Shown here piece after piece: positions 1 through 38,809 of a stretch of 38,809 nt of DNA. The stretch is from a virus. Taxonomy: Duplodnaviria; Caudoviricetes. The stretch covers positions 1-38,809 of the IMG/VR virus record IMGVR_UViG_3300033067_002286. One strand, 5' to 3'. Both the position numbers and the translations under genes were made by a program. How positions within the stretch are numbered: the first letter of the stretch is position 1; the number at the start of each line of letters is the position of its first letter. Under the pieces are notes generated by a model, which saw nothing but the letters and a program-made list of their open reading frames with translations, did not search any database and was not told the DNA's origin.

Positions 1-348
1 CCGGTCTCCCAGTGGATCGGTTGGTTCAATTTCCGCCGCTGGGACATCATGCCGCGCGTATGGCTCGATGCAACACCACCCGACCAGCAGCAAGAGCGCG
101 AAGCGCGCCAGAGCAAAGCCGTAGGAGAGAAGGCAAAGACTATTGGCGCTCTTGCCAGCGCAATGGAGACACTACAGAAGGTGTTGCCCGAAGTTACCCC
201 GCGCCAGTGGTTCGAAGCATCGAACTTGCTGCCCGATCAGGACGCTATAGCGGAGCGCCAGGATAAGAAGAAAAAGCAGGCACCAACGCCAGCTGATGAA
301 CAGCCGGTGGATACTGCGGATAAAAGCGTTGGTGACAGTGTCGGCTAA
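1..348 (+). CDS. C-terminal fragment of probable portal protein (Mu gp29/DUF935-like), truncated by window edge
   Basis: Frame is open from base 1 (PVSQWIGWFNFRRWDIMPRVWLD...). It lies upstream of protease and capsid genes, and the WFNF..P pattern resembles Mu-type portal C-termini. Confidence 0.45.
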   Translation, partial: PVSQWIGWFNFRRWDIMPRVWLDATPPDQQQEREARQSKAVGEKAKTIGALASAMETLQKVLPEVTPRQWFEASNLLPDQDAIAERQDKKKKQAPTPADEQPVDTADKSVGDSVG

Positions 349-545
349 AAGAAGTGCCCGCAGAAGTCGTGCGGGCTAAGCCAGATATCGAGCGCTTCGT
401 ACTTCTCATTGCGAAGGCGCTGTTGGTCGCGATGGCGTTGTTTGCGATTGTACTCCATCCGGTATTCTTTCAAACTAAAGCCATACCGAGAACCCTGGTA
501 GTTGTAGCGAGCAGCGTTGAACTTTCGACGATAATTGCGATGCAT
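345..545 (-). CDS. small basic hypothetical protein (66 aa)
   Basis: ATG at 545 has GGAGG just upstream on the minus strand. A candidate minus-strand promoter TTGCCG-18-TACAAT (with TGn) lies at 628-599. Confidence 0.45.
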   Translation of the reverse strand: MHRNYRRKFNAARYNYQGSRYGFSLKEYRMEYNRKQRHRDQQRLRNEKYEALDIWLSPHDFCGHFF

Positions 546-605
546 GAGCCCCTCCAAGAATTGGAAAAGGACTCGGGTTGTGATCAAGCATAACCGGTAT
601 TGTAG

Positions 606-619
606 CACCATCTAGCGGT
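606..619 (+). promoter_or_regulatory. conserved SACCATC-N6/7-start element (putative late leaderless promoter)
   Basis: CACCATC then 7 nt then ATG 620; one of seven such sites at the heads of mostly virion/lysis modules. Confidence 0.55.
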
Positions 620-2089
620 ATGCGGCAACATTTCCGTGCTGTACAAGCGAGCTCCGACAATGCGCCGGAAGGTCATCTATGGTTTGACCTGGTGACAGGT
701 GACCGGGACACCTTTAAAACACGCCTAAAGCCTAGCGGTGGGCGGTTTCACAGCGAAGCGCGGCCTTGGCTGAATACCCACAATGACAAGGACGCCAGCA
801 AGGTCATCGGTAATATGGTTGAGTCGCGTCAATCGAGTGACAGTCCTTTTCAAGTACTTGTCAAGTTCGATGACCAAGACCCAGAAGCTATGAAAATCTA
901 TGATAAGCATAAGCGCGGCGTGTTGAAAGGCTGCAGCGTCGGTTTTCTGCCTATCCCCGGCAAATTCCACGTAGAGATGGAAGACGACGGCCAGAAAACG
1001 ATCGTTTATGACGAGTACTACATTCTAGAGGGCAGCTCGTGCGGAGTGCCGTCCAACCCTACGGCGCTTATGCGCTCCGCCGAGCTTGTCATTGAAGATG
1101 CACTGGCGGCAGAGCCTGTCAAGCCATCTGTTACACCATCAGCAGTACAAACCCGAGCAACGCCGACTGTAGGCAGTGCTCCAGTCAAGACTTTTAGCAC
1201 TGATGTGCAGGGGAAATGGAAACCGATGCAGCCTGAACAGAGAGCAATGCACCGCGCAATGATTGGCGATTCTCTGCGCTCCGCCGAAGATCACATGCAG
1301 TGTCACGCCGCGCTGCCGGAGTTTCCGGAGCATCGCGAGTTTCACGCTGGCGAAGCTCGCGCTTGTATGAAGCGCTGCGCCGCGATGACTCGCATGGTCC
1401 ACGATTCGCTGCACGCTGCCGGCGAAGCAACGCCGGAACCCGCGCCCGCCGATGCCAAGGTGGGCGCAATGATGCGCTGCGCTTCGCTGCAGAACGCCGA
1501 TGCGGCGCTGCTCGCAGAGTTCAAAGAGACCTATCGCAATTGCGCCGGCTATGCGACGCGCAGCTATCGCGATGTCGGCGAGTCCATCGCCAAATCGCCC
1601 GCCGAGCTGCGCACTAAGTGGCTGGCGACTCAGCAGATCGAAGCGATGCATCGCAAGGCGCTGGTCGAGAAGCGCAATGCCGCGGCTGAGCTCGAAGCGC
1701 AGCAGCGCGCCACGATCATCGAGGAACTCAAGGATGGCCCTGGCCTGGAGCCCGCCATCGAGTGCGAGATTCTCGGCCTCGATCCGACCGACCCGAAGCG
1801 TCAAACGCGCTCGGCTGACGGTCCGATGTCGCTTGCTGACCTTATGGCGCTGCGCAACTCGCTGATGGGCGCTGCGCAGGTGCTGACTCGCACTGCGGCG
1901 CTTACCCCCGCTGCCACGGCGACAGAGACCGATGAGGCTCTCAAGCAGCCTGCTCCGCCGGCTCGGCCGGATGCGTCTGGCAAGGTAGAAGGAGTCGACC
2001 CGAAAGTTATGGAGGCGCTGCGCGCTGGTGCGCGGTCTGCTGGCTTGAACCTTGACAATGCGCTTGCCGCTGCGCGGCGGATGAGCTAG
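620..2089 (+). CDS. HK97-family prohead protease fused to scaffold-like C-terminal region
   Basis: WLNTHN, LKGCSVGF and EGSSCGVPSNPTAL protease motifs, followed by a long Ala/Glu-rich helical tail; lies upstream of the capsid genes. Confidence 0.85.
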   Translation: MRQHFRAVQASSDNAPEGHLWFDLVTGDRDTFKTRLKPSGGRFHSEARPWLNTHNDKDASKVIGNMVESRQSSDSPFQVLVKFDDQDPEAMKIYDKHKRGVLKGCSVGFLPIPGKFHVEMEDDGQKTIVYDEYYILEGSSCGVPSNPTALMRSAELVIEDALAAEPVKPSVTPSAVQTRATPTVGSAPVKTFSTDVQGKWKPMQPEQRAMHRAMIGDSLRSAEDHMQCHAALPEFPEHREFHAGEARACMKRCAAMTRMVHDSLHAAGEATPEPAPADAKVGAMMRCASLQNADAALLAEFKETYRNCAGYATRSYRDVGESIAKSPAELRTKWLATQQIEAMHRKALVEKRNAAAELEAQQRATIIEELKDGPGLEPAIECEILGLDPTDPKRQTRSADGPMSLADLMALRNSLMGAAQVLTRTAALTPAATATETDEALKQPAPPARPDASGKVEGVDPKVMEALRAGARSAGLNLDNALAAARRMS

Positions 2090-2118
2090 TTCGCTAAGCG
2101 AACTGAAAGGAAAGAGCG

Positions 2119-2547
2119 ATGAGCTTTACACTCGAACCGCGCGCCGGTAATCAGAATCTGGTGCAGGTCATCAAGAGCGCCAAGATTGGCGCTGGCGTCA
2201 ACATCGAGCAGGGCAAGTTCTACGTCTTCGTGGGCGGCTACCTTGTCGTCCCCGCTGCTGCTAACGCGGCGACGGGCTACCGGCCGGTGCGTGCGCTCGA
2301 CAATAAAGACAACACTAGCGGCGGCAACGGCGATCTGACGGTTGACGTTGAGTACAACAGCTGGTATGACCTGCCCAACGACGGGACCCATCCGGTCGAT
2401 CAGACCTACGTGGGCAAGCCGTCGTACCTCAGCTCGGCTTTCACTCTGTCGCAGACCAGCGCTGACGGGCCGCTGTTCGGCACGATCATTCAGTACAATC
2501 AGCCCAACAACCTGTATGGCCGCCCGGTGCGCGCGGAGCTCAAGTAA
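2119..2547 (+). CDS. head decoration/cement protein
   Basis: 142 aa Gly/beta-rich protein between protease and MCP; AAGGA RBS; highly biased codon usage. Confidence 0.6.
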   Translation: MSFTLEPRAGNQNLVQVIKSAKIGAGVNIEQGKFYVFVGGYLVVPAAANAATGYRPVRALDNKDNTSGGNGDLTVDVEYNSWYDLPNDGTHPVDQTYVGKPSYLSSAFTLSQTSADGPLFGTIIQYNQPNNLYGRPVRAELK

Positions 2548-2550
2548 GCC

Positions 2551-3648
2551 ATGAGTACCCCCACAGTTTCCGGTCTGACTCCATCGCAGGAGCAGATTGT
2601 TTTTACTTCGATCATCGCCGCTGGGCTCCAGGAAGCGTATCTGGGTGATCTCAGCCTGGTATATGACAAGATCGCGCGCTGCCAGATGCCGGAATACTTC
2701 GCCCAGAAGTTCCCTGGCATCTTCCGCCCTGACGGTCAGCTGATCAACCCCGGCTCGGCCGCGCTGCCGGACCAGGCGGTGTTTGGCCAAGTCATGCCGC
2801 TTGCGCGTATGGAGGCCCTATCGCCCAATGGCGGCGGCGCTACCAGCTTTCCGCTCATGCGCCAGGCGCAGAATGTGCTGCTCGGGCCGTACGAGGCCAA
2901 GGCGCATGAGTCGGTGTGGAACTTCCGCAAGGACGTGTTCGGCACGCTGCAGGCTGCTGCCGGCCTCATGCGGCGCACGGCTGAGAAGAACGCCGACTTC
3001 CTGCTTGCGGCGCTGCTGCAGAATGGCAATACGTCGAGCTGCTGGCATACCGCGCTCACCGGGAAGAACTTCTTCGATACCAATATCCCGTGTGATCTCG
3101 GTCCGAATCTGTCGGGCGACACGTTCACGAACTACTACACCAACACGCCGCTGACCAGCACGAACATCCTGAAGAAGATCGGGTATGCGCGCGGTATTCG
3201 GCTCGGCGATCGGGTGCCCATCAGCGTCAACCTTGACACGCTGATCTATCCGACCGTGCTGGAGAACGACGCGCAGATCAGCACCATGCTGCGCTATATC
3301 GTGTACAGTGGCGCTGGCGTTCCCAACGGTAACCTTGCGCCGGGACAGTCCGCCGGTACTGCGGCGATGGGTGAGAACGCCATCCAGCTGCTGAACTACG
3401 TGAAGAAAGTTGTCCCGTACGACGTTCTGAGCGACGGCACCAGTTCGGGCGATGTCACCTGGTATTTGGCTGATTCGCGCATGTTTGGCCTTCTGTACGC
3501 TCGCGCACTGGCTCCGCAGTACGCCTGGCAGGTGGATCCGAACTCGGCCGCTGTTTTCGAAGAGAATGAGTACCGCTTCAAGGTGAACACCTGGGAAGGC
3601 GCGGCTTACGGTCTTCCGCAGTTCATCTTTAAGATGCGCGGGAACTAG
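2551..3648 (+). CDS. major capsid protein, Mu gpT-like
   Basis: 365 aa; GKNFFDT, TLIYP..LE, TWYLAD and AYGLPQF motifs typical of Mu gpT; head-operon position. Confidence 0.85.
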   Translation: MSTPTVSGLTPSQEQIVFTSIIAAGLQEAYLGDLSLVYDKIARCQMPEYFAQKFPGIFRPDGQLINPGSAALPDQAVFGQVMPLARMEALSPNGGGATSFPLMRQAQNVLLGPYEAKAHESVWNFRKDVFGTLQAAAGLMRRTAEKNADFLLAALLQNGNTSSCWHTALTGKNFFDTNIPCDLGPNLSGDTFTNYYTNTPLTSTNILKKIGYARGIRLGDRVPISVNLDTLIYPTVLENDAQISTMLRYIVYSGAGVPNGNLAPGQSAGTAAMGENAIQLLNYVKKVVPYDVLSDGTSSGDVTWYLADSRMFGLLYARALAPQYAWQVDPNSAAVFEENEYRFKVNTWEGAAYGLPQFIFKMRGN

Positions 3649-3651
3649 TCT

Positions 3652-3948
3652 TCAGTCCGCAGTCGCCCAATCAAACAACGCTGCCTGCAGTTCCACGCTT
3701 CGAATCTTTCCATCCGGTGCCAACGGCAGCGGCGCTACTTTCAACCAGCGCCGTTCTAGCTCTTCGTCCATTATCTCCGTTACTGAGATGAAACGGCGAT
3801 TCGCTTCGTTGCGTATTATTGGCGGAACGCTGTTTTTAACCATTTGCATGTGCATCTTTGTATGATGCCACCTCGCACCGATAAGAGCGCCAGTTGGCTC
3901 CAATTTCACCGATACACGCAGCTGTTTTAGAACGTCATCGAAGTTCAC
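3652..3948 (-). CDS. hypothetical protein
   Basis: 98 aa ORF with 4-nt overlap with the upstream minus-strand ORF. Confidence 0.5.
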   Translation of the reverse strand: MNFDDVLKQLRVSVKLEPTGALIGARWHHTKMHMQMVKNSVPPIIRNEANRRFISVTEIMDEELERRWLKVAPLPLAPDGKIRSVELQAALFDWATAD

Positions 3949-4160
3949 CGTATGTCTCCTATTACCCTCGGTAACTGTACAACAAACCCAGGTACTGATA
4001 AGGTGCCACAGAACACTTGTTCAAATAGGGCCATTACAGCTACACGTCGCCGATAAGCTACGCTGTACCTATTTCTTTTGGCCGGCTTATGTGCTACGCA
4101 CAAGTCACCTTGCCTTTCAACAGCTTCAAGGCAACTCGGGTCTGCACATAATGCCGCCAT
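3945..4160 (-). CDS. hypothetical protein with Cx4C..Cx2H motif
   Basis: ATG at 4160 follows a TGT-TACATT extended -10 on the minus strand; CADPSC...LCVAH. Confidence 0.5.
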   Translation of the reverse strand: MAALCADPSCLEAVERQGDLCVAHKPAKRNRYSVAYRRRVAVMALFEQVFCGTLSVPGFVVQLPRVIGDIR

Positions 4161-4162
4161 AG

Positions 4163-4191
4163 TTGACAAATGTAACACACGGTGTTAGGCT
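4163..4191 (+). promoter_or_regulatory. sigma70-type promoter, leaderless
   Basis: TTGACA-17-TAGGCT with TGn extension, 6 nt before ATG 4198; no SD. Confidence 0.75.
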
Positions 4192-4197
4192 GGGTCT

Positions 4198-4635
4198 ATG
4201 GCAAACACCACAAGCACCACAAGTCCCGAAGTAAAGGCTCCTAAGCTGGCTTTCGAGCCGATGAAGTCCACTCACAAAGATCACCAGCCGACAGAGGACG
4301 GCGCGTTCTTGGTTCTACGCAACGTCGAATCACCGAACCCGTATATCAAGAAGGGCGATTCCAAATACCTCCGAACCGGCGTCAAGCTCGTAGTCCCAGA
4401 AGGTTACCTGTGTTTCATCGCCGATCGGCGCGTTCATGGCAGCAGCTTTATGCTGTATCACGTGCAGTTCTTGACGCCTGGCACCAGTGGCGAGGTGTCT
4501 ATCCTTTGCGGCGCGGGGCACATCGCCGATCGCAACGTCCGCATGGGAGAAGAGATTGGCGTTGCGTGGCTCGTAAAGACTGACGGCGCAATGAAGCGCC
4601 CGGAACCGAAGACAGAGAAGGACGAAAGCAAATGA
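4198..4635 (+). CDS. trimeric dUTPase-fold protein with degenerate catalytic motifs
   Basis: RTGVKLVVPEGY..I..R and GEV.I...V..GEEIG follow the dUTPase scaffold; RSG, GVIDxDY, RIAQ and motif 5 are absent. Confidence 0.6.
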   Translation: MANTTSTTSPEVKAPKLAFEPMKSTHKDHQPTEDGAFLVLRNVESPNPYIKKGDSKYLRTGVKLVVPEGYLCFIADRRVHGSSFMLYHVQFLTPGTSGEVSILCGAGHIADRNVRMGEEIGVAWLVKTDGAMKRPEPKTEKDESK

Positions 4636-4853
4636 ACATTCGTCGCGAGTTCACCGTCCACATGCTCAACGAGGCCGGCAAACAGAAAGCTCGCCAGATA
4701 GCCGAGACTCTGACCGAAGCGCTCGACAAGCTGGAGCAAGTCTGCGGCACTGATGGCCGCGAAATGGCGCTGGTGCGCACCAAGTTCGAAGAGCTCAGCT
4801 TTTTTGCCAAAAAGGCGATGGCTGTGCACTCCGAGAATCAGGAGCCCGCGTGA
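4632..4853 (+). CDS. Acb2/Tad1-like helical-hairpin protein (candidate cyclic-nucleotide sponge)
   Basis: 73 aa; FTVH..N...AR.I...L......GREMALVRTKFEE..FFAKKAMA resembles the Acb2-like hairpin pattern. Confidence 0.65.
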   Translation: MNIRREFTVHMLNEAGKQKARQIAETLTEALDKLEQVCGTDGREMALVRTKFEELSFFAKKAMAVHSENQEPA

Positions 4854-5050
4854 AGATCGAACTGCGCGCGACAGTTACCACCGACGAAGGCAACCAATCG
4901 CAGTGCGCACTACACGTTGACGGCGTAGAGCCTACGTACCGAACTGTGAGTGATGCCATCAATAGCATGGCAGAACGTATTCGGCGGACTGTTGTTGCAA
5001 ACAATACTCCGGAATGGGACGGCATAGCCCGAGCGCGTCCCGGCAACTGA
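4850..5050 (+). CDS. hypothetical protein
   Basis: GTGA overlap with the previous stop; AGGAG RBS. Confidence 0.55.
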   Translation: MKIELRATVTTDEGNQSQCALHVDGVEPTYRTVSDAINSMAERIRRTVVANNTPEWDGIARARPGN

Positions 5051-5061
5051 TCAGGTGAACA

Positions 5062-5325
5062 ATGCCACACGTCCTCGACGTTATCGACTGTCTAGAGATA
5101 CCGGCTAAGGTAAAAGCGGAAATGTTCGTACAACCTTTAGACCCAATGTCTGTAGTGGGGTTTATGGTTAAAGACCTGTGCCGAAGTTTGACTACTGGTA
5201 TTGTCCAAATACATCCGGCGTTAGGTCATATTTGGTATCGACTGTTACGGCGCGCAATCTTCAAAGCTGAACGACTACCTTCGAAGCCAATTCTTCGACG
5301 AGCGGTTATACCGGTCTATCTGTAA
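5062..5325 (+). CDS. hypothetical protein
   Basis: 87 aa ORF filling the operon; AGGTG RBS. Confidence 0.5.
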   Translation: MPHVLDVIDCLEIPAKVKAEMFVQPLDPMSVVGFMVKDLCRSLTTGIVQIHPALGHIWYRLLRRAIFKAERLPSKPILRRAVIPVYL

Positions 5326-5339
5326 CGACCATCTCCGGC

Positions 5340-6440
5340 ATGTGGTCGAATTCATGCCGCCGCTCAAGCCGTAGTCCATCACCGAATTTCTGGAACAACG
5401 CTATCTGGCTTGAGAACGCCACGCCGACCAGCGGCGCTGATGCGCTGTTCAAGATCAAATCCACGCTGCTTCTATCGCTGCTTGGTAGCGTTAACTGGAC
5501 GATTCAAGCCAGCGGCAATGGGCTCGTGTTTGCGTGGCCCGGCGACGTTATAACCGCTGTCGCCGATCTTGCCCGCGCAGGCGCGTGGTTTGTTGCGCGC
5601 AGCCTGCCTTGGCAGGATGCCGGACAGACCTACTACACCGAGTTGTGCGTACAGACTGACGGCGGAACAGGGCTGCGCATCAAAATTGCGTTCCGTACTG
5701 CGTTCACTGGCGGCACGCCGTCGCCCACACAAACGCCTAGCGCGGCCGATGAGCAGTATTGGGTAGGCGGCGGCACCGATGCTTCGCCTACCTATACTAA
5801 CTTCTTTGCAGCATCCGGCTATCGGTTGCAGGGCTTTGTGTCGGGCTTCAACGAGACACTGTGTTTTCTTGAATACCCTATCGGTGGTGGAGCATGTTCG
5901 TCACTGCTGTTCATCGATAGGCCACTGCCTAATCCCGTTGGCGGCGGTGGGAATCTGCTTGACAAAGAACGTATCTGCTTCTATGCGTTCACAGGTAGTA
6001 ACTGCGCGCTGGCGCTGGGTTTAGCCTCAGACAACACCGGACCGCGCTCAACGTTTCTTTATGGTACGTCCGGCCAGCTGTGGGGCCGCTGTCCGCCGCA
6101 AGTTCAGGCCAAATACAATGGCAGCAACATACTAACTAAGACTTTACCCGGCGGCTGCGCAACCTCTGTCATCTATCCGGAGCCCGTAGTTCCGGAAGGC
6201 CCGTTCATTTATCGCCGCAGCGCCGATGTAGCTGGTATTGCTCTGCCCGGCGAAGTTGGGAATTACAACACCTGCGATGATAAGGGCCAGAGCGCATCTT
6301 TCCGCTTCGGCGGACAGACGAAATCTGGACCGGTGTTGCTCGACGCTGTGAATCCTTACACCGGCGACGCTGTGCCTAACGGCGCGCTCCAGATCGGCGA
6401 TTTCATCATGCCATGGAGTGGAACCGCAATTGATGTATAA
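5340..6440 (+). CDS. probable virion structural (tail-associated) protein
   Basis: 366 aa Gly/Thr/Ser-rich; preceded by GACCATC-N6-ATG (5327-5339). Confidence 0.5.
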   Translation: MWSNSCRRSSRSPSPNFWNNAIWLENATPTSGADALFKIKSTLLLSLLGSVNWTIQASGNGLVFAWPGDVITAVADLARAGAWFVARSLPWQDAGQTYYTELCVQTDGGTGLRIKIAFRTAFTGGTPSPTQTPSAADEQYWVGGGTDASPTYTNFFAASGYRLQGFVSGFNETLCFLEYPIGGGACSSLLFIDRPLPNPVGGGGNLLDKERICFYAFTGSNCALALGLASDNTGPRSTFLYGTSGQLWGRCPPQVQAKYNGSNILTKTLPGGCATSVIYPEPVVPEGPFIYRRSADVAGIALPGEVGNYNTCDDKGQSASFRFGGQTKSGPVLLDAVNPYTGDAVPNGALQIGDFIMPWSGTAIDV

Positions 6441-6585
6441 CCAAAGTAGCGGTTGCATGACAGTCCATACAGTGATTGCGAATTTGGTTACGCGTTTTAC
6501 GTAAACTCCGCCGCGGCACGCGGCTTGACTACCCTATTCCGCCGTGTTTGAACATGCGGCACACGAATTGCGAGGACCTCAGACC

Positions 6586-7047
6586 ATGAGCGATACACAG
6601 AACAACGGCGAGATCATTGCCCATCTCCCAGGCGGTATAGAAGTCCGAACGGCGCACGGCGCTGATGGGAAATTCATTAGTGGAAGTGGCGGTGGAGTCA
6701 ATGCCGGTAAAGCCGCTTCCCATCTTGCCAAAGCAGCACATTTCAAAGCCAAGGCTGGAAAAGCTACTCATTCCGAACGCAAACATGCATACCTCAAGTC
6801 AGCCGAGGCCCATGAAAAAAGCGCGACTGCCTGGAAAGAAGGCACTTCGGCTGCACATGCTATCGCTGCTCATGCGCACAGTTGGGCTGCTGGTAGCCAT
6901 GGGGTCATATCTGGCCAGGCCAATCATTCTACGGGTGCTCAGAAAACTCACAAGACTGATGCCGATGCTCATAGTGAACACCATAAAGAACATAAGGCAC
7001 ACATGACTCAGCATGGATCGGGTCATGGTTCTTTTATTGGCGCGTAG
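6586..7047 (+). CDS. His/Ala/Lys-rich protein with HxxxGKF motif; candidate internal head protein
   Basis: MSDTQNN start with GAGG upstream; EVRTAHGADGKFISGSGGG followed by helical His-rich repeats. Confidence 0.55.
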   Translation: MSDTQNNGEIIAHLPGGIEVRTAHGADGKFISGSGGGVNAGKAASHLAKAAHFKAKAGKATHSERKHAYLKSAEAHEKSATAWKEGTSAAHAIAAHAHSWAAGSHGVISGQANHSTGAQKTHKTDADAHSEHHKEHKAHMTQHGSGHGSFIGA

Positions 7048-7078
7048 CGCTGTAACAGCCTAGCACCTACATTGCCCG

Positions 7079-7096
7079 CGGTGTTATTCTGTGCTT
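7079..7096 (+). promoter_or_regulatory. extended -10 leaderless promoter
   Basis: CGGTGT-TATTCT then 6 nt then ATG 7097; same CGGTGY context as the other promoters. Confidence 0.55.
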
Positions 7097-8200
7097 ATGA
7101 GAGAAACACCGCTCGCGCTACTCCTTCTCCCCTACATTGTTTGCTCTTTCAGCTACGCGTTCCTGTGCGGCGTCATAGGACGCACGTATGACCCCCTATC
7201 GGCGTTTTCTGTATACGCCGTCGGTTGTTTAGTAAGCTTCATCGGCTCCGCGCTGTGGTATCGACCGAAGCGCCTTTGGCCGCCCACTCGCGATGAAAGT
7301 CTCGCCGCTGTTGCCAGTACTTTGATTCTCACCAGCTCCACGCTGTCGCTCCTTCTTCCTCAGTCATTGCTCGCCGTTGTTACTTCCAAATCTGGAGCGC
7401 TGCTTATCCCATCAGCGCGTCACATTCGGCTCGTACGCCGAATACCGCTGCAGATGTTGCCGGCGTATATTGTCCGTCGGCTGTCGTTGCCTCTTTTGGC
7501 CATCCTTGCGGTTGTGCTCTCGGCCTGGCGCAAGCCCTTAGTGCTTATCGCTGTGCCGTTCTGTCTGGCTTGCGTATATGTGACCGGGTACGCGTTGAAG
7601 CTCAAGTCTGTAAAGATGGCCAAAATAACTCTACAGCCGCGGACGAAGAATGAATTCGTCGTAGCGGAACAGCTTGTCGTCGCCGTTGTTACCCTCGCCA
7701 TCGCTGCACTATTCGACCAATACCGCCGACTGGTGCCTGGTAGCGGTCATGCCGCCACACTTGCCGACTGGCGCTTATGGGCTGTTGCCGCAGCCAGCTA
7801 CGGCGGCGGATTCATTGGTACCCAGCTTGTGCTGCACTCGACCCCGCAGACGATAGTTTTTCCCGCCTACCGCGCTGCATCGCTTCTCTGCGCGCTCGGA
7901 GCTTCGGCCGCTCGTGGAGAACTACACTGGAAGCGCGCGTACTGGTCCGACTGGAGCGCGCTGGCGGTCGCACTAGTTGTCGTTCTGTGGGCTTCCGGCG
8001 CGTTTTCCTTTACACGGAAGCGTTTTGCGGTATACAGTAGCTACTTCAATACCCATGCGGTCACTCAAACGCTCCGGAATGCAAAGGAATGGCTTTCTGT
8101 GGCATGGGACAATTCCATGAACGCGGAGGCACGGCGTCGTGCCGCAGTTAATGCCGCTTTGTCGCGTTGGTTTGTAGACAATTTCACCGGAGAACGGTAA
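7097..8200 (+). CDS. polytopic membrane protein (about 9-10 hydrophobic segments; DMT/EamA-like topology)
   Basis: Alternating hydrophobic stretches in two halves; 3 nt upstream of purB. Confidence 0.55.
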   Translation: MRETPLALLLLPYIVCSFSYAFLCGVIGRTYDPLSAFSVYAVGCLVSFIGSALWYRPKRLWPPTRDESLAAVASTLILTSSTLSLLLPQSLLAVVTSKSGALLIPSARHIRLVRRIPLQMLPAYIVRRLSLPLLAILAVVLSAWRKPLVLIAVPFCLACVYVTGYALKLKSVKMAKITLQPRTKNEFVVAEQLVVAVVTLAIAALFDQYRRLVPGSGHAATLADWRLWAVAAASYGGGFIGTQLVLHSTPQTIVFPAYRAASLLCALGASAARGELHWKRAYWSDWSALAVALVVVLWASGAFSFTRKRFAVYSSYFNTHAVTQTLRNAKEWLSVAWDNSMNAEARRRAAVNAALSRWFVDNFTGER

Positions 8201-8203
8201 AAT

Positions 8204-9544
8204 ATGATACCTCGTTACACTCGACCTGAGATGTCCGCGCTGTGGACCGATGAACGGCGCTATAACTTGTGGCTTGAAATCGAGTTGGCAGCGCATGAAG
8301 CGCTGGAGGCAACACCCAATAGCCCGATACCACAAGGCGCAACGGCGAAGCTGCGCGAGTCTGTTACCGAATCACAAAAGGTCTATGACTGCTTGTGCCA
8401 TGGCGCAAAGTCCCGCATCGACATGTACGAGCGTGAGACTCAACACGAGTTCGTTGCTTTTCTTCGAACTTGCGAAGAACGATACGTATGCCCGTTTCTG
8501 CACTATGGGCTTACATCCTCTGACGTACAAGACACGGCGTTTTCCTTACTGCTCCGTGACGCTACTGCTTTAATCCTTACTGGTGTACGGGTCGAGTTAT
8601 TCCCTGCGCTCCGAGCGCAAGCGGAAGCCCATCGAAATACTGTATGCATCGGCCGTACGCATGGACAGCATGCAGAGCCTACAAGTCTTGGGCTGTTGTT
8701 TCTCGGCGCGTATGAAGAGATCAAACGCGCACAGGTTCGAGTCTGGGACGCATTCAACCAACTCACCGGTAAACTGTCTGGTGCAGTCGGCGTTTACGGT
8801 GCTGGATTTCCACCAGAGACCGAAGCAGCAGCCTTAAAAGCGCTTGGACTCAAGCCAGAGTTGGTCGGAACTCAGATAGTCCCGCGTGACAGGCATGCAG
8901 CACTATTTCAAGCGCTCGCGCTGCTAGCAGCAGCTATCGAGCGGTTGTGTCTGAATATTCGGCACCTGTCGCGCAGTGAAGTAGGCGAGCTGGCCGAGGG
9001 CTTTGCGGAGGGCCAAAAAGGAAGTTCAGCAATGCCCCATAAGCGCAATCCCATCAGCGCAGAAAACTTGTGTGGCTTAGCGCGGCTTGTGCGCGGATAC
9101 GCGGATACTTCGCTGGAGAACGTCGCGCTGTGGCATGAACGTGATATTAGTCATAGCTCGGTTGAACGCGTGATAGCACCGGACATTACAGCGCTATGCG
9201 ATTATATGGTTCATCGTTGCGCAAAGCTTGTACGCGGTTTGATAGTGAATGTCGAGCGGTGCAAGCATAACCTAGAGATGGGCGATTGGCGCTGGGCCTC
9301 AGAGCGCGTCATGCTTGCACTTGTTCGTAGTGGTCTAACTCGAAGCGTAGCGCATGAGCTGGTGCAACGAACTACGGAGTTGCGCGGGTTTACATTTAAA
9401 CGACATTGTGTGTACGGAGAGATCTACGACCGACTAGGCGACCACTTGCTGAAATGCTTTGACCTCACCGATGTGTTGCGCCACATTCCAGCTATTTATG
9501 AGCGCGTATTCGGCTGCGCGATTGAGAATTCCGCTACGCAGTAA
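8204..9544 (+). CDS. purB: adenylosuccinate lyase
   Basis: MIPRY, HYGLTSSD, GRTHG, GSSAMPHKRNP (fumarate-lyase signature) and WHERDISHSSVER. Confidence 0.96.
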   Translation: MIPRYTRPEMSALWTDERRYNLWLEIELAAHEALEATPNSPIPQGATAKLRESVTESQKVYDCLCHGAKSRIDMYERETQHEFVAFLRTCEERYVCPFLHYGLTSSDVQDTAFSLLLRDATALILTGVRVELFPALRAQAEAHRNTVCIGRTHGQHAEPTSLGLLFLGAYEEIKRAQVRVWDAFNQLTGKLSGAVGVYGAGFPPETEAAALKALGLKPELVGTQIVPRDRHAALFQALALLAAAIERLCLNIRHLSRSEVGELAEGFAEGQKGSSAMPHKRNPISAENLCGLARLVRGYADTSLENVALWHERDISHSSVERVIAPDITALCDYMVHRCAKLVRGLIVNVERCKHNLEMGDWRWASERVMLALVRSGLTRSVAHELVQRTTELRGFTFKRHCVYGEIYDRLGDHLLKCFDLTDVLRHIPAIYERVFGCAIENSATQ

Positions 9545-9654
9545 CCGCGAATTCGATTACTCAATCAAGCTGGCACGGCGCTTGAAAATCCTACCTAGGC
9601 GTAAACTCGAAGCCACAAATAATGATGGCACGCTGATTGCGATGGCTTTCAGGT

Positions 9655-10074
9655 ATGACCCAATCGATCGTCAAAAAGTTCGCACTCGTTAACTCGGCTG
9701 GCCTGTTTATGGGCGGCACTCCTACCTATCCGGTATGGGGCAATATTGAAAACGCTGGCCTGTACCACAAATACGTAGGCGCTAAAGCTGCACTTCGAAT
9801 GCTTAACAGCGATCACAAGGCTACTATTCAGGAGCTCACGGTCGAGTACACTTGTGAAACTATAGAAAGCGGCACAGCGCCTATTCCCGATACCGCTGCT
9901 CAACAGATGTCTGTCATGTGTAAACGTGCGTATGCTGCGGAGGACAAATTAGCTAAGCTACAAGCCGAACTAGCCGCAGCTGTTGCCAGAGCTAATGCTG
10001 CCGAGGCAAAACTCGCTTCGATGTGCATTTCCGCCCCTGGCAATGAGCGTTTCCAGCTGCTAGAGCTTGACTAA
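9655..10074 (+). CDS. hypothetical protein with coiled coil and C-terminal RFQLLELD
   Basis: ORF with AGGT just upstream; heptad region EDKLAKLQAELAAA. Confidence 0.55.
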   Translation: MTQSIVKKFALVNSAGLFMGGTPTYPVWGNIENAGLYHKYVGAKAALRMLNSDHKATIQELTVEYTCETIESGTAPIPDTAAQQMSVMCKRAYAAEDKLAKLQAELAAAVARANAAEAKLASMCISAPGNERFQLLELD

Positions 10075-10582
10075 CCGCCGTCTGTTGAGTAGCTCGCCAC
10101 ACTTCAACGCCGAACTCGCCTAGTGTCTGCTCGATAAGCCTGTCAATAAGCTCTGCACCGCGGCGCGATTCCCAGCGCCCGCGCGTATTATAGCTTCCAC
10201 CGCGCTTAAGCAAGATGAACACAGCGCGGTGTCCATCAGCGCGCAATTGTTTGTAATAGCCCCACACTGCCTGATACACAGCGTCACGCGTTGCTTGTGG
10301 CGCATACAGGTCTACGAAGGGAACGCTCACAAGTACCGGCCTATCGGTGACAATGTAGCGTACTTTGCCAAGCAGCAGACTCTCTTCTTTTATTTGTTTG
10401 CCACAGATGTACTGCTCATCATACGCAGACACTGCGCGGCCTTCATGTGCCCAATGTTTTATGCATTCTCTGGCCATCTCTGCCGATTCGCCGCGGCACA
10501 TAAGCTCCGCCGTTGTCCGCAGCGCCGCTACGGTTTTGCCTGTATGCGGGCCACCAATGAATCCAATAATAGTGCTCTTCAT
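9992..10582 (-). CDS. P-loop NTPase/nucleotide kinase (AAA_28, NadR-kinase-like)
   Basis: GGPHTGKT Walker A; E.IK, IVTDRP and Y...GR.E motifs. Confidence 0.75.
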   Translation of the reverse strand: MKSTIIGFIGGPHTGKTVAALRTTAELMCRGESAEMARECIKHWAHEGRAVSAYDEQYICGKQIKEESLLLGKVRYIVTDRPVLVSVPFVDLYAPQATRDAVYQAVWGYYKQLRADGHRAVFILLKRGGSYNTRGRWESRRGAELIDRLIEQTLGEFGVEVWRATQQTAVSQALAAGNAHCQGRKCTSKRVLPRQH

Positions 10583-10758
10583 TTGGCAGTCCAGTATCGT
10601 ACAACTTCAGCTTGTGCCTGAGCTTTTCTAACAACATCAGCTTTCACTAACTCACCTTTTCGCCGTGCTCTGTACCAGTCTAAGTCAAGTAACTTTCCCA
10701 TATTTCGATTTCATAACACCGTCGAGCGCAGCGCAAGCGCCGATCGCTCAGATCGCAC

Positions 10759-10787
10759 TTGACAAGTGTTTCGATCGGTGCTATACT
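10759..10787 (+). promoter_or_regulatory. strong sigma70-type promoter, leaderless
   Basis: TTGACA-17-TATACT with TGn, 6 nt before ATG 10794. Confidence 0.8.
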
Positions 10788-10793
10788 GGTCCT

Positions 10794-11198
10794 ATGACCT
10801 CGTGGCTGCACCTTCAAACCAATGCTCCGGACTTCTCAACGCCGATCACCTCATATGGCTGGCCTACAGCCGTCAGAGCGCCGGATCTCACCGAGCGACA
10901 GCGCGAGTATCTAGACGAGCTTGAAATTGAGGTTGAGTTCGGCCACAACTACGGCACTATTGGAAACTCGAAGTGCTATACTGCGCACCTGCGATTCACG
11001 GACTTGCTCCCCACACAGGCGCATATTGATCCAGTATCGCTGGCGCGCCTCGATGAAGCAGAGGACTTGCCGTACATTATCGTGCTGTTGTCGAATGGGA
11101 ACCACTACATCCATGACGGTCATCATCGAGCTACGCGCGCCATGTTGCGCAACGAGTTGATTGATGCCGTAGTTGTCAACCTGGAGATGATACGATGA
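10794..11198 (+). CDS. ParB/sulfiredoxin-like N-terminal domain protein
   Basis: LLPTQ...P.IIV...G.HYIHDGHHR motif; start set by the leaderless promoter. Confidence 0.7.
   Translation: MTSWLHLQTNAPDFSTPITSYGWPTAVRAPDLTERQREYLDELEIEVEFGHNYGTIGNSKCYTAHLRFTDLLPTQAHIDPVSLARLDEAEDLPYIIVLLSNGNHYIHDGHHRATRAMLRNELIDAVVVNLEMIR
10994..11192 (+). repeat. 199-bp perfect direct repeat, copy 1
   Basis: ATTCACGGACTTGCTCCCC...CTGGAGATGATA, identical by eye to 12101-12299. Confidence 0.95.
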
Positions 11199-11434
11199 GC
11201 ATCGTATGGAAAAAGACACCGGCTGGTTTCACCGCACGCATCGCTACCGGACTGCACGACGATGCCGAGCGTATTGCGTCTGTATGGCGCACTAAGCGTG
11301 AGTCTAGGTGGCGCTGGACAGTGCGTGACGGTCACAACGCGATTCTTAGCAAGGGTACTACGGCGTCTGCAGCTGCTGCCAAAATGGAATCGGTGCGACC
11401 TTACAATAAGACTCTAGCTAGAAGGAGCAAGTAA
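11195..11434 (+). CDS. hypothetical protein
   Basis: ATGA overlap; GGAG RBS; 79 aa basic. Confidence 0.6.
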   Translation: MSIVWKKTPAGFTARIATGLHDDAERIASVWRTKRESRWRWTVRDGHNAILSKGTTASAAAAKMESVRPYNKTLARRSK

Positions 11435-11435
11435 G

Positions 11436-11792
11436 ATGAACACGATCGACCTGGACACCCTCATCGGCCCAACCTGGGCCTTTTACGGAGTAGACAACAA
11501 TTTCTTTAAGATCGACGGTTTAGTCCTCGAAGCGATGGAAGACCCCGATGACGGATACCGATCGGCATTGGCAGAAGTTCGCATTGCGAAAGACACCGAC
11601 GATTACAAGCCCACGTTTTTCACTCAGCCCGTAGCACAGGTCAAGATCAGAGAGATTGAGAACCCCGAGCGCTATGGCTGGGAGCTGGTAGACGAGGCAG
11701 AGCATATTTGGCTCCAGATTGGCACCGACTATAACGATCACTACTACCCTTCTTTTATTTTTAGCTATTTACCCAAAAACGCGGCGGGCTGA
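11436..11792 (+). CDS. hypothetical phage protein
   Basis: AAGGAG RBS; EDPDDGYRS and IGTDYNDHYYP motifs look family-conserved. Confidence 0.7.
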   Translation: MNTIDLDTLIGPTWAFYGVDNNFFKIDGLVLEAMEDPDDGYRSALAEVRIAKDTDDYKPTFFTQPVAQVKIREIENPERYGWELVDEAEHIWLQIGTDYNDHYYPSFIFSYLPKNAAG

Positions 11793-11794
11793 CC

Positions 11795-12136
11795 GTGGCC
11801 GTCGAAGTCCGAGACGTGGCGCTTGCGCACTACTCCGCCTCGTCGGTGCTCGTGCGCTTCCCGAACGGCGAGAAGGTCTGGCTGCCGCTGAGCCAGGTCA
11901 ACCAAGTCCCCGAGGCGTGGAGCATCCCGGACAGCCTAGTGTCCCGCCGCGGCAAGCACCTCCTGATCACCGACTGGATCGCCAAGCAGAAGGGCTTCAA
12001 GGTCACGCCGCGCGAGCTGGACATCGATCCGGAACGCGCGGCGGAGAAGCCAGCCGCGCCGGCGCAGACCGCTAGGGCTGAGACGGCCGACGCGTCTGCA
12101 ATTCACGGACTTGCTCCCCACACAGGCGCATATTGA
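11795..12136 (+). CDS. hypothetical protein (small beta-barrel-like; 3' end runs into repeat copy 2)
   Basis: SVLVRF..GEKVWLPLSQV...ITDWIAKQKG; markedly G/C-ending codons. Confidence 0.65.
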   Translation: MAVEVRDVALAHYSASSVLVRFPNGEKVWLPLSQVNQVPEAWSIPDSLVSRRGKHLLITDWIAKQKGFKVTPRELDIDPERAAEKPAAPAQTARAETADASAIHGLAPHTGAY

Positions 12137-12299
12137 TCCAGTATCGCTGGCGCGCCTCGATGAAGCAGAGGACTTGCCGTACATTATCGTGCTGTTGTCG
12201 AATGGGAACCACTACATCCATGACGGTCATCATCGAGCTACGCGCGCCATGTTGCGCAACGAGTTGATTGATGCCGTAGTTGTCAACCTGGAGATGATA
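12101..12299 (+). repeat. 199-bp perfect direct repeat, copy 2
   Basis: Identical to 10994-11192, offset 1107 bp. Confidence 0.95.
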
Positions 12300-12305
12300 A
12301 AGTGA
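12101..12305 (+). pseudogene. duplicated 3' half of the ParB-like gene
   Basis: Same protein sequence as the C-terminal 64 aa of 10794-11198; only a TTG start and no clear RBS. Confidence 0.55.
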
Positions 12306-12817
12306 AAAAACTTACCGTAGCTGACTATCGTAGACAGGTAGCCCAACTCAAGAACGATGTCGCCGCCCTGCGCAGCGATCTGAAGCTTGCGCTCGATCGC
12401 GAGCGCTCGAAGGATGCGCAGGCGTCGCACGACTTCTCACAGGCGCTCATGGCGCTCAATCAGCTCTTGACGGCGCTGCATCCAGGGCCTTGGAGTCCCG
12501 GCGTTGTGTTGTCGTACCTTGAGCCCGAGCAGAGAGATTACCGAGCTTGCTCGGTATGCGTTGAGACGCCGCGGGGAATTAGTCCGCTCCCGATGGGCTA
12601 CCTCAGCGTCTGCAGCTGCATGCGCGAGAGCCCGCGCTGGTATATTTCGCTTACCAAGTTCGTGGCCAATAACACAGCAATACCGACACGCGTTATCCTT
12701 TTCAAAGGCCGCTTCGAGACACCGCGCGCTGCTGTGAAGGCTGCGGCGGAGTTCCTGCTGCCCAAGAACCACAGCGCGCTAGTTGAGCAGCTTCGAAAGG
12801 CAGCGGAAAAGCTATGA
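12302..12817 (+). CDS. hypothetical protein, N-terminal coiled coil and CxxC..CxC
   Basis: GTG start with GGAG RBS supplied by the repeat end. Confidence 0.65.
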   Translation: MKKLTVADYRRQVAQLKNDVAALRSDLKLALDRERSKDAQASHDFSQALMALNQLLTALHPGPWSPGVVLSYLEPEQRDYRACSVCVETPRGISPLPMGYLSVCSCMRESPRWYISLTKFVANNTAIPTRVILFKGRFETPRAAVKAAAEFLLPKNHSALVEQLRKAAEKL

Positions 12818-13236
12818 AAGCCCACGAGTACTACAGCCGCGCGATGCTGCTTGCAGCCGATCGCACAATGTCAGTTCGCTGCCGTTCCATGGCTGAGCTC
12901 AGCGCCGGTTGGACTGTGGACGTGTCGCCACTTCCAGCGCATCGCTGCATTTCCGAACGCTTGACGCAGCCTGAAGGGAAGCAAGTCAATCAGTCGATGG
13001 CGCTGTTGCTCGGCAAGGTGCCAGTTATCATTGCTGGCACCTCGATAGTGCTTGACACGATGCCGAGCAACACGCCGGATGTGTTGACTGTCGAACACGC
13101 GCGCCTGTGGCAGTACATGAGCAGTCGGTTGATTTCACAGCCCGCTGGACTGCTTCAGTTTCAAATGGAGCTCGCGATATTGCTCGAAGAGCTTGCGTCG
13201 CCGTCCAAGCCACGCCTGCAACTGGTGCCAGCATGA
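12814..13236 (+). CDS. hypothetical protein
   Basis: ATGA overlaps at both ends. Confidence 0.6.
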   Translation: MKAHEYYSRAMLLAADRTMSVRCRSMAELSAGWTVDVSPLPAHRCISERLTQPEGKQVNQSMALLLGKVPVIIAGTSIVLDTMPSNTPDVLTVEHARLWQYMSSRLISQPAGLLQFQMELAILLEELASPSKPRLQLVPA

Positions 13237-13766
13237 GAGCCAAACAGCTAATCGACGCGCTGCGTAGCCAGCTTACGCAGGAACTGCAAGCGAAAACCGG
13301 TTGGGGTTGCAATGAGGTGCTGCAAGCATTCGAGCGCGCAGCTGTAACGGCGCTGGGAGAGCTGGTCGAACTGCCAAAGCCGCTGGCCGGCGCGCCGCCT
13401 GATCACAAGTTGTGCTACGTCGAGGGCTACTGCGCTTACTTTACCAACAAGCCTCTCGCAGAACAATGGGGCGACGATTGGAATGATGCGCCGTACGAGC
13501 ACAATGCTGGCACACCGTATGAAGATGTCCCTGGACAGATTTTCAAAGTCCAGTTCATCTGCGACACTTTAGTCACTCCTGACTACGAACAAAGCAATAC
13601 CCCGTGGTCTGTTGAGCAGATCAATGCAGGCGCGATGCCGTGGCTACGTCCTAACCCTTGGCAGAAAGAATGCCAAGTGTTCATCCAAGCGGGCTGTTCT
13701 GTTGAAGAGTTTGTAGCGGCCATTCGCAAAGCCGGCGGCGAAGTTTTCTACAAGCCGTATGGCTGA
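13233..13766 (+). CDS. conserved phage hypothetical protein (WGDDWNDAPYEHNAG motif)
   Basis: KLCYV...AYFT....QWGDDWNDAPYEHNAG; ATGA overlap start. Confidence 0.7.
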   Translation: MRAKQLIDALRSQLTQELQAKTGWGCNEVLQAFERAAVTALGELVELPKPLAGAPPDHKLCYVEGYCAYFTNKPLAEQWGDDWNDAPYEHNAGTPYEDVPGQIFKVQFICDTLVTPDYEQSNTPWSVEQINAGAMPWLRPNPWQKECQVFIQAGCSVEEFVAAIRKAGGEVFYKPYG

Positions 13767-15426
13767 ACGCGCCTACCAGCAACGCTTCCTTGAACAACAC
13801 GCCGCGGCAACACTCGCCGGCCACAAATCGGTCATGCTGGTGTTGCCAGTCGGCGCTGGGAAGACTTATACCGCGCGCCTTGTCGTTGAGCGCATCGCGC
13901 CGAAAAGGCGTCATGATATCTGGGTGCTTGAACACCGCAATGAGCTTGGATTCCAGTTCGCGGAAGCGTTCACCGGTTTGGACGCCGTACTATTGCAAGC
14001 TGGCCAAAAGAACCCTCCACCAACGCAAATACGCATTGCTGGGCGCGATACGCTAGCACGGCGCGACATTGTGCCACTGTACGATTGCTGCTTGCTTATC
14101 ATCGACGAGGCGCACATCGGCGTATGCGCCAGTTATCAGAAACTCATTGCGCGCTTCAAAGCAGTCTATCGCGTCGTCTATGTACTGCTTCTCACCGCAA
14201 CGCCATATCGTCTTGATGGAAAAGAACTCGGCGAAGTAGCTGATACGCTCATCGAGCCTGTCACGCCAGAGCAGCTCTTCGATGCCGGCATTATCTGGGA
14301 ACCGCAAGTTATTGGCGCAGCTACGCCCGAGCTCGGCGGAGTGCCGATGCTTGGCGGTGAATATGATAGTGGCGTGCTTGCCGAGCGATCGAAAAAACTC
14401 ATCGGCGATGTTGTTAAAGAAGCCGAGAAGTGGACAGAAGGTTATCCTTTTGTCGTCCGCTGCACAACAATAGAGCATTCGCGCAGTGTTGCTGAACGCC
14501 TTTGCGCCGCCAGCTTCCGCGCGCGGCACCTAGACGGCACAACATTGTTGGCGGAACGTAATGAGCTGCTCGCGCGACTATCTATTGGGGGCAAGCTCGG
14601 ACACAGCACCGGTATCGATTGTATCTGCGTTTCCAAAGGCGGTCTCCTCGCGGAAGGTTGGAATCCCGAGAGCGATTACAAGAGACTACTACTACTACCA
14701 GAACTGTGGGCAACACCAGAGCAGTTAGCGTCTGTAGGCGTGCAGCCGAATGCTGAAGCGCTAGCGCTTGCACTCATCCAATCAGGCGTATTGCCACCGC
14801 GTTATATGCCGGTATCAGTACTATCTGACTGCGCGCCAACAATGAGCAAGTGCTTGTACCGGCAGTTCGAAGGCCGCGTGTGTCGGCCGTGCGGCGATAG
14901 TATTCGTGTACAGCTTTGCAGCGTTTGGCTTGTGTTCGTGGCGTTGCGGAAGACTTTTGCACGTATTATCTCGCATAGTGGCAACTGGCAAAGACACGGC
15001 TTTCTGCGCAATCATTTTGGATTCTCGCTGCACAAACCGAAAGGAAAACAGCGCCCGGGCATGACACCGCTCGAAGGTGCGCGTTATTGCTCGGTGTGCT
15101 TATCCATTTGGCCATCTGGCCGCAGCGTGTGCTCATGCGGAGCGGCGTTAAGTATTCCAAAACCGCCACCGGAGGACACAAAAGAAGAGCTCAAGATCGT
15201 GCCGCTCGGAGCTCAGCCGCAAGCGTCCAAGCGTCAAGTCGTTGAGTACCTCAAGAATTTGTGGCTGTGGTGGGCGAAGGAAAACGAAAAGCGACGTGCG
15301 CTCGGTAAAGAGCCGGCCAAAGAAGCACAAGTACGTAGTGTGTATCGTAGTCGTTCTGGCCGCTGGCCGACGAATGAGGACCTAGAGGAAGCGCGCCGTT
15401 TGGCGTTCCCGCCTAAAGATGATTAG
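13759..15426 (+). CDS. superfamily 2 DEAH helicase with C-terminal Zn ribbon
   Basis: LPVGAGKT, IIDEAH, LTATPYRLDG, EGWN, QFEGRVCRP and CSVC..CSCG. Confidence 0.9.
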   Translation: MAERAYQQRFLEQHAAATLAGHKSVMLVLPVGAGKTYTARLVVERIAPKRRHDIWVLEHRNELGFQFAEAFTGLDAVLLQAGQKNPPPTQIRIAGRDTLARRDIVPLYDCCLLIIDEAHIGVCASYQKLIARFKAVYRVVYVLLLTATPYRLDGKELGEVADTLIEPVTPEQLFDAGIIWEPQVIGAATPELGGVPMLGGEYDSGVLAERSKKLIGDVVKEAEKWTEGYPFVVRCTTIEHSRSVAERLCAASFRARHLDGTTLLAERNELLARLSIGGKLGHSTGIDCICVSKGGLLAEGWNPESDYKRLLLLPELWATPEQLASVGVQPNAEALALALIQSGVLPPRYMPVSVLSDCAPTMSKCLYRQFEGRVCRPCGDSIRVQLCSVWLVFVALRKTFARIISHSGNWQRHGFLRNHFGFSLHKPKGKQRPGMTPLEGARYCSVCLSIWPSGRSVCSCGAALSIPKPPPEDTKEELKIVPLGAQPQASKRQVVEYLKNLWLWWAKENEKRRALGKEPAKEAQVRSVYRSRSGRWPTNEDLEEARRLAFPPKDD

Positions 15427-15982
15427 AGCAGAGCCCACCAATATAATGACCACCAGCGCAAGCATAGTCAAGGTCTGCTGAGGTAGGGTGTTCAACCAGC
15501 TCGCAGGTGCGGACCGCCCCCATGATGCGCATTTCATTACCCAGCGACGCGCAGCTCCAGTGCCACGATTGACCCCCTAAATGTAGAGTTTCGTGCATCG
15601 CCGTGATTTTCGCTCCGAGTGCAGCGACAGACGGTGGATTGAAAGCCGCTGAGAGGACAGCGGGGGTGTGGCAGACATGGATGCCTTCTTCGTCGGCAAA
15701 ACCAAGGATGTTGCCCCCCAAATCGCATTGCCCTACACCAGGCGGAGTATCCCAGATGTGCAGCTTTTGCGCTCCAATAGGTGCAAAGTTGGTCTCCGGT
15801 CCTGCGCCCTTAGCCACAATTCCGCCGAGCGCCGTAATAACTTCCTCCACCCCGCCGACAGCGTCGGAAGCATTGGGCAAGTTCCAGGCGGTCGAGACAT
15901 ATATCGGTCGGTCCAGATGCCACACAGGCCGAGCGTCGCAAGCAAAGAGAAAGATCGAAAGAGCCAGCAACATGTGGGTCAT
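15413..15982 (-). CDS. lipoprotein with zinc metallopeptidase (metzincin-like) motif
   Basis: Lipobox LFAC; HETLHLGGQSWH followed by RIMG (Met-turn-like). Confidence 0.6.
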   Translation of the reverse strand: MTHMLLALSIFLFACDARPVWHLDRPIYVSTAWNLPNASDAVGGVEEVITALGGIVAKGAGPETNFAPIGAQKLHIWDTPPGVGQCDLGGNILGFADEEGIHVCHTPAVLSAAFNPPSVAALGAKITAMHETLHLGGQSWHWSCASLGNEMRIMGAVRTCELVEHPTSADLDYACAGGHYIGGLCSNHL

Positions 15983-17214
15983 GAGTATCGTACCTTTATT
16001 TTAATGCCGCCGCGATAGCCCACACCGGCATTAGTTCCTACAGCAGAAACGGAAATCCAATCACCAGCGCTGAATGTCCCCGTGTGGGTAAGATCGGACC
16101 CTGAGCTAGTGCCGGCTGCAAGTGTACACTGAACCGCGGAGCCTGTCAAATCACTCCATGTCGTACCTTCATTCGTCGAGCGCTGAACTTTCACCGTGAT
16201 CGTATCGCCAGCAGTCACCGTGCTCAAAAAAGTAGCGAATCCGCCACCGTCGAGATTGACTTGCAGCCCAAAGATCGAACCAGCGGCTGCAGCACAGAAG
16301 CTGGGAAGAGTTTGTGCAGCTGATGCCTGTGATACAGAGTGAGCGGTAGGATAGCAGGTCACCGTAGTTGTGGCTACGGCGTTGTTACCCATCTCCAGGA
16401 AGAACTCTTTTTCAATGGGTATATTCCCAAACTGCAGCACGCCTGAGCTATCGACGTATACCCCTTGGCCGTAGGTCAGGCCCGTCGCGACGCTCTGGCC
16501 GAAGCCACCCTGTGCCTTCGACACCGTGCCTGTGAGAGCAGATGCCGCGAGACTCGGAGTCCCGCCGAGCGTATACGTCCCGGTAAGCGTGCCGGTTAGC
16601 GCTGTAATAGCTGCTGCTGGAACATTGCCAAAGCTCGGCGCACTACCACCGATAAGTACCTGACTGGTTGTGCCAGCGGCAAGCGCGTTGTACGCCGCAC
16701 CCGTATCATATAGCATTTTCCCAGCGCCGCTAGGAGCCGGTGCAAGCCGTGTATCGTTGCCTTGAGTCGCAGTTCCGGACGTTGTGCCATAAGAAACACT
16801 CAGTGATGTACTGCCACCGAGCGCAACACTTCCACCGCCTGACAGTCCCGTGCCAGCAGTGACAATTAGCGTGTCAGTGACTGTTGTGTAAGTCGCTGCG
16901 CCGGTGCGCTTCAAAAGCCCGGTGCCGAATGTAAGCGCCGATGCGCCAAATCCGCCGTTGGCTTCGCCTACAGTACCAGTTAGCGACACAATAGGCGCGA
17001 TTCCCGGCGAAACGCTGATAGGCGCAACGCCGGAGACACTGACGATAGCGCCGCCAGCTGGCACAATAGGCACGGGATGCAACTTGCCATCGGCAATGGC
17101 GAAGACTAACGCGTAGCCGTCTGCCCAGGGCTCATTAGCTATCTGCGCCGCAGTGGCCGCGACAAGCGCGTTTGCAGACTGTGGGCCTTCAATTTCAAAC
17201 TCGTCAGCAGCCAT
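15979..17214 (-). CDS. tail fibre-like protein
   Basis: Gly/Thr/Ala-rich fibre repeats (AGTGLSGGG, GNDTRL, GGFG) and a C-terminal beta-sandwich domain; AGGAG RBS. Confidence 0.7.
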   Translation of the reverse strand: MAADEFEIEGPQSANALVAATAAQIANEPWADGYALVFAIADGKLHPVPIVPAGGAIVSVSGVAPISVSPGIAPIVSLTGTVGEANGGFGASALTFGTGLLKRTGAATYTTVTDTLIVTAGTGLSGGGSVALGGSTSLSVSYGTTSGTATQGNDTRLAPAPSGAGKMLYDTGAAYNALAAGTTSQVLIGGSAPSFGNVPAAAITALTGTLTGTYTLGGTPSLAASALTGTVSKAQGGFGQSVATGLTYGQGVYVDSSGVLQFGNIPIEKEFFLEMGNNAVATTTVTCYPTAHSVSQASAAQTLPSFCAAAAGSIFGLQVNLDGGGFATFLSTVTAGDTITVKVQRSTNEGTTWSDLTGSAVQCTLAAGTSSGSDLTHTGTFSAGDWISVSAVGTNAGVGYRGGIKIKVRYS

Positions 17215-17223
17215 AGTCCGCTC

Positions 17224-17571
17224 CTACTGAAAAATGCTCTCGGAGATATCGCAGGTATCAACAGTTCCGCCGCCAGTAGCAAGCAATGCCCAATGCCGCG
17301 GTTCGGCCGCGCGCAAAAAGCGCCCCGTGGCGACAGCCTGACCAGCAAAATTGGCTGTTAGGTTCTTCGGCGGAATAGTGTTATCACCGCTCACAGGCCA
17401 CCACACGCCATCCGCCCAGAAATACGGCGTTACGGTCACAGTACCAGCGGACACCTTGAGCTGAACATTCAGGCCGTTCGTTCCAGCAAGAAACTGATAC
17501 CCCGGTGGATCGGTACTCGGAACACTATCCGGTCCACCGGAAGGAAGAGAGGCAAGCGGAGTTATGCGCAT
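17224..17571 (-). CDS. probable virion protein
   Basis: 115 aa beta-rich, upstream of the fibre gene; preceded by GACCATC-N6-ATG on the minus strand. Confidence 0.55.
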   Translation of the reverse strand: MRITPLASLPSGGPDSVPSTDPPGYQFLAGTNGLNVQLKVSAGTVTVTPYFWADGVWWPVSGDNTIPPKNLTANFAGQAVATGRFLRAAEPRHWALLATGGGTVDTCDISESIFQ

Positions 17572-17589
17572 ACCGCCGATGGTCTACTG

Positions 17590-17604
17590 TGTTATGATGA
17601 GCTT
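17590..17604 (+). promoter_or_regulatory. extended -10 leaderless promoter
   Basis: TGT-TATGAT then 6 nt then ATG 17605. Confidence 0.6.
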
Positions 17605-18324
17605 ATGAAAACACTTGCAGACTTGCTCGCTGAGCCATCAGTTGAGAACTGGAAAGAAATAGTCAAGTTTTGTACTCTTAGCGGCATATTAGGTTACAAA
17701 CCTGACGCTATCACTCAAGCTGGTGGGTGGCAAAAACAAATAGTCGAAGCGGTATTGAGATGGCCAAAAGAGATCCCCCGCGAATGCCCGCCGGAATGGC
17801 CGGAGGACTTCCGCCGCCAAGTCGAACACCGCGTACTGGAGACTGGGACTTACGGCCACTACATCCAAAAGATCTGCACAGACCCTCGACTGCGCCTAAG
17901 CGACGGTTCGCAAGCGGTTTGGCTTGAGCGGCGTTTTGTTGGTGGAGTTGTGCCAGGCAGCGTCGCACAGCGCGTTGTTGCGTTGCTATATGAAGCACGT
18001 CATGCACCTTCCGTACCCCTGACTATCCGAATGATGGCGGAAGCTGCGTCGATGCTATCTGGCGCGCTCCGGAACACCGGGAAGATAGGTACCGCAGACC
18101 TTACTGGCGGGTTGACTATTGAAACGCTCTCAGGTAAACGCCTTGAAATACGTCTGGAAATCGAGGTGAAAGTAGGAGACGGCAAGCAGCGCGAAGCGCA
18201 AGCAGCGCGTGAGCGCTCAGTATTGACACGCGGCGGCTGTTATGTATTGTGCAACACCGTGGAGAGTGCGATACAGCAGATACTGGAGTTTAAGAAGAAA
18301 GCTGAAGTTACCACCCAACCTTAG
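17605..18324 (+). CDS. VRR-NUC-like PD-(D/E)xK nuclease with N-terminal extension
   Basis: GTADLTG...IEVKV..GKQREAQ...GGCYVL. Confidence 0.75.
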   Translation: MKTLADLLAEPSVENWKEIVKFCTLSGILGYKPDAITQAGGWQKQIVEAVLRWPKEIPRECPPEWPEDFRRQVEHRVLETGTYGHYIQKICTDPRLRLSDGSQAVWLERRFVGGVVPGSVAQRVVALLYEARHAPSVPLTIRMMAEAASMLSGALRNTGKIGTADLTGGLTIETLSGKRLEIRLEIEVKVGDGKQREAQAARERSVLTRGGCYVLCNTVESAIQQILEFKKKAEVTTQP

Positions 18325-19261
18325 CGAGCTCCGCCTTGACTGAGTCAACGAAACGAGTGTCTACCGTATACGTGCGCTCAAATTGAGTCATTCCAATCCT
18401 CCTGCGCTCAATCACAGCAATTTGCGTGCCAGTCCGTCGCGGTACCTTCGAGTGCTGGCATGAAGCTTGAGTTCAGGTTACTCAAACCGCGTGCCGAGCT
18501 TTCAATGCGCAACTCACTACGCGATTAATGCGTAACTGAATTTCCAATATGCGTAACGCGCTACGCATTTACGCCGCTGCGCACAGCTTGCGTTCCGTTG
18601 CCATACTAATGCCAACAGCTACTACAGTAGCTACCTATATAGTCAATGCGCCTTTCGTGTAAAAAGAAATGGCAAGGAACTATATGTACGGCATTGCTGT
18701 TACTTTGTACCACTCAGTAAAGCCGTCCCAGCGCTGTTTGTGAATACATCAACTCACTTGTCATACCAATAGGTGGAATCCGTAGTATCGCTTCTTTATT
18801 TTTCTTAATTTTTGTTTCTTTTCCAAGATCTTTTAGAAATTAAAAAAGATCCACTAATTTCACTAAAAAATAAAGGGTATAAAAGAAGAATAGTGGTGGA
18901 ATCGATCGAAATAGAACTCCACCCGAATCCACTGTCTAGGATACCGCTGAACTTGACAAGTGTTTTCGATAGACGGAAGAGACGCCATCAAAAACAATGT
19001 CGGGCGCTGTACTGCAATTTATTTAAAGGTACTACTGTAATTCTACATTGCTTTACATTTCAGTATGTGTTTATGTACTGCGCTACTGGCAGTCGTACTA
19101 CACTGACATTGCTATACAAGTAGAAGTATTGCCTACGTTTAACCCCTTGATACGCACATTTCATGCTCCACTTGAAGCGATGTAGCATGACGCATTTAAA
19201 AGTAAGTGCCACTCTTACTGACAAGCGTTTCAGCTTTGCGCAGCTCGGGACCATCTGAAAC
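18325..19261. other. long non-coding region with AT-rich core (candidate origin or packaging/terminus region)
   Basis: About 940 bp with no convincing ORF; poly-A/T tracts at about 18790-18890 in an otherwise GC-rich genome. Confidence 0.55.
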
Positions 19262-19747
19262 ATGGCTGACACTCCTGCTCAGATCGTCCTTCGGGATTCC
19301 GAACGCGCGACCGTGCTCCTTCACTATTTCCGCGGCTTTGACCCTGGCACCACGTACCGGTCCCTTTGGCCATCCCGAAGCGCTCCTTTCGGCTATCAGG
19401 AGTTCATCCGTCTATACGTCGAAGAGGTAATTGCCTATCATGCGCCAGCTGGCGCTGAACGCCGGAGCGCGCTCGATGAGGACGGCAAGACCGCCATCGA
19501 GCAGCTCCGCAAAGTGCGTGACTTGTGTTTAAAGGCCATTGAGCAGTGCTGCAACGAACCGCTCGAAGAAATAGCGGAGGGCAAGTACATCGATCGCATG
19601 CCGAGCGTTGCGCCGTTAGTCAAAGCTCACAGCGCCACGATAGCGCAAATTGCTAAGTTGCGCCGTGGGCAGTTGGAGGAAGCAGCGGCGCTGCACAGCT
19701 TAATGACTAGCAATGCCGATCGTGATGGCAGCGCACTTGACGAATGA
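19262..19747 (+). CDS. hypothetical helical protein (candidate terminase small subunit)
   Basis: 161 aa; preceded by GACCATC-N6-ATG; adjacent to the long non-coding region. Function is inference only. Confidence 0.5.
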   Translation: MADTPAQIVLRDSERATVLLHYFRGFDPGTTYRSLWPSRSAPFGYQEFIRLYVEEVIAYHAPAGAERRSALDEDGKTAIEQLRKVRDLCLKAIEQCCNEPLEEIAEGKYIDRMPSVAPLVKAHSATIAQIAKLRRGQLEEAAALHSLMTSNADRDGSALDE

Positions 19748-19790
19748 CTTGCAGAGCGTTACGCTAGTTCCATAATTGATAGGAGCTAGC

Positions 19791-20168
19791 ATGCTGAGTA
19801 AAGAATCTCCAGCTACGGGTCCGGCCTCTGGTGATTGTGATATTGTTGCCCTCGTAGGGCATCAACGTCTTGATGTTCGGGTTAAAACTTCCACCGTGCA
19901 TCCTAAAGCCTCTACGCCCATTCGTGGTGCCATGATTACAATGGCTCCAATGACTGAAGCTTGTCCTTCGGGTGAGCCATTTGCTCCCCGTGATAAGCGC
20001 GGGCCTGTAATTGGTATTCATTTTGCTAATTACGGAGCCATGCACAGCTTCCAACGGGCGTTGATCGCTGTGCAACACCAGCTCCTATGGCAGGCAGTGC
20101 GCAGAGCCGAGGAACGGCTGCAAATTGGCTTAGCGATGAAAGCAGCACGACTGTCGGTGCAATCGTGA
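19791..20168 (+). CDS. hypothetical protein, possible PD-(D/E)xK-fold
   Basis: AGGAG RBS; GDCDIV...LDVRVKT pattern. Confidence 0.45.
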   Translation: MLSKESPATGPASGDCDIVALVGHQRLDVRVKTSTVHPKASTPIRGAMITMAPMTEACPSGEPFAPRDKRGPVIGIHFANYGAMHSFQRALIAVQHQLLWQAVRRAEERLQIGLAMKAARLSVQS

Positions 20169-21136
20169 GCGCTTTTGTTCTCAAACCAATTCCGCCCAAG
20201 CCGCGGATTCCTGGCGTGCGCGCTATTTGGTACGGTTCGCCGGGAAGCTGGAAAACTTCGACGCTGGCACATGCGGACCGTGCGCTGTGGCTTGATTTTC
20301 ATGGCTCGACAAGCGTGCTCTCGGTACAGCCCGCTGTTGCATGGGACCCGGCTGTGCTTGGTGCCCGGCCACCTCTGTACGTAGACCTCGTTGATACGCT
20401 CCGAGCGCTCGTTCCGCTCAAGGCGGACTATGACACTGTGATCATAGACGGACTCGACGACATCGAGCGGCTATACCTCGTTCCTGAGGCGTTGCGGCTG
20501 AGTGATAAAAAGTCGCTCAGCGACGACTTTTGGAGCCCGGCGCGCGTGCTGCTGCAGCTGCATCGGGCTATTCTGCTGGAATTCGAAAAGGTCTGGCAGG
20601 CGGGTTTTAACGTCCACTTCACTTGCCATGACCAACTGCTTGAGCGCAAGAATCCCGACGGATTCGATTTTCAAGCAATCGATCTGGCGTTGTTCTATTT
20701 GTCGGGCAAAGTCGGCAATGCAAACTGCCCGGCTGTATGGCGCGATTGGGTAGACTGGTGTATCTATCTTACAACTTCTGGCCGCATCGTCAAACGCGGC
20801 GAGAAGGACAAGATCGGTAAAGCTGTAGGCGACCCCGATAAGCATGTCGCCTATTTCGCTGGCGAGGCATGGCTCGATAGCGCCAAAGGCCGGCGCTTGG
20901 AAGAGCTACGCTCGCCGATGACGCTTGAGTCTAGCGCTCAGCTGTGGTCCACTGTAATGGAGTGCTGGCGGCGCGCTTACGCATTCGATCCAGAAGAGCT
21001 GCGCACCGAAGCTATGCGTCTGACTGAGGCGCTCATTGCACGCGGCGGCACTAAGAATCCTGACAAGGCGCGTGCGGCAGTGACAGATGCCGCCGATGTG
21101 CCTTCTCTTTTGGCCATCATAAACCGGCTGCGCTAA
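20165..21136 (+). CDS. AAA_24/Sak4-like ATPase (single-strand annealing recombinase)
   Basis: YGSPGSWKTS, YDTVIIDGLD, FTCH and WVD motifs; directly upstream of an SSB-like gene. Confidence 0.8.
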   Translation: MSAFVLKPIPPKPRIPGVRAIWYGSPGSWKTSTLAHADRALWLDFHGSTSVLSVQPAVAWDPAVLGARPPLYVDLVDTLRALVPLKADYDTVIIDGLDDIERLYLVPEALRLSDKKSLSDDFWSPARVLLQLHRAILLEFEKVWQAGFNVHFTCHDQLLERKNPDGFDFQAIDLALFYLSGKVGNANCPAVWRDWVDWCIYLTTSGRIVKRGEKDKIGKAVGDPDKHVAYFAGEAWLDSAKGRRLEELRSPMTLESSAQLWSTVMECWRRAYAFDPEELRTEAMRLTEALIARGGTKNPDKARAAVTDAADVPSLLAIINRLR

Positions 21137-21161
21137 GCGGCCTTACCTAGGAGCTGCAAAG

Positions 21162-21668
21162 ATGTTGTTCAGTGGCGATGCCATTAAGGCAAAAGGTGTA
21201 CCTGGTTCGCTGATGACCGAGCGCAAGGAGAAAACTGGGCGCGTGAGTGTATCGGCACAGTTCAAGATGGAGCCCGGCGAGACGGCGTACGACGAAGATG
21301 GGCGCGAAATTAACGTCGGCGGGCAGGTGCTGACCTGGTACAGCACTATCACCGACAAGTCGCGCGCTCGCACTATCGAGTCTATGGTTCTTGCCGGACT
21401 GCCAGAGAATGTCGCGGAGAAGATGATCATTATGGCCGAGGCCGGCAAGTGCGGCAAGACTTCGCTTCCGCAGTTCGGTACTCAGATTGTGGCGCTCAAG
21501 TGCAAGATCGATGACTATGACGGCAAAGAGCGCACCAAGGTCGAATGGGTCAATTCGCCGTCCGGCCTCTACGGCAAGCGCGCACAGGCCGAAGAGCTCG
21601 ACTTTGGCGACATCGCGCCGAGCAGCGCTCCGACGCGGTCGCGCGATGCCGATGATCCGTACGCGTAA
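21162..21668 (+). CDS. single-stranded DNA-binding protein-like
   Basis: Follows the Sak4-like gene; YDGKERTKVEWVN and an acidic aromatic tail DADDPYA. Confidence 0.65.
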   Translation: MLFSGDAIKAKGVPGSLMTERKEKTGRVSVSAQFKMEPGETAYDEDGREINVGGQVLTWYSTITDKSRARTIESMVLAGLPENVAEKMIIMAEAGKCGKTSLPQFGTQIVALKCKIDDYDGKERTKVEWVNSPSGLYGKRAQAEELDFGDIAPSSAPTRSRDADDPYA

Positions 21669-21678
21669 CTTGAACGAG

Positions 21679-21859
21679 TCCGGGAGAACGTCTGGCCTTG
21701 CGAATGGACGCTATAAGGTGAGGTAGTAGCCACCTAATGACGTGACAGGCGGAGAGACGCAAGTTGTGATCTGCGCGGTGAGCCATGGCGTCCCATAGCA
21801 GCGACCGACAGAGCCAGCTAAGCCGTGAGACAGGCATCCGGGCCGACGGACAAATCGGC
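21679..21859 (+). ncRNA. candidate structured RNA upstream of tRNA
   Basis: Several hairpins (CGTCT/GGACG, AGGTG/CACCT, GCCGA/TCGGC), with two TCCGGG copies that could close a multibranch fold; no ORF. Confidence 0.35.
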
Positions 21860-21863
21860 GTTT

Positions 21864-21936
21864 GCTGGGTTAGCTCAGTTGGTAGAGCAGCTGCCTTGTA
21901 AGCAGCAGGTCAGGTGTTCGAATCGCCTACCCAGCA
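21864..21936 (+). tRNA. trnT: tRNA-Thr (anticodon UGU), CCA not encoded
   Basis: Full cloverleaf: GCTGGGT/ACCCAGC acceptor stem, GCTC/GAGC D-stem, GCTGC-CT TGT AA-GCAGC anticodon arm, TTCGAAT T-loop. Confidence 0.95.
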
Positions 21937-21981
21937 TCGGCGCAAGCCGTGTTGACAACAAATAACAAGGAGAACGTTACC

Positions 21982-22245
21982 ATGGGTGTCAAGATTGGAC
22001 AGCAGCCTGTTGAGATTTTCGGTGAGGACGCGACCAAGGCGATCGCGGCGGCGATGAAGAACAAGACCGGCAAGGCGATCGACGTGGCGACGATCAAGAT
22101 CGAGCTCGATCCGGAGCTGAAGATCACCGCGCTGGCCGAGGCCACCAAGCCGCCCAAGAAGCCCGCCAAGAAGCCTGCGCCGACCGCCCAGAAGAACGGT
22201 GCTGGCAACGCGTCGCCCAAGTCGCCCTTCGCGCAGAACAGCTAA
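21982..22245 (+). CDS. small Lys/Ala/Pro-rich protein, likely highly expressed
   Basis: AAGGAG RBS; extreme G/C-ending codon bias; KPPKKPAKKPA tail. Confidence 0.7.
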   Translation: MGVKIGQQPVEIFGEDATKAIAAAMKNKTGKAIDVATIKIELDPELKITALAEATKPPKKPAKKPAPTAQKNGAGNASPKSPFAQNS

Positions 22246-22316
22246 GCAGCTCCGCTGGCCACGCAGCAACGCTGTGAGGTAAGATCGAGCCATCGACGCC
22301 AGCGCTTAAGGACTCC

Positions 22317-22916
22317 ATGGAAAAGAAACATCAGGGCTACCACGGAGCTTGGAACGATAACAACGCGCGTTCCGAGCGAGTGGCCGATGACTTGTACCCG
22401 ACGCCAGCTGAAGCGACGCAATGCTTGCTACGACGCGTGAAATTCAACGGCGCTATTTGGGAGTGCGCGGCTGGCTTGGGTCACATCAGCTGGGAACTCA
22501 AGCAAGCTGGTTACGAGTACATAAGCACAGATCTGTGCGCGGCGCAATACAAACACGGCGAAACGCTTGATTTTCTGCAGGCAGACAAAGCGCTTGCACC
22601 AAATATCGTAACCAATCCGCCGTACAAGCTGCTACGCAAGTTCATTCGTAAAGCGCTTACGCTGCCCGGCATTGATACTGTAGCGTTCTTCATTCCGTAT
22701 CCGGCTATCGCGTATGTCGGTATTCACAAGCTATTTGAAGAACTCGGCCACCCAACGCTTATTCTTGCTATGGTGCCGAACTTCACTATCTGGATGGGTG
22801 CGGAGCGCGGCTGGCAACAGTCATTCTTTAAGCACTGTTGGCTTGTGTGGGATCGTAGCGAACCGAAGCGTTCTAGTAGTTTATTTGAGCTGCGTGATTG
22901 GCGTGTAGTAAAATAG
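22317..22916 (+). CDS. phage DNA amino-methyltransferase (m6A/m4C type)
   Basis: DLYPTP, WECAAGLGHI (SAM-binding) and IVTNPPY catalytic motif. Confidence 0.85.
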   Translation: MEKKHQGYHGAWNDNNARSERVADDLYPTPAEATQCLLRRVKFNGAIWECAAGLGHISWELKQAGYEYISTDLCAAQYKHGETLDFLQADKALAPNIVTNPPYKLLRKFIRKALTLPGIDTVAFFIPYPAIAYVGIHKLFEELGHPTLILAMVPNFTIWMGAERGWQQSFFKHCWLVWDRSEPKRSSSLFELRDWRVVK

Positions 22917-22930
22917 CCGTAGGAGACACG

Positions 22931-23317
22931 ATGTACTTAGCACTTCTTTTGTCACCGGAATCCGAAGCTGAGCTACGGCGTCATGCATTAGACGCGCCAG
23001 CTAACTTGCACTTGACGGTTATCCATAGCAAAGAAACACGCGAGTTGGCACTTCCTTTGCCTTCCGTGACACTTCCAATTATCGGTCAAGGGGTAAGTAC
23101 CGATTCTTTTGGCCCGCCCACAAAGCGCGTGAAGGTGCTTAAAATCAATAGTGACCCTTTTTGGGAGCTGCGCCGCCAAGCCGAGGCGATTCTGCATAAG
23201 CGCTACATTCCGTGGTCTACACAATGGAACTTCTCACCACACCTGACACTAGGTAAAGGTGGGTACAGCGGCAGCCTTCCTGTTGCACTTACCTTCGACC
23301 GGCTGGAATGGCGATGA
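22931..23317 (+). CDS. 2H phosphoesterase, Acb1 (T4 57B)-like
   Basis: Two HxT motifs, LHLTVIHS and PHLTL; AGGAG RBS; 128 aa. Confidence 0.75.
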   Translation: MYLALLLSPESEAELRRHALDAPANLHLTVIHSKETRELALPLPSVTLPIIGQGVSTDSFGPPTKRVKVLKINSDPFWELRRQAEAILHKRYIPWSTQWNFSPHLTLGKGGYSGSLPVALTFDRLEWR

Positions 23318-23781
23318 ACAAGCGCCGTGACATACTTCGCATAAGCGACCGAATAGAAGTTACAAACCCGATCGTTGTTGTACGCGTGGGCTACCCCAAA
23401 TGCCACGCGGACTATGTAGAAGAGGTCAAAATAAAGCACAAAGCAGCTGTAGAGGCCCTATTTCGCACGCCACGAATGCAGAAGCGTGCTTACGTCAACT
23501 TAGCTTATGAAGCACTTGGTGCTGCAGGCTTTGGCGGTATTGAACGAACTGTTCATGTTCGAGACATGCCAGAGCTACAAGGCTACCAAGCGACTGTTCA
23601 AAGTGCTAGAACAGTTGTTACCGGCAAGTATTATCCTTCGAGCACGTATCAGCATTACGACGGTGACTACGATTATGAACCTGGTGGTTTATCAGATTGC
23701 GTGTACATTCGGTTGGTTTCAGTCATTTACGACGGGCACACCGTAGAGTTGCTAGCGTCCAACTGTCGTCGAGTGCCTTGA
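23314..23781 (+). CDS. hypothetical phage protein
   Basis: ATGA overlap; VVRVGYP and YDYEPGGL motifs. Confidence 0.65.
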   Translation: MNKRRDILRISDRIEVTNPIVVVRVGYPKCHADYVEEVKIKHKAAVEALFRTPRMQKRAYVNLAYEALGAAGFGGIERTVHVRDMPELQGYQATVQSARTVVTGKYYPSSTYQHYDGDYDYEPGGLSDCVYIRLVSVIYDGHTVELLASNCRRVP

Positions 23782-26145
23782 ATGGGTCATCAGCTTAGTT
23801 TTCTATCATCGCTGAGCCCCGATGAGCCGCTGCTATCATATGTAGTACTGCGCAGTGACGAGCGCTGGAGCGCTGCTCTTCAAGAGCTAGACACAGTCGG
23901 CTGGGTATCGCTGGATACCGAGTTCTGGCAAGACTCAGATTTGCTGCGCGCTGCCAAGCTGTCTGGACGCGATCTGCCGAAACCACCAGATTGGGACCCA
24001 TGGAGCTGTCGTCTAAGATTGCTTCAAATAGGTCTGCCGTCCGGACTGGTCATTGTCGCCGACTTCGGCCTTGAAAAGCTTCCTATCAACGCGCGCTGGG
24101 ATGAATCGACGCCGAATGCGGACTTGCTCGCTATTCTACAGCGCGTGCTCTGCAGTTACGAAGTGCCGGTATTTGGTCAAGCGCTGGGTACTGAAGCGCT
24201 CATACTGCGGCGGCATTTCGGGCTCAGCATTCGACGGCCACGCGATACGATGCTTGCGTCTCAAGTCATCTGGGCCGGCGTCGGTAGCAAAGAATGGGTG
24301 TGGACTGACCACGGCCGCGTAAAGCGCGATCGGATGCGTCACACTTTGCAGGCTATTGGCGCGCGTGTCGGTATCGAGTTCGACAAAACCGAGCAAAGCA
24401 GCGACTGGAGCTCACCGAAGCTAAGCAATAAACAAATAAACTACGCCGCAAAGGATGTACACCGCGACACACTAGTTGAAACATGGTCACGCTTGGCGAA
24501 GCTGGCCAAAAAAGACGGCGTATGGGAATCGGTCCTTATCGAATGTGACGCAGCGCCGGCATTCTGGGAGATAGAATGGCGCGGCATGTCGTTCGATCAA
24601 GCCGCAACGCAAAAGCTCGCCGATGACTATGGCCGTGTTGCTGATCAGTGTTTTGCTCAGCTCGCGTCAGTATTACCGCCGGGCACAATACTCGAAGGCC
24701 CAGGCAGTGCTGCAAGTCTTCCTTTGGCCCTCACCAAATATATAAACCCAGACGGCGATGTGACTTGGTGGCGCAAAGGTGCGGAAGTTGCAGCACTGTC
24801 GTCTATGACTACGAATCAAGCGTGGGCAAAGGGCTATTCGGAAGAGCGCGTCTGCTTCTATCGCTGGGAACAGACGATACAGAAACGCAAGACTGTACGT
24901 GAGGGTTGGCTACTCACTCCGGAAGAGGCTGAGCAACAGCGCTTCAAGTTAGTTCCGCAGACTGGCGAGGCTGAGCTATCGCCCTTCGACACCGATCCTG
25001 CAGTCGTGGCGCTGCTTGAAGCGCGTTCAGCGCGCAGTGTTGAAGGAGTTCTGCGCAAGCGCATCAAGAACTCATGGCCGGACCCAGAAATGCCCGCGCG
25101 CGTAGCTGCTCGCTGCCGTTATTGGCAGATAAGCGGCGGCGAGGATGACGCAGGCGCTGGTATGGGGCGCTCCAGCAGTAGCAAACCCTTTAACGCGCAG
25201 AATCTGACGGCATGGCCGCTTGGCGAGAAGCGCCACAAAGAACTCAAGCTTCCGAATGCGCGCAGTACAGCCCGGCCACCAGTCGGCCGCGGTATGGGTG
25301 TAGGAGACTTTTCTCAAGCGCACCTGCGATTCGCTACTGAGATGTCGCAAGATGCTGGCATGTTGGAGGACTTCAATGCCGGACGTGATGCGCATATCCG
25401 CCTTGCCTGCGAAATAGCAAAAGCTCAAGGCGTCGAAGCGGATTTCTACGAGTGGTGCCGCATTTATCAGAGCGGCGACAAAGCGCATCCGGTATTCGGT
25501 ACTATAAAGGAGAAACGCCAGCCAGCCAAAGTAGGTAACTATACATGCGTATGCCTCGGCGGTGTTGCAACTATGGCTATGTCTGCAGCGACAGCGGTTG
25601 AGCCCATACACCTACCGGACGAGATCTGGGAACTGACACGCAAGGCTTGGCGCGAGACGAACCACGAGCTGTACGCGTTTATTAAGGGCCAAGTCAAGAA
25701 AGCCGATCGCAGCAATCACGAATTTGGCGAATACGGCGTTTACGGCGAAGTGTGGAACTGTACTCACAATCGCCGGTTGTTCTTACTCAAGGAATGGAAC
25801 GTCCCGCAGTGGGAAGACGCCGTCGGGCGCTGGTCTGTTCGTGGCACTGACACCAGCGCCGCTATGTGGCAAATGTCAGAGGCTAATGCACTCAAGATCG
25901 CTTTGGCCCTCTTTCTGAAGGACTGTGACGATCATCCTGAATGGGAAGCGTTTCCCATCAACGCCGTACACGATGAGATAGACTTCGAATTCAAGTGGAA
26001 TATTCAGTATGAGGCCGAAGTAGCGTGGTCGGTTTATGATGCTATGGGCGAAGGTATGCGCCGCGCTGGTATTAAGTCCTTGCCAGTGCGTGCGCCGGAT
26101 GATACGCCGCAGAAACTCTTAGTGCAGAGTTGGGCAGACAAATAA
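23782..26145 (+). CDS. family A DNA polymerase with 3'-5' exonuclease, divergent active site
   Basis: Exo motifs LDTE, DTMLA and YAAKD; pol motifs GRSSS..NAQN, DFSQAHLR, RQPAKVGNY and VHDEI. Confidence 0.92.
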   Translation: MGHQLSFLSSLSPDEPLLSYVVLRSDERWSAALQELDTVGWVSLDTEFWQDSDLLRAAKLSGRDLPKPPDWDPWSCRLRLLQIGLPSGLVIVADFGLEKLPINARWDESTPNADLLAILQRVLCSYEVPVFGQALGTEALILRRHFGLSIRRPRDTMLASQVIWAGVGSKEWVWTDHGRVKRDRMRHTLQAIGARVGIEFDKTEQSSDWSSPKLSNKQINYAAKDVHRDTLVETWSRLAKLAKKDGVWESVLIECDAAPAFWEIEWRGMSFDQAATQKLADDYGRVADQCFAQLASVLPPGTILEGPGSAASLPLALTKYINPDGDVTWWRKGAEVAALSSMTTNQAWAKGYSEERVCFYRWEQTIQKRKTVREGWLLTPEEAEQQRFKLVPQTGEAELSPFDTDPAVVALLEARSARSVEGVLRKRIKNSWPDPEMPARVAARCRYWQISGGEDDAGAGMGRSSSSKPFNAQNLTAWPLGEKRHKELKLPNARSTARPPVGRGMGVGDFSQAHLRFATEMSQDAGMLEDFNAGRDAHIRLACEIAKAQGVEADFYEWCRIYQSGDKAHPVFGTIKEKRQPAKVGNYTCVCLGGVATMAMSAATAVEPIHLPDEIWELTRKAWRETNHELYAFIKGQVKKADRSNHEFGEYGVYGEVWNCTHNRRLFLLKEWNVPQWEDAVGRWSVRGTDTSAAMWQMSEANALKIALALFLKDCDDHPEWEAFPINAVHDEIDFEFKWNIQYEAEVAWSVYDAMGEGMRRAGIKSLPVRAPDDTPQKLLVQSWADK

Positions 26146-26146
26146 G

Positions 26147-26175
26147 TTGACATCTGTACTCGGCGGTGTTATGCT
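26147..26175 (+). promoter_or_regulatory. sigma70-type promoter
   Basis: TTGACA-17-TATGCT with CGGTGT context; AGGAG RBS and ATG at 26201. Confidence 0.75.
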
Positions 26176-26200
26176 GGGTTGTCAATTAATAGGAGCCGTC

Positions 26201-27901
26201 ATGACCCAGCCGGTATCGTCCAAAGGAATCTATTCTGACAAAGCCAAGCGTCACTACCTCACTGCCGATCTGCCCGCAGAGCTCCAGCAGCTCTGGACAG
26301 ATGCGCGCCACTGGCGCAGCGTCAAGGGCAATGAAAAAGTGTGGTGGCATAGCCGAATGCCCGGCGACGCTAGTTCACCGCTGCTGAACTTCAAATACCC
26401 AATTGGAGCAAAGCTGTCCGACGACAGAGCCAAGTTCAGCGCTTCTAAAAACACTATGCTGGCTTGCTGGCAGCGCCTTAAGGCCAAGACCAAGCCGGCT
26501 GTCATTCCTCCGGCTGCCACTGCGCCGCTGCCTGCTAATACGACTGTGAGTCAGGGGCAGCCCGTCACTTCTCCCGCGCCGACACCGGCGCTTGACGCGG
26601 CGCGCAAGCACAATCTAATTGGTCCGCGTGTGAGCAGTACTGAGTATATGTGTCTGTGTCCCTGGCGTGCAGAGCATAAGACCGGTGGACAGCAGAACGG
26701 CATCCACGATCAAAGCACACAGGTCGGACCGAATAGCTTTCACTGCCGGCATGGCTCGTGCCAGGGCAAGCGCTACGCGGCTGAGTTCCTGGCGGCGCTG
26801 AATCCACCGGAAGTGCCGAAGGTAAGCGCGGCGACGCAGGTGATTTTAGTCATCGACAACAGCATCAGCATGAGGGAAAGCAACAAGCACGCTGCAGCGC
26901 GCAAGCAGATTCAGCTTATCTGCGATCAGCTGCGCAACAATATGCCGCAGTGGGCAGTTAAAGTGTTGTTCTTTGGCCGTAGCGTATCATATGCGTTTAC
27001 CGGCGAAGCGAAGTTGCTGCCACTGCTTCATGAACGTTATCACCCGAATGAGGGCGCAACGCGGCTGTACGATGCGGTGGGGACGGCAGCCGTGGCGGCG
27101 CTTGGTGTCAGCATCCCGTCGCTGATCTATTTGATCACTGATGGCGAACCGGCCGGATACGTAATGACCGCTATTGCGTCCCATCGTTCCATCGCTGCGG
27201 CGCGGGTCAAAGAGGCGCTTGACTCCAAGCGTGTCACAATGATTTGTGTTGGTCCGCCGACTGCGACGGCGTTCTTCGAGTCCTGTGGTATTCCCGGCGG
27301 CGTAGATGGCTGCATTCGAAGCTGGGACGGCTACGACGCAAAGGATCTGGACAAGATCACCGGACAGGTGAGCGAAGGGCTCAAGTCCTACGCTGCAGCG
27401 CGCGAAGCTGGCGAGACGCAGATAAAGAAGTTCTTCGTTGACGGCCGAAAGCTGGAAGCGCGCTTGCATGAGCTCATCGACATCACGGCGCTGTGTAAGG
27501 TGCTGCGCGTTGACCGCGAATGCGTACTGCAGCCATTCGTTGAAGATAGCGGCCACAAGTTCGTCCCCGGCGCGAACTTCTACCCACTCACCAAGAAAGA
27601 AACGCTGCGGCCGAACCGCGCAATTCTGGTACGGCCGAAGCTTGGGCATCCCATGCCTTCATTAGTGGTCAACAACATTCCCACACGACGTATTTTCTCT
27701 GGTCCGAATGTGCGCGAAGTGCTCGGACTGCCGACAGACCGCGAAGTGACAGTTGAGCCCGGTGATATGGGCAACTTGGAGCTGTTCCTTGAGAGCTCCA
27801 GCCATAACCGCCTGCTGGTGCGCGCCACTGATCTTATCGTTCGTCTCGACGTGCAGCCGCAAGCTCACACCTGGGCCAAGCCGCAGCCGCAGTCGAACTA
27901 G
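26201..27901 (+). CDS. multidomain protein: N-terminal domain, primase-type Zn finger, vWA domain, C-terminal domain
   Basis: CPWRAEH...FHCRHGSC; MIDAS motifs VIDNSISM, TRLYDAVG and ITDGE; C-terminal FYPLTKKE..LGLP..SSSHNR. Confidence 0.75.
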   Translation: MTQPVSSKGIYSDKAKRHYLTADLPAELQQLWTDARHWRSVKGNEKVWWHSRMPGDASSPLLNFKYPIGAKLSDDRAKFSASKNTMLACWQRLKAKTKPAVIPPAATAPLPANTTVSQGQPVTSPAPTPALDAARKHNLIGPRVSSTEYMCLCPWRAEHKTGGQQNGIHDQSTQVGPNSFHCRHGSCQGKRYAAEFLAALNPPEVPKVSAATQVILVIDNSISMRESNKHAAARKQIQLICDQLRNNMPQWAVKVLFFGRSVSYAFTGEAKLLPLLHERYHPNEGATRLYDAVGTAAVAALGVSIPSLIYLITDGEPAGYVMTAIASHRSIAAARVKEALDSKRVTMICVGPPTATAFFESCGIPGGVDGCIRSWDGYDAKDLDKITGQVSEGLKSYAAAREAGETQIKKFFVDGRKLEARLHELIDITALCKVLRVDRECVLQPFVEDSGHKFVPGANFYPLTKKETLRPNRAILVRPKLGHPMPSLVVNNIPTRRIFSGPNVREVLGLPTDREVTVEPGDMGNLELFLESSSHNRLLVRATDLIVRLDVQPQAHTWAKPQPQSN

Positions 27902-27928
27902 ACACCGCCTGAGCGTCTCTGTTACGAT
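27899..27928 (+). promoter_or_regulatory. putative promoter of the purZ operon
   Basis: TAGACA-18-TACGAT with TGn. Confidence 0.45.
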
Positions 27929-27975
27929 CTTCTTATCCCTTCCGTTCTCTGCAACACCTTTCAAAGGCAGCTTCA

Positions 27976-29667
27976 ATGCGAAATCCCTTGATTGTCGTTC
28001 TGTCTGGCCCTATCGCGGTCGGCAAGTCCACTCTGTCTGCAGCGCTTGTTGAGCGCTTCGGTTTTTACTGCGTCAAAACTCGTTCGCTGCTCAAGCAGCT
28101 CGCAAACGATCGCGGCTCTGATCAGTTGACGCGCGCTGAGCTCCAGCACGGCGGCGCTGACCTAGATAAGCGCACCGACGGCGCATGGATTGCGGACGCG
28201 CTGAATAAGTCTGGTATGTGCAACGCAGTGCCAATTATCGTCGATTCGGTTCGTACTGCTGAGCAGATCGCCCACATTCGTCGCATGAACGGTAGTGTTA
28301 CCGGCGCTGTAAATGTAAAACACGTGCACATCACTGCGTCGCATGCTATTTTGGAAGAGCGCTTTATCATACGTCGTCGTGAGGCGGTTCAGCACGAAAA
28401 GCCTTGTTTAGATGGAACGGGAGGTGGAAGTAACCCGCTGACATTTGATCGGGCCATGATTGGTGAGCCTATTGATGAGCTCGATGGCACGTTGGAGCGC
28501 ATCGCCGACGTTTGCATAGACACTACGCGTCTGCAGCCAGAAGATATCGCCGTGCGCGTCGCCGCTGCGCTCGGGCTATACAATAACCACGATCGGCTGG
28601 TAGACGTGCTGGTGGGCGGCCAGTGGGGCTCCGAGGGCAAAGGACAAGTCAGCGGCTATCTTGCGCCGGAATATGACGTACTCGTGCGCGTCGGCGGACC
28701 AAACGCTGGTCACAAGGTCTACGAGCTGCCTAAGCCGTACACTTTCTATCATCTGCCCAGCGGAACGCGATGCAATCGCCGCGCACAGATCGTACTTGGC
28801 CCCGGCGCTGTGCTCGGACTGCCGAAGCTGATGGAGGAAATCTCTGACTGCGCGCTATCTGGCAGCGGTCGGCTGTTCATCGATCCTCAGGCTATGGTGA
28901 TCGACGCAGCGGACGTGAATATGGAAAACCACGTCGGCAGTGCTGTGGCGGCCATCGGCAGCACAGGTCAAGGTGTTGGTGCGGCGACAGCGCGCAAGGC
29001 GCTGCGCAGCATGGCCGCGTCTGAGTTCGGTTGTCCGGTGCAGCTCGCTCGCGACGTTCCGGGGCTAAAAGAATTTATTCGGCCGACTCTCGAAGTACTC
29101 GATCGCGCTTTCGCGGCTGGTAAGCGCGTGTTCCTTGAAGGCACGCAGGGTACTTCGCTGTCGCTTCATCACGGCGCGTATCCTTACGTCACTTCGCGCG
29201 ATACTACGGTGTCTGGCACGCTGTCCGACGCCGGTATTTCTCCACTGCGTGTGCGCAAGTCGATCATGGTGTGCCGCAGCTATCCCATCCGTGTAAAGTC
29301 CGTTGAAAACACCAGCGGGCCAATGGGACAGGAGATCGACTTCCAGGAAGTTGCGCGTCGCTCGGGTTTTGACGGCGACACGCTGGTACAGCTGGAGAAA
29401 ACCACAACGACCAAGCGCAATCGCCGCGTTGCTGAGTTCAATTGGGCGGAGTTCCGCCGCAGCGTGTCGCTCAACGGTCCGACGGATATTGCGCTGACCT
29501 TTGCCGACTATTATGGCAAGGATAACCAGCAGGCGCGGCGTTATGAGCAGCTCAATGCCGAAGCGCAGCGCCAGATTGAGGCGATGGAGCAAGTCAGCGG
29601 TGCGCCGGTGTCGCTCATTGCTACGCGCTTTCATTTCCGCTCGATCGTCGATCGGCGTCACTGGTAA
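27976..29667 (+). CDS. purZ: P-loop NMP-kinase domain fused to PurZ/PurZ0-like adenylosuccinate synthetase
   Basis: N-terminal SGPIAVGKST and IIVDSVR. C-terminal GGQWGSEGKG (Ser for PurA Asp13), NAGH, IGSTGQGVG, EGTQG..LSL, YPYVTSRD, YPIRV, TTTTKRNRR and TFAD. Confidence 0.85.
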   Translation: MRNPLIVVLSGPIAVGKSTLSAALVERFGFYCVKTRSLLKQLANDRGSDQLTRAELQHGGADLDKRTDGAWIADALNKSGMCNAVPIIVDSVRTAEQIAHIRRMNGSVTGAVNVKHVHITASHAILEERFIIRRREAVQHEKPCLDGTGGGSNPLTFDRAMIGEPIDELDGTLERIADVCIDTTRLQPEDIAVRVAAALGLYNNHDRLVDVLVGGQWGSEGKGQVSGYLAPEYDVLVRVGGPNAGHKVYELPKPYTFYHLPSGTRCNRRAQIVLGPGAVLGLPKLMEEISDCALSGSGRLFIDPQAMVIDAADVNMENHVGSAVAAIGSTGQGVGAATARKALRSMAASEFGCPVQLARDVPGLKEFIRPTLEVLDRAFAAGKRVFLEGTQGTSLSLHHGAYPYVTSRDTTVSGTLSDAGISPLRVRKSIMVCRSYPIRVKSVENTSGPMGQEIDFQEVARRSGFDGDTLVQLEKTTTTKRNRRVAEFNWAEFRRSVSLNGPTDIALTFADYYGKDNQQARRYEQLNAEAQRQIEAMEQVSGAPVSLIATRFHFRSIVDRRHW

Positions 29668-29767
29668 CAACGGCTTTGCACGGGAGACAGGCGCTGCGGT
29701 AGGACAGGCTGATATAGCTGGCGGACTGCCGCAGCGTCTCCCGTGTAAAGAGAAATGGCAAGAAACT

Positions 29768-30196
29768 ATGTTGAACGGATGGGCAAAGAAGATTGCAGCA
29801 GTGCTTGATATTCCCGAACATATCCGTGCGGAGATTATGGGCGTAGACTGTCCAGCACATTTAACGATCGGTGCAATGCAGCGCGCCTTGAACGGCGAAA
29901 ATGTTGCGCCTTGGTTGGGACCAACTTGGGCCAAACTATATGCATCAGCAATCGCCAAACTTACAGTTCATAACTGGCGCATTGAAAGCAGTCTGGCACA
30001 TGAGACGCGCGAGAGCTGCAACGGGCATTGCCAGGCAACTTGTCGGCGCGATAAGCGTACAGGACTGCTGATTGCGTTCGACGCGGAAGGTCAAAAGCCG
30101 CGCCAAGATGCTTACTGGTTTAATACAACTCGTTCGGAACTGCAAGGAGAGTCTGGTACAGTTCAAGACTTAACGCCGCTTGGTGAAATATGGTAG
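29768..30196 (+). CDS. hypothetical protein
   Basis: ORF between purZ and the kinase genes; overlaps the next start. Confidence 0.55.
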   Translation: MLNGWAKKIAAVLDIPEHIRAEIMGVDCPAHLTIGAMQRALNGENVAPWLGPTWAKLYASAIAKLTVHNWRIESSLAHETRESCNGHCQATCRRDKRTGLLIAFDAEGQKPRQDAYWFNTTRSELQGESGTVQDLTPLGEIW

Positions 30197-30798
30197 CACA
30201 GCCATGTATTTATGTCTGCGGCGCAGAGGGAACAGGTAAAACCGATTGGACAGGACGCATTGCGCGCAATTACAAGCTGCTAATGCTTCCAGAGACTGCG
30301 CGCATTGAGCTTGATTGCCGTGGGGGTTCCTTTGGCCCTCTACTGAGCAATCCGACGGCTATGAATGATTATCAACGCGCGGTGTTTGACCGACAGATCG
30401 CGCTAGAGCTCGCAACGACGCCAGCCTATGTCGCCGACGGGCATTGTTTGGAAAACCTCGCTTATGCCTCTGAGAACGCGCAATGCGTAGCCGACTTGTA
30501 TCAACAATTCGTGCGCGACTTGGACAGTTACCAGCGTGAATTCGAAGTGCTTACACGCCTGCGCAACGGTGTTGTGTTTTTCCTTCGACCGCACCCAAGC
30601 ATGAACGCGCAAGATGGAATCCGTATTGGCGCGGACTACGTAGCCAAGCAGCGCATCGATGCAAAGCTTGAGCTGCTGATGCAGTTGTGGGGCGTTCAGT
30701 ATGTGTCTATAGAAACACCGAATGCAGCGCGGCGTGAAGAACTCATCGACTACGTACTTGCGGCGAAAGGATTTAAGAAATGCCCGTCCATATCCTAA
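30190..30798 (+). CDS. P-loop nucleotide kinase-like (AAA_28/NadR/Ttd14-like)
   Basis: GAEGTGKT, LPETAR, VADG and DGIR motifs. Confidence 0.75.
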   Translation: MVAQPCIYVCGAEGTGKTDWTGRIARNYKLLMLPETARIELDCRGGSFGPLLSNPTAMNDYQRAVFDRQIALELATTPAYVADGHCLENLAYASENAQCVADLYQQFVRDLDSYQREFEVLTRLRNGVVFFLRPHPSMNAQDGIRIGADYVAKQRIDAKLELLMQLWGVQYVSIETPNAARREELIDYVLAAKGFKKCPSIS

Positions 30799-31364
30799 CA
30801 GCGTCATGGAAAGGTTCGCTTACCTGGGCCGGCGAGCGTGAAGCGTGGCTCAAGCAGCACTTCGATCTGGACTACAACGATATCACGTTCAGCCATGCCA
30901 AACACAAGGTGCACGGCGACATCTTCATCGACGACAAGCCGAGTTCGCTTGAGCTATGGCAGGCGCGGCATCCAAACGGTGTAGCACTGTTGTGGAAGGA
31001 CGTGTGGAATAGGCCGCATCACAGTAACTGGCCCGGCGCTGACAACTGGCCACACATGATAGAAGAGATCACCTTTCAAGGATACCAGCGCACCAATCGA
31101 TTGAGTGAACTCGAAATTCTTCTTGACTGTGACGGTCCGCTGTCGGACTTCTTTGGCGCAGCTATGAGCTGGCTATACCGCGAGTATTTGGACTACGCCG
31201 CGATGAAATGGCAACCGCAGCCCGAGCATTGGGCGGTTCAAGATTCACTTCCGCCGGAGCGCGCAGCGGCGTTGAATGCGGCTTGTATGCAGCCAGGCTT
31301 TTGCGCTTCACTTGGACTTGTCGAAGGCGCACAAGCAGCAGTTAAATACCTAAGGAGTTTGTGA
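30780..31364 (+). CDS. 5'(3')-deoxyribonucleotidase (NT5C-type HAD), circularly permuted
   Basis: ILTAS, WLKQHF, K...GDIFIDD and WN come first; motif I LLDCDG and the cap (PGFCASL..VEGA) follow in the C-terminal half. Confidence 0.8.
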   Translation: MPVHILTASWKGSLTWAGEREAWLKQHFDLDYNDITFSHAKHKVHGDIFIDDKPSSLELWQARHPNGVALLWKDVWNRPHHSNWPGADNWPHMIEEITFQGYQRTNRLSELEILLDCDGPLSDFFGAAMSWLYREYLDYAAMKWQPQPEHWAVQDSLPPERAAALNAACMQPGFCASLGLVEGAQAAVKYLRSL

Positions 31365-32068
31365 TGTTGGCATACAACCCTAAGCGGCGGTGCACCGCGG
31401 ACGGTGTACCAATGAACCGACTTATCATTGGCATTGGCGGACTGAAGCGTAGCGGCAAGGATGAGCTGGCACGAGCGATCATCAGTCACGCACGACAGAA
31501 TGGCGTCATTCTGTGGAACATTGCTTTTGCTGACGCGCTCCGTGATACCGCCGCTGCGGCTTACGGCGTTCCGGTGAATGAGTTCAGCAGCGACCAGCTC
31601 AAAGATGAAGTACACCCGGCGTGGGGTATTACGCGACGGCAGATGCTTATCAATCTCGGCGTACCTGCAACGCTGCTTCCGCCAGCTGGTGCTGATCATT
31701 GGGTCCGCCGTTGGCAGCAAAGCCTTTCAGATCTTCCCATGAACACTAGCGGCGTTATCGCGGCGGACATTCGGCGCACGAATGAGGCCGCGGCGGTGCA
31801 CGACATGGGCGGCGTGAATATTCTGGTGCGGCGTCCAGGCATCACGTGGAACGGTCACATCACTGAGAAATTGTCTTGGCTTGCATCGACGGCGCGCGGC
31901 AGTTATAATTATGGAGATGCTGCATTGCATGAAATGGGCTCTGCCGGGCAACGATCAACCCGTCCGGTGTTTGACCTGGTTATCGATAATGATGGCAGCG
32001 TTTCAGACCTTCATGCAAAAGCATCGCAGTTGTACAAGGCGGTGCTTGATGTCAGGAGACACTGTTAA
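31361..32068 (+). CDS. deoxynucleoside monophosphate kinase (T4 gp1/T5 Dnk-like)
   Basis: IGIGGLKRSGKD, FADALR, T.RQML..LG, DIRRTNEA and DLVIDNDG. Confidence 0.88.
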   Translation: MMLAYNPKRRCTADGVPMNRLIIGIGGLKRSGKDELARAIISHARQNGVILWNIAFADALRDTAAAAYGVPVNEFSSDQLKDEVHPAWGITRRQMLINLGVPATLLPPAGADHWVRRWQQSLSDLPMNTSGVIAADIRRTNEAAAVHDMGGVNILVRRPGITWNGHITEKLSWLASTARGSYNYGDAALHEMGSAGQRSTRPVFDLVIDNDGSVSDLHAKASQLYKAVLDVRRHC

Positions 32069-32339
32069 TTCCAGCAACCCTGTAGTGCCCAAGAAAACCC
32101 GTCCCGGTTCTTTTGCCGCATTCCTCCAAGCCGTTCGCCTCGCCGGCAGCGGCACCGAACAAGCAGAGACAGCCCTACAGAAAGAGAAGTTCCGCGCTGG
32201 CGCTGCTGGTATGTCGCGCGAAGCTATCGACAGCGTTTGGCAGCGCATGCGCCGCTTTGGCTTGTGGCTGCAGGGCGACGGCGAGCCAGTGGCATTGACT
32301 CCCAAAGGCTTGCTGTGGTTAAATGAACGTACAGCTTAG
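32049..32339 (+). CDS. hypothetical protein, possible winged helix
   Basis: C-terminal ALTPKGL..L motif; fits operon packing. Confidence 0.5.
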   Translation: MSGDTVNSSNPVVPKKTRPGSFAAFLQAVRLAGSGTEQAETALQKEKFRAGAAGMSREAIDSVWQRMRRFGLWLQGDGEPVALTPKGLLWLNERTA

Positions 32340-32529
32340 ACGCGGTGCGCAGGTGTGGGACTCAGTTGGGCACGCCGCGCAGACCGGATTCGCTCGTACG
32401 CTAGAACTGGATGGCGAGCGTAACCGCATAGGACTTCAGCCGGTGCGATGCACTCAGACACGAAGACAAGGCTTTGTCTGGCCTGAAGACATCGCTAAGG
32501 TGCTGGACGATGAAAGGAAGGTCAGGTAA
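32323..32529 (+). CDS. small hypothetical protein
   Basis: 68 aa ORF overlapping its neighbours. Confidence 0.5.
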   Translation: MNVQLRRGAQVWDSVGHAAQTGFARTLELDGERNRIGLQPVRCTQTRRQGFVWPEDIAKVLDDERKVR

Positions 32530-32666
32530 TGGAAATTATTATAGCGCTACAGCGCGGGGGTATGATTCCATGGGCTCCCAAGCCACGGAAGCCCAAGCAC
32601 GGACGCAAAGCCAAGAAAGGTCAACCTCTTGGAGGGCGCGGCGGTCGAGCGTATCGTGCGCGATGA
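32529..32666 (+). CDS. 45-aa highly basic peptide (below ORF-track cutoff)
   Basis: MEIIIALQRGGMIPWAPKPRKPKHGRKAKKGQPLGGRGGRAYRAR; TAATG overlap upstream and ATGA overlap downstream. Confidence 0.5.
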   Translation: MEIIIALQRGGMIPWAPKPRKPKHGRKAKKGQPLGGRGGRAYRAR

Positions 32667-33100
32667 ACGCCGAACGGCGCGTATATAAGGCCGCAGCTAA
32701 ACGACTGGCTAAAACTATCGGCCAGCACATGGCGCAAGCGCTGGAGGCGGAAGCTGAGTTCGGCCATATCGGCGGACAGGCTGCGGCGCATCGTGAGCTG
32801 GCGTCGCGGCTATCGGCCGTGCTAGAGGGGCTGAAAAAGCAACTCGAAACCCCAGGTACACCGTCAGCGCCTAAGAGCCCGCCGGCTTTGACCTATGAAG
32901 AGACTATCGAGGCGCTGCGCGAAGAGCTGCCGAAGCTCAGCCCCGGTGCGATGCCTACCTGCATCGAAGTTGCGTTGTATCTTCAAGAGCGCAAGTACGA
33001 CGACGCGAATCAAAAGTTGCATAGCTGGGCTTGGCAATCGGCCGCAGTGCCGCTCGCAAATCGCGTTGCGCAGTTTATCCAGAGTCTGATGAAGAGCTAG
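32663..33100 (+). CDS. hypothetical helical protein
   Basis: Start set by the ATGA overlap (MNAERRVYK). Confidence 0.55.
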   Translation: MNAERRVYKAAAKRLAKTIGQHMAQALEAEAEFGHIGGQAAAHRELASRLSAVLEGLKKQLETPGTPSAPKSPPALTYEETIEALREELPKLSPGAMPTCIEVALYLQERKYDDANQKLHSWAWQSAAVPLANRVAQFIQSLMKS

Positions 33101-33232
33101 TTCTTAGCTTTTCAAGTTCACCTCAACGCGGAGATAGACATGTACGGGTTTTTTAGCCTGGTCCTTGCCCTTTGTATATCTTGTACGACTGGCCCGACGG
33201 GAGAGCTTAAATGGGATGCCACCATCGGAAGC

Positions 33233-34105
33233 ATGGGCGTTCCGCAGTCACCTTCAGCTACACCTACCTATCCGACAACAATCACACCGCCGGTTGACGG
33301 TGATCCACTTTCTGCGCCGCAGCTTAATATTGATGTTGAGACCAAGCTGCAAAACGGCGTCGAAGCCGCGCGCCTGCAGAACTACGGCGGCGGTATTCAG
33401 CGCCGTGTGAAGTGTACAGGCAGTGGCGCTGGTGCGCTCACCATTCAGCCCCTCGGTGCTATTGCAGTCACCGTCGCTGGACAATGGACGGTGTTTCCTG
33501 ACCTAACTGGCTCGGCGAGCGAACGCGTGACTTCCGGAGCGCTGAACCCTACTACGCTTGCTGGCGGCGCGTTGGTGGTCAGTACGCGCTACTGGATCTA
33601 TGCTTTCGGCAGCGGCGGCAAGATCGATTTCATCGCTTCGACTGTTGCGCCCGATGCCGGACTACGCTATAGCTCCGCACCGAGCACTGACTACTTGTAC
33701 GTGAGTACGTTCTGGGTTGACGCTGCTGGCAATATCGCTACGTACAATCAGTCGGGTAATAAATACACCTTCCGTACTATAGATACCCCTAATAGCGTGC
33801 TTACATTAGGTGCAGCTACAGTTAAGACAACAGTAAATGCGCCTCCGGTGCCGAACCAAGCAAGTGAATTTCAACTTTATTGCATTCCATCATCTGCAGC
33901 TGACCATATTGTAACATTTTACGGTACTGGCCTCGCAGCATTCGCTGAAGAAGTGGCGGTTAATGTTACCGGGCTAACTTCTCCTTATACACGGGTTATT
34001 ACAATTCCAGTCGTCACCGCTACCGCTTCATTCGACTATGTATGGTCAGGTGCTCCGGGCGGTGGTAACGGCATGACTTGTGTTGTAAAGAGCTTTACTC
34101 TTTAG
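33233..34105 (+). CDS. probable tail/baseplate-associated structural protein
   Basis: Thr/Gly/Val-rich; TRYWIYA..DF..STVAP..YLYVSTF.VD..GNI pattern seen in tail proteins. Start placed at CACCATC-N6-ATG (alternative start 33140). Confidence 0.6.
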   Translation: MGVPQSPSATPTYPTTITPPVDGDPLSAPQLNIDVETKLQNGVEAARLQNYGGGIQRRVKCTGSGAGALTIQPLGAIAVTVAGQWTVFPDLTGSASERVTSGALNPTTLAGGALVVSTRYWIYAFGSGGKIDFIASTVAPDAGLRYSSAPSTDYLYVSTFWVDAAGNIATYNQSGNKYTFRTIDTPNSVLTLGAATVKTTVNAPPVPNQASEFQLYCIPSSAADHIVTFYGTGLAAFAEEVAVNVTGLTSPYTRVITIPVVTATASFDYVWSGAPGGGNGMTCVVKSFTL

Positions 34106-34112
34106 GAGCTTC

Positions 34113-34343
34113 ATGTACCACGTTACATACAAACTGCCTGGGTATCCGTCGTTACAGGTCGAGCGATTCAGTGAGCTGACAGCGGCGGAAGCGCGGTACG
34201 ATGAGTTGGCAGGCAACACCGACGTGTTCGAGCTGTCTCAGCCGTTTATTCCAGACACCGCAGCGCCCACGGCGGAAGTAGTGACGGTGCATACGGAAAT
34301 CGAAGTCCCGCTCGATCCGCCGCCTGAGCCGTCTGAGAACTAG
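34113..34343 (+). CDS. small acidic hypothetical protein
   Basis: AGGAG RBS; 76 aa. Confidence 0.6.
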   Translation: MYHVTYKLPGYPSLQVERFSELTAAEARYDELAGNTDVFELSQPFIPDTAAPTAEVVTVHTEIEVPLDPPPEPSEN

Positions 34344-34356
34344 CACCATCTGAGGC

Positions 34357-34662
34357 ATGCGATACTTCGCCGTCCTAGGACTTCTTTTCACCGCCTGCCC
34401 AACGCCGCTGCGCACCCAGCAGACGCTTGCCGACAGAGTTCATCGCGCAACGGTGCAGTGCGTCGCTGCGCCCGCCGGGCCTCAGAAGGCCAAGAAATGC
34501 ACGGACGCACATCTGTGTCAGGTTGCGGCGAAAGACGCCGCGCAGGCGCTCCAGGACGTTCAAAAAGCTACAGCTAGCGGCGATACCGATGTAGCGGCGG
34601 AAGCTAAAGCCGCTGGTCTTTCAGTCCTTGCCGACGCTGCTTGCAAGCACGGAGGTTGGTAA
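34357..34662 (+). CDS. lipoprotein in lysis cassette (outer-membrane spanin-like candidate)
   Basis: Lipobox FTAC; helical body; CACCATC-N6-ATG upstream. Confidence 0.55.
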   Translation: MRYFAVLGLLFTACPTPLRTQQTLADRVHRATVQCVAAPAGPQKAKKCTDAHLCQVAAKDAAQALQDVQKATASGDTDVAAEAKAAGLSVLADAACKHGGW

Positions 34663-34663
34663 C

Positions 34664-34825
34664 ATGTGGCTCGTGGAACAGATAAAAAGACTCCTTGCCG
34701 CCTGGAGCGCAGCACGAGCTGCCAAAGCTGCGGCCGAGCTGCCCGCTGGTCAGACTGCGCTTGATCAGATCGATGCCGACGGCGCGACAATTGATGCACA
34801 GCTGAAGATCGGAGCTACGCGGTAA
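34664..34825 (+). CDS. small amphipathic protein in lysis cassette
   Basis: GGAGG RBS; TAATG overlap with the endolysin. Confidence 0.55.
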   Translation: MWLVEQIKRLLAAWSAARAAKAAAELPAGQTALDQIDADGATIDAQLKIGATR

Positions 34826-35313
34826 TGCTCGGCCTTGCTGCGGTGCGCATAGCTGAGCTTGAAGCTGATGCTGGTGCGCGAGAGATAGGCGGCAATAATG
34901 CCGGGCCTTGGGTTGAGAAATACCTGAACGCCGGCCATCCGCAGCGAGTCACCGAACGCGGCGAGCCGTGGTGTGTCGCATTCTTTCTGTGGTGCTGGCT
35001 CCAAGTGCGGCAGCTGCCTTTCGCTTTTACGCTGAGCTCACACCGACTATTCGAACGCGTGCCGTCTATCCGCTGCAAAGGTGAGCCGCCGCCTGGACTT
35101 CAGCCCGGCGACGCGCTGTTTTGGAACTATCACAAAGATGGCACCGACGCGCCCACGCATACCAACATGTACCACCACACCGACGAGCACGGCGTATTGT
35201 GGACTATTGGCGGTAATGAAGGCGACGAAGAATCACACGCACCGGTCAGGGTCAAGCGCCGCGTCGATTTGACTAAACTCTGGGGCGCTGGTTTCATGTC
35301 TGCACTGCCATGA
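34825..35313 (+). CDS. CHAP-domain peptidoglycan hydrolase (endolysin)
   Basis: GARE..NN.GP.V.KY, PWCVAF, PGD, HT and TIGGN motifs. Confidence 0.85.
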   Translation: MLGLAAVRIAELEADAGAREIGGNNAGPWVEKYLNAGHPQRVTERGEPWCVAFFLWCWLQVRQLPFAFTLSSHRLFERVPSIRCKGEPPPGLQPGDALFWNYHKDGTDAPTHTNMYHHTDEHGVLWTIGGNEGDEESHAPVRVKRRVDLTKLWGAGFMSALP

Positions 35314-35393
35314 ACACCGCCGTTAACTCTCGATTTCATTCCCTTCTCGCGTTCTTCTTTATAGCCTGGACATTCCCATTCGGAGCTGGCATC

Positions 35394-36215
35394 ATGGACA
35401 ACCTATACGGTATTTACGCCGCGGATAGCAGCAATGTCTGGGCGGTGGGCGAGCATGGTGTCATTCAGAAATACGACGGCGTGAAATGGACGGCGCAGTC
35501 AAGCGGTATCACGCAGGACCTGCACGCTGTCACAGGGTCAAGCGACACTGGAGCGCCTTTATGGGCTGTCGGCGGAACGCCAGACGGCGCTGGCGTCATT
35601 CTGCAATCGCGCGACCGGGTCTCTTGGACACAGGCATTCGCGCCAAGTCATGCGCTATTCGGTGTTTGGGCACTCAACAGCTCACACGCGTGGGCTGTGG
35701 GCCAAGCCGGCGCTATTTGGTTTTACAATGGCAGCACTTGGACTGCGCAAACCAGCGGTGTATCAACGCCACTGGAAGCTGTGTTTGGTATCGATGCTAC
35801 GCACGTCTGGGCTGTTGGTGACAGCGGCACAATCCTGTTTTGGGACGGCGCTACGTGGGCAACACAGGCATCGCCACTTTCGACATCGCTACTCGCGCTG
35901 TGGGGCACTGATGCTTCGCACGTCTGGGCTGTTGGGCAGAGTGCCATTCTATTCTGGAACGGCGCAACCTGGGCGTTGCAGAAAGACCTAACAGCAACGC
36001 CGGGTACGGTGCTTAACGGCATCGCAGGCACCAACGCAACGCATCTGCGCGCCGCTGGATTTCAAGGCAGCTCGCCCTACGCGCTGGTGTCCACCGACGG
36101 CTCGACCTGGACAAGTGATACGCTTTCTTTGGCCATCCCAAGCTACGCACTCGCACAGATTGGCGGAAGGTACTACGCTGTAGGACAGCACGGCGCAGCG
36201 GCTTTCACTCCGTGA
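35394..36215 (+). CDS. beta-propeller repeat protein
   Basis: About 6-7 repeats of LxxVWGxxxxxVWAVGxxGxIxxxDGxxW; GGAG RBS. Confidence 0.8.
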   Translation: MDNLYGIYAADSSNVWAVGEHGVIQKYDGVKWTAQSSGITQDLHAVTGSSDTGAPLWAVGGTPDGAGVILQSRDRVSWTQAFAPSHALFGVWALNSSHAWAVGQAGAIWFYNGSTWTAQTSGVSTPLEAVFGIDATHVWAVGDSGTILFWDGATWATQASPLSTSLLALWGTDASHVWAVGQSAILFWNGATWALQKDLTATPGTVLNGIAGTNATHLRAAGFQGSSPYALVSTDGSTWTSDTLSLAIPSYALAQIGGRYYAVGQHGAAAFTP

Positions 36216-36296
36216 CATGCATGCCGTGAGTCGCTACTATAGTAGCGATCATACCTGTCAAAGTGCAAGGGAAACAAAGAAAAATGGCAAGAAGGA

Positions 36297-36719
36297 CTAA
36301 CTGACGCGCGGCTTCCAACGAGCAGAAACAGACTGACCGCCAGACCAGTTGCCGTCCAGCGTGACAAGCACCATATCGCCGAGCTCAACATCGAAGCTGT
36401 TTGCAGCGTCTTGCCCATTGCCAGCTTGATTGAGAATCTCAGCCGACAGCGCTGTTGCAGAATAGCTTGGCGTGACAGAGCCGGCAGCCTTAAGCATTGT
36501 CAGATGCAGCGTACCGCCGGTAGTCTGGCGCGCAAGCCCCTGTACTGCCAGGTCACTGACAGTTCCAGGTCCCGGCGCTATCCATGGGATGACTTGTGTG
36601 TTTACCGGATTGGGCGCGTCCGCTGCAATACCGACGAAGTAATTCGCAGTCCAGATATTTGTAGGACTCACGTAGAACTTCAGCACTGCGCCGCCGATGA
36701 TAGGAAGATAAACGCTCAT
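36297..36719 (-). CDS. probable virion beta-sandwich protein
   Basis: Shares a pattern with the C-terminal domains of 36722-37909 and 15979-17214. Confidence 0.6.
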   Translation of the reverse strand: MSVYLPIIGGAVLKFYVSPTNIWTANYFVGIAADAPNPVNTQVIPWIAPGPGTVSDLAVQGLARQTTGGTLHLTMLKAAGSVTPSYSATALSAEILNQAGNGQDAANSFDVELGDMVLVTLDGNWSGGQSVSARWKPRVS

Positions 36720-36721
36720 AG

Positions 36722-37909
36722 TTACACCGTCACGCCAAGAACTGTTTTTAACCGCGGGCGAAACTGCAGCGTAGCTGAAAAACCGTTACAAACCCAATCG
36801 GCCGCAGCAAGTATTCGAATACCGAGCACGTCGCCGCGATTCACTTGTGCGGCATTTGTTGTGTCGTGTCCTTTAGCGCCTGTGATTGTCGCACTGATAC
36901 TGGATGGCGTATAAGTTGGAAGATAAACCGAAATGCCACCCGGCGACACTACAACGGATACGCTCGTAGCTCCGGCAACATTGCCAAAGCCCTGAACAAC
37001 AAGATCGTAGATTTCGCCGTCGCACGGCACAACGTACGGCAAGAAATGCGTTCGGTCTCCATTCGCACCGACGAAGTCATTGTTGAAGAGCGTAGACACA
37101 GCCGGCGAAATAGTGAACTCAAACGAGCCACCGCCAGTGTAATCATACACAAGCAGCAGCGGTAACAAGTTAGGCAGAAACTGCCGAGTCAATAGCCCAT
37201 GGCCCTGTGACTGGAGCGCCTGGAGCCCGAGTATTGACGCCGCAAGCGACGACAACGGCAGTTCTTGCCACAGATTAGCCGTGGAAGCTAGGGTCCAATC
37301 GCCGCGCTGCCAAACAGCTTGGAGTATTTGCCAGTACGGCATGCTGGCATAGTCGCCGGCAGTATAAGTAGTGTCTTTTCCGTTTCGGTACTGTGCTAGT
37401 TGTACGCCGTCAGCGCCGAATACTGTAAACTGATCCAGGTAGATCGGCGGACGCTGCAGCCTATCTAAGTCTTCATTCACAACAGGCCAGACAGCTTGCG
37501 TAGCGTAGCCGAGCTTATTGTTGCGTCGAAAGCAACGCGTGGCTTGCGCTAGAGCAATGCTTTTCTCCGGTGTACTTTTAATGAGCGGCGAAGATAGCGT
37601 AATGATAGGTCCGCATAGTACTGCTGCGCTGTTATCAGCGTTCAAGAATGGCCCGACTAACGGAAACCCGGTAAAGAACTTGCTATAGGCAAGCAGCGCC
37701 GCAATGAGCGCAGGCGTTGCACCGCTGCCGTCATGCACAACATCGGTCACTATTGCCGGAACGCCTAGATTTGTTGCAAAGTCTAGAAATGGCGACGGCA
37801 CATCACCAGCTGTGTAGTCATTGCAGCAGCCAATGATCGGCAATCCAGCAAAGGTTGCAGGCGTAGTTGAGCCGGCCAAAAGAGCTGCGCCGAGTGCGTT
37901 AGAAAGCAT
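36722..37909 (-). CDS. probable tail/baseplate-associated protein
   Basis: TGATG overlap with the baseplate gene; C-terminal beta-sandwich domain. Confidence 0.6.
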   Translation of the reverse strand: MLSNALGAALLAGSTTPATFAGLPIIGCCNDYTAGDVPSPFLDFATNLGVPAIVTDVVHDGSGATPALIAALLAYSKFFTGFPLVGPFLNADNSAAVLCGPIITLSSPLIKSTPEKSIALAQATRCFRRNNKLGYATQAVWPVVNEDLDRLQRPPIYLDQFTVFGADGVQLAQYRNGKDTTYTAGDYASMPYWQILQAVWQRGDWTLASTANLWQELPLSSLAASILGLQALQSQGHGLLTRQFLPNLLPLLLVYDYTGGGSFEFTISPAVSTLFNNDFVGANGDRTHFLPYVVPCDGEIYDLVVQGFGNVAGATSVSVVVSPGGISVYLPTYTPSSISATITGAKGHDTTNAAQVNRGDVLGIRILAAADWVCNGFSATLQFRPRLKTVLGVTV

Positions 37910-38619
37910 CAGATCAACCCTCGCTGCGCCCAATGATCTTCGCCGACAAGTAAACGCACAACCGAACCACTGCCGCCCCAAACACCACTACCCCAAAACC
38001 CTATGCCCCACATGCGGCCAGACAGGTAGTTCAGGTACACGTACATCGGCGTATCGTGCCCAGCTCGGAAGGTGCGCAAGAAGCGCCGGAGCTGGTCTAT
38101 TTGTGCAGCCGTCGCCGTTGTACCCCAAGTGCCGAGTCCCCAAACGCCAACGCCCCAATAGCGCAGTTCGAAGGGCAGCGGCTTTGACGCTATTACATCG
38201 AACTGCGCCCAAACATCGCGCGCAAAGGCATTGATGTAGGGCACGCTATCTGGCGCGCCGTAAAAATCGTGACGGCGGCGAACAATGATATTGCCAAAAC
38301 CCATGCGGCCGAGGTTGTCTTGATGGCTGCCTTCTGTGCCAGCCTTGGCCCATACCGTCCAGCTGGTGCGCAGCACCTCACGAAAAGCTGACTCGGGTTC
38401 GCCGATAGCGCGTTCAAGCTGGCGCTCCGAGGCGATGTACTGCAGTCCATCGAGTGGACAGAAGGACGGCAGCCGAGCAACGCGTGCCTGTACGACGCGA
38501 TTCATTGCTTCGTCCATCATGCGCCCAAGCATGCCTTGCCAGGCGCGCCCATTTGGGCCATTGAGGAATGGCTTATTTAAGATTTTCCGAAGCGCTTCGA
38601 AGGTATCAGCGACGGCCAC
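37909..38619 (-). CDS. baseplate wedge protein, P2 gpI-like
   Basis: PLDGLQYIASERQLER..GE...FR..L...W..W.KAGT; WG repeats; GACCATC-N6-GTG upstream. Confidence 0.7.
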   Translation of the reverse strand: MAVADTFEALRKILNKPFLNGPNGRAWQGMLGRMMDEAMNRVVQARVARLPSFCPLDGLQYIASERQLERAIGEPESAFREVLRTSWTVWAKAGTEGSHQDNLGRMGFGNIIVRRRHDFYGAPDSVPYINAFARDVWAQFDVIASKPLPFELRYWGVGVWGLGTWGTTATAAQIDQLRRFLRTFRAGHDTPMYVYLNYLSGRMWGIGFWGSGVWGGSGSVVRLLVGEDHWAQRGLI

Positions 38620-38644
38620 GGTGTTGATGGTCCGCGTTCAGGTT

Positions 38645-38686
38645 CAAATACAAATGTGGCGGTGTCACGAGCTGCAACACCGCCAC
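38645..38686 (-). terminator. intrinsic terminator-like hairpin
   Basis: Perfect 10-bp stem GTGGCGGTGT/ACACCGCCAC followed on the minus strand by ATTTGTATTTG. Confidence 0.55.
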
Positions 38687-38764
38687 GGCGAAATCAATTG
38701 GCGAGGAATTAGCTGCGCATTTGAGGACTCCGCCGTTTGGCTGTTGTAGTTAGCTGACTTCTTC

Positions 38765-38793
38765 AGTCTACATCAGCCGCTGTCGGCTGTCAA
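38765..38793 (-). promoter_or_regulatory. sigma70-type promoter
   Basis: TTGACA-17-TAGACT on the minus strand. Confidence 0.65.
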
Positions 38794-38809
38794 GCGCTAC
38801 GCAACGTGA

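What the first reader, a model, noticed from the sequence alone, without database searches (positions are those of the whole stretch)
8204..32068. Self-contained modified-purine (probably 2-aminoadenine, Z) DNA pathway: kinase-PurZ + phage PurB + kinases + nucleotidase + rewired PolA
Seen: a PurZ-type synthetase (27976-29667), a full PurB (8204-9544), a dNMP kinase, two more P-loop kinases, a HAD deoxynucleotidase and a divergent PolA, all in one phage. Established: in characterised Z-phages PurZ makes dSMP from dGMP, and the host's PurB, Gmk and Ndk finish dZTP, with DatZ/MazZ and sometimes DpoZ as phage accessories. Inference: this phage carries the downstream steps itself, giving a host-independent route to dZTP or a related unknown purine. 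No HD-domain DatZ or MazG-like MazZ is visible in the window, so dA exclusion may depend on the nucleotidase or polymerase instead.
Basis: partly seen in the sequence, partly recalled or inferred. Interest (0 to 1): 0.92.

Follow-up and report, generated by a model that had tools for sequence, protein, structure and literature searches.

The report
Third PurZ-like clade, phage and cellular
This phage fragment carries a kinase-fused enzyme that likely starts synthesis of the unusual DNA base 2-aminoadenine (Z), and the same enzyme family is common in bacteria and archaea beside a gene predicted to encode a DNA ADP-ribosylating toxin, which hints that cells may also use Z nucleotides, possibly in anti-phage defence.

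Summary
The genes are there: intact PurB (8204-9544), a kinase-fused synthetase (27976-29667), two more kinases, a circularly permuted HAD nucleotidase and a divergent PolA. The synthetase has the guanine-accepting residues of PurZ/PurZ0 (Ser for Asp13, Thr for Gly298) and a GTP-type site, so it likely makes the Z precursor. A phage PurB beside PurZ0 is not new: Ghobes, Archimedes and Hiyaa have it. The PolA is not DpoZ, and its altered motifs and both stand-alone kinases also occur in a relative whose held 75 kb lack purA/purB. The contig is about 32% complete, so missing DatZ/MazZ says little. What is new is the synthetase's family: a third Ser-type clade, sister to PurZ+PurZ0, fused to an adenylate-kinase-like domain. 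It is mostly cellular: 76 of 80 GTDB loci have a DarT-fold gene (DUF7002) directly downstream, 66 of 80 an IrrE-macrodomain gene upstream, and 32 of 32 genomes tested keep a normal PurA. Three other phages pair it with an NDT-MazG fusion resembling DmtZ-DutZ. Z in this phage's DNA is likely (about 0.55) but unproven.

The parts
27976..29667 (+). Kinase-fused Ser-type adenylosuccinate-synthetase homologue (PurZ0-like active site). Residues 1-~200 adenylate-kinase-like NMP-kinase fold; ~205-563 synthetase
   Evidence: Pfam/NCBIfam; residue mapping S219, E220, T476, R481, D511; family profile hits AdkA-like 3lw7 E 1.4e-6 and adenylate kinases; model and Foldseek; tree
8204..9544 (+). Adenylosuccinate lyase PurB, intact, 18 kb from the synthetase
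   Evidence: TIGR00928 over cut-off; 1c3u E 1e-103; nearest named relatives Myxococcales/Polyangia/Deltaproteobacteria at about 48-51%
30190..30798 (+). AAA_28 P-loop kinase-like protein
   Evidence: PF13521 E 6e-11; also in relative G001 at 34%
30780..31364 (+). Circularly permuted NT5C-type HAD 5'-deoxynucleotidase; candidate dAMP remover (untested)
   Evidence: bridged by contigs of other runs
31361..32068 (+). Deoxynucleoside monophosphate kinase
   Evidence: PF21448, phrog_139 E 3e-28; also in G001 at 32%
23782..26145 (+). Divergent family A DNA polymerase; motif A DFSQAH (His for the usual Glu), motif B lacks the aromatic residue at B4; not DpoZ
   Evidence: adjacent to the synthetase in relatives L106/L142
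22317..22916 (+). Amino (N6-adenine/N4-cytosine type, NPPY) DNA methyltransferase; bears on whether adenine is fully replaced
   Evidence: phrog_799 E 2e-35; Atlas neighbours
4198..4635 (+). Degenerate dUTPase-fold protein without the catalytic motifs; considered and rejected as DutZ
   Evidence: Atlas 0.94 to dUTPase clusters; alignment with DutZ lacks the motif-3 Asp and the C-terminal motif; syntenic copy in G001

Best explanation
The phage encodes a kinase-fused synthetase that likely condenses dGMP with aspartate, its own PurB likely cleaves the product to dZMP, and the resulting dZTP is likely built into phage DNA in place of some or all adenine. Steps: (1) shown: Ser219 for the catalytic Asp13 and Thr476 for Gly298, as in PurZ/PurZ0, with an Asp511 GTP-type site; inferred: dGMP + Asp + GTP gives dSMP (about 0.75 that a 2-aminoadenine nucleotide is made). 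(2) Shown: intact PurB; inferred: dSMP to dZMP, as host PurB does in known Z phages. (3) Shown: adenylate-kinase-like domain in the same chain and a dNMP kinase nearby; inferred: dZMP to dZDP; the last step is probably left to the host. (4) Inferred: the neighbouring PolA incorporates dZTP; dATP exclusion rests on the permuted HAD nucleotidase or on genes in the missing two thirds of the genome. Full replacement is less likely (about 0.3) than Z in DNA at any level (about 0.55). The enzyme is not from the PurZ or PurZ0 lineages but from a third clade whose usual home is a cellular IrrE-macrodomain / kinase-synthetase / DarT-like operon.
For: Residues: S219, P437, V440, T476 match S-2L S23, P238, V241, T273 and phiVC8 S14, P233, T262, positions tied to dGMP binding in PMC8342488 (sections 7, 8) and 10.1101/2025.10.22.683976 (passages). 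Across 205 family rows Ser is 205/205, Thr 194/205, Asp511 205/205, whereas 32 of 32 housekeeping PurA controls have Asp and Gly. Tree: kinase-fused clade 99/97, sister to PurZ+PurZ0 (96/86), Asp-type PurA outside (100/99). Context: synthetase next to PolA in L106/L142, and identical longest-contig lengths for PolA and synthetase homologues in three more pairs (36350, 19444, 9759). Of 7 viral loci where the clade stands without its cellular partners, 4 have a PolA within 10 kb (L083, L085, L087, L091; L085 and L087 have the same layout) and 3 (L083, L084, L089) have an NDT-MazG fusion nearby, which parallels the DmtZ-DutZ fusion of PurZ0 phages (PMC12884076, passages). Among 80 viral loci with this MazG subfamily the fusion was seen in 2, both beside the kinase-synthetase. 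PurB with a Ser-type synthetase is the pattern of Ghobes, Archimedes and Hiyaa.
Against: No member of this clade has been assayed. R481 keeps the PurA Arg303 that contacts the ribose 2'-OH (Lys or Leu in the five known Z-phage enzymes aligned; Arg in 170 of 205 family rows), so GMP is a possible substrate. The closest solved structure by sequence and fold is archaeal PurA (5k7x/2d7u), not PurZ. No dATPase or dGMP-supplying enzyme was found in the window, and none of 7 viral carriers, 2 of them at least 90% complete, has an HD_3 or dUTPase match. None of 16 other viral records, including those 7, has PurB. The PolA is unrelated to DpoZ and its QAH motif is in 30 of 35 homologues examined and in G001, where no synthetase was found. 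An amino-methyltransferase is present. Most of the clade lives in cells whose genomes are presumably canonical, so the enzyme's ordinary job is not wholesale base replacement.
Confidence: 0.55

Rival explanations
1. Orphan counter-defence gene. The phage holds the middle gene of a host DarT-like defence operon and uses it, with PurB, to make or drain a purine nucleotide that disarms that system or another nucleotide-based defence; little or no Z enters the genome.
For: The clade is tied to a DarT-fold gene in cells, while the window and 7 of 9 viral loci lack both partners. Phages are known to carry orphan parts of DarTG systems (PMC11257639, abstract). The window also has an Acb2/Tad1-like gene and a 2H-phosphoesterase-like gene.
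Against: The known orphan is the antitoxin, not a biosynthetic gene. Position beside DNA polymerase, dNMP kinase and, in three other phages, an NDT-MazG fusion points to DNA precursor supply.
Confidence: 0.2
2. The enzyme acts on GMP or another purine ribonucleotide and yields ribo-Z nucleotides or a different N6-substituted purine, not dZTP for DNA.
For: Arg303 equivalent kept (R481); the fused kinase is adenylate-kinase-like; the fold is nearest archaeal PurA.
Against: V440 matches S-2L V241, proposed to clash with the 2'-OH, although E. coli PurA also has Val there; 30 of 205 family rows have Lys as in PurZ0; neighbours are deoxy-specific enzymes.
Confidence: 0.15
3. Ordinary auxiliary purA/purB pair that boosts AMP and dATP supply from IMP.
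For: Best sequence and structure hits are archaeal PurA. Relative G001 has a ribonucleotide-reductase-like gene end and a dUTPase around the slot where the window has purB, so the slot holds nucleotide-supply genes.
Against: Asp13 is replaced by Ser in the window and in all 205 family rows, against Asp in 32 of 32 housekeeping PurA. All 32 cellular carriers tested keep a separate normal PurA.
Confidence: 0.07

Closest known systems
PurZ0 pathway of Gordonia phages Archimedes/Ghobes, Streptomyces Hiyaa, Arthrobacter Wayne (PurZ0, PDB 7VF6; DutZ, DmtZ, DpoZ-1; PurB annotated in some)
   Same: Ser-Glu at the Asp13 loop, Thr at the aspartate loop, Asp333-type nucleotide site, phage-encoded PurB.
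   Different: Separate clade (AU test rejects window+PurZ0, p 0.0026); N-terminal NMP-kinase fusion; Arg303 kept; no DutZ, DmtZ or Wayne-like DpoZ in the held sequence; mostly cellular family.
PurZ-MazZ-DatZ of cyanophage S-2L and vibriophage phiVC8
   Same: Ser at Asp13, Thr273/Thr262 equivalent, Phe and Tyr at phiVC8 F295/Y298.
   Different: Glu not Thr after the Ser; Thr508/Asp511 instead of the adenine-reading Asn/Asn(Gln); below the NF038379 cut-off; no DatZ or MazZ found.
Short archaeal PurA (Pyrococcus horikoshii, 5K7X/2D7U)
   Same: Best sequence and fold match of the synthetase domain; same short architecture, Arg303 and Asp333 equivalents.
   Different: Asp13 to Ser, Gly298 to Thr, kinase fusion; accessory second paralogue rather than housekeeping gene.
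DarTG1/DarTG2 DNA ADP-ribosylating toxin-antitoxin defence systems (for the cellular operon, not the window)
   Same: DUF7002 model matches DarT1 best (Foldseek E 1.8e-5; VIA Z 10.5, rmsd 3.2, 161 aligned), DarT2 tied (Z 9.7); invariant His15 and Glu189; the partner has a DarG-like macrodomain (PADLOC E 1e-7 to 3e-9).
   Different: Three genes, with a purine synthetase-kinase in the middle and an IrrE-type HExxH peptidase fused to the macrodomain; activity and target base untested.

Membership tests
PurZ (S-2L/phiVC8 clade) | Ser at E. coli PurA Asp13 | tested here: met
   S219
PurZ (S-2L/phiVC8 clade) | ATP-type site (Asn294/Asn297 in phiVC8; Asn305/Gln308 in S-2L) and GST motif | tested here: not met
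   T508, D511, E220
PurZ (S-2L/phiVC8 clade) | NF038379 score over cut-off | tested here: not met
   203 vs 300 bits
PurZ0 | GSE motif, Thr at aspartate loop, Asp333-type site | tested here: met
   S219-E220, T476, D511 match Ghobes, Archimedes and Hiyaa
PurZ0 | Falls in the PurZ0 phage clade | tested here: not met
   separate clade 99/97; AU p 0.0026
PurZ0 | dutZ in the genome (98 of 98 PurZ0 genomes in PMC12884076) | tested here: inconclusive
   only a catalytically degenerate dUTPase fold found; contig 32% complete
PurZ/PurZ0 | Converts dGMP + Asp to dSMP in vitro | not testable with these tools
   needs enzyme assay
Z-genome phage | dZ replaces dA in virion DNA | not testable with these tools
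   composition and palindrome tests did not separate known Z phages from controls
Z-genome phage | dATP-removing enzyme (DatZ, DutZ, DUF550/MazZ, DUF5664) | tested here: inconclusive
   none for HD_3, MazG, DUF550 or NDT; DUF5664 not searched on its own; contig incomplete, and the Pfam MazG search missed real MazG domains elsewhere (vs 126)
DpoZ (phiVC8-like or Wayne-like) | Close similarity to either DpoZ clade and Phe at motif B4 | tested here: not met
   BLAST bits 22-38 to the four reference polymerases; Cys at B4 (PMC10201439 passages)
PurA | Catalytic Asp13 and Gly298 | tested here: not met
PurB (TIGR00928) | Model score over cut-off and intact catalytic motifs | tested here: met
   363.9 vs 326.2 bits; motifs
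DarT-type DNA ADP-ribosyltransferase (DUF7002 of the cellular operon) | DarT fold with conserved His and Glu | tested here: met
DarT-type DNA ADP-ribosyltransferase (DUF7002 of the cellular operon) | ADP-ribosylates a base in ssDNA and protects against phage | not testable with these tools
   needs assay

The most novel reading that the evidence does not exclude
Bacteria and archaea make 2-aminoadenine nucleotides themselves as part of an undescribed defence system: the kinase-synthetase turns dGMP into dZ nucleotides that enter replicating phage DNA, the DarT1-like transferase ADP-ribosylates the guanine-like 2-amino group of Z, and the IrrE-macrodomain protein keeps the host safe. Several phage lineages, this one included, hold the synthetase without its toxin and use it for Z-DNA, which would be a third, independent route to Z genomes and a link between Z-DNA and cellular immunity.
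Probability: 0.25. Interest if true: 0.92.

Novelty: new variant of a known kind. Interest (0 to 1): 0.72.

Why it matters
Current accounts treat Ser-type synthetases as phage enzymes with a single origin and two branches, PurZ and PurZ0 (PMC12884076, passages). A third branch with its own kinase, held by hundreds of bacterial and archaeal species beside a DarT-like gene, would mean that cells may make Z nucleotides too. It offers culturable sources for direct tests, and it warns that a Ser at Asp13 alone does not mark a Z genome. For the phage it points to a new Z-phage lineage, probably of myxobacterial hosts (inferred from PurB), with a polymerase unrelated to DpoZ and, in other carriers, a new NDT-MazG accessory enzyme.

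Tried and rejected
dUTPase-fold gene 4198-4635 as DutZ: rejected; catalytic motifs are absent and a syntenic copy lies in G001. PolA motif changes as Z adaptation: not supported; lineage-wide, and 0 of 5 viral records with related polymerases have PF00709 (only G001 showed the QAH motif, and it is a fragment ending inside PolA). Palindrome avoidance and A/T-run depletion as Z signatures: uninformative; known Z phages also avoid A-containing sites, and A/T-run depletion also appears in cellular high-GC controls. Direction of transfer: a single clade of all viral kinase-fused rows (with two contigs of unknown context) is not rejected (AU p 0.087), so cell-to-phage capture is not established; the first, larger tree finished only in quick mode. 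Single-sequence scans of viral contigs found no useful relatives. The DUF7002 and DUF550 searches of viral records had no ringing control, so their blanks carry no weight; the absence of DUF7002 rests on my own profile over the loci. L341 and L316 looked like NDT-MazG fusions by coverage but are stand-alone MazG genes. No RNA holder listed. No complex prediction was run. The PurZ0 paper (Tong et al. 2023) is not held; it and its supplements, and the 2021 Science papers, may already list kinase-fused bacterial homologues. No supplementary files were opened.
Full report
Observation. The window is the whole held record, a linear viral contig of 38,809 bases that CheckV rates 32% complete. ORF calling and family scans of 59 proteins and of 20 proteins in NCBIfam confirm the genes named. 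PurB at 8204-9544 passes TIGR00928 (363.9 vs 326.2 bits) with intact motifs. 27976-29667 is a P-loop domain fused to an adenylosuccinate-synthetase domain that passes neither the PurZ model (203 vs 300) nor the archaeal PurA model (268 vs 368). It is followed by an AAA_28 kinase, an NT5C HAD nucleotidase and a dNMP kinase, and preceded by a VWA protein and a family A polymerase. The HAD gene is circularly permuted. Contigs from 4 of 4 runs of four other studies (labelled riverine, wastewater and aquaculture; 4 of 20 listed runs laid) cover both regions at mostly 85-99% identity and bridge membrane gene-purB, VWA gene-synthetase and the permuted HAD.

Active site. Aligned with E. coli PurA, phiVC8 and S-2L PurZ and the PurZ0 of Ghobes, Archimedes and Hiyaa (sequences; alignment), the window enzyme has S219 for Asp13, E220, P437, V440, T476 for Gly298, R481 for Arg303 and T508-F509-D511-Y512 at the triphosphate site. 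PMC8342488 (sections 7 and 8 read) places S23, T273 and V241 at the dGMP and aspartate sites and says Arg303 contacts the 2'-OH of IMP in PurA; 10.1101/2025.10.22.683976 (abstract, section 7, passages) names S14, F12 and T262 as accommodating the 2-amino group. The site is therefore PurZ0-like with one PurA-like residue. That PurZ0 uses GTP is recalled from Tong et al. 2023, which is not held; one sentence of PMC12884076 gives the ATP/GTP preferences in the opposite order to its own introduction. In 205 family rows Ser is invariant, Thr476 is in 194, Asp511 in 205 and Arg481 in 170 (Lys in 30); 32 of 32 housekeeping controls have Asp and Gly. Caveats: the GTDB loci were found with two patterns of which one contains the Ser, the locus rows had to contain a further short motif, and some rows are duplicates; the 120 protein rows were not selected on the Ser. 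The N-terminal domain resembles AdkA-like and adenylate kinases with an intact P-loop.

Family. The protein search gave 4609 hits among 7997 scored; 119 of the best 120 are full-length fusions (one is partial), mostly at 51-58% identity, several on multi-megabase contigs. A GTDB scan confirmed 589 of 600 pattern matches, estimated about 990 in the collection, and kept the best 80, spread over Acidobacteriota, Myxococcota, Chloroflexota, Planctomycetota, Pseudomonadota, Nitrososphaerota and others. With profiles built from these loci, DUF7002 lies within the locus in 80 of 80 and directly downstream on the same strand in 76; an IrrE-peptidase/macrodomain gene is within the locus in 69 and directly upstream in 66; both in 64. 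In metagenome contigs, many short, DUF7002 is in 56 of 80. In plasmids, all 11 records with a near-full-length synthetase have DUF7002 next to it, out of 13 near-full-length DUF7002 records; one sits among an AAA ATPase-UvrD pair, an integrase and VapBC. All 32 cellular genomes tested (32 of the 80) also hold a separate normal PurA. A model of DUF7002 (pLDDT 97) matches DarT1 best (Foldseek E 1.8e-5; VIA Z 10.5, rmsd 3.2 over 161) with DarT2 chains tied or just below (Z 9.7-8.5); the sequence profile gave only E 0.11 to DarT1. His15 and Glu189 are invariant in 57 rows. [quoted passage not shown] Z carries a 2-amino group as guanine does, which is the basis of the novel case; that step is inference only.

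Phylogeny. A 31-row maximum-likelihood tree (LG+G4; 31 of the 62 rows) gives Asp-type PurA apart (100/99), PurZ and PurZ0 each 100/100 and together 96/86, and the kinase-fused enzymes as their sister clade (99/97); the window's four-row lineage (100/99) lies among cellular rows, with moderate support for the branches between. The AU test rejects window+PurZ0 (p 0.0026) but not a single viral clade (p 0.087), so the direction of transfer is open.

Viral carriers. A viral scan gave 17 loci, 9 of them in this clade (L083-L091; L086 is cut before the kinase part). Two carry the whole cellular operon; seven, like the window, lack both partners in the locus. Four of the seven have a PolA within 10 kb and three have an NDT-MazG fusion close by, the same pairing of activities as the DmtZ-DutZ fusion of PurZ0 phages (PMC12884076: abstract, first of seven parts, passages). 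Of 80 viral loci with this MazG subfamily, 77 have no synthetase within the locus, and the fusion was seen in only 2, both beside the kinase-synthetase. This is the best indirect sign that the clade serves Z-DNA in phages. Against it, none of the seven has HD_3, dUTPase or PurB matches, and the window has no NDT-MazG.

PurB with PurZ0 is annotated in Ghobes, Archimedes and Hiyaa, and PurB hits occur in 6 Gordonia and 5 Streptomyces records of 38 phage records matched; earlier notes of this scan say the same. The window PurB is nearest to an unnamed group at 53-58% and to named Myxococcales, Polyangia and Deltaproteobacteria at about 48-51%, which suggests capture from a myxobacterial host (inference). 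The PolA has DFSQAH in motif A and Cys at motif B4, is not close to either DpoZ, and shares the motif with 30 of 35 homologues examined (E. coli motif numbering recalled; PMC10201439 passages). It is adjacent to the synthetase in relatives at 51% identity. Relative G001 (75 kb, 61% complete; capsid 53%, PolA 42%) has the same PolA motif, the AAA_28 kinase and the dNMP kinase but no purA or purB match; it has a reductase-like gene end and a canonical dUTPase around the purB slot and a PAPS-reductase/ParB pair upstream of the kinase. It ends inside PolA, so a synthetase could be missing from view. The dUTPase-fold gene at 4198-4635 lacks the catalytic motifs and is not DutZ. An NPPY methyltransferase argues mildly against full replacement. 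Composition tests were uninformative.

Literature on the cellular operon. 'DUF7002' is in 0 papers of the library; searches combining adenylosuccinate synthetase or PurZ with defence, DarT, macrodomain or IrrE terms and PurZ0 or PurB terms listed nothing that describes it, judged from the listings. Subscription papers, including the PurZ0 paper, were not available, so prior mention cannot be excluded.

Verdict. The phage likely makes dZ nucleotides with a synthetase from a third, kinase-fused clade (Z in DNA about 0.55, full replacement about 0.3). It works like PurZ0 but is not a member of the PurZ0 or PurZ clades. The self-contained-pathway point is largely known; the clade and its DarT-linked cellular operon are the reason for the score of 0.72.

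Noticed in passing
L003:6555-10317 and most of L003-L082; L394:8992-12642: Conserved cellular operon IrrE-peptidase/macrodomain, kinase-synthetase, DUF7002 (DarT fold) in bacteria and archaea; candidate undescribed defence or toxin-antitoxin system.
   Followed up: partly
L089:2677-3381, L083:11814-12722, L084:2144-2929: NDT-MazG fusion beside the kinase-synthetase in three phages; possible DmtZ-MazZ analogue.
   Followed up: partly
window 30780-31364: Naturally circularly permuted NT5C-type HAD nucleotidase; the DxD half is C-terminal.
   Followed up: partly
L169:3655-4950 (also L172, L173, L176, L179, L181, L184): Variant cellular context: the synthetase is followed by a different unknown 255-aa gene and a convergent MazG/PRA-PH-like gene instead of DUF7002.
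   Followed up: no
window 23782-26145; P0121-P0150; L186: A phage PolA lineage with His in place of the motif A Glu and no aromatic residue at motif B4; fidelity and sugar selectivity unknown.
   Followed up: partly
window 4198-4635; L306:3875-4483: Catalytically degenerate dUTPase-fold protein conserved in the head module of this phage lineage.
   Followed up: partly
window 4632-4853 and 22898-23317: Acb2/Tad1-like hairpin protein (PF24729 over cut-off) and a 2H-phosphoesterase-like gene (two HxT motifs, weak LigT hit): possible anti-defence genes.
   Followed up: no
window 10994-11192 and 12101-12299: Exact 199-base direct repeat duplicating the end of a ParB-like (IHDGHHR) gene.
   Followed up: no
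L304:3-2465 (G001): PAPS-reductase/ParB (IbrAB-like, name recalled) genes lie upstream of the AAA_28 kinase in the relative, where the window has the synthetase; possibly an exchangeable DNA-modification slot.
   Followed up: partly
L100 (Gordonia phage Ghobes, 23 kb): Extreme avoidance of the ApT dinucleotide (odds ratio 0.05), not shared by Archimedes (1.12).
   Followed up: no
window, whole: GGCGCC is absent (0 vs about 25 expected); CTCGAG and GACGTC are also absent. One tRNA-Thr at 21863-21938.
   Followed up: no
L037:7989-13363: An archaeal genome with two kinase-synthetase copies facing each other around one DUF7002 gene.
   Followed up: no

What the first reader, a model, noticed from the sequence alone, without database searches (positions are those of the whole stretch)
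25306..25980. Family A polymerase with substitutions at normally invariant nucleotide-pocket residues
Aligned by eye to E. coli Pol I. Motif A DYSQIELR reads DFSQAHLR (steric-gate E710 to His, codon CAC 25321). Motif B KAINFGLIYG reads KVGNYTCVCL (F762Y, Y766C, G767L). NAPMQG reads AAMWQM (N845A). The catalytic Asps, R754, K758 and Q849 remain. These residues neighbour each other around the nascent base pair and sugar, so joint change suggests selection rather than decay. Inference: an independently evolved DpoZ-like enzyme, or one accepting an altered sugar or base.
Basis: partly seen in the sequence, partly recalled or inferred. Interest (0 to 1): 0.78.

Follow-up and report, generated by a model that had tools for sequence, protein, structure and literature searches.

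The report
Histidine-gated phage polymerase beside PurZ-like gene
This phage DNA polymerase belongs to a large family in which histidine replaces the usual sugar-checking glutamate; most relatives sit beside no Z-base genes, but this phage also carries genes that likely make the modified base 2-aminoadenine (Z), which its polymerase would then copy.

Summary
The residues are as reported (H514=E710, Y587=F762, C591=Y766, L592=G767, A693=N845; catalytic residues intact), but most of them are ancestral traits of a whole clade. Of the 150 best 50%-identity clusters, 143 have His710, and 141 of those have Asn766. The clade derives from Aquificae/apicoplast-like PolA and includes the cultured Nodularia phage 2AV2 and a sister phage with the same gene order; neither has purZ or purB. 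Grouping with the DpoZ enzymes is rejected (AU p=1.2e-5). One change is special: Asn-to-Cys at 766 marks a subclade in which a kinase-fused PurZ-like gene (Ser at PurA Asp13) follows the polymerase. This window also encodes PurB and nucleotide kinases. The phage likely makes dZTP and the polymerase likely accepts it. A preference for Z over A is untested (about 20%), and no dATP-destroying enzyme was found in this partial genome. My literature searches found no description of the His/Asn clade or of the kinase-PurZ fusion.

The parts
23782..26145 (+). Family A DNA polymerase, 3'-5' exonuclease plus polymerase, His710/Asn766 clade, Cys766 subclade (787 aa)
   Evidence: Pfam PF01612 and PF00476; model pLDDT 87.8, best fold matches apicoplast and Aquifex PolA; residues
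25306..25329 (+). Motif A: catalytic D509 and H514 at the steric-gate position (E710)
   Evidence: His in 143 of 150 top clusters
25516..25557 (+). Motif B (O helix): R579, K583, Y587 (F762), C591 (Y766; Asn in the wider clade), L592 (G767)
25858..25872 (+). Motif 6: A693 (N845) and Q697 (Q849)
25969..25977 (+). Motif C His-Asp-Glu (H730-D731-E732)
27976..29667 (+). P-loop kinase domain fused to a PurZ-like adenylosuccinate synthetase (S219 at PurA D13, T476, P437, I438, F509, D511, Y512)
   Evidence: Pfam AAA_17/18/33 plus PF00709; residue table and tree; fold
8204..9544 (+). Adenylosuccinate lyase PurB with its signature motifs present
   Evidence: TIGR00928 364 bits, over cut-off 326; motifs; absent from sister phage G001
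30190..30798 (+). AAA_28 P-loop kinase; the usual downstream neighbour of this polymerase clade, not specific to the PurZ-like subclade
30780..31364 (+). Circularly permuted NT5C (HAD) 5'(3')-deoxyribonucleotidase
   Evidence: Pfam NT5C; halves match a normal NT5C in swapped order
31361..32068 (+). Deoxynucleoside monophosphate kinase
   Evidence: Pfam DNMK, phrog_139; a homologue is also in G001

Best explanation
This is a phage family A polymerase whose His710, Tyr762 and Ala845 pocket is inherited from a large clade that mostly lacks PurZ-like neighbours, so it is likely a working replicase with a rebuilt steric gate, and the phage's added kinase-PurZ-like and PurB genes likely supply dZTP that the enzyme would incorporate without a proven preference. 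Shown: the residues; the clade and its His710/Asn766 co-conservation; the absence of purZ-like genes beside Asn766 relatives; the Asn-to-Cys change on the branch that carries the kinase-PurZ-like gene. Inferred: (1) His takes over exclusion of the 2'-OH, and Asn or Cys makes room for it where Tyr766 was (the E710-Y766 contact is recalled, not measured here). (2) The synthetase domain condenses dGMP with aspartate, probably using GTP because it keeps the Asp of the PurA T-K-x-D motif. PurB then releases dZMP, the fused kinase or the dNMP kinase makes dZDP, and a host kinase makes dZTP. (3) The polymerase puts Z opposite T, as non-selective PolAs such as Klenow do, giving partly or fully Z-containing DNA depending on whether a dATPase lies in the missing part of the genome.
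For: Clade-wide residues. One His710 clade in the tree (53 rows, support 99), apart from DpoZ. No purZ in relatives. Sister phage G001 shares capsid, helicase, Sak4, SSB, 2H, polymerase, AAA_28 and tail genes but has no purZ or purB hit. In 25 loci the polymerase runs to AAA_28 with no purZ between them. Cys766 subclade: 7 rows, support 100; kinase-PurZ starts about 550 bp after the polymerase in L001 and L002. PurZ-type residues S14, T262, P233, F295 and Y298 are all present (residue list from bioRxiv 2025.10.22.683976 section 8). PurB passes its family cut-off. Klenow does not discriminate A from Z (PMC8342488 passage). Other PurZ-like phage loci also carry purB homologues (L184, L185, L189, L193, L196).
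Against: The synthetase scores below the NCBIfam PurZ cut-off (203 vs 300 bits). It lacks F12, W252 and S273, and falls in a separate, largely bacterial clade of kinase fusions outside PurZ and PurZ0 (quick tree); no member of that clade has a tested substrate in the papers I saw. No DatZ, MazZ, DUF5664, DUF550, NDT or intact dUTPase was found in the window. None of the dATPase families rang in three near-complete phages with the same fusion either (the DUF5664 and DUF550 searches had no positive control). No activity was measured, and side-chain contacts in the model could not be inspected.
Confidence: 0.5

Rival explanations
1. The enzyme is a third, independently evolved DpoZ: on the His710 background, the Asn-to-Cys change at 766 (with second-shell changes such as A472 and A728) lets it prefer dZTP and reject dATP.
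For: Cys766 is invariant in 7 of 7 subclade proteins against Asn in 17 of 17 sister proteins, and is the only diagnostic change among the catalytic-pocket positions tracked. It coincides with the PurZ-like gene. Both DpoZ clades change the same position (Y to F, and PMC8599892 and PMC10201439 passages). Position 766 differs from Tyr in 14 of 26 distinct PolAs near PurZ-like genes (F 10, G 2, A 1, T 1) against 0 of 18 control PolAs from loci with no purA hit. Among phages with this same kinase fusion, L154 has Ala, L156 and L163 have Gly, and L164 keeps Tyr. No dATPase was found, which would put selection on the polymerase.
Against: 12 of those 26 keep Tyr, and the counts are not phylogenetically independent (most Phe rows are Wayne-like; the controls are related to each other). 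Both DpoZ papers judge the 766 change unlikely to explain Z selectivity. Here the ancestor had already lost Tyr. The subclade is a single evolutionary event with 17 other diagnostic differences, so hitch-hiking is not excluded.
Confidence: 0.2
2. The phage DNA is ordinary ATGC. The PurZ-like and PurB genes tune the nucleotide pool or counter a host defence, for example by turning dIMP into dAMP, and Cys766 is drift.
For: The fusion is nested among bacterial proteins found in defence islands with DUF7002, HD, macro and AbiE neighbours. No Z accessory hydrolases were found. The window carries another anti-defence gene (Acb2/Tad1 family) and an NPPY-type DNA methylase. That PurZ can use dIMP and that dITP is a bacterial immune signal is recalled, not from a call.
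Against: Ser at the PurA Asp13 position and Thr262 are the reported 2-amino-group determinants. The gene sits in the replication cluster after the polymerase, as purZ does in phage Wayne. Three other phages with the fusion carry NDT-like genes, the family of DmtZ (L155, L161, L162; weak to moderate hits).
Confidence: 0.22
3. The His gate opens the pocket to ribo- or other sugar-modified nucleotides, so these phages make DNA with an altered backbone.
For: E710, F762 and Y766 are the sugar-selection residues of Klenow (PMC13369328 passages), and all three are changed. An AAA_28 kinase of unknown substrate follows the polymerase in 25 loci.
Against: His is bulkier than the Ala used to open the gate in engineered enzymes. 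The clade includes a cultured, sequenced cyanophage and genes in cyanobacterial chromosomes. Class II ribonucleotide reductase genes lie next to the polymerase in L060 and L141. No sugar-modifying enzyme appeared among 144 neighbour proteins scanned.
Confidence: 0.06
4. The polymerase is decaying or inactive.
For: Five normally conserved positions differ from Pol I; the Pfam PolA score is only 36.8 bits.
Against: Intact ORF, catalytic and exonuclease residues fixed across 143 clusters, a confident PolA fold, and a place in the replication module with helicase, Sak4 and SSB.
Confidence: 0.02

Closest known systems
Aquificae-like / apicoplast PolA (cd08639; cluster 8 of Czernecki et al. 2023, PMC10201439; PDB 8JRB, 9QSC)
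   Same: Best sequence, profile and fold matches; same exonuclease-plus-polymerase layout with the DxE exonuclease motif.
   Different: Those keep E710, F762, Y766, G767, N845 and Q849 (alignment). This clade has His, Tyr, Asn or Cys, a variable residue, Ala or Ser, and a variable residue at those positions.
DpoZ of vibriophage phiVC8 and Arthrobacter phage Wayne
   Same: Phage PolA with active exonuclease motifs, encoded near a purZ-type gene; Tyr766 is lost (Phe in DpoZ); phiVC8 also changes N845 (G548).
   Different: DpoZ keeps E710 and has HDS in motif C; no shared ancestry (AU p=1.2e-5); DpoZ phages carry DatZ/MazZ or DutZ/DmtZ, which were not found here.
PurZ and PurZ0 (2-amino-deoxyadenylosuccinate synthetases; PDB 6FM1, 7ODX, 7VF6)
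   Same: Short archaeal-type fold, Ser14, Pro233, Ile234, Thr262, Phe295, Tyr298; Asp at position 297 as in Wayne PurZ0.
   Different: N-terminal kinase domain of about 200 aa; W, F and E at positions 12, 252 and 273; separate clade shared with bacterial defence-island genes; below the NCBIfam cut-off.
DNA polymerase A of Nodularia phage vB_NpeS-2AV2 (YP_009830368.1)
   Same: His710, Tyr762, Asn766, Ala845; the only group of cultured phages matched in the phage collection by a clade member from Stenomitos (9 records).
   Different: About 30% identity over the exonuclease part only; no purA/purZ or purB in its 139 kb genome.

Membership tests
Family A DNA polymerase (active) | Catalytic Asp in motifs A and C, Arg and Lys in motif B, Arg of the TGR motif | tested here: met
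   D509, D731, R579, K583, R463
Family A DNA polymerase (active) | Klenow fold with 3'-5' exonuclease domain | tested here: met
   Model pLDDT 87.8, pTM 0.89; Foldseek E 9e-23 to apicoplast PolA; D45, E47, E138, Y221, D225
Family A DNA polymerase (active) | Glu steric gate (E710) and Tyr766 | tested here: not met
   His514 and Cys591
Family A DNA polymerase (active) | DNA synthesis activity | not testable with these tools
   needs purified enzyme
DpoZ (phiVC8-like or Wayne-like) | Common descent with either DpoZ clade | tested here: not met
   Trees; AU test rejects Q+P0003+both DpoZ as one clade, p=1.2e-5, on 16 rows
DpoZ (phiVC8-like or Wayne-like) | Phe at position 766, shared by both DpoZ clades | tested here: not met
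   Cys591; Tyr is lost but not to Phe
DpoZ (phiVC8-like or Wayne-like) | purZ-type gene in the same genome | tested here: met
   27976-29667, Ser219 at the Asp13 position; substrate untested
DpoZ (phiVC8-like or Wayne-like) | dATP-removing partner (DatZ, DutZ, DUF550, DUF5664) | tested here: inconclusive
   None in 110 of the 213 window ORFs scanned with Pfam or in six-frame family searches; the record is a fragment (32% by CheckV; about half if the genome is near the 78 kb of its sister)
DpoZ (phiVC8-like or Wayne-like) | Preference for dZTP over dATP | not testable with these tools
   needs kinetics
PurZ / PurZ0 (for 27976-29667) | Ser in place of PurA Asp13 | tested here: met
   S219
PurZ / PurZ0 (for 27976-29667) | T262, P233, F295, Y298 (phiVC8 numbering) | tested here: met
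   T476, P437, F509, Y512 (list)
PurZ / PurZ0 (for 27976-29667) | F12, W252, S273, Y244 among the differentially conserved residues | tested here: not met
   W217, F456, E487, no aligned residue at 244; Wayne PurZ0 also lacks S273 and Y244
PurZ / PurZ0 (for 27976-29667) | Placement inside the PurZ or PurZ0 phage clades; NCBIfam NF038379 cut-off | tested here: not met
   Separate 35-row clade, support 98, quick tree; 203 of 300 bits
PurZ / PurZ0 (for 27976-29667) | dGMP plus aspartate to dSMP activity | not testable with these tools
   needs assay

The most novel reading that the evidence does not exclude
A third, independent origin of a Z-selective polymerase: a member of an undescribed His710/Asn766 PolA subfamily changed Asn766 to Cys when its phage captured a kinase-fused PurZ from a bacterial defence-island system, giving, with its own PurB, a nearly self-contained dGMP-to-dZDP pathway in which the polymerase rather than a dATPase keeps adenine out of the genome.
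Probability: 0.2. Interest if true: 0.8.

Novelty: new variant of a known kind. Interest (0 to 1): 0.55.

Why it matters
The Glu steric gate and Tyr766 are treated as fixed features of family A polymerases. A natural clade of at least 143 distinct clusters with His and Asn there shows a second solution to sugar selection and offers new starting points for polymerase engineering. The Cys766 subclade and its Asn766 sister phages form a matched natural pair for asking what makes a PolA prefer Z, a question the DpoZ structure left open (PMC8599892 passages). The kinase-PurZ fusion links phage Z synthesis to an unstudied bacterial defence-island module.

Tried and rejected
Single-protein scan of viral contigs: no match; the alignment scans worked. 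PADLOC gave nothing relevant. ORF 4198-4635 as a DutZ candidate: the Atlas places it with dUTPase-like clusters (0.94), but by eye it lacks the catalytic motifs, it has no Pfam hit and no meaningful match to Wayne's Dut, and a similar degenerate gene lies at the same place in purZ-less G001 (E 0.007), so it was rejected as Z-specific. A weak DatZ tblastn hit near 23462-23703 (E 0.048) was treated as chance. AAA_28 and dNMP kinases were rejected as Z markers because purZ-less relatives have them. Four metagenome contigs could not be searched whole. PurB scan of viral contigs: only two marginal hits. DUF7002 protein: no solved-structure match. No RNA holder listed. Contigs of four runs cover most of 23700-31400, but the difference table was cut before the motif codons and no listed piece spans both genes, so it was not used as evidence. 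Earlier findings of the scan: nothing. Rows dropped before counts: P0044 (misaligned), rows without Lys at 758 (L173-L175 and four control fragments) and duplicate motif strings, 4 of 57 His710 representatives under 540 aa. No complex was predicted because no binding claim is made.
Full report
The window is a 38.8 kb fragment of a tailed phage genome (capsid protease, major capsid, tail and lysis genes; record G000, linear, 32% complete by CheckV). The finding lies in ORF 23782-26145, a 787-residue protein with 3'-5' exonuclease and family A polymerase domains, in a replication cluster with a helicase, a Sak4-like annealing protein and a likely SSB (SSB label by position and sequence, not from a family hit). 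The host is likely a myxobacterium: the nearest named relatives of the phage PurB are mostly Myxococcales, Polyangia and Deltaproteobacteria, and those of the PurZ-like protein are Sorangium, Chondromyces and a Gemmatimonadaceae genome. This is inference.

Observation. Against E. coli Pol I fetched from NC_000913.3, the alignment gives D509=D705, H514=E710, R579=R754, K583=K758, Y587=F762, C591=Y766, L592=G767, A693=N845, Q697=Q849 and H730-D731-E732; the His codon is CAC at 25321. A profile alignment to Aquifex and apicoplast PolA gives the same register. Six of six near-identical proteins from other records keep these residues. The AlphaFold model is confident (mean pLDDT 87.8; 90-95 over the three motifs) and matches apicoplast and Aquifex PolA best.

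The pocket is a clade trait. Among 120 aligned sequences, 91 have His at 710, 24 Glu, 4 a gap and 1 is misaligned. Of the His proteins covering each site, 87 of 89 have Tyr762, 78 of 89 Asn766 (10 Cys, 1 Pro), 9 of 89 Gly767, 84 of 85 Ala or Ser at 845 and 19 of 85 Gln849 (the set is redundant, 57 representatives at 90%). An exhaustive profile search of 50%-identity clusters shows the same at larger scale: of the best 150 hits, 143 have His710, 1 has Glu and 6 do not cover the site; of the 143, 141 have Asn766, 1 has Cys and 1 does not cover it, while D705, K758 and D882 are kept in 143, 142 and 141. The His proteins form one clade (53 rows, support 99, FastTree). A tree that forces the window enzyme together with the phiVC8 and Wayne DpoZ is rejected (p-AU 1.2e-5, 16 rows, quick tree). 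Near-perfect co-occurrence of His710 with a small residue at 766 fits a compensated pair, since Glu710 and Tyr766 touch in Pol I (recalled). Passages of PMC13369328 name both, with Phe762, as sugar-selection residues. Tyr762 is common in phages.

Most of the clade has no PurZ-like gene nearby. Of 54 fetched loci in which His710 was seen, 0 of 49 with Asn766 have a purA/purZ hit (24 of them are 8 kb or longer), nor do 3 with another or uncovered residue; 2 of 2 with Cys766 do. In 25 loci the polymerase is followed by the AAA_28 kinase with no purZ between (several are near-copies). Whole-record searches for PF00709 found 0 of 5 viral records, two of them at least 90% complete. They found none in cultured Nodularia phage 2AV2 (139 kb; His710, Tyr762, Asn766, Ala845), and only canonical Asp13 PurA in three host assemblies. 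The best control is G001, a 75 kb record whose polymerase is P0024 (Asn766; longest contig 78 kb). It shares capsid, helicase, Sak4, SSB, 2H, AAA_28, dNMP kinase and tail genes with the window but gives no purZ or purB hit; about 3 kb beyond its polymerase is missing.

What is special here. ORF 27976-29667 is a P-loop kinase domain fused to an adenylosuccinate synthetase domain. It has Ser219 at PurA Asp13, and P437, I438, T476, F509 and Y512 at the phiVC8 PurZ positions P233, I234, T262, F295 and Y298. It keeps Asp511 like PurA and Wayne PurZ0, which suggests GTP use (role of this Asp recalled; PMC12884076 states the ATP/GTP preferences in two conflicting ways). It differs at F12, W252 and S273 (residue list) and scores 203 of 300 bits on the NCBIfam PurZ model. 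It belongs to a 35-row clade of kinase fusions outside PurZ and PurZ0 (quick tree). In bacteria these genes sit in defence-type islands, followed in 4 of 4 plasmids viewed by DUF7002, with HD, macro, AbiE or SIR2 genes nearby in some. The window also encodes PurB (364 bits, over cut-off; signature motifs present), two AAA_28 kinases, a dNMP kinase and a permuted NT5C. The Cys766 proteins form one branch (7 rows, support 100). Of 18 positions that separate them from 17 sister proteins, 766 is the only one among the pocket positions tracked. Linkage to the fusion is direct in the window, L001 and L002. All of this is one evolutionary event.

Does position 766 track Z? Both DpoZ clades have Phe there, though passages of PMC8599892 and PMC10201439 judge it unlikely to explain selectivity. 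Among distinct PolAs in viral loci fetched with the PurZ-like alignment, 14 of 26 have lost Tyr766 and 12 keep it; 18 of 18 control PolAs, from 74 loci with no purA or purB hit, keep it. Unrelated PolAs in phages with the same kinase fusion have Ala (L154), Gly (L156, L163) or Tyr (L164). The sets are not independent, so this is a hint only.

Against full Z substitution. No DatZ, MazZ, DUF550, DUF5664, NDT or intact dUTPase was found in the window (110 of 213 ORFs scanned with Pfam; six-frame family searches). PMC12884076 reports dutZ in all 98 PurZ0 genomes and mostly DatZ in PurZ genomes. About half of the genome is probably missing. Three near-complete phages with the fusion (G011, G015, G016) also lacked these dATPase families (88 of 128 ORFs of 80-450 aa scanned; two of the family searches had no positive control). 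NDT-like genes lie near the fusion in L155, L161 and L162.

Mechanism and odds. Most likely (0.5): an active replicase with an inherited His gate, in a phage that makes dZTP through kinase-PurZ, PurB and kinases and incorporates it without strong polymerase selection; Klenow itself does not discriminate. Rivals: a third DpoZ (0.2); ordinary DNA with the PurZ-like and PurB genes serving pool control or counter-defence (0.22); altered sugar (0.06); decay (0.02). No activity was measured.

Literature. Ten searches found no paper describing a His710/Asn766 PolA clade or the kinase-PurZ fusion; the library omits most subscription journals. What I saw: PMC10201439 (abstract, part 1 of 4 of section 11, passages; its motif logos are a figure I could not see, and I did not open its supplements); PMC12884076 (abstract, sections 19 and 20, last third of Results, passages); bioRxiv 10.1101/2025.10.22.683976 (abstract, sections 7, 8, 12; its supplementary figure with the phiDpoZ1 and phiDpoZ2 sequences was not visible and could bear on novelty); PMC8599892, PMC13369328 and bioRxiv 10.64898/2026.05.20.726624 (passages); PMC8342488 (passages, section 8). 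The original PurZ, PurZ0 and DpoZ papers were not read.

Verdict. Real and under selection; a new variant of family A polymerase; not a member of DpoZ; possibly working like one in this subclade. Interest 0.55.

Noticed in passing
L150:6992-9291, L151:6992-9285, L152:7001-9344, L153:6992-9284; also L158, L159, L160: Kinase-PurZ-like genes are followed by DUF7002 in bacterial defence-type islands, with IrrE/M78 or macro-domain genes upstream in L158 and L159 and HD (YfbR-like) genes nearby in L151 and L153. This looks like an unstudied defence system that may make or sense Z nucleotides; a DarT-like nature of DUF7002 is recalled and was not confirmed.
   Followed up: partly
window 30780-31364: NT5C deoxyribonucleotidase in circularly permuted order: residues 3-97 match the C-terminal half and 113-193 the N-terminal half of a normal NT5C.
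   Followed up: partly
window 4632-4853: Acb2/Tad1-family hairpin protein, a likely sponge against nucleotide-signal defences (Pfam 27.9 bits, cut-off 27).
   Followed up: no
window 4198-4635; L204:5905-6273: Degenerate dUTPase-fold gene after the capsid genes, with a similar gene at the same place in sister phage G001, which also has a separate intact dUTPase; perhaps structural.
   Followed up: partly
window 10989-11192 and 12096-12299: A 204 bp direct duplication, 99.5% identical, of the 3' part of a small gene with a ParB-like look (label by eye); homologues lie near the polymerase in other clade members.
   Followed up: no
window 22317-22916; L169, L170, L179: NPPY-type amino-methyltransferase upstream of the polymerase; homologues lie close to purZ-type genes in three other viral loci, while sister loci L009 and L010 have a C5 methylase at this place.
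   Followed up: no
window 9992-10582 (-): A second AAA_28 kinase near purB.
   Followed up: no
window 7091-8200: Hydrophobic, probably multi-pass membrane protein with no family hit directly upstream of purB; a homologue is in G001.
   Followed up: no
L156:12897-15884, L163:13624-16584: UDG-fused PolA (UDG shown for L156) with Leu762 and Gly766 in phages that carry the kinase-PurZ fusion between helicase and primase; further DpoZ-like candidates, as is L154 (Ala766).
   Followed up: partly
P0425, P0426, P0433, P0440, P0454 and similar: His710/Asn766 polymerases of 1000-1700 aa, probably fused to other replication domains or holding inteins.
   Followed up: no
L033, L034, L037: His710 polymerases whose exonuclease residues are altered (D424H, Y497W, D501K by alignment).
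   Followed up: no
P0180 and P0011: A PurB relative and an Asn766 polymerase come from contigs of 63866 and 63862 bases; if these are the same phage, purB would also occur with Asn766. Not testable here.
   Followed up: no
window 26147-27901: VWA-domain protein between the polymerase and the PurZ-like gene; L001 and L002 have a 115 aa gene there instead.
   Followed up: no

Follow-up and report, generated by a model that had tools for sequence, protein, structure and literature searches.

A kinase-fused branch of the PurZ group common to phages and a probable cellular defence operon

The question raised by this locus is what kind of enzyme is encoded by a phage gene that joins a nucleotide kinase to a PurZ-like synthetase, and what a phage would use it for. 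The gene lies in a linear virus record that is 32% complete; the window is the whole stretch of 38,809 nucleotides that was analysed.

The fusion protein and the class of its synthetase

The open reading frame at 27976..29667 (+) is open, as first reported, and encodes a protein of 563 aa (P0001). It comprises an N-terminal NMP-kinase-fold domain (27976..28587, +; about residues 1-204), recognised by a structure match, a phrog_139 match and conserved columns, and a short, archaeal-length adenylosuccinate-synthetase-family domain of PurZ type (28588..29667, +), recognised by sequence and structure matches. This division was concordant between Pfam (AAA_18/33/17 at residues 7-136 and Adenylsucc_synt, E 4e-53, over the synthetase region), PDB sequence search and predicted structure. 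In the AlphaFold2 model (pLDDT 81), residues 5-200 matched the adenylate-kinase-related 3lw7 (Z 16.9, rmsd 2.6, 165 aligned), while residues ~206-563 matched Pyrococcus PurA (Z 38.4), phiVC8 PurZ (Z 34.4) and PurZ0 (Z 34.3). Structure prediction thus recovered both folds, an NMP kinase and a PurA/PurZ-type synthetase, and the kinase fold announced in the preliminary description is real; the relative orientation of the two domains is poorly predicted (pTM 0.67). An assembly artefact is ruled out by full-length homologues, since 119 of the 120 best matches are proteins of similar length (query coverage 98-100% in 118 of them), and by a contig of another study that crosses the domain junction without gaps (X6 record 19, 28483-29764). 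Contigs of relatives cover the fusion region in 4 runs from 4 studies, three of them labelled riverine, aquaculture and wastewater. P0001 had no match in PADLOC. A promoter and terminator scan gave 2 promoter-like sites against 3.0 expected.

The diagnostic residues were read from one alignment of P0001 with E. coli PurA, phiVC8 PurZ and two PurZ0 proteins (the E. coli residue numbers used are one below the alignment numbering, in which Met was counted), and their roles were taken from the available parts of PMC8342488 and 10.1101/2025.10.22.683976. The codon TCC (28630..28632, +) places Ser219 opposite E. coli PurA Asp13 and phiVC8 PurZ Ser14. The substrate loop TTTTKRNRR (29401..29427, +) holds T476, of PurZ type and aligned with E. 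coli G298 and phiVC8 T262, together with R481, of PurA type and aligned with E. coli R303 and phiVC8 K267. In the NTP-base motif TFADY (29497..29511, +; TFAD at 29497-29508), F509 and Y512 are of PurZ type and align with phiVC8 F295 and Y298, F509 standing at the PurA K331 position, while D511 is as in PurA and PurZ0 and aligns with E. coli D333, phiVC8 N297 and Archimedes PurZ0 D305. The Ser, the Asp and the Arg had been pointed out before, and all three were borne out.

The same residues had been taken as a mixed signature, and here the residues stand while their singularity does not. Ser is found at the Asp13 position in 120/120 nearest homologues and in 79/79 cellular fusions, all 79 of which also have the Asp of the NTP-base motif, and Arg is at the R303 position in 105 of the 120 nearest homologues. 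Unfused representatives have Ser in 76/81, Asp in 80/81 and Arg in 35/81 cases, with Arg in 10 of 36 unfused viral proteins. Because Ser and Asp are present in most unfused relatives and Arg in 35 of them, the mixture is a common state of the wider group, and a signature unique to P0001 is ruled out, Ser with Asp being the PurZ0 state.

As to the phosphate donor, PurZ0 is said, by Tong et al. 2023, to use GTP. The available introduction of 10.1101/2025.10.22.683976 is consistent with this, and one sentence in the accessible part of PMC12884076 gives the donor preferences of PurZ and PurZ0 in reverse order. According to the part of PMC8342488 at hand, the amide in the NTP motif of PurZ clashes with a G or Z donor. 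The presence of D511, as in PurZ0 and PurA, therefore points to GTP as the likely donor of the P0001 synthetase, in line with the first proposal.

Judged from its sequence, P0001 is PurZ-like and not PurA, but lies outside both PurZ and PurZ0 in a separate kinase-fused clade. Like PurZ of phiVC8 and S-2L, it has the Ser and Thr of a strict PurZ (S219; T476 for phiVC8 T262), equivalents of S14, F295 and Y298, and the fold (Z 34.4 and 32.4), but it carries D511 in place of the amide (N297/Q308) and Arg at K267, and its score with the NCBIfam PurZ model NF038379 (203 bits) is below the cut-off of 300. Like PurZ0 (Gordonia phage Archimedes, PDB 7VF6; Arthrobacter phage Wayne), it combines the short fold (Z 34.3) with a Ser at D13, a Thr at T262 and an Asp in the NTP motif (S219/D511 against Archimedes S14/D305). 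It differs from PurZ0 in its N-terminal kinase, in having Arg instead of Lys at R303 and in reading F-x-D-Y instead of M-x-D-Q, and it is placed outside the Archimedes/Wayne clade, the PurZ0 references forming a clade of their own (support 99). The archaeal short PurA of Pyrococcus horikoshii (5K7X) is the best match (E 1e-47, Z 38.4) and shares R303 and D333, whereas P0001 has Ser (S219) for the catalytic Asp, Thr (T476) for G298 and Phe (F509) for K331. Every PurA cut-off exceeds the score of P0001, as for the archaeal model NF003295 (268 bits against 368); these scores, the Ser for Asp and the separate PurA of the hosts described below rule out an ordinary PurA.

Trees of synthetase domains (FastTree, 240 domains; IQ-TREE, 66 domains), built with a quick search and having long outgroup branches, placed the fused proteins in a single clade, along with a small number of unfused or truncated proteins (FastTree 0.95; SH-aLRT 97). 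This clade is distinct from phiVC8 PurZ and from Archimedes/Wayne PurZ0, and all three lie outside PurA, so that P0001 does not cluster inside bona fide PurA; together with the Ser and Thr signatures, this upholds the initial view of a PurZ-like enzyme.

Part of this evidence bears on a different role, in which the synthetase would act with PurB on GMP (or IMP) and not on dGMP, as an auxiliary purine or pool-balancing gene that puts no Z into DNA. In PurA, according to the available part of PMC8342488, the Arg at R303 stabilises the 2'-OH of the ribose, and characterised PurZ is without it; since P0001 and most of its nearest homologues keep this Arg, GMP may be a substrate. The archaeal PurA is also the best match by structure and by HMM (268 bits against 203 for PurZ), and PurA+PurB pairs are common in phages (21/80 viral purB loci). 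Against this, the Ser replaces a catalytic Asp conserved in 99% of PurA (PMC12884076, available in part), T476, F509 and Y512 are of PurZ type, and a separate Asp-type PurA was found in all five genomes tested that host the cellular fusion. We consider a ribonucleotide role quite unlikely.

The cellular family and its operon

The preliminary description knew of no characterised phage enzyme with this architecture, and among cultured phages we likewise found no counterpart, 0 of 219 matching records covering 80% of P0001. The notion of a phage oddity had to be dropped, as the fusion belongs to a large family found mainly in cells, where it sits in a conserved operon of three genes. In a scan of one genome per species (185,579 species genomes), at least 573 of 600 candidate stretches with the fused gene were confirmed and about 660 are estimated; the best 80 were analysed. 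Hundreds of bacterial genomes carry the fusion, as do some from archaea, the best 80 loci coming from Acidobacteriota, Myxococcota, Planctomycetota, Chloroflexota, Gemmatimonadota, Verrucomicrobiota and Pseudomonadota, plus Nitrosopumilus. The distribution of the operon is patchy, and it was absent from 300/300 further genomes sampled in the phylum of genome G002.

Two neighbours only are conserved in the best 80 loci: DUF7002, a DarT-like ADP-ribosyltransferase (79/80, the exception stopping 27 bases past the fusion gene), and an IrrE/M78-peptidase-macrodomain gene (70/80), both counted with profiles derived from these same 80 loci. In independent metagenome loci of at least 5 kb, 22 shorter loci being excluded, the counts were 25/26 and 24/26. 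A PurB-like match was seen at 1 of the 80 cellular loci. The predicted fold of DUF7002 (pLDDT 96) has DarT1 8baq as its best Foldseek match (E 1e-4), followed by DarT2 structures, and its H15, F104-F105-W106 and E189 correspond to the Hxx, FFW and xxE motifs of the Lmac_3114 family. The macrodomain of the partner matches 2afc (E 4e-49) and 5e3b (E 8e-46), as well as 2fg1, ALC1 and C6orf130, and its peptidase part matches IrrE and CapP. The cellular relatives therefore combine a DarT fold having the conserved His and Glu with a macrodomain partner, as DarTG1 and DarTG2 do (PMC11543638, available in part), whereas the known DarTG of that source have neither a nucleotide-synthesis enzyme nor an IrrE/CapP-like peptidase fused to the macrodomain. 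An analogy for how the cellular operon may work can also be drawn with Kongming, which, in the accessible part of 10.1101/2024.12.20.629578, is likewise built of three genes and pairs an enzyme that converts a base, acting with nucleotide kinases, with an effector that consumes NAD; it uses dI and a Sir2 effector, whereas the cellular operon is predicted to use Z, a kinase in cis and a DarT-like effector.

This gene association has been noted once before. PMC12522546 describes the operon of the Lmac_3114 transferase family with an adenylosuccinate synthetase, and an AAA domain in Pseudomonas, which is probably the kinase-PurZ-like fusion; the cellular relatives of P0001 are this Lmac_3114/DUF7002 operon, and the phage fusion in the window differs from it by having no transferase. 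The synthetase is interpreted there as ordinary purine/NAD regulation, and the available part of that paper is silent on the Ser signature, PurZ, the IrrE-macrodomain partner and phage copies. A literature search whose coverage left out most subscription papers, so that an earlier mention is possible, found no paper on a kinase-PurZ fusion and no PurZ reading of the DUF7002 operon; a search for DUF7002 found no papers. As far as these partly available sources go, a kinase-fused branch of the PurZ group common to phages and a probable cellular defence operon is new.

The neighbourhood of the operon was compared with PADLOC. Matches at E<=1e-10 were obtained for 28 of 125 neighbour ORFs against 9 of 124 control ORFs (Fisher p 0.001), where the 125 are a sample of 338 neighbour ORFs from 48 loci, the control comes from five genomes only, neighbours at the same locus are not independent and some matches are generic enzymes. 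The strong matches include Wadjet, type I and II R-M, QatD, BilC and a CBASS cyclase. From its gene content and surroundings, the three-gene operon is a probable, uncharacterised anti-phage defence system.

The 2-amino group of guanine is shared by one other base, Z. As DarT1 attaches ADP-ribose to guanine N2 (PMC11543638, available in part), a DUF7002 that tags Z-containing DNA, or that is activated by a Z nucleotide in the manner of Kongming signalling, is a natural hypothesis. The invariant N150 of DUF7002 aligns with the base-reading DarT1 N104 and DarT2 H119; as a sign of specificity for guanine or Z it does not discriminate, several macrodomain-linked DarT having Asn there too. Extending this hypothesis, bacteria and archaea might use the fusion as an immune weapon: Z nucleotides would enter invading DNA or signal alarm, the DarT1-like transferase would ADP-ribosylate the 2-amino group or be switched on, the IrrE-regulated macrodomain would shield self, and phages like this one would have recaptured the enzyme alone and would now diversify its kinase lid. 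We put this forward tentatively, as a speculation that may well prove wrong.

Phage copies, their origin and the variable kinase lid

Ten IMG/VR contigs carry the fusion (L082 equals L084 in the tree; L086 and L091 are one contig). DUF7002 is present in three of them, L085, which adjoins type I R-M, L088, which lies in a provirus, and L089, which adjoins TIR and PIN genes; these three fusions look like cargo. The other seven have neither operon partner, and most lie in replication modules. A more distant fusion (L203) was found, in a reading by eye, beside a helicase and a polymerase-like gene with no partners. The polymerase of L091 matches phiVC8 DpoZ (E 1e-47). Near the fusion in L081 and L087 are DUF1937/DUF4406 genes, which we take to belong with the deoxyribosyltransferase fold. 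Two near-complete phages with a partnerless fusion, G008 (97%) and G012 (100%), had no match to HD_3, DUF5664, dUTPase or PurB, the DUF5664 and PurB searches being run with no positive control. In the window, the profiles of DUF7002 and IrrE-macrodomain and PF22531 had no match, and other genes flank the fusion.

Partnerless phage copies branch early in the fused clade, as do representatives with no context assigned; the window clade falls inside a set (support 95) with nine operon-type sequences. A grouping of the window clade with the other partnerless phage fusions, defined after the tree had been seen, was rejected (p-AU 0.019). Monophyly of the operon-type sequences to the exclusion of the window clade, also defined after the first tree, was not rejected (p-AU 0.11), and for this reason capture of the phage gene from a bacterial operon is favoured and nothing stronger. 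The favoured route would run from phage to cellular operon and from there to this phage.

The kinase domain has the features of a P-loop NMP kinase, namely GxxxxGK[ST], an NMP-kinase fold and DxxR. Its motifs comprise the P-loop GPIAVGKST (SGPIAVGKST, residues 10-19), R53-Q57-G60-L63-D64, D90-x-x-R93, H116/H118 and R129, and it matches phage dNMP kinase phrog_139 weakly (E 2.7e-4). Of the 40 kinase columns conserved in the cellular family, P0001 keeps 33, whereas cellular members keep 38.7 on average and never fewer than 34; of the 143 synthetase columns it keeps 134. The P-loop, the R53 to D64 set and D90-x-x-R93 are intact and R129 is kept, while the T-E motif of the family is altered. The change is concentrated in a hypervariable segment (28201..28482, +; about residues 76-169), which comprises the pre-DSVR loop and the lid and was delimited by identity to P0002-P0004. 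P0002 to P0010 are, from their sequences, presumably phage proteins; a search of IMG/VR, in which near records may be masked, gave no close phage relative. Between P0001 and P0002-P0004, residues 75-170 are 32-33% identical, against 95-100% for residues 1-74 and 171-204 and 97-98% for the synthetase domain. The segment contains indels and exists in at least four versions among P0001 and its near-identical relatives, and pLDDT is below 50 at residues 141-169. Its divergence far exceeds drift and points to segment exchange, with selection either relaxed or diversifying.

The gene might instead be a decaying or neutral passenger from a host island, and the lid indels and the lost motifs could be read in that way, as could P0005, whose predicted gene lacks most of the kinase part, perhaps as a fragment produced by gene calling. 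We regard this as very improbable, as the synthetase keeps its family columns and is 97-98% identical across relatives, and contigs of relatives cover the region in four studies.

Diversification as at a conflict interface would suit a counter-defence role, in which the enzyme, taken as an orphan from the host DarT-like/macrodomain operon, would neutralise that system, bulk DNA substitution not being the aim; it might, for example, divert a nucleotide precursor or make the DNA untaggable by the transferase. The phage copy is nested among operon-type sequences with both partners missing, the 67% difference of segment 75-170 between near-identical relatives is what such an interface would give, and the window gave no match to an enzyme that depletes dATP or selects for Z. 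In the available parts of two sources there are precedents: DarTG1 is countered by orphan enzymes resembling antitoxins (PMC11825919), and Kongming by depletion of its precursor (10.1101/2024.12.20.629578). However, the operon is rare (0/300 in the phylum of G002; about 660 stretches in the 185,579 species genomes), so that few phages would be selected to counter it, the phage retains PurB and a dNMP kinase, suited to biosynthesis, and partnerless phage copies are among the earliest-diverging members of the fused clade. Counter-defence is an unlikely explanation.

Gene content of the window and a proposed role in Z synthesis

Besides head and tail-type genes, the window has a helicase, a Sak4-like annealing protein, a DNA methyltransferase, PolA and a VWA protein; with the fusion come an AAA_28 protein, a nucleotidase-like gene and a dNMP kinase. 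The fusion lies within a replication and nucleotide module (PolA, dNMP kinase, nucleotidase). The next step of the pathway is encoded at 8204..9544 (+) by an adenylosuccinate lyase, PurB (TIGR00928, 364 bits, above the cut-off of 326), as it is in the phages Archimedes and Ghobes. Among the named homologues of this PurB, the nearest belong to Myxococcales, Polyangia and Deltaproteobacteria (47-51% identity), a weak hint that the host may be sought there. Downstream of the fusion are an AAA_28 (NadR/Ttd14-like) P-loop kinase-type protein (30190..30798, +; Pfam), a 5'(3')-deoxyribonucleotidase-like HAD protein (30780..31364, +; PF06941 positions 98-170 matching residues 16-93), apparently circularly permuted, with DCDG at residue 116 and IDD before it at 50, and a separate dNMP kinase (31361..32068, +; PF21448 above cut-off, phrog_139 E 3e-28), which could cover the kinase step. 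A family A DNA polymerase (23782..26145, +) was identified by Pfam and profile matches, and the phiVC8 and Wayne polymerases used as queries found no match to it at E<2. At 4198..4635 (+) is a divergent dUTPase-fold protein (ESM atlas 0.94 to dUTPase clusters) with a pairwise E of 4e-4 to Archimedes gp55 and no Pfam match. Its canonical dUTPase motifs presumably are degenerate, and it is a weak candidate for a DutZ-like protein; with the nucleotidase, it is a candidate for nucleotide pool control.

With its own PurB, dNMP kinase and nucleotidase, the phage most likely uses the fusion for Z-nucleotide synthesis and DNA camouflage, a reading that we judge about evenly balanced between right and wrong. 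The synthetase would convert (d)GMP, aspartate and GTP to succinyl-2-aminoadenylate ((d)SMP), the phage PurB would release (d)ZMP, the fused or the neighbouring kinase would form (d)ZDP, and dZTP would enter phage DNA, replacing part of the adenines and blunting restriction. What rests on inference in this reading is the substrate of the synthetase, its use of GTP, the nucleotide taken by the kinase, the entry of Z into DNA, its partial and not complete replacement of A, and the origin of the gene by capture from a host operon. D511 in place of the amide, as in PurZ0 and PurA, speaks for the Z route, and the hypervariable kinase lid with its missing T-E motif against it. Cultured phages matching PurB (among 30 listed of 38) include the PurZ-bearing Ghobes, Archimedes, Hiyaa, Spocter, Galactica and Keanu; since 21 of 80 viral purB loci have an Asp-type PurA and 15 a Ser-type, PurB supports this route and does not prove it.

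Direct channelling from synthetase to kinase, which had been suggested for the fusion, is unlikely and was rejected for dZMP on pathway logic, because (d)SMP needs the lyase PurB ahead of a (d)ZMP kinase (PMC8342488 and 10.1101/2025.10.22.683976, in their available parts). True channelling with no lyase would be obtained if the kinase acted on dSMP itself, yielding a succinylated di- or triphosphate that would serve as a signal or enter DNA as a bulkier base. The cellular operon, with a PurB-like match at 1 of 80 loci, and the maintenance of the fusion across many phyla would agree with this, but the host PurB, a housekeeping enzyme, may well be encoded outside the operon, dSMP would be consumed by the PurB that this phage carries, and the orientation of the domains is poorly predicted (pTM 0.67). 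We see only a slim chance for a kinase acting on dSMP.

Within the Z-synthesis reading, complete replacement of A by Z is doubtful. DatZ, MazZ-2, DUF5664, DutZ/DmtZ and DpoZ had no match at E<2 in the window, whose record is 32% complete, while in the same search many unfused PurZ viral loci matched, for example 23 loci to Wayne NDT-Dut. As far as this part of the genome goes, the window differs from the PurZ of phiVC8 and S-2L in that no datZ, mazZ or dpoZ was found, and from PurZ0 genomes, all 98 of which carry dutZ in the available part of PMC12884076, in that no recognisable dutZ/dmtZ was found; in G008 and G012, the Pfam families searched also had no match. An NPPY-type DNA methyltransferase, identified by a homology match (22317-22916), fits adenine-containing DNA and counts against A-to-Z replacement, and its homologues are also found in 5 viral PurZ-type loci. 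A synthetase, a kinase and a lyase in one record, apparently with none of the known dATP-removing enzymes, suggest a partial-substitution or otherwise different Z strategy.

Z chemistry has so far been described as a phage trait, and a Ser-type, kinase-fused branch is now seen in cells of many phyla, with hundreds of genomes carrying it. If true, an immune use of Z would be the first cellular use of this chemistry. Whether Z nucleotides occur in cells and whether there is Z-based immunity are two questions that are now testable with three cloned genes, and a synthetase and kinase on one polypeptide may be useful for engineered dZTP synthesis.

Kinase segment of the fusion and other genes of the window

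When close homologues of the kinase-PurZ-type synthetase fusion were aligned, a hypervariable segment was found in the kinase domain (28201-28482, plus strand), with at least four versions, while the remainder of the compared proteins was 95-100% identical. Immediately 5' of the fusion lies the gene of a VWA-domain protein (phrog_26613; 26147-27901, plus strand), in which short stretches vary among relatives. The NPPY-type DNA methyltransferase gene (22317-22916, plus strand) has homologues in five viral PurZ-type loci. Within the replication module, a tRNA-Thr(TGT) gene is present (21863-21938, plus strand), and the joints around it vary among contigs of relatives. The gene of a hydrophobic protein (7091-8200, plus strand) ends 4 bases 5' of purB, the phage adenylosuccinate lyase gene. 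We looked for a family match to this protein and found none; it is probably a multi-pass membrane protein.

Candidate nucleotide-pool genes

A 5'(3')-deoxyribonucleotidase-like protein is encoded at 30780-31364 (plus strand), as indicated by a PF06941 match. Its DCDG motif is located at residue 116, C-terminal to the region matching the C-terminal half of PF06941, and the protein appears, from this arrangement, to be circularly permuted. The gene is covered without a gap by one contig of another study. Immediately 3' of the capsid genes, a divergent dUTPase-fold gene (4198-4635, plus strand) may encode an enzyme of the dATP/dGTP pool.

The fusion in cellular operons and in other phages

All three genes of the cellular operon (peptidase-macrodomain, fusion and DUF7002) are present in marine archaea, at the Nitrosopumilus loci L041 and L073, and a normal archaeal PurA is also encoded in the Nitrosopumilus entry G001. 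At the Myxococcota loci L013, L017 and L021, a HerA ATPase is found upstream, where the peptidase-macrodomain gene otherwise stands, and at L017 a separate, stand-alone IrrE-like peptidase gene lies farther upstream. At the Dehalococcoidia loci L022, L029 and L042, DUF7002 and a peptidase-like gene are on the opposite strand, with a dCTP-deaminase-like gene downstream.

Phages with a T4-like portal (L082, L084 and L090) carry the fusion flanked by a DnaB-like helicase and a primase, with a UDG-PolA fusion close by. Loci L086 and L091 proved to be one phage record (G011; 56 kb, 88% complete), whose fusion is accompanied by neither DUF7002 nor the peptidase-macrodomain gene. Its polymerase matches DpoZ, the Z-phage polymerase, of phiVC8 (E 1e-47), and this phage is the top candidate in the fused clade for a full Z (2-aminoadenine) genome.
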